Source: an uncultured virus (IMG/VR IMGVR_UViG_3300028588_000812) (lineage: Duplodnaviria > Heunggongvirae > Uroviricota > Caudoviricetes). Taken from it: a stretch of DNA of 49,763 bases. This document shows positions 1-49,763 of the stretch, in pieces. Positions within the stretch are counted from its first letter, which is position 1. Each line of letters opens with the position of its first letter. The notes beneath the pieces are model-generated. The model was not told the origin of the DNA. It made no database searches and worked only from the letters and a program-made list of their open reading frames with translations. The DNA lies in IMG/VR virus record IMGVR_UViG_3300028588_000812; one strand, 5' to 3'. The position numbers and the translations under genes are program-made.

Positions 1-285
1 AGAAGTTTCTCCTAATAATATAGCTCCTGCCACACCAAGTAAACCCAATAAACCATAAGCACCAATAAAAGGAATACCGACCAAAGTGAATGTTATACTA
101 ACAAAAAGCAAAACGATTGCGGCAATTTGAAGCGAATTAGAAATTCCAAAATTTATCTTATCTTTTTTAGTAAGCAACCTGTCAACAGTATATAAAGGAA
201 AAGGCTTAGAAGGCTTAAAGTATTCATTCTCATAAAACTTTGTTAACTCATCAGAATAATCTTGCTCAGTAATTAACTTACTCAT
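1..285 (-). CDS. Membrane protein, runs off the window edge; paralog of 391..996 (not in ORF track)
   Basis: Manual translation from ATG at 285: MSKLITEQDYSDELTKFYENEYFKPSKPFP...AAIVLLFVSITFTLVGIPFIGAYGLLGLLGVAG, open to position 1. N-terminus resembles TEQELNDKLSTFYDSATIYTDKAFP of the neighbour. Confidence 0.8.
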   Translation of the reverse strand, partial: MSKLITEQDYSDELTKFYENEYFKPSKPFPLYTVDRLLTKKDKINFGISNSLQIAAIVLLFVSITFTLVGIPFIGAYGLLGLLGVAGAILLGETS

Positions 286-390
286 ATTTATTTTACAATC
301 TACTAGAACGTTTATACATTCAAGCATACCAGGAAATAAAAATTATCCCTCTGATTGGACTTATCATTCAGAAGGGTAATAATTTAAGTA

Positions 391-996
391 TTACAAGTAA
401 GTCACTTCAAGTCTATCCTTGAATGCTTCATAAGCAATAATTTCTTCTGGCGAAGCTTGTCGCACAGTTTTAATCTTATTTTTATTCTCGTTCCACACTT
501 GCGTAAAATAATCATCATTAAATTTGAAAGTATTATTAGCCATAGCATTATTAATACTCTCATCACTTAAAGCTGGAATACCATAACGAGTATTTAACCA
601 TTCATTATAGGCGTTCTTAAAAGAATAATTATTTGGCAACAACTTTACCATATCCACATGAGCTTTACTTTTCATAGCATGAATTTTTCCACCTCGAATG
701 CTAACCCACAATAAACCACCCCAAACAAAAGCCCATATTGTATAAGGCCAAGCACTTTCTTCTATAACAGCAACAACAGTTAACAAAACAAAACCAACTA
801 TCATTGAAGTAACTGATGCTGCTAAAGCCCCAATACGTACAAAATCATATTTTATATTAGGATCATAAAAGCCTGAACTATCTAAAATCCCCTTAACAGG
901 AACAGGAAAAGCCTTATCTGTATAAATAGTTGCACTATCATAAAAAGTTGACAACTTATCATTTAACTCTTGTTCAGTAGGTTTATAGACCACCAC
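391..996 (-). CDS. Hypothetical two-TM membrane protein
   Basis: 201 aa ORF with two hydrophobic segments; upstream TGGTATGCT extended -10. Confidence 0.8.
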   Translation of the reverse strand: MVVYKPTEQELNDKLSTFYDSATIYTDKAFPVPVKGILDSSGFYDPNIKYDFVRIGALAASVTSMIVGFVLLTVVAVIEESAWPYTIWAFVWGGLLWVSIRGGKIHAMKSKAHVDMVKLLPNNYSFKNAYNEWLNTRYGIPALSDESINNAMANNTFKFNDDYFTQVWNENKNKIKTVRQASPEEIIAYEAFKDRLEVTYL

Positions 997-1092
997 AGGC
1001 TCACAATCAATTTAATATTTCTAATTGCCTACAAGCATACCAGGGAAACAGAAATGGCACACACAATTGCCAACAATCATGCGGGCAATATA

Positions 1093-1141
1093 AAATACAG
1101 TAGGCCCTCAGCTAAGTTCTAGCTGAGGGCCTACTGTATTT
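1093..1141. terminator. Intrinsic terminator, 22-bp perfect stem
   Basis: aaatacagtaggccctcagcta-agttc-tagctgagggcctactgtattt just downstream of 1149..2894. Confidence 0.85.
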
Positions 1142-1148
1142 CGCTTTA

Positions 1149-2894
1149 TTACTTGTTCGTTGCTCTTACAACATTTAGTGGGTTAGATGAACTTGTAAGG
1201 ATACCCTTGTCTACACGATTTGCACCGCGACCTTGATAGTCTCTACAGTCATATGTGCCGACTTTCCATGAAGAACCTTGTGGCGCTGATGCGGCACCGT
1301 TTCCCATGTCCCCACCTTGGGGGGTATTAAAGGATGCAGTTACACGATAGGTACGTTCTACAACGAAACCTTGGCTTGCACTTTCAGATGCCCAGTTAAA
1401 GGACATAGCCTTGTTTCCGTTAGCATTGTTGTTGTTATACCATTGTCCGAACTTCTCGATAGAGGCGTTACTTCTGTTAGCAAAATACTTGAAGTATTGG
1501 ATGCTAGCATTAGCGTCTGTACCATAGAATGGAGTTGAACCACCTTTAACCTCAGTCTTATAGGCTATGTTAGTAACATCTTTAACCCCGTTACTTGAAC
1601 CACCATCTGTTACATCAACATCACGTGCAGTTGAAGTGTCTACGATACGAACGTTAGCAAAGTCTAGATTAACTCTCTCACCGTTACGCATAGCTGCGGC
1701 TGGTGTTGTTGGTGATAATCTTCCTGATGTTACAGCAGCACGGTCTAGACCAAATGTTGTTGGTGTTCCCAATTTACATTGCCATTGAACTTGCGGACAA
1801 GTTGCAGGGTTTGTAAATTTGTCAATATTTGGTAATGCGCCTTGACTGTTGTATGGACCTTCTGTAGCGTTAGCAGCACCAGGTCGGCAAGAGTGTGTCC
1901 AGTATGTTGTTGCTGAACCAGGTTGTGTTCCACCTGAACTCCATTGAGAGTAAACTACTTGATTTCCCCATGCAATCCATTTAAGGTTGTTATAGGTTTT
2001 GTAGCTATAAGATGTAAACATTTTATAGTAACCGAATGGGTTAGTTTTTGTCTTGTAGTAAACATTTGCTGTACCTGTACGGTCACAGCTTGGTGGAGTT
2101 GTTCCGCTACCACCTGTTGGTTGACGAGGGTCAGAAGCTAATGCAGGACGGTTACCGTAAGCGGACCATGCGCTTTGAGGTCTTGTTCTGTCAATAGAGT
2201 ATTTAGCGTTTCCGCCGTAGTTCCAGAAACATGTTGTGCTTGAACGTTGGTCAGTAGGGTATAAACAACCGAATTGGTAGTAACTGATGTATTGTCCCAT
2301 TAGAACAGGTGGTTGTTCAAATTTTACCCAACCGAAGTTTCTGTTCCATTTGTAGTAGTATGGGTGTTCTACATAGTCAGCAACAAGTTGTCTCCAGTTT
2401 TGACCATAAGCAGACTTTTGACCACTTGGTGCGCACTGGTTATCTTGAACGTAAGTGGTGAACTTAATTCCAGAATAAACGGTGCTTGAACCCCATGATT
2501 CTTTTCTACCAGCACTACTAGCAGGACCACCAGCAATAGTATGTGCACGTTCACTATTACATGAGGCACCAGGTTGCCAACTTCCAGCACCAGACCAGTT
2601 TGCACAACCAAGAGCATAGTTGTTACCAACTTGTGGTTTTTGTTGTGATGTAGCTCCACCAGAAGGTTTAGGTGTGTTTGGCACATCGGTACCAATACCA
2701 GATGTTGGAGGGGCGCTACCGCCACCACCAACTCCTACGTCGATGTCTCCACCACCGCCACCACCAATACCGCCATCAGCGTGGGCAGGGGCAGCAAAGA
2801 CAAACAGAGATAGAACTGCGGCACTTAGTACCCCAGCTACGATAAGTAATACCCTTAGAAAGGGTGCATATAAGTTTAGTTTGATTGCTTCCAT
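1149..2894 (-). CDS. Secreted Gly/Ser/Thr/Cys-rich protein, possible surface adhesin
   Basis: Signal peptide ending AAPAHA-D, poly-Gly linker, several Cys, aromatic/beta-rich body. Confidence 0.7.
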   Translation of the reverse strand: MEAIKLNLYAPFLRVLLIVAGVLSAAVLSLFVFAAPAHADGGIGGGGGGDIDVGVGGGGSAPPTSGIGTDVPNTPKPSGGATSQQKPQVGNNYALGCANWSGAGSWQPGASCNSERAHTIAGGPASSAGRKESWGSSTVYSGIKFTTYVQDNQCAPSGQKSAYGQNWRQLVADYVEHPYYYKWNRNFGWVKFEQPPVLMGQYISYYQFGCLYPTDQRSSTTCFWNYGGNAKYSIDRTRPQSAWSAYGNRPALASDPRQPTGGSGTTPPSCDRTGTANVYYKTKTNPFGYYKMFTSYSYKTYNNLKWIAWGNQVVYSQWSSGGTQPGSATTYWTHSCRPGAANATEGPYNSQGALPNIDKFTNPATCPQVQWQCKLGTPTTFGLDRAAVTSGRLSPTTPAAAMRNGERVNLDFANVRIVDTSTARDVDVTDGGSSNGVKDVTNIAYKTEVKGGSTPFYGTDANASIQYFKYFANRSNASIEKFGQWYNNNNANGNKAMSFNWASESASQGFVVERTYRVTASFNTPQGGDMGNGAASAPQGSSWKVGTYDCRDYQGRGANRVDKGILTSSSNPLNVVRATNK

Positions 2895-2905
2895 AATAGT
2901 CTTTT

Positions 2906-3754
2906 TTATTCCTCCACGTTGATTAGATAATCCGTGTTACCTTTTATCTCTAACGATGCAGAAATATCATCTATAATCATTATCGGTACTTCGGTATCAT
3001 TCGAAGCTGGTTTGTTCTTTTCTGATAGAACGAATTCTAATTTGTAATCTCTATCTTGAGAAATTAAATTACCTTCTGGTGAGTCAGGCTTTTGGTATAA
3101 AAGCTGCATATTTACAGTAGCAGTGATTTTAACGGAAGTATCAGATAGACCAGTTATGGTCATATCTGTAATTTGTGGAGGGAAAGCTGCGCATGCTTCG
3201 GCATCCCACGTATCGTAGCAATTAGGAGATACTTGCAACGATGGATCTGGCATGGATACTTTACCAGTATAGAAGCTGTTAAAAGCTTCACTTTCAGGTT
3301 CTTTCGCTGCTTCTAAGTATTGAGCGTTAAGTTCCTCTGAAACATAAGGAGTAATATATGTTTTTATGGAACCGGCAGTATAATCATCTTTTGTTTTCCA
3401 CCACCCTGTTGCAAAGTAAGGGTTTTTTATAGCATCTTCGACATATTTGTTAACGGTGTATGCACCTAGAATTCCATAAACTGGATTGGTGTTACCAATG
3501 TCACCTTGCGCATAAAAAGTAGAGTTTTCTGCTTTCACAGCATCAGAATACTGCTTAGTTTTAGTCAACTCATCAAAAGCTTTATCTTGTGCTTCAATAT
3601 CTACTAGTCCATTATCTACTGGCGTAGTAGATGGTACTGGCTCTTTGATAGCATCGTCAGTTGTACCAAAAGGTTTCACAACGAAAACGACGATTGCAAC
3701 TATAGCTATTACTGCTGCTACTGCGATACTGATTAATATTTTTTTGTTTTTCAT
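2906..3754 (-). CDS. N-terminally anchored extracytoplasmic protein
   Basis: MKNKK followed by a hydrophobic helix and an acidic soluble domain. Confidence 0.75.
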   Translation of the reverse strand: MKNKKILISIAVAAVIAIVAIVVFVVKPFGTTDDAIKEPVPSTTPVDNGLVDIEAQDKAFDELTKTKQYSDAVKAENSTFYAQGDIGNTNPVYGILGAYTVNKYVEDAIKNPYFATGWWKTKDDYTAGSIKTYITPYVSEELNAQYLEAAKEPESEAFNSFYTGKVSMPDPSLQVSPNCYDTWDAEACAAFPPQITDMTITGLSDTSVKITATVNMQLLYQKPDSPEGNLISQDRDYKLEFVLSEKNKPASNDTEVPIMIIDDISASLEIKGNTDYLINVEE

Positions 3755-3803
3755 ATAAAAATGTCTCCCAACCTAATATCGGCTTGGGAGACATTTTTAT
3801 ATG
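3752..3803. terminator. 20-bp perfect inverted repeat overlapping the RBS/ATG of 2906..3754, with CCGATA in the loop
   Basis: catataaaaatgtctcccaa-cctaatatcggc-ttgggagacatttttatatg. Confidence 0.8.
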
Positions 3804-3813
3804 TGGTTTAAGC

Positions 3814-5013
3814 TTATGAAGCGATGGATAAACCAGTTTGTGTGTTCAAAGTCCAAGAAGCTCTTGAACCAGCAACTTGTGTTGGTGCATCTTTAGTAAC
3901 GGAATAAGAGAACGTACCTTGTACAAGAAGACCTACTGGGTTATCTTCGTTACCTAATGCTGGATTAGCAGCAACAATCTCTTCTTTTGAAAGGTTGCTG
4001 TTTTTAGCCATAAGGTCAACAACGGTAGAGTTTTTTGCTTCATATGAAGAAGTAGCACCAGTTTCTACAATGATAATATCTTTACCAGTAGTAGAGGTAG
4101 AACCATAAATTTTGTTAACCTGAATGTTCGTTTCTTCTGCACGAGGGCTACCATCACGAGAAATTGGTGTTGGTAAGTAATCTCCAACAAGAAGACCAGT
4201 ACCTACTAAAGATTCCCCGTTGAAAGCGTCAGGAGAAGATAGAAGAGATTTGTTTTGTGCTAACCAGTCGGCATCACTTTGCTTGTCATTGTCTAAACGA
4301 GTTGAGTCTAAACCTTGTTCAGCTAAGAAAGTAACAGCAGTTTTTTGAGCAGCAGCGGCATCTTCTTCTGTGAAGCCATGCTCAGTTAAGCTTGCAACGT
4401 CAGATTTGCTGGAGTCGTATTTAAGAGCACCAGAATTAGGGTCAATCGTTGTCTTACAGTATGTGCCATAGTCATCAGTAACTTCTTCTTGAGGTACAAC
4501 ATCGCCATACTTACCTGGATCTTCTGTGGAACAAGCTACAGTGTCAGTTGGTGCAGGTGCATTGGTTTTGTCATCATTTGGCATTTGGCCACCTGTGCAT
4601 GCTGCAAGGCTAACAAGTAAGGTACCAGCGATACCTGCTGCAATTAGAGGCTTCTTAACGCGAGCTACGGTGCGTGCTAAAGCGTTTTTCCATGCATTCA
4701 TGGACCCACCAGTAACACCGTGCTCATCGGCTTCTGCTCGGGCTTGTAGAAGATTTTTCAAAATAGCTACTTTTTCCTTTTCGTCAAGAGTATTATCGTA
4801 CTTTGCTTTGAATTCCTCTAAATTAAAGTATTGTTCTAACTCTTCTTTAGAAGGAGCTTCTAAACCGCGACCCTCTTTGTTTAGTTCTTTCATAATAGCA
4901 TATATCTGTTCTTTGTCAACACCTGTCTTAGCATGAACGTATGTTAAAACGGCTTTTGTATTAGCACGATGACGTAAACAACGTTTTCCGCCTTTTGATT
5001 TTGGTGCGCACAT
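3814..5013 (-). CDS. MC..GGxRC-tagged protein with an internal lipoprotein-like signal
   Basis: Starts MCAPKSKGGKRC; about 120 aa later RVKKPLIAAGIAGTLLVSLAA-C (lipobox-like), then an acidic extracytoplasmic domain. Confidence 0.75.
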   Translation of the reverse strand: MCAPKSKGGKRCLRHRANTKAVLTYVHAKTGVDKEQIYAIMKELNKEGRGLEAPSKEELEQYFNLEEFKAKYDNTLDEKEKVAILKNLLQARAEADEHGVTGGSMNAWKNALARTVARVKKPLIAAGIAGTLLVSLAACTGGQMPNDDKTNAPAPTDTVACSTEDPGKYGDVVPQEEVTDDYGTYCKTTIDPNSGALKYDSSKSDVASLTEHGFTEEDAAAAQKTAVTFLAEQGLDSTRLDNDKQSDADWLAQNKSLLSSPDAFNGESLVGTGLLVGDYLPTPISRDGSPRAEETNIQVNKIYGSTSTTGKDIIIVETGATSSYEAKNSTVVDLMAKNSNLSKEEIVAANPALGNEDNPVGLLVQGTFSYSVTKDAPTQVAGSRASWTLNTQTGLSIAS

Positions 5014-5055
5014 ATGTGTAGTTCCCTTTATTCTTCTTGGTTTCTCTGGTATTCC

Positions 5056-5061
5056 TATCGG
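5056..5061 (-). promoter_or_regulatory. CCGATA promoter-like motif
   Basis: About 43 nt upstream of the start at 5013; recurrent motif. Confidence 0.6.
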
Positions 5062-5167
5062 TTAGAAAAGGCAAAAAGGACATAAACGTGTCTTTTTTAA
5101 GGTTTTATTTGAATTTGCTTAAAGTTTTATTTTTATGCAGAAAAACAAGAATTTTTACATTGCACTA

Positions 5168-6586
5168 TCAAATACTCTTTATATAAACCGTGTGTCCAGA
5201 ATTCCAAATTCTTGGTTTATTGGTCATGTCAGAAACACTATCTTTATCAATACGTTTATGGCCTGTTGAATAAGTGAAGTCTGGTTCTATAGTTTTATTT
5301 TCAACAAAATTATTATTTATATAATCCTTAGGATTATCATGTGCATTATCTAAAATAGCTGTTATTTTATTTACTGCATATTTGTGTTGAATGAAATCTA
5401 GCAAACGCCCAAAGCTATCTGTGGTACTGTTCTTCATAGTGTAAGATTTTATATGTATTTGTTTATCTTGTTCGTAATCAAACGATAGGATAGCTTTTAT
5501 ATTATTGTACTCATCAGTTAATCCGTAGTTATATGTACCAATATCAGTTCTAGTTAAATTATACTTTCCCGTAAAAGTTTCTGCGTCAAGTAAATCAATT
5601 GATGTAATTTTAGTGTTATCTAAATTATTATCTATATTGAACACTTCCTCTAATTTAGCCATTACTGCTTCTCTTTTGGAATTCCAGTCATCTTCCCAGA
5701 TTTGTATTAAACGGATACCTTGTTGTTGGCATTGCATCCATTTATTATAATGAAATTGAGTATTTTTTCTGATAGCGTCAGTATGCCAATATATGCCATT
5801 ATATTCAATTGCAATCCTTAACGATGGTACATATATATCCAGTTCTGAGCCGTTCAGTATACTTCTGTTAGAAGTTTCATGAGTTATGTTCCACTTTGTG
5901 AGTAGCTTGCTGATTTCTGCCTCTGCAACAGAAGCACCACCAGCAAATGCACAAGCAGGGCATCCTGATGGAACTTTTTTAGTAGCTCTATTTTTAATAA
6001 CTGCTTCCCATGCATGTCCGCATGTTTCGCTTAACCACCATACCTTTTTCCCAGAACCAGCCACAAAATTTTCTGCTTTTAATTCTCCGTTTAAGGTTGG
6101 GTGAAACTCAGCAGCAACATTAGGATGCGTAGTAGGCAAATCATTAAAACCAATTAAAACTCTTTGATTAGAGCAAAAAGGGCATCCTCTTTTATTTCTT
6201 GTTCTTTTATCTACACTCGCTTGCCATGCATGTTGATGTTGTTTACATTGCCACCATGGTTTTTTGTCTGAGCCTGCTACTAAATCTTGCGCTTTTAATT
6301 CTCCGTTTAAGGTTGGGTGAAACTCAGCAGCAACATTAGGATGCGTAGTAGGCAAATCATTAAAACCAATTATGGCTTTTCTGCCGGAACACCCTGGACA
6401 GCCTGATTTGTTAACGCCAGTTCTTAAATTAGCCGAGGCTTGCCATGCATGTTGATATTTATTACATGCCCACCATACTTTTTTGTTGGAACCTGCGGTT
6501 AGATGTTGCGCTTTCAACTCTCCGTTTAAGGTTGGGTGGAACTCAGCAGCAAGATTAGGATGCGTATTTAATAAGCTATCAAGCAT
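5168..6586 (-). CDS. Zinc-ribbon repeat (DUF4379-like) protein with a PD-(D/E)XK/Vsr-like endonuclease domain; homing-endonuclease-like
   Basis: Three repeats of HPxxAAEFHPTLNG..KxWWxC..HxW..GCPxC, then ELDIYVPSLRIAIEYNGIYWH and IRLIQIWEDDW. Confidence 0.8.
   Translation of the reverse strand: MLDSLLNTHPNLAAEFHPTLNGELKAQHLTAGSNKKVWWACNKYQHAWQASANLRTGVNKSGCPGCSGRKAIIGFNDLPTTHPNVAAEFHPTLNGELKAQDLVAGSDKKPWWQCKQHQHAWQASVDKRTRNKRGCPFCSNQRVLIGFNDLPTTHPNVAAEFHPTLNGELKAENFVAGSGKKVWWLSETCGHAWEAVIKNRATKKVPSGCPACAFAGGASVAEAEISKLLTKWNITHETSNRSILNGSELDIYVPSLRIAIEYNGIYWHTDAIRKNTQFHYNKWMQCQQQGIRLIQIWEDDWNSKREAVMAKLEEVFNIDNNLDNTKITSIDLLDAETFTGKYNLTRTDIGTYNYGLTDEYNNIKAILSFDYEQDKQIHIKSYTMKNSTTDSFGRLLDFIQHKYAVNKITAILDNAHDNPKDYINNNFVENKTIEPDFTYSTGHKRIDKDSVSDMTNKPRIWNSGHTVYIKSI
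6075..6372. repeat. Two identical 82-bp direct repeats (6075-6156, 6291-6372; 216-bp period); a diverged third copy near 6510-6566
   Basis: gcttttaattctccgtttaaggttgggtgaaactcagcagcaacattaggatgcgtagtaggcaaatcattaaaaccaatta occurs twice. Confidence 0.9.
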
Positions 6587-6758
6587 CTTTGCTCTCTATA
6601 TTACTTTCAATGCTTTCTGGGTTCCAACCTTGTACTAGTATTGTGCCAGTCGATTTAATTTTAATACCTAAAATAGCTCCTTCATTAAATAATGATAAAG
6701 CTTGTCTGTATGACAATCCTTCTTGTTTGGCGAATAGTGATAGTTTAATTTTATCCAT
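6579..6758 (-). CDS. 59-aa HTH protein resembling the IS607 TnpA/MerR-like N-terminal domain (below ORF-track cutoff)
   Basis: MDKIKLSLFAKQEGLSYRQALSLFNEGAILGIKIKSTGTILVQGWNPESIESNIESKDA*; TGTTATAAT 5 nt before the ATG; stop overlaps the ATG of the nuclease gene. Confidence 0.7.
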   Translation of the reverse strand: MDKIKLSLFAKQEGLSYRQALSLFNEGAILGIKIKSTGTILVQGWNPESIESNIESKDA

Positions 6759-6847
6759 AATATATTATAACATATATTGGTATAAAACGTCATATTTTGT
6801 ATTTATTACTTAATCTTATAAGGCTATTTTACTCAGTATGTTGTTGA

Positions 6848-7096
6848 CTATTTGTGTTCTGTGGATGAGAATGCTAGCTCAACATTGTCTGATGTAGGTT
6901 CAGGTATATAGATTACGAAGTAAGTATGTTGAGTGGTATTAGTTTTTTCTAATAGTTCACTTAGGCTAGGTGCTGAGTGTTGCACTTTGTTGTGTTCTAT
7001 TGCTACCCATTGGTTAACATAGTTCTCGTTCAAGTCCTGTGTTAGTTCTGGCGTGAAGATGTTGTCAGGTTGTTTAGGTGTTTTACGCTTTTTCAT
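6848..7096 (-). CDS. Small DUF5678-like protein
   Basis: YVNQWVAIEHNKVQHSAPSLSELL pattern. Confidence 0.55.
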   Translation of the reverse strand: MKKRKTPKQPDNIFTPELTQDLNENYVNQWVAIEHNKVQHSAPSLSELLEKTNTTQHTYFVIYIPEPTSDNVELAFSSTEHK

Positions 7097-7192
7097 TGAA
7101 AACCTATCATGGATTGTTTACTATGGTTTTAGTATATCATCTATATTTTGTTGTAGTAGATTTCTTTTTAGGTTTCTGGTAGACTTGGGTTT

Positions 7193-7693
7193 ATGTTTAC
7201 TTCTTTAGTTTTGGCTTCTACTACACCTGTTGTCGGTGGGTTTGAAAAACTGTCTGCTGACACTCCTTTCTTTACTTGGAACTTTTTTACTATTGCTATT
7301 CCTGTAGTAGCGATTGTATTAGCTTTCTTGTATTTCTTGCATGATGAATGGGCTTCTCCCCTTTTCTTAATATTTATTGTTATTGTTGTTTTTATATTTA
7401 CTCAACTTTTTGGTGGTTTGGCTGCTAATAGTAATGCGGTAGATAAAAATGCTGTAAAACAGTTACCTGATTATGATAAGTGGGTTAGTGAGCGTTATGG
7501 TTTGAATGGGTTGCCTAAGGATGTTTTGAAAGACCTTTATTCGGGTACCAATGTTGACCTTATTAACATTGGTACTGTTACTATGATGGAGCAGGGGGAG
7601 AATACTTTCTATCTTGTTTATGATGAGAATGATAAGGAGTTGCCTGTTGTTGGTGACACTAGTGGCCAAAAAGAGAAAACTAATACTTGGTAA
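7193..7693 (+). CDS. Two-TM membrane protein, probably leaderless
   Basis: Two hydrophobic helices; YDKWVSERYGL resembles YNEWLNTRYGI of 391..996; TGGTAGACT 7 nt before the ATG. Confidence 0.75.
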   Translation: MFTSLVLASTTPVVGGFEKLSADTPFFTWNFFTIAIPVVAIVLAFLYFLHDEWASPLFLIFIVIVVFIFTQLFGGLAANSNAVDKNAVKQLPDYDKWVSERYGLNGLPKDVLKDLYSGTNVDLINIGTVTMMEQGENTFYLVYDENDKELPVVGDTSGQKEKTNTW

Positions 7694-7735
7694 GTAATTC
7701 TTAGACGAATTAACTAACTCTGCTAAAATTAATTT

Positions 7736-8041
7736 ATGGCATATATTAGAAAAGAATACGGTCTTAAGGTTACTCATACTGATGGTAAAGTCGAGTTTGT
7801 AAAGTGCGAGAATTTTAATTCTGTTACTTCTACAGCTTATGATTATATCCATAGTTTTGGTCCAAATAATATTGAATTAGAAACCATTGTTCGCACTGTT
7901 TTTGTGGATGAGTGGGAAGTCTTGGATAATCTTCTTCGTCCTAGGGGACCAGATGCTATGTATGAACATACTGTTGAAATTGGTAGTTCTTCTATTCAAG
8001 ATAGTATCCAAGAGCTTTTGGAAGAAATCAATAAAGAATAA
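7736..8041 (+). CDS. Hypothetical protein, probably leaderless
   Basis: 101 aa ORF; TGCTAAAAT 6 nt before the ATG. Confidence 0.7.
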   Translation: MAYIRKEYGLKVTHTDGKVEFVKCENFNSVTSTAYDYIHSFGPNNIELETIVRTVFVDEWEVLDNLLRPRGPDAMYEHTVEIGSSSIQDSIQELLEEINKE

Positions 8042-8057
8042 TTCTATTTGCTAGTAA

Positions 8058-8113
8058 CAAAAATGTCTGATTATTCGTACATAATAAAAAGTACGAATAA
8101 TCAGACATTTTTG
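8058..8113. terminator. Bidirectional terminator, 23-bp stem
   Basis: caaaaatgtctgattattcgtac...gtacgaataatcagacatttttg between convergent genes. Confidence 0.8.
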
Positions 8114-8128
8114 GTTTTGGAGCTTTGT

Positions 8129-8863
8129 TTAGAACCTTACATGAGTTTTGACATTTCTGTTATTTCTTTTGTATTCCATTTGGCCTTTGTCTAATAGGAA
8201 GACTTGTCCTGTCTGGTTGGATAGAGCCACTTCTATTATTTCAGTGGCAGCAGTTTCTGGTGTATGAGGTTTGATACCTTTTGGAATATCTAATGTGAGG
8301 TCAGCTAATCTTTGTGGGTCGTTTTTGTATCGTTCTTCTGTAGAGTTAGATTGTATTGAGCCTAGTGTGGCTACGTTAACGCGAACGAAGTCTTGGGTTA
8401 ACTCTGGGATTAAACCGTTCATTAAGCCTTCTAGGGCTGCTTTGGATGCCGAATAGATGGGTAGACCGTAATCTACGTAAGCGTTAATTGAAGATATGAA
8501 TGTAATACTTCCGTTAGCATTTATTTTGTTCTTTGTTGCTAGAACAACATCTATTGCTGATAAGAAATTGTTTTGTATGGTATTTGTGATTACTTGTTGG
8601 TCTTCAATGATTTCTGTGGCAGCAAGCTCTTCTGGGCTTACCCCACCAGCTATATGAATAATGTAATCAACTTTAAGATTATGAATATCAAAGGTAGGTA
8701 GTTGACCTTCACCAAGTTTAGTTTGAATGAAATTATCTAATGGATATGCTGTTTCATCTTTATCTAAACCGTATACTTCTATACCTTTGCTAAGTAAGTT
8801 TTCTATAACAGCTTTACCAATTTCACCATTGGAACCTGTTATTAGAGCTTTTTTATCTGTCAT
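8129..8863 (-). CDS. SDR-family NAD(P)-dependent oxidoreductase
   Basis: ALITGSNGEIG (TGxxxGIG-like) and catalytic YSASK; start moved to MTDKK (8872 also possible) because the longer ORF crosses a terminator. Confidence 0.85.
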   Translation of the reverse strand: MTDKKALITGSNGEIGKAVIENLLSKGIEVYGLDKDETAYPLDNFIQTKLGEGQLPTFDIHNLKVDYIIHIAGGVSPEELAATEIIEDQQVITNTIQNNFLSAIDVVLATKNKINANGSITFISSINAYVDYGLPIYSASKAALEGLMNGLIPELTQDFVRVNVATLGSIQSNSTEERYKNDPQRLADLTLDIPKGIKPHTPETAATEIIEVALSNQTGQVFLLDKGQMEYKRNNRNVKTHVRF

Positions 8864-8942
8864 ATTAATCATGTTGCTTTTACTATCTGTACTTTTATGA
8901 CATACTGTATATAAACTAGGTATATATACAGTTATTTGATAT

Positions 8943-8984
8943 ATAAGTATGGCCCCTCGCAATTAAGCGAGGGGCCATACTTAT
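8943..8984. terminator. Intrinsic terminator of pncB
   Basis: ataagtatggcccctcgc-aattaa-gcgaggggccatacttat. Confidence 0.85.
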
Positions 8985-8993
8985 TACTCTATG

Positions 8994-10295
8994 TTATCTT
9001 TCCCAGAGTGCATCGTCGTTGACGAGTACAACAAGGTTTTGAACAGCAGGGTAATTTTTTAGAACATGTAGGTGACGTGCACGAGCTTTATCTACTGTTT
9101 CAATGAAAACTACTTCACCTTTTTCAATAAAAGATGACTGCGCTGGAACAAGAGTTGTGTTTGTTTCTACTTGTGGTTTGTTGTCTTCTGTGTAGTGAAG
9201 TTGTCCAATGAATTCATCAAACCTGTTGTATAGGTGGTATGAAGTTTTTTCTCCACCTACACTCTTTTTACCACCAGCAGATTTCTTTGCAACGCTAACC
9301 ATGTTACCATCAGCAGCTTCAACACTGACAAGCTTGTATACTAGACCTGAGGCAACATATCCACCACCAGTTGAAACTGCGGTACCTACACCGTAGGAGT
9401 CAACTGGAATGTTCTTTGCTGTGAGAGCTTGTAGTGTTTCTTCATCAAGGTCACCAGAAAGAACAATTTTAGTTTCGGTAGCACCAAGCTCATCAAGTTG
9501 TTTACGTACGGCAGGGATGATAACGAATGGGTCACCAGAGTCAATACGTACAGCACCAAGTTCAGTACCGGCTGCTTCAATGGCGTTAATGACACCTTGC
9601 TCAATGTCATAGGTGTCTACAAGCATTGTGGTTTTTGTACCAAAGGCAACAACTTGCGCTTTGAAAGCTTCAAGCTCGGTAGGGAATGCTAGCGTGAAAG
9701 CGTGAGCGGACGTTCCGTATACTGGAATACCGTAACGGCGTCCTGCTTCAAGGTTGCTTGTAGCGTTAAATCCGCCAATGTATGCGGAGCGCGCAGCTAC
9801 TACAGCGGCATCTTCGTTAACTCGACGTGAGCCGAATTCCATTAGGTTTGCACCTTTGGATGCTTCGTACATGTGTGATGCGGCGGAAGCTACAGCGGTG
9901 TCGTAATTGAAGATTGAAAGTAGGAGTGTTTCTAGAATAACACCTTCACCTAGGGTTGCTTCAATGGTAAGCAAAGGTGCGTAAGGTAGCCAGTAGTCGC
10001 CTTCACGGTAACCTTTGACGTTACCTGAGAACTTGTAGTTACGAAGGTATTCAATAGTTTCAGCACTAAGGTGCTCTTCAAGATATTCTAGGTCAGTTTC
10101 AGAGAATGTGAAGTTGATAATAGCATCAATTGCACGCTGTGTCCCAGCTACAACACCATAGCTGCGAGTTTCAGGTAGTTTACGCCCAAATAGTTCAAAT
10201 ACAGCCTTTTTGTCTTGTGTACCTGACTTAATGAATGCTTCTAGCATTGTAAGCTCGTACTTGTCGGTCTTTAGGCCGATGTGGGTGTCAGTCAT
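8994..10295 (-). CDS. pncB: Nicotinate phosphoribosyltransferase
   Basis: TDKYELTM, EFGSRR, ATSNLEAG, GTSAHAF, LVDTYD, VRIDSGD, VYKLV motifs. Confidence 0.92.
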   Translation of the reverse strand: MTDTHIGLKTDKYELTMLEAFIKSGTQDKKAVFELFGRKLPETRSYGVVAGTQRAIDAIINFTFSETDLEYLEEHLSAETIEYLRNYKFSGNVKGYREGDYWLPYAPLLTIEATLGEGVILETLLLSIFNYDTAVASAASHMYEASKGANLMEFGSRRVNEDAAVVAARSAYIGGFNATSNLEAGRRYGIPVYGTSAHAFTLAFPTELEAFKAQVVAFGTKTTMLVDTYDIEQGVINAIEAAGTELGAVRIDSGDPFVIIPAVRKQLDELGATETKIVLSGDLDEETLQALTAKNIPVDSYGVGTAVSTGGGYVASGLVYKLVSVEAADGNMVSVAKKSAGGKKSVGGEKTSYHLYNRFDEFIGQLHYTEDNKPQVETNTTLVPAQSSFIEKGEVVFIETVDKARARHLHVLKNYPAVQNLVVLVNDDALWER

Positions 10296-10380
10296 GTTTC
10301 CTTCTTGTTGGTTAGCGAGCGTAGAAGTAACCTCGCTGATGATTAATTACTTTTACTATACCATATTAATTGGTGAAATG

Positions 10381-11010
10381 CTAGTAGACGGTTGATGAGA
10401 TATACATTTCGTATGTATCTACACCAGCTTCGTCAGTGTATTTGACGTAGCTTACCTCGACAATTGCAGGGTTGTCTGGGGTGTCTGTATCTTCATAAAT
10501 TTTGAAAGCAGTAAGAACTTCACTTTCTTCAAAAGCAGCATCATCTGACTGAACGTAAGTCCATGGGGCACTAGTGTCTGTTTTAAGTTTTTCTACTATT
10601 TGTTTAAGGAACTCTGAGTTAACATTGTAATCAAAGCTTCCATCAATGTTAGTTACAGCATAAATTGCAACTGTTGCGGCTGTACCTGTGCTGTCTTGGT
10701 CACTTGTGTTAGGTGTAACTAATGTTGCATTAGTTTTTTCTTCACCAATTTGTTCTTTAACATTTGACATTAATGCGTCAAAGAATGTTTGGGTTGTGTT
10801 TGCTGCTACTGTTTGTTTTTCTTCAACTGTTAGCTCTGTGGGAGCATCTGTAGAAGTTTCTGTTGGTGCTGGCTCAGATGTTGTATCAGGAGGCGTTTGT
10901 TTTTCTGTTCCGTTGAAAGCATTAGTTGCAAAAGCAATTCCTACAATAATTGCGATTGTAATGAAAGCAATGATAATTGCTGTTAAACGTCTTTTAGTAG
11001 AAATTTTCAA
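10381..11010 (-). CDS. Membrane-anchored acidic Thr-rich protein
   Basis: N-terminal TM helix and PT-rich linker. Confidence 0.7.
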   Translation of the reverse strand: MKISTKRRLTAIIIAFITIAIIVGIAFATNAFNGTEKQTPPDTTSEPAPTETSTDAPTELTVEEKQTVAANTTQTFFDALMSNVKEQIGEEKTNATLVTPNTSDQDSTGTAATVAIYAVTNIDGSFDYNVNSEFLKQIVEKLKTDTSAPWTYVQSDDAAFEESEVLTAFKIYEDTDTPDNPAIVEVSYVKYTDEAGVDTYEMYISSTVY

Positions 11011-11336
11011 TGTGTTGGTCCGTATGAGTTGAGTATTTGTTTATCTAATTCTGTAGGTAAAATGAAGATGCCTTTATCTGTGCCACCTTCTGGGAAGATA
11101 TCTGCTTCTTTTTGGAAGAGTTCTTTTTCTAAACCTTTTGGTATGATATCGCCTTGCTCTTCATGTAGTTTAAGGTGATGTAGAATTCTGTGTACGCTGT
11201 AAGCGTGATATGGGTAAATAGCTGCATAGACGTTAGCTGGATTTAAAGCACAACCTCCGCAGCTAATACGATCATGACTGTATGTAAGTTGAATTTTTGG
11301 GTAACCAATAATAATACGGTTTTCATTTAGCTGCAT
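11007..11336 (-). CDS. Hypothetical protein with Cys/His cluster, probably leaderless
   Basis: CGGC...HLKLH; TGATATTAT 6 nt before the ATG. Confidence 0.65.
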   Translation of the reverse strand: MQLNENRIIIGYPKIQLTYSHDRISCGGCALNPANVYAAIYPYHAYSVHRILHHLKLHEEQGDIIPKGLEKELFQKEADIFPEGGTDKGIFILPTELDKQILNSYGPTH

Positions 11337-11428
11337 ATTTCAATAATATCATAAATTGCTTTTATTATAGGTCTTTGGTATACTTGTAAAAGATTTGTTT
11401 TTGCTTAATAAATACTTAAAGGATTTTT

Positions 11429-12115
11429 ATGATTTCAGATAGATGGAAAGATTACGATATTACCCCTCATTATGCGAGGGATGATAATGATGCATATTCT
11501 TTGCCTGTTGTAGTTCGTGTGGAACGTAATGTGGATTATTCGGAAGAAGATGCATTCCTTGCTGTATCTGCTGCTATTACTAATTTGTTCTCTGAGAATT
11601 CAAAAAGCGAAGAATGGAATAGCAGTGTTGAGGCTTGGATGAGAGGGCGCATTCGTAAAATTGTGCGCAAAGCTCGTGGTGCTGCTTGGGATAAGCTTTT
11701 TGAGCTTGACCATATTTATGCGAAACATAATAATGTTGAGGTCATGATTTTTGCCCCTCATCGTTTGGATGAACCTTTGCCTGCTGAAATTAAAAAGCTA
11801 CAGGTTCAAGGTATTGATTTTGTTCCTGCTTCACCTACCTCTGGCTCTGGTACAAGACTTGGGGTTGCTGTTAACCCTGATATCAAAATGAGTACAGGTA
11901 AAACGTTAGCTCAAGTTGGTCATGCTGTCCAGATTGCCATTTTACAGGCTGATGCTTCTATTTGGGATAAATGGTTTGTTGATTCCCTTTGGAAGGTTTC
12001 AATTGAGCCTTGGGATACTATGCCTGATAACTCTTTTGATGTTATTGATGCTGGTTTAACTGAAATTCCTGCTGGTAGTTTAACTGTAAAAAGTTTTTGG
12101 TTTCTAGATAAGTAA
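11429..12115 (+). CDS. Pth2-family peptidyl-tRNA hydrolase (actinobacterial long form)
   Basis: GRIRKIVRKARG, MSTGKTLAQVGHA, VIDAGLTEIPAGSLTV. Confidence 0.85.
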   Translation: MISDRWKDYDITPHYARDDNDAYSLPVVVRVERNVDYSEEDAFLAVSAAITNLFSENSKSEEWNSSVEAWMRGRIRKIVRKARGAAWDKLFELDHIYAKHNNVEVMIFAPHRLDEPLPAEIKKLQVQGIDFVPASPTSGSGTRLGVAVNPDIKMSTGKTLAQVGHAVQIAILQADASIWDKWFVDSLWKVSIEPWDTMPDNSFDVIDAGLTEIPAGSLTVKSFWFLDK

Positions 12116-12119
12116 TGTA

Positions 12120-12166
12120 AAACAAAAGTCCCCACCAAGTATCAAACTTGGTGGGGACTTTTGTTT
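12120..12166. terminator. Bidirectional terminator
   Basis: aaacaaaagtccccaccaagt-atcaa-acttggtggggacttttgttt. Confidence 0.85.
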
Positions 12167-13037
12167 ATCCTGCCATTGAACGTAAACGCTCAATTCTTTC
12201 TTCAATTGGTGGATGTGTTGCTGTCACGCGTGTAAACCAGTTTTGTTTTCTTTTGCGTTCTGGTGATTCAAAGAATAACATTGTTGTTGATGTGGAGGTT
12301 TTTAAGGACGCTCCACTGTAGTTACTGATTTTACTTAACGCAGAGGCTAAACCTTCTGGGTATCTTGTAATTTCAGCACCTGTTGCATCAGCAAGGTATT
12401 CTCGTTCTCTTCCTGCGGCTGCTGCTAACAAATGGGATACTGGCCATACGATTAGTAAGATTACACCTGCCACAAGAAGCAACGGTACAGCGTTCTTGTC
12501 TCTTCCAGCGAAGAAGACCATACGGATTGATAGGTCTACTAGAAGAGCAATTGCAGCTACCATTGCGAAAACAATGGTTTTAAATCTTACATCATAGTTT
12601 TTGATGTGACCCATTTCGTGAGAAATGACACCTTCTAACTCTTGTTTATCTAAAGTGTTTAGAAGTCCAGTTGTAAATCCTAGAATTGAATCTTCGGGAT
12701 TTCTTCCTGCTGCGAAAGCATTTGGTGCGGAATCATCTATTATGTAAATTGAAGGCGTAGGAATTCCTACTGTGATTGCCAAATTTTCTACAAGACGGTA
12801 TAAACGTGGATTTTCTTCTTTGTCCATTGGTTTGGCACGCATCATCAATACTGCTAGTTTGGAACTGAAATAGTATTGAATAATGATGTAAACAATGACA
12901 CCAATGATAATCCACATGCTTACCATGTAGTTGTCTGTGGCGAAACCTACTGTAGCTCCGATTAAAGCAAATAGAAGACCAAATCCAAGCATAAAGAAGA
13001 AACTGTTACGTTTGTTTCTACTTATTTGCTGGTACAA
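12165..13037 (-). CDS. htpX: HtpX/M48 membrane zinc metalloprotease
   Basis: PNAFAAG, HEMGH, REREYLAD, THPPIEERI. Confidence 0.92.
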   Translation of the reverse strand: MYQQISRNKRNSFFFMLGFGLLFALIGATVGFATDNYMVSMWIIIGVIVYIIIQYYFSSKLAVLMMRAKPMDKEENPRLYRLVENLAITVGIPTPSIYIIDDSAPNAFAAGRNPEDSILGFTTGLLNTLDKQELEGVISHEMGHIKNYDVRFKTIVFAMVAAIALLVDLSIRMVFFAGRDKNAVPLLLVAGVILLIVWPVSHLLAAAAGREREYLADATGAEITRYPEGLASALSKISNYSGASLKTSTSTTMLFFESPERKRKQNWFTRVTATHPPIEERIERLRSMAG

Positions 13038-13046
13038 TTATTTTCC

Positions 13047-13619
13047 TTAGAAGTTTAGTGTTGGAGGTTCTTCAATTGCGCGACGGTCTTCAACCTCAAA
13101 GAATTCTGCTTCTGTGATTTTTGAACGCTTAGCAATTACGCTTGAAGGGAATTGTTGGATTTTTGTGTTTAGGTCACGTACAGAACCGTTGTAGAAACGA
13201 CGAGAAGCCATAACTTTGTCTTCTGTGTCAGTGATTTCCTCTTGTAGGTTAAGGAAGTTCTGGTTAGCTTGTAGTTGAGGGTAAGCTTCTGCTACAGCGA
13301 ATAGGCTCTTCAATGCGCCTTGCATTTCGCCTTCTGCGCGAGCAGCAGCTTCTGGACCTTGTGAAGTAGCGCTAATAGTAGATGCACGAGCTTCGGTTAC
13401 TTGACGGAAAACGCCTTCTTCGTGCTTAGCGTATGATTGTACTGTTTTTAGTAAGTTAGGTAGTAAATCTGCACGACGTTTTAGTTGTACGGTAATTGTG
13501 CTCCATGCTTCTTCAACTTGTACTCTAGATTTTACTAGACTGTTGTGAATTGCAATACCGGCAAACACAACAATTGCTGCGATAACTACTAATACAATAA
13601 TTGCAATTAATAATCCCAT
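13047..13619 (-). CDS. lemA: LemA family protein
   Basis: LKRRADLLPNL, AVAEAYPQLQANQNF, RRFYN; upstream of htpX as usual. Confidence 0.95.
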   Translation of the reverse strand: MGLLIAIIVLVVIAAIVVFAGIAIHNSLVKSRVQVEEAWSTITVQLKRRADLLPNLLKTVQSYAKHEEGVFRQVTEARASTISATSQGPEAAARAEGEMQGALKSLFAVAEAYPQLQANQNFLNLQEEITDTEDKVMASRRFYNGSVRDLNTKIQQFPSSVIAKRSKITEAEFFEVEDRRAIEEPPTLNF

Positions 13620-13658
13620 TGTTTATTCTCTTTCCTTAATTTGGTTGTTCATCCTATA

Positions 13659-13684
13659 TATCGGACAAGACTAATTATACCATT
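13659..13684 (-). promoter_or_regulatory. Tandem TGGTATAAT (sigma-A extended -10) and CCGATA motifs upstream of lemA
   Basis: Minus strand reads aatggtataattagtcttgtccgata. Confidence 0.65.
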
Positions 13685-13759
13685 TATGTTTAAAAGCTAA
13701 CTTTTCTGTAAAACTGGTATAATCATTTCATCCCTTTTACTGAAAGAACAACTAATAAT

Positions 13760-14440
13760 ATGCCCGAAGAATTTAACTTGTCTAAAGACGTTTTGGATAA
13801 AGCTAAAACTGTAGATACTTCCAAAAGTAAAAAGAAAAGCAAGACTTTACGTTGGGTTATTTCTGGCGTCTTACTTGTAGCTATTGTTGGCGTGTTCTCT
13901 TTTAATATTAAGAACTGGTTTACTCCTAGTAACTTTAATGAGGACATTCCATTGTCAGAAAATATTTCACGTTGGGATGCTTTAAGCTGGGGAGCTAAAG
14001 GTAACTTTGAAGGTGACAATCTTGATACTAAAACTGGTGACTGGACCTTAAACACCGAAACTGGTGATTTCACTAGTAAAGAATATGACGGTTGTTCCAT
14101 GTACTTTAACCGTTTGACCGGAGACTATGGTGATTTCGGTAATGATAAGCAAGACACTGAAGCTTACACTAAGAAATTCTTTGAAGGTAAAGAACTTTCT
14201 AATAGCACTGCGTGGGTTCCTTTAAAAGGGTATGATACTCGTGGTATTGAAGTAGCTAAATCTAAGTACATTGATGAGGCCGGTAATTATTCTATGGCTT
14301 ATTACCGTCACTCTCCTTTGAACAAAGTTGTTTTCTTCGGTGTTGTGCGTTGTGCTGATGAAAGCACTTTAGAGAAAATTGCACCTACTGATGGTGATGG
14401 TTCTGAGTTAGCTGATTTAGGTATTTGGTTGAAGATTTAA
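13760..14440 (+). CDS. Membrane-anchored extracytoplasmic protein
   Basis: Basic N-terminus, one TM, two Cys; TGGTATAAT upstream. Confidence 0.75.
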   Translation: MPEEFNLSKDVLDKAKTVDTSKSKKKSKTLRWVISGVLLVAIVGVFSFNIKNWFTPSNFNEDIPLSENISRWDALSWGAKGNFEGDNLDTKTGDWTLNTETGDFTSKEYDGCSMYFNRLTGDYGDFGNDKQDTEAYTKKFFEGKELSNSTAWVPLKGYDTRGIEVAKSKYIDEAGNYSMAYYRHSPLNKVVFFGVVRCADESTLEKIAPTDGDGSELADLGIWLKI

Positions 14441-14450
14441 TTTGGACATT

Positions 14451-14486
14451 AAAATAGCCCCTCACTTAATTGTGAGGGGCTATTTT
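14451..14486. terminator. Bidirectional terminator
   Basis: aaaatagcccctcac-ttaatt-gtgaggggctatttt. Confidence 0.85.
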
Positions 14487-14512
14487 TAAGCAATTGGATA
14501 ATAGTTTAACTA

Positions 14513-14746
14513 TTAGGCGTCAATGTCTTCGCCTTCTTCGTCTTCTACTTCGATTTCAGGTGAGTAGAAGATAAGGTCTAGAATACGGTTTGAGAAGTCT
14601 ATATCTGTTTCTAGTACGTAAATCATTGCTCTTAGAACAATGGATGCACTGAGTTCGTTCTTGGCAGCATAGGTGCGAAGAAAGTTCTTTTGCTCAACAT
14701 CAAGGTCAAGACTGAAACGAACTACTCGTGGTTGGTACTTGGTCAT
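14513..14746 (-). CDS. Small ribbon-helix-helix-like DNA-binding protein
   Basis: VVRFSLDLD strand followed by two helices (SASIVLRAMI); acidic tail. Confidence 0.55.
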   Translation of the reverse strand: MTKYQPRVVRFSLDLDVEQKNFLRTYAAKNELSASIVLRAMIYVLETDIDFSNRILDLIFYSPEIEVEDEEGEDIDA

Positions 14747-14811
14747 TTTTTATGCCTTCTATCAAATCGCTTAAAATGACTATCGGCATAATTCACTATT
14801 CCAGTCTCAAA

Positions 14812-14855
14812 AAAGACAAAAAATCCCAAGATTTTTCTTGGGATTTTTTGTCTTT
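14812..14855. terminator. Intrinsic terminator
   Basis: aaagacaaaaaatcccaaga-tttt-tcttgggattttttgtcttt. Confidence 0.8.
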
Positions 14856-14865
14856 AAATTAAGCT

Positions 14866-15291
14866 TTAAGCGGCTTTCATAGCAAAACGAATAGGTGCTG
14901 GTTTGCCTGAATTAAGGCGCTCTAGGGCGTGCTCACGGGCAAAGCGCTGTCCTTGACCGGTCTTAAGACGAGTTTCAAGTTCAGTAATAAGTGCTGGGTC
15001 ACTTGCGCTGGCAATTTCATCGTTAAGTTTGCGACGACCAGTTAATGTACCGTCAACGTCACGCTGAGTATGACGCAATTCGGTTTTTACTGTTTCTAGA
15101 CGATTAGTAACAGCAGTTTTACGCTCAGATAATTTCTTAACTTCGCTGGCTTTATTCTCAGAAACTGCCTTACTGATACTTTTTTCTAGGTCATCACACT
15201 CAGCAACGTATTTACCAACACGTTTTTCGAGTTGACCCAGCCTACGACTGCTATCGTTATAGCAACGTGGGCCTGGTTGTGCTTGACACAT
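14866..15291 (-). CDS. MC..GPRC-tagged basic coiled-coil protein (141 aa)
   Basis: Start revised to MCQAQPGPRC, with RBS gaaagga upstream and GCCGATA at 15358-15364. Confidence 0.75.
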   Translation of the reverse strand: MCQAQPGPRCYNDSSRRLGQLEKRVGKYVAECDDLEKSISKAVSENKASEVKKLSERKTAVTNRLETVKTELRHTQRDVDGTLTGRRKLNDEIASASDPALITELETRLKTGQGQRFAREHALERLNSGKPAPIRFAMKAA

Positions 15292-15445
15292 AGTTTTGGG
15301 AAGTCCTTTCAAAAAGACAATATCGTAAATATTCGTCTTTTGTATCTCTAACAATGCTATCGGCGTTAAATAACAGAAAAAGACGAAATCCAATAAAAAG
15401 TTGGAAAAAATTCCACTTTTCTCCACTATCCTCCACTATAACAAA

Positions 15446-15492
15446 AAATGGTGGGGAGCCAACCAGATAAACCAGTTAACTCCCCACCATTT
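15446..15492. terminator. Terminator of dnaE
   Basis: aaatggtggggag...ctccccaccattt. Confidence 0.75.
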
Positions 15493-15500
15493 CACGTAAT

Positions 15501-18500
15501 TTACGCTTCGTTTTCAGGCGTTTCTTCCTCAGAAGTAACAGCAGGTTTCTTAGCTGTCCTCCAACGTCCAATACAAATAGCTCCAAGCAATTCCTGCATT
15601 TCTTGAATAAGAGCAGGAGAGCGTTTTACCATTACATCTAACGTTTCTTCACGAATAGCGCCTTCAGTTGATTTGATAGAAACGATTACGTTATCACCAG
15701 GTTCACCAATAGGTGGCACATGACGTTTCATTCTTCTAAAGATATCTTCCTTAGCTCTAGCCCACTGTAACTCTGTTACTTTCAAGCGAACTGACAAGTT
15801 ACCAGAAGCTGAGAACTCTAATGGTCTAACGTTATCCACAGTGAAACTGATTTCCTCATCGCGTTTACGTGAGAAACCAACAAACTGATAAACACCATCA
15901 AGTTTAAGTAAATCTTCAACTAATCGGTAGCTCTTAGGGAAAATAGCACATTCAATAGAACCAGAACGGTCTTCAAGCTTAGCAATAGCAAAGTTTTCAC
16001 CTTTCTTAGTTCTCTTTACAGCAAGAGAAGTAAGAATACCTGCAATACGGTAAGGAACTGCATTACGGTCAGGCCAACCTTCAAGAGCAGGAACAGTTTC
16101 ATCATTAAGATTACTAATTTTTACAGTAGCCATATTAGAAATATTCAAACCATCAATAGGGTGAGCAGAAACATACAAACCTAAAGCTTTACGCTCCAAA
16201 GTTAGTTTTTCCATCTTAGGGTATTCATCCATAGGAAGAACTTTGTATTCAATAATGTCATCAATATCAAACAATGACATTTGGGTTGAAGATTTAGATT
16301 TAGAAGCTTTCTGATACTGTTTAACAAGTTCAGGGATTTGATAAATCAAAGCACGACGAGAAGTACCTAATTTGTCAAAAGCGCCACCATAAGTTAAACC
16401 TTCAAGAATACGTTTGTTCACTAATGTACGTGGAACTCTTTGAAGGAAATCATCAAATGTGTTGAAGTTACCTTGTTCAGTGCGAACACTTACAATTTCC
16501 TCTGACACTGCTTCACCAATACCACGAATAGCTTTCAAACCAAACAAGATTTCTGTTTCAGAAATAGGTGTGTAATCTACTTCACTTCGTGAAACATCAG
16601 GTGGAAGAACTTTAATACCATTCAACCTTGCGTCTTCAAGATACATAGCAGTTTTATCTGTATCATCAGAAACAGAAGATAATAGAGCAGCAATGTATTC
16701 AGCAGGGTAGTTTGCTTTAAGGTAAGCTGTTACATAAGTGATTAAACCGTACCCAACAGTGTGAGATTTGTTGAACGCGTAATCAGCGAACGGAACTAGA
16801 ACATCCCAGATAGCTTTAATAGCTTCCTCAGAGTACCCATTTCTTACAGCACCATCACGGAAAGGAATATATTCTTTCTCTAGAACTTCTTTTTTCTTCT
16901 TACCCATAGCACGACGAAGGTTGTCAGCTTCACCAAGCGAATAGCCAGACATTTCACGAGCAATAAGTTGTACCTGCTCCTGGTAAATAACCAAACCATA
17001 AGTTGGACCTAAAATAGGTTCAAGAACTTTAGTTAATTCAGGGTGAATATAATCTACTTCTTGTAAACCATTCTTACGAAGAGCATAGTTAATGTGAGCA
17101 TCAACACCCATAGGGCCTGGGCGGTACAAAGATAGAAGAGCAGAAATATCACCAAAATGTGTTGCTTTCAAAATTTTAAGAAGAGCACGCATACCGCCAC
17201 CTTCTACTTGGAATACACCAACTGTGTTAGCAGCTTGAAGTAATTCATAAGTAGCAGGGTCATCCATATCACCTTGAATTAAATCTTGGATATCAATTTC
17301 AATGCCACGTGTTTTCTTAATGTTAGCAATGGCATCACGCATAATACCTAAGTTTCGCAAACCTAAGAAGTCAACCTTTAGAAGACCAATCTCTTCACAA
17401 GTAGGGTAATCCCATTGGGTAATCATGGCATCGTCGCTCTGACGCATCATCTGAGGTACAGTTTCCCATACAGGTTTAGATGAAATAATAACAGCAGCAG
17501 CGTGCACACCAGTTGAACGTACGCGACCTTCAAGTTGCTTAGCAATATCCACAACGTGACCTGCGTTACGTTCCTTTACAAGATTACGGAAACCATCAGC
17601 TTCATCGTAACGTGGTGCACCAGGTTGGTACATGTACTTCAAAGGCATAGTTTTACCGAACACAGGTTCAGGCATTGACTTAGTAAGTTCGTCACCAAGA
17701 GAGTAAGGTTCACCTAAAATACGGATGGTGTCTTTAACTGCGTTCTTAGCAAGAATTTTACCAAAAGTAACAACATAAGAAACGTGGTCGTTACCATACT
17801 TATTTTTAACATATTGAATAACACGGTCACGGTCAACATCGTTGAAGTCCATATCGATGTCGGGTGGGCTGTCACGTTCAGGGTTCAAGAACCTCTCGAA
17901 AAGCAAACCGTGCTTAATAGGGTCAGCATCTGTAATATCTAGTGAGAAAGCCAAAAGAGAACCAGCAGCAGAACCACGACCGAAACCAGTTGGTACTGGT
18001 GGTTCAGCAATAAATTTACCCCAACGTACGAAGTCAGAAACTACAAGGAAGTAGTTAGAGTAATCTTTAGGAATAATAACCCCAAGCTCTGTTTCCATGC
18101 GGTCAATGTATTCTTGTGTGTGAGCTAATGCGCCAACACGCTTTTCCATACCAGCATAAGCTTGTTCACGTAAGTATGATTCTTCTGTGTGTCCTGCTGG
18201 CAAGTCTAGAGCAGGACGTAAGCTATTGTCAGGTGCCATAGTTACATTGCAACGTTCTGCAATTTTCACAGTGTTAGATAACGCACCAGGGAATTTGTCT
18301 TCTGGGAAGATTTGAGCCATTTCTTGGTGTGACTTAACGTAATATCCGTTACCATCGAACGCGAAACGGGTTTTACCACCTTCCCCTTCTTCACGAGAAG
18401 TAGGAACACTCATCTGGCTATGTGTTGAAATACAAAGCATGTGTTCGTGAGCGTTAGCTTCACTGCTTTTGGTGTAATGGTTGTCGTTGGTTGCAAGTAA

Positions 18501-19169
18501 AGGAATATCTAAAGTTTTAGCGATTTCCATTAATGGCGCTAAAACTTTACGTTCCAAGTCAATACTCATACCGTGTTCCATGAGTTCAAGGAAGTAGTTA
18601 TCTTTACCGAAAATGTTTTGCATACGAGCCGCGAAAGCTAATGCTTCATCGTATTGACCTAAACGTAAACGTGTTTGGATTTCACCTGATGGGCAACCAG
18701 TTGTACCAATTAAACCTTCATGGTATTCTTCTAGCAAATCAATGCTAATACGGTTCTTACGGTAATAACCTTCCGTGTAAGATAACGTGTTCAACTTGAA
18801 TAGGTTCTTTAACCCCACATTATTTTCTGCAAACAAAAGCATGTGAGTGTAAGAACCTTTTGAAGATACGTCACCAGGTACACCACCGGCAAAGTAAAGA
18901 GGAACGTGATCTTTATGTGAACCAATAGAAGGAGCAACATAAGCTTCTAAACCAATGATTGGTTTAATTCCACGAGAAGTTGCTTCTTTGTAGAATTCAT
19001 ATGCGGCATGCAGGTTACCGTGGTCTGTCACGGAAACGGCAGGTTGTCCTAATCTCTGAACTTCATCTAGAAGCTCAGGAATAGTTGAGAAACCATCCAA
19101 TAAGGAATAGGTGCTGTGCGAGTGAAGGTGCACAAATGGGTCAACGGGTTGTTTATTATTGTTAGTCAT
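15501..19169 (-). CDS. dnaE: DNA polymerase III alpha subunit (DnaE1-like), no intein
   Basis: FVHLHSHSTYSLLDG PHP domain, GRGSAAGS, SPPDIDMDF, KVDFLGL, YAFNKSH, OB fold; start revised to MTNNN (RBS ggag). Confidence 0.97.
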   Translation of the reverse strand: MTNNNKQPVDPFVHLHSHSTYSLLDGFSTIPELLDEVQRLGQPAVSVTDHGNLHAAYEFYKEATSRGIKPIIGLEAYVAPSIGSHKDHVPLYFAGGVPGDVSSKGSYTHMLLFAENNVGLKNLFKLNTLSYTEGYYRKNRISIDLLEEYHEGLIGTTGCPSGEIQTRLRLGQYDEALAFAARMQNIFGKDNYFLELMEHGMSIDLERKVLAPLMEIAKTLDIPLLATNDNHYTKSSEANAHEHMLCISTHSQMSVPTSREEGEGGKTRFAFDGNGYYVKSHQEMAQIFPEDKFPGALSNTVKIAERCNVTMAPDNSLRPALDLPAGHTEESYLREQAYAGMEKRVGALAHTQEYIDRMETELGVIIPKDYSNYFLVVSDFVRWGKFIAEPPVPTGFGRGSAAGSLLAFSLDITDADPIKHGLLFERFLNPERDSPPDIDMDFNDVDRDRVIQYVKNKYGNDHVSYVVTFGKILAKNAVKDTIRILGEPYSLGDELTKSMPEPVFGKTMPLKYMYQPGAPRYDEADGFRNLVKERNAGHVVDIAKQLEGRVRSTGVHAAAVIISSKPVWETVPQMMRQSDDAMITQWDYPTCEEIGLLKVDFLGLRNLGIMRDAIANIKKTRGIEIDIQDLIQGDMDDPATYELLQAANTVGVFQVEGGGMRALLKILKATHFGDISALLSLYRPGPMGVDAHINYALRKNGLQEVDYIHPELTKVLEPILGPTYGLVIYQEQVQLIAREMSGYSLGEADNLRRAMGKKKKEVLEKEYIPFRDGAVRNGYSEEAIKAIWDVLVPFADYAFNKSHTVGYGLITYVTAYLKANYPAEYIAALLSSVSDDTDKTAMYLEDARLNGIKVLPPDVSRSEVDYTPISETEILFGLKAIRGIGEAVSEEIVSVRTEQGNFNTFDDFLQRVPRTLVNKRILEGLTYGGAFDKLGTSRRALIYQIPELVKQYQKASKSKSSTQMSLFDIDDIIEYKVLPMDEYPKMEKLTLERKALGLYVSAHPIDGLNISNMATVKISNLNDETVPALEGWPDRNAVPYRIAGILTSLAVKRTKKGENFAIAKLEDRSGSIECAIFPKSYRLVEDLLKLDGVYQFVGFSRKRDEEISFTVDNVRPLEFSASGNLSVRLKVTELQWARAKEDIFRRMKRHVPPIGEPGDNVIVSIKSTEGAIREETLDVMVKRSPALIQEMQELLGAICIGRWRTAKKPAVTSEEETPENEA

Positions 19170-19344
19170 GTTATCTTCTCCAATTCTATCACGGGGACAA
19201 AAAATACCGCATTGGAAAAGAGTAAAAAGCTGAAAATAACTTTTTACTGATGTACCAACAAGCTTGCAAAACATTTAGTTCACACTCGAAAGTGCGGCAC
19301 CGCTTGACCCAAAATTTATGTAACTAATCTATCGTCTAGAAAAG

Positions 19345-19737
19345 TTAAAGTTGATTGATAAATTCTGGCAATCCAGAAAATATACCCCAAATTGCTGTAA
19401 CTCCAAGAGCTACGTAAATTATAAATATAACAGTGTTAATAATCATTGTTATTAACGAAACACTAATACCTATGATAGCTGGCCATTTAGGTTTTCTCTT
19501 TTTAACTAGAGAAACAATACCTAAGATAAGTGCTAATGGTAGTAAGAAGAAAGCAAAGATGCCCATGAACGGGATGATTGAAGTGATAACACCTGCAATC
19601 ATGAGAGCAAAACTCCACATACCTAGAGGGTTAGCACCCCATAAGCTTTTATTTATAATAACAACTTTAGGTTGGTTTCTGTATTCTTCTTCCTCTATAG
19701 AATATAAGTTTACAGGTTGATGTTCTAGGTTTGTCAT
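19345..19737 (-). CDS. Small three-TM protein (DUF4190-like)
   Basis: LILGIVSLVKKRKPKWPAIIGI; start MTNLE overlaps the upstream stop (TAATG). Confidence 0.75.
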   Translation of the reverse strand: MTNLEHQPVNLYSIEEEEYRNQPKVVIINKSLWGANPLGMWSFALMIAGVITSIIPFMGIFAFFLLPLALILGIVSLVKKRKPKWPAIIGISVSLITMIINTVIFIIYVALGVTAIWGIFSGLPEFINQL

Positions 19738-20030
19738 TAAAGTAAAGCAATCCCTAATAATCCAACTAAGATTACTCCTATGACAAGGAAAATAATAACA
19801 CCAGCGAAGGAAACAATTAAGGTTACAATTGCTGGCCATTTAGGTTGCTCTTTTTTGACCAATGAAATGATAGCTAGAACAAGACCAGCTAAACTGGCAA
19901 AACCAGAAACGCCACCTAAACCAACAAGGCTAAGTAGTATCCCCGCAACTGTAACAATAACAGCCAAAGTTCCGTAACGGGCTGTTTCAAATAAGCCTGG
20001 TTGGGTTGATGATGTATTATAATTTGACAT
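19737..20030 (-). CDS. Small three-TM protein, paralog of the neighbour
   Basis: LVLAIISLVKKEQPKWPAIVT. Confidence 0.75.
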   Translation of the reverse strand: MSNYNTSSTQPGLFETARYGTLAVIVTVAGILLSLVGLGGVSGFASLAGLVLAIISLVKKEQPKWPAIVTLIVSFAGVIIFLVIGVILVGLLGIALL

Positions 20031-20064
20031 TTACGTATATTCCTCTCGTTCTTCCCCTAAAACA

Positions 20065-20100
20065 ATAATAGAGGAAGAATATATATTCTTCCTCTATTAT
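20065..20100. repeat. Perfect 36-bp palindrome (terminator or operator)
   Basis: ataatagaggaagaatatatattcttcctctattat equals its own reverse complement. Confidence 0.85.
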
Positions 20101-20133
20101 ATCAGCAGATACGCAAATGATTAATTTAGTTAT

Positions 20134-20580
20134 TTAGCTTTGCTCTGTAATGTATGTGTAATAACTTGAAGCGTAATCTCTATACAACTTAGAATATAAA
20201 ACAGTACGATAAAAGTTTGTACTCATAAGGTTAGCTTCTTCAACATATTTAGCGTAAAGGTTCTCAATGAATTCTTTTTCAGAATACTTTTTATCTAAAC
20301 ACTCATTTTTAAGATTTTCTAAGTCTTCCATTGCAATAGCTTCAAAAGCTAAACAAACCTTTTTACGGTCAGTAGCTTTCGAGTCACGCATAAAATGGGC
20401 CTGGTAGGGGATATTGAAAGTGGCAATAAAATTGTCGTCAAATTCAACTTCCATGCCATATAGACCACAAATAAAGCTTAGTTCATTACGTACGCTAGCT
20501 TTACCCTGTTTGTTGAGAAAAACATCCCAAATAATTACGTCATTTGAGGTAACCAAGTTACCTTTGTATTCAGAAAACAA
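20134..20580 (-). CDS. Hypothetical protein
   Basis: 148 aa ORF overlapping the upstream gene end. Confidence 0.65.
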   Translation of the reverse strand: MFSEYKGNLVTSNDVIIWDVFLNKQGKASVRNELSFICGLYGMEVEFDDNFIATFNIPYQAHFMRDSKATDRKKVCLAFEAIAMEDLENLKNECLDKKYSEKEFIENLYAKYVEEANLMSTNFYRTVLYSKLYRDYASSYYTYITEQS

Positions 20581-21034
20581 GTTCTTTACCTCCGTTACGG
20601 AAATACTCTGCTACGTTAGCAGGATATTTCATTAATTCTGCTGCATAAATGCTGTGGAAATGATTTGACCCTTTACGCAAAATTAAGTCCTCATAGTGTC
20701 TATTTAGATACTCTGTGACAAGCTCTTCAGTAAGTTCGTCGTAAGTAATTTTGGATAAAAATTTAGCACCTGTACGGATATAACTCGCAATAGAGTTACG
20801 TGTCTCCTTACTATAAAATTCAAGAGATTTTAGTGCACCTTCAATGTTTGCAGGCGTTGGCTCTACATCACCTGAATATTCTGCAAACGAAAATTCAGGA
20901 GTTAAGTCATCCTGAATAGTAACGCGAAGGTGGCCTTCTGCTACACTGCGGTCAAAGATGTATTTGTCACGGGGCGCATAGGTACCACGGCAAGCATGTT
21001 GAAACAAGCTAAGATTAGTCATGTCATAAATCAT
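20570..21034 (-). CDS. Hypothetical protein
   Basis: 154 aa ORF; TATGCT 6 nt before the ATG. Confidence 0.7.
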   Translation of the reverse strand: MIYDMTNLSLFQHACRGTYAPRDKYIFDRSVAEGHLRVTIQDDLTPEFSFAEYSGDVEPTPANIEGALKSLEFYSKETRNSIASYIRTGAKFLSKITYDELTEELVTEYLNRHYEDLILRKGSNHFHSIYAAELMKYPANVAEYFRNGGKELVF

Positions 21035-21063
21035 TTAATAAGCATAACATTATTTTGGTCTAA

Positions 21064-21105
21064 AAGCAATATGCCACTCACTTAAATGTGAGTGGCATAT
21101 TGCTT
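21064..21105. terminator. Terminator of the desaturase gene
   Basis: aagcaatatgccactcac-ttaaat-gtgagtggcatattgctt. Confidence 0.85.
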
Positions 21106-21112
21106 AAATGTT

Positions 21113-22249
21113 TTAATTACGTGGTCGTAATTCTGCAATCATAGGGCAAACAAATGGATCTCTGTTGTTAGATAATCCGACTTTGTTCAAGTAACGAATA
21201 ATTACACCATAAGATTCGATAATACCCATTTCAACAAAAGGCACTTCTTTCTCTTTGCAGTATTCGGTTACAAGTTTATGTGCTTTCTTCAAATGTGGAC
21301 GAGCCATTGAAGGGAACAAATGATGTTCTACTTGGAAGTTTAAACCACCCATAAGGTTGTCCGTTAACCATGTGCTTCTAATGTTACGAGAAGTCAATAC
21401 TTGACGTTCAAAGAAATCAATTTTGGCGTTCCTATCAACCATAGGCATACCTTTATGGTTAGGTGCGAATGCTGCTCCCATGAAGAAACCAAATGACATC
21501 ATCATAATCATCCATAGACCAAATGCAACAAAAATGTTTTGGAAAAGGATTAACGCAACAACAAAAGGTGTAACTTGACGTACAACCATCATACCGAATT
21601 CTAGGAACTTATGTTTAACCTTTTTATCTTTGCTAGTGATTGAAGCGAAAGAATCCAATAATAAGTCAAAGCTAGTAAATAGAAGTAGGAAAGGGAATAA
21701 CCAACCTTGGTTTTTAGAGACAATTTTCTCTACACCTTTTTTCTCTTCCAACGATTCAGTTGTGAATGATAGAACGCGAATGTTAATGTCTGGGTCAGCG
21801 CCAATTTGGTTAGGCTTTGCGTGGTGACGGTTGTGCTTACGCATCCAAAAACCATAGGATAATCCAGCAAGAAGGTTAGCTAGTACCCTACCAGTGTTAT
21901 CATTTAGTCTATTACTACGGAAAACTTGACGGTGTGAGGTTTCGTGAGCGATAAAGGCGTACTGTGCGGCCATTACACCTTGTAGAAGCATAATTGGTAC
22001 AGATACCCAAACGGCACCCCAAAAAGGCATGAGTAAGGCTACAGTCACTAATGCGGCCCAAAGAATAAGTGAGAACGTTGTAATAATAGCTAAACGTTTA
22101 ATATAGAATGAGGGAATTTTTTCTAGAAGTCCAGCTTGTTTAGCTCTAGCTAAGATTTCAGTATAATGTGATAGTGTTTTATTTGCCCCTGTTTTTCGGA
22201 CAGGTGACAATTCGCCATTTTTTACAATGGCATTATTTGTTAAAGTCAT
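21113..22249 (-). CDS. Membrane fatty acid (acyl-CoA) desaturase
   Basis: His boxes HETSH, HNRHH and QVEHHLFP. Confidence 0.92.
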   Translation of the reverse strand: MTLTNNAIVKNGELSPVRKTGANKTLSHYTEILARAKQAGLLEKIPSFYIKRLAIITTFSLILWAALVTVALLMPFWGAVWVSVPIMLLQGVMAAQYAFIAHETSHRQVFRSNRLNDNTGRVLANLLAGLSYGFWMRKHNRHHAKPNQIGADPDINIRVLSFTTESLEEKKGVEKIVSKNQGWLFPFLLLFTSFDLLLDSFASITSKDKKVKHKFLEFGMMVVRQVTPFVVALILFQNIFVAFGLWMIMMMSFGFFMGAAFAPNHKGMPMVDRNAKIDFFERQVLTSRNIRSTWLTDNLMGGLNFQVEHHLFPSMARPHLKKAHKLVTEYCKEKEVPFVEMGIIESYGVIIRYLNKVGLSNNRDPFVCPMIAELRPRN

Positions 22250-22352
22250 GCAGGACTAAACCTTTGTTTATAGTTATTTATTATAGTATCATCTTTTTAT
22301 GTTAAAGTAAACGTTATTGAAGCTTTGAATTTGCCTAACAGAAGAAAAGTTC

Positions 22353-22381
22353 TTGACTTTTCATCACCAATAAGCTAGACT
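22353..22381 (+). promoter_or_regulatory. Sigma-A promoter TTGACT-N17-TAGACT, leaderless
   Basis: Near-consensus -35 and -10; ATG 6 nt downstream at 22388. Confidence 0.75.
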
Positions 22382-22387
22382 CTATAT

Positions 22388-23050
22388 ATGGCTTATAACT
22401 CACATGATCACAAGCGCCCACATAAAGTTCTTCTTCAAAAGAAAGCAAGACTTGGTGCAGCGCAAGCTCTATATGCTTCTTTCGTCGCTTCAAATCTTGT
22501 AGAAGCAAACAACATTCTTGATAACACTTCCTTTGGTTCTCTTGATGCCAAGAGTAAACAGGTCATCAAAGAAGCAATTACGAATAACTCTGATGCGCTA
22601 TTCCTAAGCCGTGTTATTGACTTCCTTCTTACCTTAGAAGATACTTTACAAAGCGCAGAAATTATTAACTGTATCAAGCGTGTAAACAAAACAGTTGTAG
22701 ACGAAAAATTTGTCACACTTACAGACCCTACTGACTTGAGTAAACTAGTAGTTAGCCCTACTTTTGAGGTATTGCTTAACGCTATTGCACCAAACACTCT
22801 TCTAGAGTTCAATGAACAACTTAATGGGACGTTACTTCTTGCATCCCTTGATGAGTACAACAATGATGCTTTAGTGGATTATGCTTTAGAAGCAACTCAA
22901 CGCTTGATTGAGTTTGATAAAGTATCTAAAGACCTTCTATATACAGCTATTCTTGCTGAATATGATTTAGGCGAATTCCATGAAAAAGCAGAACAAATGT
23001 TTACTGATTTCTCAGAAGCAGACCAGTTGGAAGCTTTAAATTCTATTTAG
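22388..23050 (+). CDS. Hypothetical helical protein
   Basis: 220 aa ORF with its own promoter. Confidence 0.75.
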   Translation: MAYNSHDHKRPHKVLLQKKARLGAAQALYASFVASNLVEANNILDNTSFGSLDAKSKQVIKEAITNNSDALFLSRVIDFLLTLEDTLQSAEIINCIKRVNKTVVDEKFVTLTDPTDLSKLVVSPTFEVLLNAIAPNTLLEFNEQLNGTLLLASLDEYNNDALVDYALEATQRLIEFDKVSKDLLYTAILAEYDLGEFHEKAEQMFTDFSEADQLEALNSI

Positions 23051-23063
23051 TTAATACCGATAG
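23037..23063 (+). promoter_or_regulatory. Sigma-28-like promoter TAAA-N15-aCCGATAG
   Basis: taaa ttctatttagttaat accgatag; matches FliA/WhiG consensus spacing. Confidence 0.6.
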
Positions 23064-23097
23064 ATATGATGTAGTTCATATTTATTGGAGTTTTATT

Positions 23098-24624
23098 TTG
23101 TGTAAGTCATGTGCAGAAGGTGGCGTTCGTTGCCAATCTGATACTAGTGTTAAACGTCGTTTACGTAGAAAAACGTCTCAAACTTTAACTACTGTTGCAG
23201 CGCCTGTTAAACCAAATAAATCTTTTAATACTGTTCCTTCTTTAGTATCTTCTGACTTAGTTAATGAAGTTGCCTCTATCCATTCATCTTTGTTAGCTCC
23301 TACAGTCTCTCAAAGTGAACAAGATATTATTGATAGCCATATTGAGCAGAAAGTAACAGCAGTTGGCGCAGAAATTGCTAAAAAAGTAGACGAGCTTGTA
23401 GAACCTTTAAAACAACAGTATAAAGAAGACTATGATGCTCCAAATGATGAGCTTGATGCGGCTATGGTTGTCTATGAAGATGCTTTTGTAGCGGAAGCTG
23501 ATTTAGCACCAGATGCTTCTGATGAAGAAAAGAAAGCTGTTGCTGAACAGGTAGAAAAAGCAGAAGCATTATTTAAAGAAGCTAGCGAGTTAGATGATGT
23601 ACGAAGAAGTGCAATAACTAACGAATATTTATCTAAAGTTGCAGATACGTATGTTACTGTTCTTTCAGATTTTCGCCCTATTGGCGGCAAAGTAAATAAT
23701 GCTACGCGAGATAGCGATGCTAACGCTGTAGCATTATTAGAAGATAGCGTAGAAAAAGTTTATCCTTCTGAATGGATAGATAATTCTAATGCTAGTGGTC
23801 CTCTACATTTTGAGTCCACAAATGGTCGTGCTGGTTTTGTTTCTAACTTAGTTGATTTTAGCGATGAAGCAATTAAGCAATACCCTGATGAAGTAACCAT
23901 GGAAGCACCTGGTCTAGTTTCTACGCATATTCCGAGTGATAAAGCAGAGGAAGTTGCTGCTAAAATTGGCCATGGTGCTTATGTTGCAGATGCCCGAGAG
24001 CTTGATATCAACAATGAAATGGTAAGAATTGTTATCATCCCTGCCCGCGAAATATTTGACCCTAGTGTAGATGCAACAAATGATGATGGTACTCCTGCTG
24101 GTGAAGGTTGGGAACTTAGTCATTTTTACGATTTTAATACTGCGACCGCTACTGAAACACCTGTATGGAATAAAAGCTTAGCTCAACCTGCTGTTAAAAG
24201 AAGCACTATTTCTCTTCCCGAAATTAATGAAGATAAAACACAGCTTGATGCTCAGGCAACAGCTATTCATGAATATGCGCATCGTATGGAAGAAACTAGA
24301 CCACATATTATGCGTATGGAAGAAGCATGGTTAAAACGCCGTACCACAGACCCAGTAACTGGTATCCGTGAAGATAATTCTATTATGTATCCAGTTTTGC
24401 CGGGTACTAGTGTTGGTGATTTAGAGCTTGGCCGTCGTGATAATTTCTTACATCATTACATTGGTAAGGAATACACTACTTCTCATCATCGTGAAGTGTT
24501 TTCTGTTGGTATGGAATCTATGTTTGGGCATCAAAAACTAGGTGGTCTAATTGGGGCTTCCGATAATATAAAAGCGGACCAAGATCATAGAAACTTTATT
24601 CTAGGATTATTAGCAACAGCTTAG
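23098..24624 (+). CDS. MC..GGxRC-tagged protein with C-terminal HExxH zincin-like domain
   Basis: TTG start with ggag RBS; MCKSCAEGGVRC; AIHEYAHRME and downstream REVFSVGME. Confidence 0.75.
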   Translation: MCKSCAEGGVRCQSDTSVKRRLRRKTSQTLTTVAAPVKPNKSFNTVPSLVSSDLVNEVASIHSSLLAPTVSQSEQDIIDSHIEQKVTAVGAEIAKKVDELVEPLKQQYKEDYDAPNDELDAAMVVYEDAFVAEADLAPDASDEEKKAVAEQVEKAEALFKEASELDDVRRSAITNEYLSKVADTYVTVLSDFRPIGGKVNNATRDSDANAVALLEDSVEKVYPSEWIDNSNASGPLHFESTNGRAGFVSNLVDFSDEAIKQYPDEVTMEAPGLVSTHIPSDKAEEVAAKIGHGAYVADARELDINNEMVRIVIIPAREIFDPSVDATNDDGTPAGEGWELSHFYDFNTATATETPVWNKSLAQPAVKRSTISLPEINEDKTQLDAQATAIHEYAHRMEETRPHIMRMEEAWLKRRTTDPVTGIREDNSIMYPVLPGTSVGDLELGRRDNFLHHYIGKEYTTSHHREVFSVGMESMFGHQKLGGLIGASDNIKADQDHRNFILGLLATA

Positions 24625-24630
24625 GAAAAT

Positions 24631-24957
24631 ATGAAAAAGATAGATGACCCAGTTATTGTTGTAGACGTTGACGGTGACTTGATTGTAAGCGTTGGTGTTG
24701 GAAGTATAGAAAACGTTAAAATAACATGTGAAAATAAACAGCATTCCAAACTTATCAATGATGCTCTATTTTTACAAATGGAAACAGAAATTATTTGGGG
24801 CACTAAGCCTATTAAAGCGAGCTATGAAACTGAATTAAATCTTCTAGCGGCTCTATTTTCTGTATTGCCAGGAAGAACTTACGTTAAAGAATGTTCCGAA
24901 GAATTAAAGAGGCAGCTTGACGAAATCGCCAAGCTGCCTCCGGGTGCTATTGCTTAA
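24631..24957 (+). CDS. Hypothetical protein directly downstream of the metallopeptidase gene
   Basis: 108 aa, 6 nt after the upstream stop, agga RBS. Confidence 0.7.
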   Translation: MKKIDDPVIVVDVDGDLIVSVGVGSIENVKITCENKQHSKLINDALFLQMETEIIWGTKPIKASYETELNLLAALFSVLPGRTYVKECSEELKRQLDEIAKLPPGAIA

Positions 24958-24960
24958 AGT

Positions 24961-25290
24961 TTAGATATCTTCTCTGATAATCGCGTCTACCATTACTGAA
25001 AACGGTACAGAACCTAGGATACGGTCCTCTTGTTCTATACCGTTTTTGTATATAACCATTGTAGGGATAGTAACCACATTATAGTCCTCCGCTAATTCTG
25101 GGTTTCTATCTACATCCACTTTAACAATAGACACTTCATCGGAGTATTGGCCAGAAAAGTAATCTAATACAGATTTCATGACTTTACAAGGACCATTAGT
25201 TTCTGCCCCAAAATTAATTACTATTGTTCTATTATCAGTTTCAAGTCTCTCTTGTAACTCAGAACGGGACAAGACCTCTTTTGTTAGCAT
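24961..25290 (-). CDS. Thioredoxin-fold protein with single-Cys site (TNGPC)
   Basis: VINFGAETNGPCKVM, KVDVDRNPELA, VVTIPT. Confidence 0.85.
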   Translation of the reverse strand: MLTKEVLSRSELQERLETDNRTIVINFGAETNGPCKVMKSVLDYFSGQYSDEVSIVKVDVDRNPELAEDYNVVTIPTMVIYKNGIEQEDRILGSVPFSVMVDAIIREDI

Positions 25291-25348
25291 CTTTTCTCCT
25301 AATGCACTCTTTAGTTAAGTATCGGAAAAAACACAGAATATATTAAGG

Positions 25349-25930
25349 TTAAGCTAATATTTTTTTATACTTACGATTTAGCACCCATGTAAATACAAGG
25401 CTAAACACAAAACTAATACCAGCTAAACCTAATTGAGAGTACACATATTCTAAAGTAATTGACTTATCATTTGTCTTACCTGCAATATCAGCCAAAGCCC
25501 AAATAGCTAAATTTGCACTCAACATAGCAAAGAAAGTTGTAAACAACCTTAGCATTTTAATTACAGTTATTTTGGTACTTTTGGAATGAGCTTGAATATC
25601 ATGAGCTAATGTCTGCATGAAAGTTAACGAGGCACCATTTGCAATAAACTCTTTGATAACGTTCTTACGTGCAGCACGGTTCACCATAGCGCGCCATAAA
25701 AGTAAACCTACAACAACAGATGAACCGAAGTAAATAACATTCAAAGCCCAAGGCAAAACTGCAAATTGACCAGCTTCTACCACTTTAAGAATATTGATAG
25801 CTGCAACAAATAAACCTATAACAAGAATAAAATAATATGTTACGTTTGTGCTATGAAAATCAAACTTTAGCCCAGCTTTAAGCTCGGAAGTTAGTTCAGG
25901 CAACTTATCCAGATGTTTGGTATCAGTCAT
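25349..25930 (-). CDS. Four-TM membrane protein
   Basis: Four hydrophobic segments. Confidence 0.7.
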   Translation of the reverse strand: MTDTKHLDKLPELTSELKAGLKFDFHSTNVTYYFILVIGLFVAAINILKVVEAGQFAVLPWALNVIYFGSSVVVGLLLWRAMVNRAARKNVIKEFIANGASLTFMQTLAHDIQAHSKSTKITVIKMLRLFTTFFAMLSANLAIWALADIAGKTNDKSITLEYVYSQLGLAGISFVFSLVFTWVLNRKYKKILA

Positions 25931-25942
25931 AAAATTTCTCTA

Positions 25943-26683
25943 CTAGTTTTGTATGTTACTACGGATTGGGAACAAAGTTCCTTGGTCATTCATTCTTGCC
26001 TCTGGGATTTCTGTTGGACGGTCAACACGGTTCTCTTTAGCAAAATCTACAAACTCTTTGACAATATCTTCGTTATACAAACCACAAGTTTGAGAAATAC
26101 CCCATGTTGCAAAACCAACCGTTCTGTTACCCACTAATTTACCAGTAGTGGAATACCAAGGGTAGGCAAGAACTTTACCAGGGTTATCTACGGTGTATGC
26201 CTTGATAGCTGAAACGTCACTTGGTTCTGTTTCAGCAGTATACCAAATAACAGTTATATCTTTGTCATACATTGTTCGTAGAAGACGTTCTCTGTTAATT
26301 GGGCCTTTTACTTCCCCTGCATCGTAGAAACGGATATCAGCGTCAGAAAAGCTTTCTTTATCCATGTAACCAAACATAGGTACAACCATCTGTTGATGGA
26401 CAGGAATGTTTAATTCTGGTTTATCTTTATTAAGTTCATAGAACTCATCTTGAATAACACCAAAATTACCATCAATTGGTGGGTTGTAGTAAATATCACC
26501 ACAACTGTTAGCCATAGCCGTTAATGTTGCAGGGTATTGTAAACCACCAATACCTTGTGCTGGTGATGGTCTGTTAGGGTTAACACCAAAGATTACAACG
26601 CTAACTAGAAGCAAAATTGCTGCTAATAACGCTAGAATAATACCTCTTCTGGTATTTTTGTAGGAAAAGCTTACTTGACTCAT
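25943..26683 (-). CDS. Membrane-anchored DUF3105-like protein
   Basis: N-terminal TM; ITVIWY..VLAYPW..FATWG..C..IVKEF pattern. Confidence 0.55.
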   Translation of the reverse strand: MSQVSFSYKNTRRGIILALLAAILLLVSVVIFGVNPNRPSPAQGIGGLQYPATLTAMANSCGDIYYNPPIDGNFGVIQDEFYELNKDKPELNIPVHQQMVVPMFGYMDKESFSDADIRFYDAGEVKGPINRERLLRTMYDKDITVIWYTAETEPSDVSAIKAYTVDNPGKVLAYPWYSTTGKLVGNRTVGFATWGISQTCGLYNEDIVKEFVDFAKENRVDRPTEIPEARMNDQGTLFPIRSNIQN

Positions 26684-26711
26684 ATCTCTCTTATTATTAA
26701 TAAAATTTACT

Positions 26712-27578
26712 TTAAGAACTAACTGTTTCTAAAGTAATGTAAGGTTGTGTAACGGTTGAAGCTGTTTTGTTGTAACCAGGGTCAATTCCAACCATAAGGT
26801 TATTATCGCCAAGATTGGTGATAACAGCACGAGTTTCAGGGTTTACTTTGCTAGCGTTCCTGAAAGGCATGAATTGTTTAGATTTATCCCACCATGCTGC
26901 TTGGTCCCAACGGTATGAAGTTGTATGACCATGCATTTGAGAAAAAGGTGGAACTTCTGCGTTACCTTTCCAAGAATGCCATACTTCATCATTACCAATA
27001 GCCCATACTGGACCTGCCTTAAACTGAGGCATACCAAGCATTGCACCAGGTAGAGTAATTTCCTGAATGCTAAGCTCATTAAGAAGCTTAGAAGTTTCTA
27101 CAGCGGATGTTGGCTCGCCCATAGCTTCCCACCAATAGAAAGTTAAACCACCATGAGAGAAGAACCACGAATTATTGGCTGCAACCATTTTAGGTTTTTC
27201 TGAAACTTCTAATTTTGGGGGAACAATGTTATCTAAACCAAATGTGGGTCGAGCTAAACCTTCTCTATACCATTTACGAAGTAAAGCAATATCTTGTAAA
27301 TCGCAGTCACAACGCCAAAATGCTGGTGCACCTGGAATATGATTGAACTCATGGTTACCCAAAATTTGTTTCCAACGACCAGGGTTATTAATAATAAGCC
27401 TATCAACAACCTCTAAAAGAATTTTAGATGAAGGCCCTTTATGGATAAGGTCACCTAGATGAATAACTGTCAAATCCTCTGGAATAATACAATTTTTAAG
27501 ATCAACACCTAGTCCTTTTAACGCACCAAAAAGTTGCTTACCATGACCACCTGTGTCACCAAAAACAACATATTTCAT
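26712..27578 (-). CDS. Calcineurin-like metallophosphoesterase
   Basis: GDTGGH, GDLIHKG, GNHE, SHGG, HGHT, ID motifs. Confidence 0.85.
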   Translation of the reverse strand: MKYVVFGDTGGHGKQLFGALKGLGVDLKNCIIPEDLTVIHLGDLIHKGPSSKILLEVVDRLIINNPGRWKQILGNHEFNHIPGAPAFWRCDCDLQDIALLRKWYREGLARPTFGLDNIVPPKLEVSEKPKMVAANNSWFFSHGGLTFYWWEAMGEPTSAVETSKLLNELSIQEITLPGAMLGMPQFKAGPVWAIGNDEVWHSWKGNAEVPPFSQMHGHTTSYRWDQAAWWDKSKQFMPFRNASKVNPETRAVITNLGDNNLMVGIDPGYNKTASTVTQPYITLETVSS

Positions 27579-27637
27579 ATTATAATCTTTTCTTTATAGT
27601 CTATATACTCAATTATACCATTAAATAAGTATAATAA

Positions 27638-28417
27638 CTAGTCGTTTTCGCGTCGTTCCCCGCCAATACGGATTAAATCTGAACGACGGTCGCGGGCTTT
27701 TACTAGTAATAAGCCCAATTCAGTTAACATTTTCCCGTTAGGACGGCTTTTGGGAGGATTTTTGGTAAAAGTTTCGCGCAAAAAGTCTTCCAACTTTTCA
27801 TTTTCCACCAAACGGAAAGGTGCTTTATACCAGTTTTTGTCACGTGACACAAAAACTTTTTCTTGTGCAATTGTAACGACACCTTGAATTTTTAGCCCTT
27901 TAAGCTTCCTTCTCCAAATACCTATAGCGCTTGCAATATGTACTTTACCAGATGGAAAAGGCACTGTTCCTCTAAGAATTGAGCCTCCGGCTGTTACAGA
28001 ATATTTTCTTGAAGCTTTCCATCTTTTAGAGTCGATAATAAGAATATAATCACCGTAAACTAGTACATGGTCTGTGTCACCAGCGCTTTCTGGCCACGAT
28101 AAGGAATGAAACACGTACAAATCTTTGTATTCTTCTGCTAGTTTGTCTAGAAGACTTGCAGTTAGTTTTTCGCCTTCTTTACCTGCTTCCAATGCAGGTA
28201 TCATGCGGTTACCATCAATGCCCCATGTTAAGGATGCGGCAGGTGTGCCTAATACTTTTTTGCCACTTTTGAGAAGTTCTTTAACTTCGCTAGGGTCGGT
28301 ATACATGTAGTCTGCTTTGAAGGGAATAGCTTCAAAATCAAACTCTTCTTCACCATCTTCGTTGACAACAACTGTTGATGGTTTTTTACCAGGTATTGGT
28401 GGCAAATCTAATGGCAT
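27638..28417 (-). CDS. NERD-domain nuclease-like protein
   Basis: AGKEGE..VFHSL..GDTDHVLV..IIDSKRW. Confidence 0.8.
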   Translation of the reverse strand: MPLDLPPIPGKKPSTVVVNEDGEEEFDFEAIPFKADYMYTDPSEVKELLKSGKKVLGTPAASLTWGIDGNRMIPALEAGKEGEKLTASLLDKLAEEYKDLYVFHSLSWPESAGDTDHVLVYGDYILIIDSKRWKASRKYSVTAGGSILRGTVPFPSGKVHIASAIGIWRRKLKGLKIQGVVTIAQEKVFVSRDKNWYKAPFRLVENEKLEDFLRETFTKNPPKSRPNGKMLTELGLLLVKARDRRSDLIRIGGERREND

Positions 28418-28427
28418 GTAACTGTTC

Positions 28428-28889
28428 CTAGAGTGTTTTCTTTTTACGTTTGAAAATGTTGAATGTATCCCAAGTTAAACTGATAGGTGGATCGTATGGA
28501 TCGTTTTTATCGTGTACAACTTTTTCTTGTTCTACCTTTTTGGTGACTTCGTTCATTTCTGAAACATCAATTCCACCAATAAGGGTATTCCATTGTTCTT
28601 GCTCAAAACTGGTAAGTGAACCACCTTCATGCACTTGAACTTGTTTGTGTGCGCCTACTGTTTCTGTTTTCTGAATAACAGGTTCAACGGATTTAAAATC
28701 TTCGTATTGAAGTCTATCGCTAACAAACTTTTTGTATGTGGTGCGTGTTTTAAATACATAAACACCAATGACCCATGCTAGTACAACAAAGAACGTTGTA
28801 CCTAATACGAAGGTTGAATTAATAATGATATTAAGGCTTAAGCTTATTAGCAAACCAATGCCAGCCCATCTTAAAAATGCTTTACCCAT
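28428..28889 (-). CDS. Membrane protein
   Basis: Two N-terminal TM segments. Confidence 0.65.
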   Translation of the reverse strand: MGKAFLRWAGIGLLISLSLNIIINSTFVLGTTFFVVLAWVIGVYVFKTRTTYKKFVSDRLQYEDFKSVEPVIQKTETVGAHKQVQVHEGGSLTSFEQEQWNTLIGGIDVSEMNEVTKKVEQEKVVHDKNDPYDPPISLTWDTFNIFKRKKKTL

Positions 28890-28900
28890 TATTTTCCTTT

Positions 28901-29098
28901 TTAGAACTTATATGTTGAAGGTGAAATAGTAAACTGGCGTTCTAGTAATGAAGCTTCATGAGCGCGAGCGTGGTGTGCGCAGAATGTTAAGGTAACTTTA
29001 CCTTTCACTGCTGAAAAACGGCCTTCTGCTGGGCAGCTATCACATAGCGCTTTGAATGCAGAAACTGTTTTTGGGTTTTCTTTTGTGATTGTTTCCAA
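28901..29098 (-). CDS. Small zinc-finger protein (CxxC...FCxHH)
   Basis: LCDSCPAEG...LTFCAHHARAH, a pattern seen in small actinobacterial proteins. Confidence 0.7.
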   Translation of the reverse strand: METITKENPKTVSAFKALCDSCPAEGRFSAVKGKVTLTFCAHHARAHEASLLERQFTISPSTYKF

Positions 29099-29144
29099 AA
29101 TTATTCTCTTTCCTCAATAATAGTAGTGTTGTTTATAGAAAAAA

Positions 29145-29188
29145 TTTAAGGGCGAGTTATGTTATATGTTTAACAACTCGCCCTTAAA
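29145..29188. terminator. Intrinsic terminator
   Basis: tttaagggcgagtt...aactcgcccttaaa. Confidence 0.75.
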
Positions 29189-29190
29189 AA

Positions 29191-29460
29191 TTAGTCTAGA
29201 GGGTTTGTACCTTTGCCTTTAGTGTAGTTAGCTACAACTTCACGAAGGACTTCGTATTCTTGGGGTGTTAGACGTGAATGAAGATAAGTCTTAGCGTCTT
29301 GACCTTCTGGAACTCCTAGAAGCTCAGCAAGCGTATCCTCTTCGTTCTTTCCTTCTTCACGAGCCGCGATAAGTTTATCAAGTTTGTTTTTGTCAAACTC
29401 AAGCTTACGGCTAATGCCCATAATTTGCTTAACCTGATTAAGCTTTAAACCACCGAACAT
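29191..29460 (-). CDS. Hypothetical protein
   Basis: 89 aa; gaaagg RBS; CCGATA at 29492-29497. Confidence 0.7.
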   Translation of the reverse strand: MFGGLKLNQVKQIMGISRKLEFDKNKLDKLIAAREEGKNEEDTLAELLGVPEGQDAKTYLHSRLTPQEYEVLREVVANYTKGKGTNPLD

Positions 29461-29543
29461 AAAATATGCCTTTCAATATTGTCCCTACCTATATCGGAAG
29501 GGAACAGAACTTAAATATATCAGTTAAACACTATTCACAGGTG

Positions 29544-30152
29544 TTATTTAGTTAACACTTCGTCAATAATGCCGTATTCTAGAGCTTCCTGAGCGCTAAG
29601 GTAGAAGTTTCTTTCAACATCCTTAGCGATTTTTGCTACAGATTGACCTGTAATATCAGCAAGAGTTTCTTCAATCCATGTACGTGTACGCTTAATTTCA
29701 GAAGCCTGGATGTTGATATCAGAAGCTTGACCTCTACCGTTTCCATAAACTGCTGGCTGGTCTAGTACGATACGAGCATTAGGAAGAGCAGCACGCATAC
29801 CCTTAGTTCCACCTGCAAGCAAGATAGCACTAGAGCTAACAGCTTTACCTAAACAAACAGTTGCAACATCAGGTTTAATGTGTTGCATAGTGTCATAAAT
29901 GGCTGTCATATCTGAGAATGAGCCACCAGGTGAGTTGATATACATGGTAATTGACTGTTCAGCATCAATTGCTTCAAGAACTAGCAACTGTGACATGATA
30001 TCATTGGCGCTAATTTCGTCAATTTGAGTTCCAAGGAAAATAATTCTGTCACGGAAAAGTCGGCTATAAGGGTCTTGCGTGCGAGTACCATGAGGGGTAC
30101 GCTCTTCGAACTGAGGAAGAATGTAACGACTGGAAGGTGATAGAGAGTTCAT
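29544..30152 (-). CDS. clpP2: ClpP2-like subunit with degenerate catalytic triad
   Basis: RYILPQFEERT, DPYSRLFRDRIIFLG, YINSPGG; IVLDQP replaces IHQP and ERN replaces xRD. Confidence 0.9.
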   Translation of the reverse strand: MNSLSPSSRYILPQFEERTPHGTRTQDPYSRLFRDRIIFLGTQIDEISANDIMSQLLVLEAIDAEQSITMYINSPGGSFSDMTAIYDTMQHIKPDVATVCLGKAVSSSAILLAGGTKGMRAALPNARIVLDQPAVYGNGRGQASDINIQASEIKRTRTWIEETLADITGQSVAKIAKDVERNFYLSAQEALEYGIIDEVLTK

Positions 30153-30757
30153 TAGTTAGTTACTTCCTTTTTAGCAAAGTTAACAATATCGTTAACTTGG
30201 GTGAGAATGTGGTCGACAAAACCGTATTCTAGAGCTTCCTCAGCAGTGAACCAACGGTCACGGTCGCCGTCTTCATTGATTTGTTCTACAGTTTTGCCTG
30301 TGTTTTTAGCTGTAATAGAAGCTAATTGATGTTTCATATCATTGATAAGCTTAGCTTGAATTTCAATGTCTGTTTGTGAACCACCGAAACCACCATGTGG
30401 TTGGTGCATAAGGACACGTAGTAATGGTGTTGCAAAACGTTTACCTGGTGCGCCAGCAGTGAGAAGGAACTGTCCCATTGAAGCGGCCATACCAAGACCA
30501 ACAGTAACAACATCATTAGGGATAAGATGCATTGCGTCATAAATCGCGCTTCCGGCTGTTACTGAACCACCGGGTGAATTGATGTAAAGGTAAATATCTT
30601 TTTCTGCGTCTTCTGCTGAAAGAAGAAGAAGTTGACTGATGATTTCATTAGCGTTATCATCACGTACATCTTCACCTAGCCAAATGATCCTGCTTTTAAG
30701 AAGCCTCTGGAATGCGTGTTGTGGCGCAGAGATTGCTGCTGGTTCACGAGTATGCAA
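30152..30757 (-). CDS. clpP1: ATP-dependent Clp protease proteolytic subunit 1
   Basis: [27 protein letters not shown]; triad intact. Confidence 0.95.
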
Positions 30758-31030
30758 TTATTAGTTCCTGTCTGTAACAACTGATAAATTCAGTTATAAA
30801 GTGTTTACACAATACTAGCATAAAAACCAAAAATAAGCGAACTACAAGTTCCAGTGTTTCGTTTCAGGACGACGATAACAGAACTAGATACCAAAATACA
30901 CCATCGTAAAAAGCGCGGCAGTTTTAGTTTTTCTAGTAAGATAAGAAAAGATTATTGCTGAAAATGTTCCGATAGATATGGTACCTAGAGCATAAAATAA
31001 TTTTATACGTAAGTTTTTGGAAGGAAGAAA

Positions 31031-33103
31031 ATGGCGACTGAGCCACAATATAATGCAAGTGACATGCAAGTTCTTGAAGGACTTGAAGCTGTCCGTAAAC
31101 GACCAGGTATGTACATTGGTTCTACTGACAGTAAAGGTTTAAACCATCTTGTATGGGAAATCGTTGACAACTCTGTTGACGAAGCGCTTGCCGGGTACGC
31201 AAGCAAAATCACAATTACCGCTTTCCCTGACAACTCTGTTCAGGTCGAAGATGACGGTCGTGGTATCCCAACAGACCTTAACGAAAAAGTTGGTTTAACT
31301 GGTGTTGAAATTGCATACCAGAAACTTCACGGTGGAGGTAAATTCGGTGGTAGCGGATATAAGTCCGCTGGTGGTCTACACGGTGTTGGAGCGTCAGTAG
31401 TAAACGCTTTATCTGCACGTCTAGATGTACGAGTTTACCGTAATAAAAAAGAACATGATATCTCATTCCAACGTGGAGTTGCAGGTATATGGACTGGTGA
31501 TGACGAACACGGTAAATTTACAGCCAAAAAAGGTTTAACTGCTAAAGCAGATAAGCGTTCTGGTGAAGAAAAGCTTGCACGCCCAACAGGTACAACCGTA
31601 CGCTGGTGGTATGACCGTTCAATCTTCCTAAAAGACTCTGAAATTGATATAACAGCTATTCATTCACGTGCACGTCAAACAGCTTTCTTAGTTCCAACTT
31701 TAGCTATTGTTGTTAAAGACCTTAGAGATAGCACCGCTATTACAGAACAAACATTTGAGTTCTCCGGTGGTCTAGTGGATATGGTTGAGTACGTTGGTTT
31801 AAGTGAAGCATTACATAAACCAATTCATATTAAAGACACTGGTAAATTTACCGAAACTGTACCTGTTCTTGATAGTAAAGGTCATATGGTTGACACTGAG
31901 GTTGAACGTGAAGTAGAAGTTGATGTAGCCTTCTCATACAACAATGGTTATGAAAGTCAAATCAAATCATTCGTTAACGTTGTTAATACGCCAGAAGGTG
32001 GAACGCATGTTGCAGGTATGGAAGCTGCTTTTACTAAAGTTGTTTTAGGTAATATTAAAAAAGCTGGTCGTGGCTTACTTAAAGCTTCCGAAGCCCCACC
32101 TATTATTGATGATATCCGTGAAGGTTTAACTGCTGTAATTTCAATTGGTTTACAAGAACCACAGTTCATTGGTCAAACTAAAGATAAGCTTGGTACCAAC
32201 GGAGTGCGTAAAGTTGTTTTAGATGTCGTAACAGAAAACTTACAACTTTTCCTTGATAACAAAAAGAACGCCACTGTTGCAAAAACAATTTATCAAAAAG
32301 TTGTTGATGCTTCTCGTGCGCGTTTAGCTGCTAGAGCGACAAAAGAAACTGCTCGCCGTAAGACAAGCCTTGAGTCCGCTTCAATGCCTAGTAAGTTGGT
32401 TGACTGTGCAGAGAACGGTACAGAATTTGCTGAACTTCATATCTGTGAAGGTGATTCCGCTTTGGGTACTATGAAAGATGCTCGTGACCCTCGTTACCAA
32501 GCTCTTTTGCCTATTCGTGGTAAAATTCTTAATGTTCAAAAAGCAACTCTTAAAGGTATGTTGGATAATGCCGAATGTGCTTCAATTATTCAAGTAATTG
32601 GTGGAGGTTCAGGTAAAAGTTTTGACCTTTCAGCAATGCGCTATCAGAACATTTGTATCGCTGTAGACGCTGATATTGACGGTGCCCACATTAGAACACT
32701 TTTGATTACTTTCTTCTGGAAATACCTTCGCCCTCTTGTTGAAGCTGGCCGTTTGTATGCATCACAGCCACCATTGTTTACAATTAAAACTTTAGGTAAA
32801 ACTAAAGAAATTCTTTACTTGTTCTCTGATGAGGAACGTGACGCTGCAATTATTAAGCTTCAAAAATCTGGCATTAAGTATGAACCAGTTCAACGTCTTA
32901 AAGGACTTGGAGAAATGGACCCAGACGAATTCTGGGACACAACATTAGACCCAGAAAAGCGCACCTTACGTCGCATTACAGTTGAAGATGCGGTTGAGTC
33001 TGAAAGAATGCTTGAACTTGCTATGGGTAGTAAAGTAGAACCACGTAAAGATTGGATTATGGATTCCCGTAGTCGTATTGATGAGAATGACTTGGATGTA
33101 TAA
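31031..33103 (+). CDS. parE: Type IIA topoisomerase B subunit (actinobacterial ParE/GyrB-like)
   Basis: LEAVRKRPGMYIG, EIVDNSVDE, GLHGVG, EGDSA, PIRGKILN, DADIDG, RLKGLGEM. Confidence 0.85.
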   Translation: MATEPQYNASDMQVLEGLEAVRKRPGMYIGSTDSKGLNHLVWEIVDNSVDEALAGYASKITITAFPDNSVQVEDDGRGIPTDLNEKVGLTGVEIAYQKLHGGGKFGGSGYKSAGGLHGVGASVVNALSARLDVRVYRNKKEHDISFQRGVAGIWTGDDEHGKFTAKKGLTAKADKRSGEEKLARPTGTTVRWWYDRSIFLKDSEIDITAIHSRARQTAFLVPTLAIVVKDLRDSTAITEQTFEFSGGLVDMVEYVGLSEALHKPIHIKDTGKFTETVPVLDSKGHMVDTEVEREVEVDVAFSYNNGYESQIKSFVNVVNTPEGGTHVAGMEAAFTKVVLGNIKKAGRGLLKASEAPPIIDDIREGLTAVISIGLQEPQFIGQTKDKLGTNGVRKVVLDVVTENLQLFLDNKKNATVAKTIYQKVVDASRARLAARATKETARRKTSLESASMPSKLVDCAENGTEFAELHICEGDSALGTMKDARDPRYQALLPIRGKILNVQKATLKGMLDNAECASIIQVIGGGSGKSFDLSAMRYQNICIAVDADIDGAHIRTLLITFFWKYLRPLVEAGRLYASQPPLFTIKTLGKTKEILYLFSDEERDAAIIKLQKSGIKYEPVQRLKGLGEMDPDEFWDTTLDPEKRTLRRITVEDAVESERMLELAMGSKVEPRKDWIMDSRSRIDENDLDV

Positions 33104-33105
33104 GA

Positions 33106-35511
33106 ATGGCTATTAAGAAAAATACTAAATCAAACAAACCATTAGCTGACTTTAGCAAACTAGCTAAAGTTGTTGAAAACGTTTCTTTATCTAATGAGAT
33201 TGAGAAATCATTCCTTAGCTATGCTTATATGGTTATTCTTTCTCGTGCTATTCCTGATGCTCGTGACGGGTTAAAGCCTGTTCATCGTCGTATTCTGTGG
33301 AGCATGTTTGATGAAGGCATGACACCTGATAAGTCTCACGTTAAATCAGCTAAAATCGTTGGTGACACAATGGGTAACTATCACCCTCACGGTGATAGTG
33401 CTATCTACGAAGCTATGGTTGGTTTAGTTCAATCTCACAACATGTCGTTGCCTCTTATTGACCCCCACGGTAACTTTGGTGGAACACCTGGTTCATCTGC
33501 CGCTGCTCCCCGTTATACTGAAGCTCGTTTAGCTAAAAGTGCTCTACCATTACTTAGTGAACTACGAGAAGATGGAGCGGATTTTGTTCCTAACTATGAC
33601 GCTAAAAAGTTAGAACCTGTTGTATTACCTGTTCAATACCCTAACCTTCTAATCAACGGTGGAACGGGTATTGCTGTTGGTGTTGCTTCTAAAATGGCAC
33701 CACATAATCCTAATGAAATTATTGATGCTGCACGTTGGTTGTTAACTCATCCAACTGCAACAACAGAGCGTTTAATGGACTTTGTTCCTGGTCCTGACTT
33801 CCCAACTGGTGGTCGTATCATTGGGCAGGATGCTATCAAAGAAGCTTATGAAACTGGACGTGGAGTAATCCGTATTCAGGGTACAGCAACAATTGACCCT
33901 GTAGGCCGTGGTAAACACCATATTACTTTCTCATCTTTGCCTTATGAAATCTCTGCTGAAAAAGTAATTGAAAAGGTTAAAGAGTTAGTTAGTGCTAATA
34001 AACTACAAGGTATTGCAGATATGAAAGACCTTGCAGGGCGTGAAGAAAAAACTCGTCTTGTATTTGAAACTAAAGCTGGGGTTAACCCACAAGCCTTACT
34101 TTATGAGCTATACAAACAAACACCATTAGAGGTAAGTTTTGGTATTAATAATGTTGCTATTTTAGACGGTGAACCTAAAGTTCTTGGCTTAAAACAACTA
34201 TTAGAAATCTTCTTAGAACACCGTGTTAATGTTGTTACCCGTAGAACTCAAAGTCGTAAAGAAAAACGTGACAAGCGTTTGCACCTTATTGATGGTTTAC
34301 TTAAAGCTTTAGCTAACATTGATGAAGTTATTAAAATTATCCGTACTTCTGCTGATACCGCAACGGCTCAGGATAAGTTAATGAAGAAATTTAAGTTAGA
34401 TGAAATCCAAGCAGATTATATCCTTGATATTCCTTTGCGTCGTCTAACTAAATATGACCAAATTCAATTAACTGACGAAAAGAAAAAGCTTACTGATGAA
34501 GTTAAAGAATTAAACAAAATTCTTAATGATGATAAAGAGCTTCGTGCTGTTATTGCTAAAGAACTAGAAGACGTTCGCAAGCTTCTTGACCAAGAACGTA
34601 GAAGTGAAATTGTCGGTGGGGATTTAGCTGAACATCTAGAAGCTGCTAAAACTGCTGCTGTTACTGTTTCTCTTGAAGTTGAAGATGAACCTTGTGGCGT
34701 ATTCTTAACCTACAAGGGTGGCGTGGTACGTTCACCTAAGCTTTCCGTTTCTAAAGCTGTAATGTCACAAATTACTTCTACTACTCGTAGCAAGTTCATT
34801 GCTGTGACAAATAAGGGACGCGCTTTCCGCTTAGATACGCTTCATGTAGGTACAAAGGAAGCTCCTGTTAGCAGTATTCTTCCTGAGAAACTACCATCTG
34901 GTGAAAGAGTTATTGCTTTGACCCCAGTGGACCTTTCCGAAGGTAAAAGCGGTGGAGTTGCAATTGGAACTAAGAATGGTGTAGTAAAAATTGCTTCACC
35001 ACAATGGCCTGTCCGTTCTGATGATTTCTCAATCATTAGCTTAGAAAAAGATGATGAAATTGTTTCTGCTGCATGGGTTGACGATGTTGACGCTTATGAA
35101 TTAGCTTTCATTACAACAGATACTTCCCTATTAACTTTCCCTGCTTCTAAAGTACGTCCACAAGGTTTGAGTGGTGGAGGTATGGCCGGTATTAAACTTG
35201 CTGAGGGTAACAAAGTTCTATCATTTGGTGTTATCCCAACAGCAATTAAAGATAAAGCTATGGTTGTTACTGTAAGCGACGGTCAACGTGGTAAAACAAC
35301 ACCTTTCGCTCTTTACCCTCAAAAAGGTAGAGGAACAGGTGGAGTAAGAACACAAGCTTTCCTTAAAGGTGAAACAATTCTAATTTATGCTTTCGTAGGA
35401 ACTGAACCAGTTCTTCTTGATAAAGATAAGAAAGAGTTAGCTCTTCCTGAAACTATCAATAAACGTGATGCATCAGGAAAACCTTTAGATGACGGTACAT
35501 TAGCTATCTAA
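33106..35511 (+). CDS. parC: Type IIA topoisomerase A subunit (ParC-like)
   Basis: DGLKPVHRR, YHPHGD, AAPRYTE catalytic Tyr, GIAVG; no GyrA box at the start of the CTD; RPQG..GGMAGIKL as in actinobacterial topo IV. Confidence 0.85.
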   Translation: MAIKKNTKSNKPLADFSKLAKVVENVSLSNEIEKSFLSYAYMVILSRAIPDARDGLKPVHRRILWSMFDEGMTPDKSHVKSAKIVGDTMGNYHPHGDSAIYEAMVGLVQSHNMSLPLIDPHGNFGGTPGSSAAAPRYTEARLAKSALPLLSELREDGADFVPNYDAKKLEPVVLPVQYPNLLINGGTGIAVGVASKMAPHNPNEIIDAARWLLTHPTATTERLMDFVPGPDFPTGGRIIGQDAIKEAYETGRGVIRIQGTATIDPVGRGKHHITFSSLPYEISAEKVIEKVKELVSANKLQGIADMKDLAGREEKTRLVFETKAGVNPQALLYELYKQTPLEVSFGINNVAILDGEPKVLGLKQLLEIFLEHRVNVVTRRTQSRKEKRDKRLHLIDGLLKALANIDEVIKIIRTSADTATAQDKLMKKFKLDEIQADYILDIPLRRLTKYDQIQLTDEKKKLTDEVKELNKILNDDKELRAVIAKELEDVRKLLDQERRSEIVGGDLAEHLEAAKTAAVTVSLEVEDEPCGVFLTYKGGVVRSPKLSVSKAVMSQITSTTRSKFIAVTNKGRAFRLDTLHVGTKEAPVSSILPEKLPSGERVIALTPVDLSEGKSGGVAIGTKNGVVKIASPQWPVRSDDFSIISLEKDDEIVSAAWVDDVDAYELAFITTDTSLLTFPASKVRPQGLSGGGMAGIKLAEGNKVLSFGVIPTAIKDKAMVVTVSDGQRGKTTPFALYPQKGRGTGGVRTQAFLKGETILIYAFVGTEPVLLDKDKKELALPETINKRDASGKPLDDGTLAI

Positions 35512-35518
35512 GACAATA

Positions 35519-35556
35519 TTTAAGCCCCACAGGTATTCTTACCTGTGGGGCTTAAA
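35519..35556. terminator. Terminator of parC
   Basis: tttaagccccacaggta-ttct-tacctgtggggcttaaa. Confidence 0.85.
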
Positions 35557-35624
35557 CTATGCTCAGAAGCGCTCACAGGCGCTATGAGAGCAATTCTAGT
35601 GCCATAGTAGCAATGTCTTACAAC

Positions 35625-35675
35625 ATAGCAATAGGCTAGAACATATAAAAGATATATGTTCTAGCCTATTGCTAT
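35625..35675. terminator. 23-bp inverted repeat downstream of the Hint gene
   Basis: atagcaataggctagaacatata...tatatgttctagcctattgctat. Confidence 0.75.
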
Positions 35676-35732
35676 CTTAAATTATATTAGTAGTTTATCT
35701 TGCTGGATTTGATACGCAATATAATAAATGTT

Positions 35733-36281
35733 TTATTGAATTACTGCACTGTGAGCAGGCACCAAACTTATTGTTTGGTCAGAAACCTCTTGGCCAATCA
35801 ATAAATTATCTTGGCTTGTTACTTCAAACGAATAAGCAGGCATTTTGCTGTCAATACGTTTTTTATGAATATGTTCTATTTGACTAATTGATTTTAACGG
35901 GTAACGCATTCTTGGGTTGTATACGGCTGTACTAATAGCAGTGCCAAACCTAAGGTCTTCTGCCTTCATCCAGTCGCCGTTAGCCGCAAGAAAAAGCTGA
36001 TCTTTGGTCGCTTGAATAATATGCCCATTTTGTAATGTCATTTTATATATTTCATCTGTCCATTCTCCAATTCTAAACGAATGGGCAGTAGCGGAAGTCA
36101 TTCTCCCATGTTTATCTAAACATGTTACTTGAATAGTTGACTGATATTCGCATGCTAGTTCATCTAAGGAACATAAATTGCCTTCCGAATCGAGAATTAA
36201 AGTTTCTCCATCTAAAGCACCGAATGTATGTGTTTCTTCTTGATTAAAGTCCAAGCGACGTATAGTTTGTTTTGTACTCAT
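35733..36281 (-). CDS. Free-standing Hint/intein-like domain with degenerate splicing residues
   Basis: Block A-like GALDGETLI, block B-like IQATKDQLFL..NGDWMKAEDL, block F-like PAYSFEVTSQDNLL, block G-like LVPAHS. Confidence 0.8.
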   Translation of the reverse strand: MSTKQTIRRLDFNQEETHTFGALDGETLILDSEGNLCSLDELACEYQSTIQVTCLDKHGRMTSATAHSFRIGEWTDEIYKMTLQNGHIIQATKDQLFLAANGDWMKAEDLRFGTAISTAVYNPRMRYPLKSISQIEHIHKKRIDSKMPAYSFEVTSQDNLLIGQEVSDQTISLVPAHSAVIQ

Positions 36282-36347
36282 TATTTCCTATCAAATCCTT
36301 AATACAATATTACCATGTTTCTGCAATATATAACTATAAATGTATGC

Positions 36348-36385
36348 AAAAAACCCCACTACTTATATAAGTAGTGGGGTTTTTT
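36348..36385. terminator. Perfect 38-bp palindrome, terminator
   Basis: aaaaaaccccactacttatataagtagtggggtttttt. Confidence 0.85.
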
Positions 36386-36422
36386 CGGCTATATTTGTTT
36401 GAGTAATATAAGACTGCTAGAA

Positions 36423-37676
36423 TTAGTCGCGGTCTTTGTTGTTACTTTCGTCGTTTACTTCGTATTCTTCAAAAGTAACTTCTTCATCAGTATCTGCTTC
36501 TTCTGCATCGTCGTTAACAAATGCAGGGTCTGTTGAAGTTTCGTCAGTTACTTCTTCGTTTTCACCGGCAAACTTAGCTTCTGTTTCTTCATCTTCGTCA
36601 GTTGATGTTTCTTCTGCGTAAGCGTAAAGGTCAGTTGCTGCTTCTGCGGCTTGCTCTTCTTCCTCTTTGTAAACACCTGCGAATGGGTCTTCTTCGCTAC
36701 CTTCAACATCAGGGTAAACAGTGTTTTCATCTGTGAACTCTACAACAGTGTTAAAGTTATCTGGCTCTGTTGTGTCGGCTGGAACAACAATTTCAGTTAC
36801 TTTAGCTTCTTCATCTGCATCTACAGCGTAACCAAATACTTCTTGTGCACGTTCTAGTTCAAATTGGTGGAATGTTGTAACACGTGTGAATAGTTCACGA
36901 GTTGTAAGACGAGCAGCTTCTAATCTTTCTAGAGCTTCTGCTGCATCATTTACAGCATTAACTTTAATAGCTTCTGCTTCTGTTGTAGCAGAAGTAAGAA
37001 TACCATCTGCTTCATTCTGGGCACCAGTTACAAGCTCATGAGCTTCGTTTTGGGCGTTTGTAACAAGCTCTTCTGCTTCTTCTTGAGCTTCTGCTTCAAT
37101 AGCAGCAACTCTTTCAAGGGAACGTGTTACGTGTTCTGTTGCTTCGCTAGCTGCTGCTTCAAGAATACGTTGAGCTTTGTGAGAAGCAGTACCAAGGTCG
37201 CTAACTGGTGCAGCAACAACTGGTTCTACAACTTCTTCTACTGGTGCATATTCAACAACAGGCTCTTCAACTACTTCTTCCTCGTAAGGTACCTCTAGTT
37301 CTTCAACTGTTTCTTCCTGAACTGGAGTGTAGTAAGAAGGTGCTTCATCTGTCTGCACTTCTGCTACAGGAGCGTTTTGTAGTTCTTGTACGTTTGCACG
37401 AAGAGCTTCAACTTCTCCACGAAGTAATTCGTTGTCTTGCTGTAAACTGTTTCTTTCAGCTTCTAATTCTTCTACGCCTTGTTCTGCTAGAAGCGTACGG
37501 TAAACTAAACCATTGTACTTATTTAGTAGTTCTTCATGTTTAGTAGTTGCGTCAGCAACCCATGTGTCGACTGTTTCTTCAACATAGCCGCGTTTCATGG
37601 TGCTTCCGAATTTTCCGGGTTGAAGAAGAGCACTCTCATCTAGATAGTGTAGTTCTTCGCGTGTTTCGTCTGCCAC
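36423..37676 (-). CDS. DivIVA/Wag31-like coiled-coil protein with acidic tail
   Basis: KFGSTMKRGYVEETVDTWV DivIVA-like motif; AQRILEAA..AE repeats; start revised to GTG at 37676. Confidence 0.7.
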   Translation of the reverse strand: MADETREELHYLDESALLQPGKFGSTMKRGYVEETVDTWVADATTKHEELLNKYNGLVYRTLLAEQGVEELEAERNSLQQDNELLRGEVEALRANVQELQNAPVAEVQTDEAPSYYTPVQEETVEELEVPYEEEVVEEPVVEYAPVEEVVEPVVAAPVSDLGTASHKAQRILEAAASEATEHVTRSLERVAAIEAEAQEEAEELVTNAQNEAHELVTGAQNEADGILTSATTEAEAIKVNAVNDAAEALERLEAARLTTRELFTRVTTFHQFELERAQEVFGYAVDADEEAKVTEIVVPADTTEPDNFNTVVEFTDENTVYPDVEGSEEDPFAGVYKEEEEQAAEAATDLYAYAEETSTDEDEETEAKFAGENEEVTDETSTDPAFVNDDAEEADTDEEVTFEEYEVNDESNNKDRD

Positions 37677-37771
37677 AATATTTTCCAATCTTATATAGCC
37701 GATTTGAGTTTTATATCGGCAGGCAGTATCGGGCATATTTGCAAAAAGACAAAAAATGGTATTATTATTTT

Positions 37772-38314
37772 ATGAATACTTCAAAACCTCTTGTGCTCTT
37801 TGACTTTGACGGAGTATTTAATCCTGTGGGTAAAACTGAAACAGATATGCCGGTTTTAGATGACCATTTACAACAAATTATTAAGTTACCTTTTGGGTAC
37901 GGTATTTTTAGCGACATGATAGTTCATGTAAATCAAGTAAACATAGATTTCTTTAATAACTTGACTTTAAATTCTGCTTTAGAAGTCAAATGGTTAACTA
38001 CTTGGCAGCAAGACACTGAGCTTTTCCCAGAAGCTCTTAACTTCAAACCCGCACCTTGGGTAAAAGCCGAAGCTGACCCTGAACGTTTGTTGCAGCCGAA
38101 AGAGGCAAGAAAATGGTGGAAGCTATACACCATTCAAAACATAGTTAAATCTAATCCTAAAACAAATATTTTGTGGGTAGATGATGACATCAACGATGAT
38201 ATGGAAACTATTAGTTGGCTCGCAGCTACTAAAACAGTTCAAGCGTTAGTCCCTAACTATTTGAAGGGGCTAACGCTTGAAGATAGAGAACTTATTACAA
38301 AGTTTATCTCTTAA
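37772..38314 (+). CDS. HAD-family phosphatase (Swiss-army-knife RNA-repair-like HAD), probably leaderless
   Basis: LFDFDGVFN, WLTTW, WWK, WVDDD; TGGTATTAT just before the ATG at 37772. Confidence 0.8.
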   Translation: MNTSKPLVLFDFDGVFNPVGKTETDMPVLDDHLQQIIKLPFGYGIFSDMIVHVNQVNIDFFNNLTLNSALEVKWLTTWQQDTELFPEALNFKPAPWVKAEADPERLLQPKEARKWWKLYTIQNIVKSNPKTNILWVDDDINDDMETISWLAATKTVQALVPNYLKGLTLEDRELITKFIS

Positions 38315-38316
38315 TA

Positions 38317-40092
38317 TTATTGCTTGTAACGCTCTTTTAGAGCTTTTTGTTGGTCCATAATGCGTGTAAACAACTCAATTGGGTCTTCTGTAGAATTCAT
38401 AAGCTGAGCATCTAATTTAGCTGACTCAGAAGAATACAAATGACGCAAATAGCCTTTGAAAGAAGCTTCTACTGCTTCTTCTTTGCGCACGTCATCAATT
38501 TTCAAATCAAAATGAGAAAGTTGGATGAAGATAGGGTCGTTATAATCAAAACTCTTATTTTCAGCACTCTCAATTAACTTTGCAGCTATTTCAGGTTGTG
38601 TTAAGAAGAAACTGCTATCTAAACTTAAACGCTGAATAACAGCTAAGCTCTCCTGAGGGTATTGAACAAGAGTAGCAAGAATAGATACTTCTGACCTGTC
38701 TGCATTTTCAAAGATAGGTGCTTCTTCTTTATAAGTGTTTTCTTGCACTTTGTTAGCATTTGAACGGTTGCGACCACGAGCAGCCCATGTATCTAACTCT
38801 TGATATGATAGACCAGTCCATGCCGCAACTTTACGAATATATGCTGAATGTTGAATGCGGTCATTCACTTGTTCTAGCACTGACATAGCGGCACTAACAT
38901 AACCGCTTTTACCTTCGGGAGTTTTAATGTCCCATTCTTGGCGTAGCTCTGAAAGGATAAACTCAACTAAAGGCACTTGCGTAGTATCAATAAAGTTTGC
39001 AAGTTTTTCATCACCATAAGCTTTACGATAATCACAAGGGTCTGTCTTCTCATTATTGTCATCAACAAATTTTACAACATATGAATTTAGATGAATTTGT
39101 GGGTTTCCATAGAAAACTTTCTTTGCTGCTTCAATACCCGCAACATCACCATCGAAACAAAAAACAATTTTGAATTTTTCTGCATGCTTACCTAATTTAG
39201 ATAAATGTAATAGCATATCAGCATGGTCAGTACCAAAAGCAGTACCACAAGAAGCGACTGTATTTTCTTTACCAGAAGCCCTTAGCGCCATAACGTCTGT
39301 TTGTCCTTCAACAACATATACTTCCTGTTGTTGCGAAATTGCTCTTCTAGCAGAGCTTAAACCTAAGAGTGCTTTAGATTTATTATATAACTCTGTTTGT
39401 GGTGAGTTAAGATATTTAGCTCCGGTATCGTTATCAAAAATTCTTCTAGCACTGAAACCAATTGGTCTTCCTTGAATATCATAGATAGTCCAAATTAATC
39501 GGTTACGGAAACGTTCACGAATAGTTTTAGACTCATCTTTTCCTTCAATGACAATACCTGACTCTAATAATTCTTTTTCAGTGAAACCTTTTTGTCGCAA
39601 AATTGGTAATAAACCACCATTAGGGGCAAAACCAACAGATTCATCTGAGATAGAGAATTCAAGTAGATTACGTTCTTCAAGGTTATGCTTAGCTGGATGG
39701 TCCATAGGAATTTTTCCGTAATGATGACGATACCATTCCGCTGCTAAACGGTTGATTGTACTTAAACGTTGACGATGTTTGAATTTTGGATCTTCATCCA
39801 TCTTTAAAGCAATACCTGCTTCTTCTGCAAGTAGTTGCACAGCGCCAGGAAAACTTAGTTGTTCAATTTCTTGCACTAAAGTAAAAATGTCACCAGAGAT
39901 ACCACATCCGTAACAACGGAATGTTTGCATTGCAGGTCGTACATGAAAAGAAGGCGAACGTTCGCTGTGTACTGGGCATAAGCCTACCCATGAGGCACCA
40001 CTATTGCGGAAGCTAATTCCTCTGTTTTCAAGGTACGTAAGCATGTCCACTTTGTTGCGGATAGTATCTAAATCTTCTTTTGCGTATGACAT
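38317..40092 (-). CDS. dnaG: DNA primase
   Basis: CPVHSERSPSF..CYGC zinc finger, RFRNRL, KYLNSPQT, VEGQTDV, FDGDVAG TOPRIM. Confidence 0.95.
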   Translation of the reverse strand: MSYAKEDLDTIRNKVDMLTYLENRGISFRNSGASWVGLCPVHSERSPSFHVRPAMQTFRCYGCGISGDIFTLVQEIEQLSFPGAVQLLAEEAGIALKMDEDPKFKHRQRLSTINRLAAEWYRHHYGKIPMDHPAKHNLEERNLLEFSISDESVGFAPNGGLLPILRQKGFTEKELLESGIVIEGKDESKTIRERFRNRLIWTIYDIQGRPIGFSARRIFDNDTGAKYLNSPQTELYNKSKALLGLSSARRAISQQQEVYVVEGQTDVMALRASGKENTVASCGTAFGTDHADMLLHLSKLGKHAEKFKIVFCFDGDVAGIEAAKKVFYGNPQIHLNSYVVKFVDDNNEKTDPCDYRKAYGDEKLANFIDTTQVPLVEFILSELRQEWDIKTPEGKSGYVSAAMSVLEQVNDRIQHSAYIRKVAAWTGLSYQELDTWAARGRNRSNANKVQENTYKEEAPIFENADRSEVSILATLVQYPQESLAVIQRLSLDSSFFLTQPEIAAKLIESAENKSFDYNDPIFIQLSHFDLKIDDVRKEEAVEASFKGYLRHLYSSESAKLDAQLMNSTEDPIELFTRIMDQQKALKERYKQ

Positions 40093-40171
40093 ATGAGTAT
40101 ATTCTAACAGGTAAATTCAAAACACTGACGATATAATACACAGATCAACTACAGGAATTAGAACAGGAAAT

Positions 40172-41131
40172 ATGTCAGAACAAATTGTCTCATCAAAAGC
40201 TAAATGGGTTCTTCAAGAACTCATCCCCGTTATCTTAACATTAGGTATTGGTTTACTTTCCCTATTCCTATGCATAACAGAAAAAATCACTCTTGCTGGG
40301 TCCGTCATCGGAATGGTAGCTGGTTTTGGTTTAATGTTATACCTACTATTTGAAAACGGCAAACGTAAACGTCGCTCTACCCTTTTCGCTAAGTTAAGCA
40401 ATAACGACAAACACACTCTTTCTGTATGGATGCGTAAGCCCAACAAAGATAAGTGGAAAGGTCGTTTGGATGAAGGTAAAAACTCCGGTGATCTTAATGA
40501 AGCCACATATGTAGCTTTCGAGTCTGTCATGGGAACCAATACTGTCGTAGTTACTTTAAACAAAAACAAGAAACTTTATATCCCTGTTCGCCTTATTGAA
40601 GATAACGATACAGTTCGTCTTTACATTGTTGATGCTATCGCTGATGCAGGTGAAAAAGTCAAATTCAAGTCCAAGAAAGACAGCGAAGACTTTGCTACTT
40701 TATTAGTTGGAAGTAAAATTGAAAAAGAAAAGAAAACTGAAAAAGTAGTTGCTCAACCTTCTGAGGAATGGAAAAGAGAAAAAAGAAAAACTGTTGAAAA
40801 AGCAGAATATGCTAAATCTGAACCAGTTGAAGAGAAAGCTGCTGCTCCCAAGGTTGACTTAGCTGATAAACCCGAAGAGGTTAAGCCTGTTGCCCCACCG
40901 GTTGCTAAGAATGTTCAAGCTACCCAAGTAGTAGGCTATGACAGATACAAGGCTAAATCTGTTGAAGAAAAAGTTGATGATGCTATTAACGCAATTGATA
41001 TTAGAAAATCAGAAGCAGACCAGAAGAAAGCACGTGAAGATAACGCTCGCTTTGACGCGGACTCGCTTCTTTTCCCTGGTAACAGCGTTTCAAGTGTTTC
41101 AGTTGATATCAAACCAGAAGATAAAAAGTAA
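40172..41131 (+). CDS. Two-TM protein with charged cytoplasmic tail
   Basis: Two N-terminal TM segments; K/E-rich C-terminus. Confidence 0.75.
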   Translation: MSEQIVSSKAKWVLQELIPVILTLGIGLLSLFLCITEKITLAGSVIGMVAGFGLMLYLLFENGKRKRRSTLFAKLSNNDKHTLSVWMRKPNKDKWKGRLDEGKNSGDLNEATYVAFESVMGTNTVVVTLNKNKKLYIPVRLIEDNDTVRLYIVDAIADAGEKVKFKSKKDSEDFATLLVGSKIEKEKKTEKVVAQPSEEWKREKRKTVEKAEYAKSEPVEEKAAAPKVDLADKPEEVKPVAPPVAKNVQATQVVGYDRYKAKSVEEKVDDAINAIDIRKSEADQKKAREDNARFDADSLLFPGNSVSSVSVDIKPEDKK

Positions 41132-41145
41132 TCCTGTAGTTATAT

Positions 41146-41183
41146 AAATATCCCCCACCAGAATTAACTGGTGGGGGATATTT
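41146..41183. terminator. Bidirectional terminator
   Basis: aaatatcccccaccag-aattaa-ctggtgggggatattt. Confidence 0.85.
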
Positions 41184-41188
41184 TTGTA

Positions 41189-41845
41189 CTATTTACTTAA
41201 ACAATTAGAAGCAAGATAATGAATTGACTCTTCGTTTAATTCTTCATCAACAGGTTTAGCCATATCCATATGGTACTCAATGTTTTGTAAAATATTTGTA
41301 AGAGAGGCAACTTTATATTTGCCATTCTCACTAGTTGTTTTTACATCAGAACGAGTAACCGCTGTTATAGCGTGAACGCTGTATTCAGGGAATAGCATTT
41401 CGTAATCTTTAACTTTTTCAATAAGATTGTTATTCTCTAGCATACGTAAAGTATTGTTCTCGCCTACCTTACGGCCACGCAAGTCACCTTCTTTATTGAT
41501 TTTAAAAACTGCAAAGTTACTGTATGTTTTGGTTTCAATAAGTATAAGCTTATTCTGGAATAAGATTAAATGGTCAGTTTCACCAGGCTTGTTATGTGGC
41601 GCTAAAACTGAATGGAACACATATAAGTCATCATTCTCTAAAGCAAGAATGTTTAACATGCTTCCAATGACATTTTCACCATATTTACCTTTAAGGTTAC
41701 CTATGTCTATGCTGGCAGTATTGATCGTAGCGGGCACACCGCGAGCCAAAAGTCCGTATATTTTATTGTTTGCAGAACAAAGTTGGGCTAACTTCTTTCC
41801 AGCATAAAGCATAGTAGGGACGTTTTGATTTGCTCTTCTAGTCAA
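41189..41845 (-). CDS. NERD-domain nuclease-like protein
   Basis: KGKYGE..LYVFHSV..GETDHLIL..LIETKTY. Confidence 0.8.
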   Translation of the reverse strand: MTRRANQNVPTMLYAGKKLAQLCSANNKIYGLLARGVPATINTASIDIGNLKGKYGENVIGSMLNILALENDDLYVFHSVLAPHNKPGETDHLILFQNKLILIETKTYSNFAVFKINKEGDLRGRKVGENNTLRMLENNNLIEKVKDYEMLFPEYSVHAITAVTRSDVKTTSENGKYKVASLTNILQNIEYHMDMAKPVDEELNEESIHYLASNCLSK

Positions 41846-41935
41846 ATTCTTTCCTTTACGTAAAGTGTCACGTTAATGTCACTTACTTGTTATTTCTATC
41901 GGGTTGATACATGATAGAAAACTTATGATGCTACT

Positions 41936-42625
41936 TTATGCATTATTTTGAACATGTTGACGTTTGATTTCAATGAAATCATCCACAAGGTTTTTAGGGT
42001 CAAAAGTTTCACCAATAATAAGTTCAAATTTGGTGTAATCATCTAAAGCATGTTCTGATTTATGATTTAAAGCTTCCTGTGAATATTTTAGTCCATCACG
42101 AGAAGAACTACGTTTTAAGATAACTTCATCAGAAACATCAATACGAATTAATGCTCCATCTAAATCTAGAACTTTATCTGCTTCGTTAGGGAAACGTGCA
42201 TCTGTAATAAAAATGTAATCAACATCAGCAGGGAAGAAGTCTTGAATTTGGTCAACCCAGTAATTATCATTTTGCTTACGACGAATATCAGTACCAAGGT
42301 ACTGTAGGAAGCGTCTGACGCCCTCTGAGCGGTCCCAGCCCGTAAGAAGAGGGAAGTGCTTCATATCATTAAAGATAAGCTCATAGAGCGTATTTAAATC
42401 ATTTGCATCAATAGAATATTTGTCAGAAATTTCATCAAAACTAAAAGGATAATCACGGAATTCTTCCATTAGCTTTGTAGCTTCATTTTTAAGAGGCATC
42501 CCATATGATACTTCTGCTGTTTTGAAGCCGCGCTCATGGTAAACATCAGCTAGCTTAGATGCTAGATAATTTTTTCCGGAACCAATTCTTCCAGAGATTC
42601 CGATGATGTAGGGTCCACTAGTCAT
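41936..42625 (-). CDS. Deoxynucleoside monophosphate kinase (phage-type), probably leaderless
   Basis: IGISGRIGSGK P-loop, RRFLQYLGTD, ITDARFPNE, HKSE; TGATAAACT 6 nt before the ATG. Confidence 0.85.
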   Translation of the reverse strand: MTSGPYIIGISGRIGSGKNYLASKLADVYHERGFKTAEVSYGMPLKNEATKLMEEFRDYPFSFDEISDKYSIDANDLNTLYELIFNDMKHFPLLTGWDRSEGVRRFLQYLGTDIRRKQNDNYWVDQIQDFFPADVDYIFITDARFPNEADKVLDLDGALIRIDVSDEVILKRSSSRDGLKYSQEALNHKSEHALDDYTKFELIIGETFDPKNLVDDFIEIKRQHVQNNA

Positions 42626-42688
42626 ATGACAAGTTTATCACTTTCTGTGTTTTAATTAAAGTTATTGAAGGATAAATAATATAAATTA

Positions 42689-43579
42689 TTATTTGTCTTC
42701 TGTTGTTTCAGTTCCAGGTAATGGGGTTGATAAATCTTCGCTAACAGCGTCATAAGGATTATCTTTGTTCAATACTAGTTGGAACCATTGTGTTCCATCA
42801 TCCCAACGAGCGTCAGTCAAATCAGCTTCTGTAGGGCAAGAGAAGTCAATGGAAACAACTGGTAAACCAGTGGTAGCATCACTATTCCAATTGCCTAGCT
42901 CACCTGCAACAGAATCGCTGCCTTTAATTCTTTCTACAGGGTTAGAAAAGACTCGTACCGCAGTTTTATGATAAGGGTTCTGTCCCCATTCTTCTGGAGT
43001 AGTGTAAGAACCTGTAGCATAAGTAACCCCGTTAATTTCTTCTGTAGCAGCATTAGCAACAGGGTTTTCTGATGATGGTGGAACATCATATAGTTGCTCG
43101 AAGCTGTTAAAGCTGTCGCCACGAGCAGATAAATATGTGTCTAAATAACTTATTGTTCCAGTGATTTTACATTTGGTTGAAGTATCGTTTAAATCAATGT
43201 TATAAAATAAAATAGTATCAGGATGTTCAGTTAACGCAGGGTCAACAGGTGTTGGTAATGGAGCATTAGGGTCCAAATCTACATTGTCACCAACTTCTGG
43301 TTCATCAGAAGCTTTAGGGCTTGGGGTTACATTTGTAGCCGCTTTTTTAGGGTCAGGCTTGTTACCTTCACCCCAAACTCCAAAACCTAGCCCTTCAACA
43401 TCCTGCTTAAAGTAAGGTAATTTGTCAACTTTATCCACAGGCGCAACAAACTCTTGCTGGTTGTTTATAGCATTATTTGTGTTTGTTGTATCTTTTTTGT
43501 CATCTGACGAAGAGGTACAAGCAGTTAAGCCTATTAGCAACACAGCAGATGCAAAAATTGGTAATGTTTTCTTTAACAT
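42689..43579 (-). CDS. Lipoprotein
   Basis: MLKK..LLIGLTA-C lipobox. Confidence 0.8.
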   Translation of the reverse strand: MLKKTLPIFASAVLLIGLTACTSSSDDKKDTTNTNNAINNQQEFVAPVDKVDKLPYFKQDVEGLGFGVWGEGNKPDPKKAATNVTPSPKASDEPEVGDNVDLDPNAPLPTPVDPALTEHPDTILFYNIDLNDTSTKCKITGTISYLDTYLSARGDSFNSFEQLYDVPPSSENPVANAATEEINGVTYATGSYTTPEEWGQNPYHKTAVRVFSNPVERIKGSDSVAGELGNWNSDATTGLPVVSIDFSCPTEADLTDARWDDGTQWFQLVLNKDNPYDAVSEDLSTPLPGTETTEDK

Positions 43580-43614
43580 ATTTATCTTTCTTTAAAACCT
43601 TAGTATAACATTTT

Positions 43615-46023
43615 TTAGAATTCAGACTTCAAAGTGAAGCCAGAACCATTCCATTTGTAAATTCTAATCTTTTGTCCTGATGAAGCGGCTTCCTGTACCA
43701 TCATGTCGCTGTCAGATACTTGGACATATTGCAAGTCCCAAGTACCATTACCGCGTGAGTACCAAGCAAAAGCACCATCTTGGTTGTATACCCAGTGGTC
43801 AACAATTTGTCTTCCACCTAATGTGTAGGATGAAGCGTTCTGAGCAACAAAAGCTTTGTTGTAACGCACAAGGTTACGGTCTGTCTGAATGATTGTGAAG
43901 TATTCACCGTCAACACCTACAATTGAGTTAGATGAACGTGTGTCATTTGAGTATGTTTGCATTGGTAAGAAACCATTGTGAACAGATGAGAACAAACGCA
44001 TACGTGGTGTATCTACAGACATAGTATTCCAAGCGCCAACATTACCATATGCGTCCACAGCCCTAACAGAAGCTTGTGGCATTGCTTCTAAACCTGGCTG
44101 ATTAGTTTTGTTTGCATTACGGAAGCCTTGGTTTCTTACAGTCCCTTGGGCAGTCGCGGTATATGTAGCTGCACCATTGTTATTGATACGAGTTGTAGAA
44201 CCGTTATAGTTTAATTCGTAATAGCTTGCACCACTAACACTTGACCAACTAAAGTAGTTGCTCAAAATGTAAATTCTTACGCTTGTAAAGTTGTTAGGTG
44301 CGGCTGGTTTAGTAATAACTGAAATTGTTGCAGCAGGGGACTGAGCAGATTCAGTTGTTACGAAACCATTAATATTACAAATAAGTGAATACGTATATCT
44401 GTCACTACCAGGTGAAGAACCCACAGATACACTTACCTTATTGTTATCATTTTGATATGTAACAAGTTCGCCATTTGCATACAATCTGTATTGAGTTGCA
44501 GTGGTTCCTGTAGGACAAGTGTTACTGTTTAATGTAAAGACAGCGGTTGTATTTACAAGATAAGGAACGCTCTTATCTGGCACTGGTGCACTTAATGGAG
44601 CGGGTGCACGAGAGTATTGAGCAGTGTAACTATGTAGGTCGCTCATAGCAGATGCAATAGAAGCCGCTGCTCCGTCCACACAACGTGCTTGGACACGCCA
44701 TGAATAAGTTGTACCTGCAAGATGTTCTTGTGCTTGGTTTAAGTCTCCAAGCCAGCCAGAATCAACAGTTCCGCTTGGAGCATATTGTTGTAACTTATAT
44801 TCTGGTGTACCAGTAGCACAGGTAACTGCTGACCAAAGGACGTTGTTTGGGATAACAAGTGTTGAACCTTGCGCGTTATTAGAACTTAATCCAGTTGGGG
44901 CTACAGGTGGACGTAATGCTGTGTTAACGTCTGCAATTTTCGCTACAGAAGAAATACGTGTACCGTTAGGTAGTAAACATCCTACTGTGTGAGAGAAACG
45001 TGTTGTTCCACCACTTGACCAGGTACTAACATCATAAGTTAGAGAAGTTCTCCATGCAGCCCATGTGCTAGAGAAAGGCATAGCTGAACCTGTTTTTGTA
45101 TCAACAACAGACAATAGTGATTGTTTGACACCGGCTGGGCAGAAAGCATCGTTCCAGCTAGCATTAGCGCGGAAGTTTGTGTTGCTTGTCCATGAAGCTG
45201 TTGTAGCAACAAAGTTAGCTGGTGTGACAACGAACACTGCTACATTTTTTAAAGTAGCTGTTGAAAGTTGAGAAGGGTAACTAAAGTCAGTACCAATACT
45301 AATTAGGCAGCGAGCTTGTGCTTCATAAGTAACTTGTTCATTAGGTAACCATCCTGTCAAAGGTGTTGTAATGCTACGTGCAGCATCCCATGAAGTGTAG
45401 TAGAATTCTCCGCTACGAGATAAGTTGGAGACTTTAACACGGTATTCTAAGGACTTTTTGCTGTCAAATTGAGCACGGTCATCTTCATCAAGAGTACATG
45501 ATACTGCACTCATTTGAATAGCTGAAACTGATGTGGTTGCATTTGATGCCCAAGTGTTAACAACGCTTGGCGCAATAGGGTTAGTTACAACTGGTGGTTG
45601 CCATGGAAGGTCACCGCCGTCTGCAATGTTTGATTCAACACAAGGAGTAGATGATACTTCTTTGTTGTTTGCAGATACGAATAGTTTACCTACGGCAGAT
45701 GGAGCCTGAATACAGAAATTTGTTCTACTGTCAGAGTAAGAATAAACAAACTTCTGCATTTTAGGGTTTGACTTAATCTCATTAGGGAAATAAGTTGGGT
45801 ACAAACCGTTGTTATCTACAGCTTCCTGTTCAACAAGGATTGCGGCTGATTGTAGCGCAGTTTTGACGGTAGCAGAGTCTGATTCTGCTTTTGCGTTCAA
45901 ATACATAGGCACAACAATAGCTGTTAGGATACCAATAACAACGATACCTAATAGGATTTCAATGAGGCTGAAACCTTCTTCACGAAGGCGCTCTCTGCTC
46001 TTTTTCAAAATTACATGCAACAC
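43615..46023 (-). CDS. Type IV pilin N-terminal domain fused to fibronectin-III-like repeats and a possible lectin-like tip
   Basis: EEG|FSLIEILLGIVVIGILTAIVVP class III signal; repeated W..V.C..G..Y..V.A.C modules; C-terminal IIQTDRNLVRY. Confidence 0.8.
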   Translation of the reverse strand: MLHVILKKSRERLREEGFSLIEILLGIVVIGILTAIVVPMYLNAKAESDSATVKTALQSAAILVEQEAVDNNGLYPTYFPNEIKSNPKMQKFVYSYSDSRTNFCIQAPSAVGKLFVSANNKEVSSTPCVESNIADGGDLPWQPPVVTNPIAPSVVNTWASNATTSVSAIQMSAVSCTLDEDDRAQFDSKKSLEYRVKVSNLSRSGEFYYTSWDAARSITTPLTGWLPNEQVTYEAQARCLISIGTDFSYPSQLSTATLKNVAVFVVTPANFVATTASWTSNTNFRANASWNDAFCPAGVKQSLLSVVDTKTGSAMPFSSTWAAWRTSLTYDVSTWSSGGTTRFSHTVGCLLPNGTRISSVAKIADVNTALRPPVAPTGLSSNNAQGSTLVIPNNVLWSAVTCATGTPEYKLQQYAPSGTVDSGWLGDLNQAQEHLAGTTYSWRVQARCVDGAAASIASAMSDLHSYTAQYSRAPAPLSAPVPDKSVPYLVNTTAVFTLNSNTCPTGTTATQYRLYANGELVTYQNDNNKVSVSVGSSPGSDRYTYSLICNINGFVTTESAQSPAATISVITKPAAPNNFTSVRIYILSNYFSWSSVSGASYYELNYNGSTTRINNNGAATYTATAQGTVRNQGFRNANKTNQPGLEAMPQASVRAVDAYGNVGAWNTMSVDTPRMRLFSSVHNGFLPMQTYSNDTRSSNSIVGVDGEYFTIIQTDRNLVRYNKAFVAQNASSYTLGGRQIVDHWVYNQDGAFAWYSRGNGTWDLQYVQVSDSDMMVQEAASSGQKIRIYKWNGSGFTLKSEF

Positions 46024-46099
46024 GATACCTTTATTATCGGTATACTTCTTCGTTTCCTACTTAATAGTCAGCTTATCGTTACCATTCTTTATCTTTTAT

Positions 46100-46143
46100 A
46101 TAAATATGGCGCATATCCTGTAGAGAACATGCGCCATATTTAT
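46100..46143. terminator. Intrinsic terminator
   Basis: ataaatatggcgcat...atgcgccatatttat. Confidence 0.7.
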
Positions 46144-46151
46144 TAAATCAG

Positions 46152-46343
46152 TTACTTGCTGAGAAGAGAATACAGTTCAACTAGTTGTTCCATATCTTCT
46201 TTACATATTGTGAAACTTCTATAACCATGTGATTTATCATTGATTATAGTAAGAGTAACACTTTCCTTATCAGGACTTTCTGTTAGCCTTATTCCTTCCA
46301 TTGAACTTTTCCAATGGGTGTTAACTAAATTTGTGTTGCTCAA
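46152..46343 (-). CDS. Small hypothetical protein
   Basis: 63 aa, TTG start, CCGATA at 46374-46379. Confidence 0.55.
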   Translation of the reverse strand: MSNTNLVNTHWKSSMEGIRLTESPDKESVTLTIINDKSHGYRSFTICKEDMEQLVELYSLLSK

Positions 46344-46388
46344 AATAAACTTTCTGTAGTAATTCCTTATTAGTATCGGGAATTCTAC

Positions 46389-47048
46389 TTAACCTTGCCA
46401 ACCTTGGTCTGTAAGCACTTCTGCAATCTTAGGTGTGAAGAAGTTTGGTCCTTTAAGAACCTTGTTATCGCTTTCACGGTAGATAGGCTTACCATCTGCA
46501 CCTAACTTAGAAAGGTTGCTACGTTGTACCTCTGCAAGCACGTCATCAATGTCTACACCAAGACGGGCTGATGTTGCATAACAAGTGAAAATAATTTTAG
46601 TGATAGCGTTAGTTACACCCTTAATATCTAAAGCATTACTTGCTTCGGTGTAACGTTCAACTGCATCGTTAAGCACAGGAACTTCTTTCAGTAATACTGA
46701 CTTGATAAAGCGAGGTTCGGTAGGAATTTGAGCACCTTCTGCCTCTAACGCTAAATTAATAAGACGTGAAGGGGAAACATTATCTGTTAAACCTAGAACA
46801 TGATCAATGTTAATTCCGTGAGCAACGGCTGCACCATATGTCACGTAAAGAATGTCAGCTAGAGCATCAACTACTTCAATAAAGTCATCTTCATTGGTTG
46901 CTGTTTCTAGTTCTTCTGCTTCTTCTCTAATTAGTTCGATACGTAATTGACGCTCTGCAATGTCTATATTAGGAATAATACGAACTTTTTGTCCATAAGT
47001 TAAATGGAACTCTTCAACAAGTACAAGTGGGCTAGGGTATAATGGCAT
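46389..47048 (-). CDS. MazG-like/all-alpha NTP pyrophosphohydrolase
   Basis: LIREEAEEL..EVVDALADILYV and EVQRSNLSKL..GKPIYR..KVLKG. Confidence 0.85.
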   Translation of the reverse strand: MPLYPSPLVLVEEFHLTYGQKVRIIPNIDIAERQLRIELIREEAEELETATNEDDFIEVVDALADILYVTYGAAVAHGINIDHVLGLTDNVSPSRLINLALEAEGAQIPTEPRFIKSVLLKEVPVLNDAVERYTEASNALDIKGVTNAITKIIFTCYATSARLGVDIDDVLAEVQRSNLSKLGADGKPIYRESDNKVLKGPNFFTPKIAEVLTDQGWQG

Positions 47049-47249
47049 TTATATTTTCTTTCTGATAGTCTACGGGGTATATCGTCTTACGAATATTTAG
47101 GGAATAAAAATTCGGATGTTTACGTTATTAATTTTAACATAAACACGAATTATCGCCTTATATAAGGAATAGCGAAAAAGTGTTTTTTGTGCTAGACTAG
47201 GTTTCAGTTGTTACTTAGTATGTAACAAATAACAAGGACAGGATAAGAA

Positions 47250-49763
47250 TTGTTTGAACATTTTTCAGAACAAGCCCGTAGAGTTATAACATCTGCGCAA
47301 GACGAAGCCAAAAAGTATGGAACACAAAATATTGTTCCTGCTCACATTATGGTTAGTATTCTTGTACAAGGGGCACCTACCACCAAAATCATCATGGATC
47401 AGCTAGTAGTTGACACTGAAGAGCTTGAAAAAGAAATCCGTTCTACCTTAGTAAATGAGGCTAAACCTGTAACAGGTCAAATTCTTGTTAGCCCTATCGC
47501 TAAAGAGGTTCTAAAGAACGCAATTCGTACAGCCGTCACATTAAATTCTAAGATTGTTGAAGTTGAACACCTTATTATTTCTATTCTACGTAATGCTGAC
47601 GAAGAACTAGTAAGCATTCTTCAAAAGTTTGGTTTAAACTGGAAAGACATTCAGCGTATTGTCACATCTACACCTGGGGATAACAAGAAAGACCCAGAAG
47701 GTGTTGGTGTCACTTCATCTGGACTAACCGGTACAGGACTAACTCAGCCAAGAGAAGCAAAGAAAGAAGCTTCAATTCTTGACCATTTCGGTAGCAACCT
47801 TACAGAAATGGCAAAAAGCGGGAAACTTGACCCCGTTATTGGTCGTAGCTCAGAAGTTAACCGACTAGTTCAAGTATTAGCTCGTCGCACCAAAAACAAC
47901 CCCGTCCTTGTTGGGGAACCTGGTGTAGGTAAAACAGCTATCGTTGAAGGTCTAGCACAAGCTTTACTTAAAGCAGATGCCCCTAAGCCTCTAATCGGTA
48001 AAGAAATTTACACTCTAGATTTAACTGCTATTGTTGCGGGTTCACGTTACCGTGGTGACTTCGAAGAACGCATGAAGAAAATCATGAAAGAAGTTACTTC
48101 ACGACCTGACGTAATCCTATTCATTGATGAAATTCACACAATGGTTGGTGCTGGTGGTGCAGAGGGTTCAATGGATGCTTCTAACATCATGAAACCTGCT
48201 CTTGCTCGTGGCGAACTACAAACCATTGGTGCAACTACTCTTGCTGAGTACCGCAAATACTTCGAAAAAGATGCTGCACTTGAGCGTCGTTTCCAACCTA
48301 TTAAGGTCAAAGAACCCAGCGTAGAAGAGACTGTACAAATCCTTCAAGGTTTACGTGACCGTTACGAAGATTTCCACAAAGTAACTATTACTGATGAAGC
48401 TATTGAAGTAGCTGCACAACTTTCTGACCGTTATATTCAGGACCGTTTCCTTCCTGACAAAGCAATTGACCTTATTGACGAAGCTGCCGCTCGTGTACGC
48501 TTGTCAACAGGTAGTGCCGCGCCAGAGGTAGCTGAAATTGATGTTAAAATTGAAGCTGCTGTCAAAGCGAAACAAGAAGCAATCTCAAAGCAGAACTACA
48601 CAAAAGCAAGTAAGTTCTCTAATGAAGAAGCTTCACTTCTAGCTCGTCGTGAAGAAGTTCAGAAAGCTTGGAGTGACATGGAAGAAAGCATGGGTTCAAC
48701 AGTAACTGATATTACTATTGCTGATATTCTTTCTGAAAGCACTGGTATTCCTGTTTACAAGATTACTGAAACAGAGTCAAACCGTCTTCTTCGCATGGAG
48801 CGAGAGCTACACAAGCGCGTTATTGGTCAAAAAGATGCTGTTAAAGCTCTTTCACGCACAATTCGTCGCCAACGTACAGGTTTGAAAGACCCTAAGCGCC
48901 CAGTTGGTTCATTCATCTTCGCTGGTCCAACCGGTGTTGGTAAAACTGAACTTGCTAAAGCCTTGGCTGAGTTCTTGTTCACTGACGAACGTTCACTTAT
49001 TACATTAGATATGAGTGAATATTCTGAGAAGCACAGTGTTTCACGTCTATTCGGTCCTCCTCCCGGCTATGTCGGTTATGAAGATGGTGGACAATTGACA
49101 GAAGCTGTTCGTCGTAACCCATTCAGTGTTATTCTTCTAGATGAGATTGAAAAGGCTCACCCTGCTGCATTTGACCCTCTTCTTCAAGTTCTTGAAGAAG
49201 GTCGTCTAACTGATGGTCAAGGTCGTGTTATTGACTTCAAGAACACTGTTATCATTATGACAACTAACCTTGGTGCTAGTGAAATCCGTAATGGTTCATT
49301 AGGTTTCCGTGTTGGTGGAGACAGCAGCACACGTAATGAGTACGATGCAATGCGTAACAAAGTTAACAGTGCATTGAAAGAGAACTTGCGTCCTGAGTTC
49401 CTTAACCGTATTGATGATGTTATTGTCTTCCCTCACCTAGAGAAGCCAGAACTTCTTCAAATTGTTAACATTTTCGTTGGTAACTTGAACGAAAGACTTG
49501 TAGCTAATGGTTACTCACTTGAAATTAGTGAAGCTGCTCGTGAACGACTAACCGAAGTTGGTTACGATAAGACATTAGGTGCACGACCTCTACGTAGAGC
49601 AATCCAAAGAGAAATTGAAACACCAGTTTCAGAAGCTATTCTATTTGGTAAAGCTGCTAAAAATGGTGTGCTTAAAGTTGATATCAAGAATGGACTTTTC
49701 ACATTCAATGGTTCAACCCATGAAGAATTTGAAAATGAACTTGATGATATGGAACTTATCTAA
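47250..49763 (+). CDS. clpC: ClpC-type AAA+ chaperone
   Basis: [12 protein letters not shown]lp-N repeats, [17 protein letters not shown]-like middle domain, [11 protein letters not shown] loop, GARPLRR. Confidence 0.95.

What the first reader, a model, noticed from the sequence alone, without database searches (positions are those of the whole stretch)
3814..24624. Shared N-terminal 'MC..G.RC' tag on three unrelated proteins: candidate sorting/packaging signal system
Seen: ORFs starting at 5013(-), 15291(-) and 23098(+) begin MCAPKSKGGKRC, MCQAQPGPRC and MCKSCAEGGVRC, each followed by basic residues. Their bodies are unrelated: a lipoprotein-like domain, a short coiled coil and an HExxH peptidase. 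All three have CCGATA upstream. The second is hidden in the ORF track by an over-long start call. Established: T4 internal proteins use a short N-terminal capsid-targeting sequence, and polymorphic toxin systems pair a conserved N-terminal trafficking module with variable cargo. Inference: this two-Cys tag marks cargo for virion packaging, ejection or export, or is a small metal-binding/modified leader. I do not recognise it as a named family.
Basis: partly seen in the sequence, partly recalled or inferred. Interest (0 to 1): 0.88.

Follow-up and report, generated by a model that had tools for sequence, protein, structure and literature searches.

The report
Shared N-terminal two-cysteine protein cap
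Three unrelated proteins in this small bacterial replicon, and at least four further protein families elsewhere (some on actinobacterial plasmids), all begin with the same 15-residue Met-Cys...Gly-x-Arg-Cys-x-x-His/Asp cap, an undescribed module that probably binds a metal and whose cellular role is still open.

Summary
Three ORFs (starts 5013-, 15291-, 23098+) begin MC-x(7-9)-RC. These are the only stop-free matches to the motif in long ORFs in all six frames of the window, and each follows a start codon. The cap is conserved in orthologues of all three families, while profile-profile comparison finds no similarity beyond the first 16-23 columns. A profile of the cap, searched against 1.84 billion proteins, gave 40 hits at E<=1e-3. 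Of these, 37 are genuine: 36 start at residue 1 and one at residue 8 behind a probably over-long start. They fall into 7 unrelated body families, including plasmid genes of Brachybacterium and Rhodococcus. Consensus: MCQ[SP]K[AS]xGGKRCxx[H/D]. No Pfam, NCBIfam, PHROG, PADLOC or PDB entry covers it.

My best reading (about 45%) is a small metal-binding (probably zinc) cap that uses Cys2, the second Cys, the His/Asp and perhaps the free N-terminus, and serves as a common docking handle. A delivery tag is not excluded: two cargo domains also occur fused to phage MuF head proteins. However, the canonical tag is absent from 2.9 million viral contigs, and in P1 it is cytoplasmic.

CCGATA is not tag-specific. 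It is a general promoter-like box in front of at least 13 genes here.

The parts
4969..5013 (-). N-terminal cap of P1 (codons 1-15: MCAPKSKGGKRCLRH)
   Evidence: In the 15-sequence family alignment M1, C2, K10, R11, C12 and H15 are invariant.
3814..5013 (-). P1, 399 aa: cap, then a helical cytoplasmic part (to about residue 118), then a signal-anchor with lipobox, then an extracytoplasmic domain
   Evidence: AF2 model: residues 160-399 are confident, residues 1-41 have pLDDT under 50. No Pfam or NCBIfam match. Present in RNA-library contigs.
4597..4656 (-). P1 internal signal-anchor with lipobox (KKPLIAAGIAGTLLVSLAAC, residues 120-139)
   Evidence: In all 15 aligned family members a hydrophobic stretch behind KK/KR ends in [AGST]-C. 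The coordinates are computed from the residue numbers of that alignment.
15247..15291 (-). N-terminal cap of P2 (MCQAQPGPRCYNDSS)
   Evidence: M1, C2, Q3, A4, G7, R9, C10, D13 and S14 are invariant in 10 sequences. Orthologue DNA shows synonymous changes (TGT/TGC, CGT/CGC, CAA/CAG).
14866..15291 (-). P2, 141 aa helical protein, immediately downstream of dnaE
   Evidence: AF2 mean pLDDT 86.7, helices 11-44, 48-80, 83-95 and 99-128, cap loop pLDDT about 60. The order dnaE, P2, small ORF is conserved in L003. RNA-library contigs of 4 runs cover it.
23098..23142 (+). N-terminal cap of P3 (TTG start; MCKSCAEGGVRCQSD)
   Evidence: In 11 family members M1, C2, R11 and C12 are invariant, and G8, D15 and S17 nearly so.
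23098..24624 (+). P3, 508 aa: cap, basic KRRLRRK stretch, acidic helical region, C-terminal HExxH domain
   Evidence: Invariant H391, E392, H395, E398.
23659..24618 (+). P3 body (residues 188-507) homologous to the C-terminal part of phage MuF-type head proteins; HExxH at 24268-24282
   Evidence: PHROG 8561 (E=1.4e-9) and PHROG 19443 'minor head protein' (E=5.6e-8). tblastn hits in 21 phage records. BLASTP to the Bacillus phage head-morphogenesis protein aligns P3 residues 389-507 with phage residues 578-677 (E=2e-16) and 188-233 with 495-540 (E=0.007), while the Pfam MuF domain of that phage protein is at 182-293.
5056..5061 (-). CCGATA box 42 nt upstream of the P1 start
15358..15363 (-). CCGATA box 66 nt upstream of the P2 start; conserved as GCCGATA in orthologue loci
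   Evidence: L002, L003, L004, L005.
23057..23062 (+). CCGATA box 35 nt upstream of the P3 start

Best explanation
The three genes carry an autonomous, strictly N-terminal module of about 15 residues, with consensus M-C-Q-[S/P/A]-K-[A/S]-x-G-G-K-R-C-x-x-[H/D]. It has been joined to at least seven unrelated protein bodies, in this ~791-kb low-GC replicon, in its relatives, and in Actinomycetota (Gordonia chromosome; Brachybacterium and Rhodococcus plasmids).

Shown: the module exists, it is under purifying selection at the protein level, it is modular, and it is confined to the very N-terminus.

Inferred: it is a small metal-binding cap, most likely for Zn2+. Cys2, the second Cys and the His/Asp three residues later (which sit where the first helix begins) would chelate one ion. 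The fourth ligand would be the free alpha-amino group, an extra Cys (C5 in P3), or a second chain. That would explain why the module is never internal.

Inferred more weakly: the folded cap with its flanking Lys/Arg is a common docking handle. It would bring different bodies (a membrane lipoprotein precursor, a small helical protein, an HExxH protein, GNAT-like and NUDIX-like proteins) to one partner or site in the cytoplasm. It is not itself an export or packaging signal.

The upstream CCGATA is the general promoter-like box of this organism and is unrelated to the tag.
For: Existence and conservation. Synonymous codon variation inside the cap across orthologues.

Only the cap is shared between families.

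Profile search of 1.84e9 representatives: 40 hits at E<=1e-3. Three are internal-repeat false positives (P0041, P0051, P0067). The other 37 match from profile position 1, at protein residue 1 in 36 cases and at residue 8 in one (P0042, probably an over-long start). The 37 fall into 7 groups when residues 29 onward are compared by BLAST.

Ligand-like pattern: both Cys are invariant. Position +3 after the second Cys is H in 19, D in 17 and S in 1 of 37. Cys-Cys spacing is 7 (8 hits), 9 (28 hits) or 12 (1 hit).

The second Cys and the His/Asp sit at the start of the first predicted helix of P2 (helix from residue 11).

Cytoplasmic location: in P1 the cap precedes 118 residues and then the protein's own signal-anchor and lipobox.

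Rhodococcus plasmid homologues also begin (GTG) MCRVGRRCFPH and MCDGINDPGGPRRC behind ribosome sites.

All three window genes occur in contigs of RNA libraries.

Precedents for N-terminal Met-Cys metal sites that use the free amine (HypB CxxCGC, NiSOD Ni-hook) are recalled from memory and come from no call.
Against: No metal binding was measured.

Only three ligand positions are conserved, not four. One Rhodococcus member (MCDGINDPGGPRRCPSQ) has neither H nor D at +3, and one hit has S.

The H/D count is partly circular, because the search profile already preferred H or D there.

AF2 gives the cap low confidence (pLDDT about 60 in P2, under 50 in P1) and models no ion.

No sequence match to any solved structure. 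The only zinc-finger family touched, PF24623, stays under its cut-off (15.4 vs 24 bits) and matches only 1 of the 8 N-termini tested.

No common partner gene was found: the window, 25 kb of the Brachybacterium plasmid and 35 kb of the Rhodococcus plasmid share only the P3-type protein and a NERD protein.

Two cargo types are domains that phages fuse to MuF, which fits a delivery role at least as well.
Confidence: 0.45

Rival explanations
1. Delivery or trafficking tag. The cap plays the role that MuF, LXG or similar N-terminal modules play in polymorphic-toxin and 'polyvalent' proteins. It would mark effector-like cargo for transfer out of the cell together with DNA (conjugation, phage-like particles) or through an unrecognised export route. 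It may still bind a metal or DNA.
For: A constant N-terminal module on variable bodies.

P3's HExxH body is homologous to the region C-terminal of the MuF domain in phage head-morphogenesis proteins. The GNAT-like body of P0056 matches part of a Microbacterium phage 'minor capsid protein' and Streptomyces phage acetyltransferases.

The P0056, P0060 and P3-like families sit on Brachybacterium and Rhodococcus plasmids. On one Rhodococcus plasmid two tagged genes lie 2.4 kb apart.

Passages of PMC5512222 state that MuF is fused to effector domains thought to be delivered with phage DNA, and that GNAT families occur in such proteins on conjugative elements.
Against: The canonical tag DNA pattern has 0 matches in 2.9 million viral contigs, with about 1 expected by chance by my own estimate. 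That pattern covers only ATG starts and the 9-residue loop.

No tagged P1- or P2-family member was found in the plasmid collection, and the P2 cap region finds nothing among phages.

P1 carries its own Sec-type signal-anchor and lipobox downstream of the cap. P2 is a small helical protein syntenic with dnaE.

No secretion or packaging genes lie next to the three window genes. No immunity-like partner was established.
Confidence: 0.2
2. Nucleic-acid-binding knuckle. The cap, together with adjacent Lys/Arg, anchors the bodies to DNA or RNA, in the manner of a minimal zinc knuckle or AT-hook-like handle.
For: There are basic residues inside and after the cap (KxxGGKRC; KRRLRRK in the P3 family).

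P2 lies next to dnaE in two lineages. The plasmid neighbours include Lsr2 and mIHF genes.

There is a sub-threshold match of one P2-family N-terminus to PF24623 'putative DNA-binding phage zinc finger' (E=0.015).
Against: The PF24623 match is below the cut-off and occurs in 1 of 8 N-termini tested.

P1 is a membrane protein.

A DNA-binding finger would not need to be strictly N-terminal, yet all 37 genuine hits are.

Gene neighbourhood is weak evidence.
Confidence: 0.12
3. Reactive-cysteine element. The two Cys form a redox-sensitive disulfide or zinc-thiolate switch. Alternatively, Cys2 (exposed after Met removal) is acylated to give a membrane anchor, or serves as a degron.
For: Arg directly precedes the second Cys in every member, which would lower its pKa. 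This is an inference.

The strict Met-Cys start would expose Cys as residue 1 if methionine aminopeptidase acts. That rule is recalled from memory.

A basic cluster sits next to the Cys residues.
Against: No acyltransferase or redox partner is linked. The thioredoxin gene at 24961-25290 is merely convergent with the P3 operon.

The conserved His/Asp at +3 is better explained by metal ligation.

P1 already has a membrane anchor.
Confidence: 0.1
4. The signal acts at the nucleotide level (a 5' mRNA element overlapping the start), or the resemblance is chance.
For: All three window caps use CGT-TGY for Arg-Cys.
Against: The codons vary synonymously in orthologues.

The same peptide is encoded in genomes of very different base composition: this 38% GC window and visibly G+C-rich actinobacterial plasmids.

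All stop-free matches in long ORFs of the window sit at position 2.

Profile hits reach E=2e-8 against 1.84e9 proteins.
Confidence: 0.01

Closest known systems
HypB N-terminal high-affinity Ni site (MCxxCGC) and the NiSOD 'Ni-hook' (recalled from memory; no call)
   Same: A short metal site at the extreme N-terminus built from Cys2 and nearby Cys, in which the free alpha-amine is a ligand. That use of the amine explains a strict N-terminal position.
   Different: Different spacing and residues (C-x7/9-C-x2-H/D with a G-x-R signature). The metal is unknown. No sequence match to any PDB chain.
Treble-clef / zinc-knuckle mini-fingers, including Pfam PF24623 Phage_zn_bind_8
   Same: A Cys from a loop plus Cys-x2-His at the start of a helix. 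In the window's P3 the first half is even C-x2-C (MCKSC).
   Different: Only three ligand positions are conserved. PF24623 scores 15.4 bits against a cut-off of 24, for 1 of 8 N-termini tested. Known fingers are not restricted to residue 1.
MuF (SPP1 gp7 / Mu F) N-terminal module of phage polymorphic toxins and polyvalent proteins (PMC5512222, passages read; PMC5576092, seen only as search listing and abstract start)
   Same: A constant N-terminal part with interchangeable C-terminal enzymatic bodies. Two of the bodies found behind the cap (P3's HExxH domain, P0056's GNAT-like domain) also occur behind MuF.
   Different: MuF is a domain of about 110 residues and a virion head component. The cap is 15 residues, lies on a cellular chromosome and on plasmids, and its canonical coding pattern is absent from viral contigs. 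PF04233 does not match P3.
Phage T4 capsid-targeting sequence of internal proteins
   Same: A short N-terminal peptide shared by unrelated proteins.
   Different: The T4 sequence works in a phage prohead and is cleaved by the prohead protease. Here there is no phage context, no similar cleavage motif was seen, and the defining residues are Cys.
Rad50 zinc hook / CD4-Lck zinc clasp (recalled from memory)
   Same: Two Cys per chain next to a coiled coil could share one Zn between chains. Most cap bodies continue directly into long helices.
   Different: The hook is CxxC at the apex of a coiled coil, not an N-terminal C-x9-C. Dimerisation was not shown.

Membership tests
Sec / lipoprotein signal peptide | N-terminal basic region, then a hydrophobic core, then a cleavage site or lipobox within the first ~35 residues | tested here: not met
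   The caps are polar and charged with no hydrophobic core. In P1 the real signal-anchor and lipobox sit at residues 120-139, downstream of the cap.
Polymorphic-toxin-type N-terminal trafficking module | Conserved N-terminal module joined to diverse, unrelated C-terminal bodies | tested here: met
   7 body families behind one cap. Only the cap aligns between families.
Polymorphic-toxin-type N-terminal trafficking module | Genetic linkage to a secretion or packaging apparatus | tested here: not met
   No such genes lie beside the three window genes, nor in the 25-35 kb read around the plasmid copies. Whole genomes could not be examined.
Polymorphic-toxin-type N-terminal trafficking module | Cognate immunity gene directly downstream of the toxin body | tested here: inconclusive
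   Small ORFs follow P3 (24631-24957), P2 (14513-14746) and the Brachybacterium gene (an overlapping 62-aa ORF). None was shown to be an immunity protein.
Phage virion-packaging signal (T4 CTS-like) | Encoded in a phage genome and present on virion internal proteins | tested here: not met
   The window has cellular-type gene content. The canonical tag pattern has 0 matches in viral contigs. The P2 cap query has no phage match.
Pfam PF24623 Phage_zn_bind_8 | Score at or above the gathering cut-off (24 bits) | tested here: not met
   The best score is 15.4 bits, E=0.015, for one P2-family N-terminus. There was no hit for the other 7 N-termini tested.
Structural zinc finger (treble clef / knuckle) | Four conserved Cys/His ligands in two pairs | tested here: inconclusive
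   Three positions are conserved: C2, the second Cys, and H or D at +3 in 36 of 37 hits. A fourth (C5) is present only in some P3 members. Metal content is not testable here.
Sigma-28 / FliA / WhiG-type promoter (for the CCGATA box) | -10 element GCCGATAA (consensus recalled from memory) | tested here: inconclusive
   The CCGATA core is exact in 16 sites. The flanking G is not preferred in the window (A4, T5, C3, G4) but is present in P2 orthologue loci.
Sigma-28 / FliA / WhiG-type promoter (for the CCGATA box) | -35 TAAA about 15 nt upstream, and a cognate sigma factor gene | tested here: not met
   There is no consistent -35 in the column counts of the 16 sites. No sigma factor gene lies in the window. 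The rest of the replicon was not available.

The most novel reading that the evidence does not exclude
The Met-Cys cap is the address label of an unrecognised protein-targeting system of Actinomycetota and this small-genome lineage. In this reading a 15-residue metal-folded N-terminal handle recruits interchangeable effector-type bodies to one machine, possibly the DNA-transfer or cell-contact apparatus. Those bodies include an HExxH domain and a GNAT-like domain that phages fuse to MuF, and a NUDIX-like domain. The cap would thus be a minimal functional counterpart of the MuF, LXG or Rhs trafficking modules.
Probability: 0.2. Interest if true: 0.85.

Novelty: new variant of a known kind. Interest (0 to 1): 0.64.

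Why it matters
A 15-residue element that is invariant across seven unrelated protein families, from a 38% GC ~0.8-Mb replicon to G+C-rich actinobacterial plasmids, and that always sits at residue 1, is almost certainly recognised by something: a metal, a partner or an enzyme. No curated family library describes it.

If it is a metal cap, it adds a very small portable metal-binding module that depends on the free N-terminus. It also gives a simple rule for correcting start codons. Two over-long start calls were found this way: P2 here and a Rhodococcus plasmid gene.

If it is an address label, it would point to a new way of routing plasmid- and chromosome-encoded effector-like proteins in Actinomycetota and in a poorly known small-genome lineage. 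It would also offer a ready-made tag for reporter fusions.

Tried and rejected
Whole-replicon scan: not possible. No genome is held for the window, and the 791-kb record behind L001 is not searchable.

Relatives in species genomes: both genome-contig scans (P2 and P1 family profiles) found no relative. Viral contigs held no P2 relative. The cap alignment was too variable for the search for related loci (error).

Profile search of two plasmids with the cap alignment was insensitive: 1 weak hit each, and it missed a GTG-start copy. I therefore fetched both plasmids and scanned them by regex. The Rhodococcus plasmid gave 10 raw matches, of which I judge 2 credible. The Brachybacterium plasmid gave 1.

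ESM Atlas: no usable hit for P2. For P1 residues 1-118 only TM<0.5 rows came back.

Foldseek against PDB: nothing at E<=1e-3 for the P2 or P1 models.

Complex prediction with two copies of P2 plus Zn: no verdict (score 0.00, controls not run). This counts neither for nor against dimerisation.

P0058 and P0065: no plasmid match.

Rfam: no family in the window. tRNA: none.

Earlier-findings look-ups: nothing returned.

Paper searches were keyword searches that returned nothing relevant. They are too coarse to show that the motif is not in print.

RsiG-like c-di-GMP motif in P2: looked for by eye and not present.

Double-glycine leader: rejected, because the GG lies at residues 8-9, too close to the start.

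Parts of the window without RNA-contig cover are not interpreted.

Full report
**1. Observation**

Reading the window confirms the three starts.
- ORF 3814-5013(-) begins ATG MCAPKSKGGKRC.
- ORF 23098-24624(+) begins TTG and reads MCKSCAEGGVRC.
- The ORF called 14866-15426(-) contains an ATG at 15291 that gives MCQAQPGPRC.

The internal start of the second gene is the true one. All nine orthologues aligned are 138-143 aa and start MCQ. In four orthologue loci ATG-TGY follows a GGAAGGA ribosome site.

A six-frame regex scan gave 11 raw matches to C.{3,8}G.{1,2}RC. The only stop-free ones in long ORFs are these three N-termini, plus a nested match inside the third. Each directly follows a start codon. 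Three of about 47 ORFs therefore start Met-Cys. Chance is not a reasonable explanation.

**2. The cap is conserved; the bodies are unrelated**

- In the P1 family (15 sequences, down to 33% identity) M1, C2, K10, R11, C12 and H15 are invariant.
- In the P2 family (10 sequences, down to 34%) M1, C2, Q3, A4, G7, R9, C10, D13 and S14 are invariant.
- In the P3 family (11 sequences, down to 22%) M1, C2, R11 and C12 are invariant, and G8, D15 and S17 nearly so.

Orthologue DNA shows synonymous changes inside the cap (TGT/TGC, CGT/CGC, CAA/CAG). Selection therefore acts on the peptide.

Profile-profile comparison of the three family alignments finds only the N-terminal 16-23 columns (E=5.8e-5, 8e-7 and 1e-3). 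The A2-A4 alignment runs on to 55 columns but is weak beyond the cap.

**3. Further instances**

I aligned 24 N-termini as A3. The set held 3 window references, 2 locus references and 19 typed parts of stored proteins. I searched its 33-position profile against 1.84 billion representative proteins.

Forty proteins reached E<=1e-3, and only these were listed, so diversity is a lower bound. Three are internal-repeat false positives (P0041, P0051, P0067). The other 37 match from profile position 1. In 36 the match starts at protein residue 1. In one (P0042) it starts at residue 8, behind what looks like an over-long start.

BLAST of residues 29 onward sorts the 37 into 7 groups:
- P1-like: 12
- P3-like: 10, plus the fragment P0047
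- P2-like: 8
- P0045/49/56: 3
- singletons P0058, P0060 and P0065

The consensus is MCQ[S/P/A]K[A/S]xGGKRCxx[H/D]. Position 3 is Q in 30 of 37. The Cys-Cys spacing is 7, 9 or 12 residues (8, 28 and 1 hits). The residue three after the second Cys is H in 19, D in 17 and S in 1. That last count is partly circular, because the profile favoured H or D there.

**4. Where else it occurs**

- The Gordonia otitidis relative of P3 starts MCKAENEPGGPKRC in its RefSeq form.
- The 90%-identity cluster of P0056 holds named members from Brachybacterium, Microbacterium and Helcobacillus. A 94%-identical copy lies on a Brachybacterium avium plasmid.
- P0060-like and P3-like genes lie on Rhodococcus plasmids.
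- On NZ_CP120357.1 the two are 2.4 kb apart. They start (GTG) MCRVGRRCFPH, where the annotated start is over-long, and MCDGINDPGGPRRC.
- P1- and P2-family proteins were not found on plasmids.
- A degenerate DNA pattern for the canonical cap has no match in 2.9 million viral contigs.

**5. What the bodies are**

P1 has the cap, then about 105 helical residues, then a KK-hydrophobic-[AGST]C stretch at residues 120-139 that looks like a lipoprotein signal. That stretch is conserved in all 15 members. A confidently modelled extracytoplasmic domain follows. The cap is therefore made, and at first stays, in the cytoplasm, and it is not the export signal.

P2 is a confident helical protein (pLDDT 86.7) whose first helix starts at residue 11, right after the second Cys. 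It sits directly downstream of dnaE here and in L003.

P3 has an invariant HExxH...E. Its residues 188-233 and 389-507 align with the part of a Bacillus phage head-morphogenesis protein that lies C-terminal of that protein's MuF domain.

The GNAT-like part of P0056 matches a segment of a Microbacterium phage 'minor capsid protein' and Streptomyces phage acetyltransferases. The C-terminal third of P0060 matches plasmid NUDIX proteins.

Passages of PMC5512222 describe MuF as fused to effector domains thought to be delivered with phage DNA. They also describe GNAT families in such proteins on conjugative elements.

**6. Known families**

No Pfam, NCBIfam, PHROG or PADLOC model covers the cap, and no PDB sequence matches it. 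The only hint is PF24623 at 15.4 bits against a cut-off of 24, for one of eight N-termini tested.

**7. CCGATA**

The window has 16 copies. Nine are expected, and 3 of 100 shuffles reach 16. Thirteen lie 11-86 nt upstream of the next same-strand start. Two more lie at the 5' tip of a probably over-long ORF call. Genes behind the box include lemA-htpX, thioredoxin, gyrB, a pilin-like gene and several ORFans.

GCCGATA is conserved upstream of P2 orthologues of only 38-40% protein identity.

Contigs from four RNA libraries covering lemA-htpX all end at 13654-13658, just downstream of the box at 13659-13664. That is a weak hint of a transcription start.

The box is therefore a general promoter-like element. 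Its core equals that of sigma-28-type -10 elements (consensus recalled from memory), but no consistent -35 was seen.

**8. The replicon**

Gene content is cellular: dnaE, dnaG, gyrBA, clpP1P2 (best PDB matches are chains deposited as 'proteolytic subunit 1', which I recall to be mycobacterial), clpC, htpX, lemA and pncB. However, 23 of 40 other ORFs have no Pfam match.

Identical proteins occur on contigs of 787,832, 791,393 and 791,407 bases. Relatives lie on contigs of 0.6-0.73 Mb. I could not place the lineage. It is either an Actinomycetota-like or a Patescibacteria-like small-genome bacterium.

Near-identical DNA is held in runs labelled leaf litter (which may be the source) and straw.

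Contigs of RNA libraries cover all three tagged genes. No RNA contig reaches the alternative GTG start of P2 at 15426. The longest one ends at 15421.

**9. Interpretation**

Shown:
- The module is modular, conserved and strictly N-terminal.
- It is cytoplasmic in P1.
- It is not a signal peptide.
- It is not linked to CCGATA.

Inferred: two invariant Cys plus a His/Asp at the start of the first helix form a metal site, and the free N-terminus is a ligand. That would explain why no internal copy exists. The precedents, HypB and NiSOD, are recalled from memory.

What the cap is for remains open. I favour a common docking or oligomerisation handle. A delivery tag is the main rival, because two bodies are MuF-type cargo and three families are plasmid-borne.

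Structure prediction gave low confidence for the cap. The complex job gave no verdict.

Noticed in passing
window, 16 sites (e.g. 13659-13664-, 25320-25325-, 30969-30974+, 3777-3782-): CCGATA acts as a general promoter-like box. Thirteen of 16 copies lie 11-86 nt upstream of a same-strand start. Contigs from four RNA libraries end at 13654-13658, just after the lemA box. There is no consistent -35 element, and no sigma factor gene in the window.
   Followed up: partly
window 15292-15357(-); L002 1053-1120, L003 3588-3653, L005 279-344: The P2 5' leader is conserved across orthologues of 38-40% protein identity. It reads GCCGATA, then GTTAGAGATA, then a hairpin AAAGAC...GTCTTT with a variable loop, then GGAAGGA and ATG. 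This may be a regulatory leader structure. It was not folded or modelled.
   Followed up: no
window 4597-4656(-): P1 has a lipoprotein-type signal-anchor with lipobox about 120 residues from its N-terminus, behind a cytoplasmic domain. The arrangement is conserved in all 15 family members. If signal peptidase II cuts there, a capped, membrane-anchored N-terminal fragment would be released.
   Followed up: partly
L009 16553-18343 (Rhodococcus rhodochrous plasmid NZ_CP120357.1) and 12926-14332: Two cap-bearing genes lie 2.4 kb apart and are divergently oriented. The annotated start of the first is about 60 codons too long: a GTG behind GGAGGA gives MCRVGRRCFPH. Neighbours include mIHF, NUDIX, Hsp70/GrpE and a sigma-70-family gene.
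   Followed up: partly
L007 12001-13055 (Brachybacterium avium plasmid NZ_CP022317.1): A cap-bearing GNAT-like gene is followed by a 62-aa ORF that overlaps its stop codon. This might be a toxin/antidote-like pair. An Lsr2 gene and a prepilin peptidase gene lie downstream.
   Followed up: no
window 5168-6586(-): A 472-aa protein has three tandem DUF4379 treble-clef zinc-finger repeats (E=1.5e-55) and an unassigned C-terminal half.
   Followed up: no
window 43615-46023(-): An ~800-aa protein has a type IV pilin-like N-terminus (...EEGFSLIEILLGIVVIG...) and no Pfam match for the rest. A CCGATA box lies 11 nt before the called start.
   Followed up: no
window 35733-36281(-): A stand-alone 182-aa ORF has a sub-threshold intein-splicing/Hint match (23 bits against a cut-off of 35.8). 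It is not embedded in a host gene.
   Followed up: no
whole window: 23 of 40 other ORFs have no Pfam match. Phage-flavoured genes (DNMK, MazG-like, PTH2, two NERD genes, NAPRTase) sit among housekeeping genes. Identical proteins lie on contigs of about 791 kb in three assemblies, which suggests a closed small replicon of an unplaced lineage.
   Followed up: partly
window 14513-14746(-) and L003 4171-4425: A small conserved ORF (77-84 aa, MxKYxPRVVRFSLDLDVEQKNFLR...) directly follows P2 in both lineages. It has its own CCGATA box in the window. It looks ribbon-helix-helix-like by eye only, and this was not tested.
   Followed up: no
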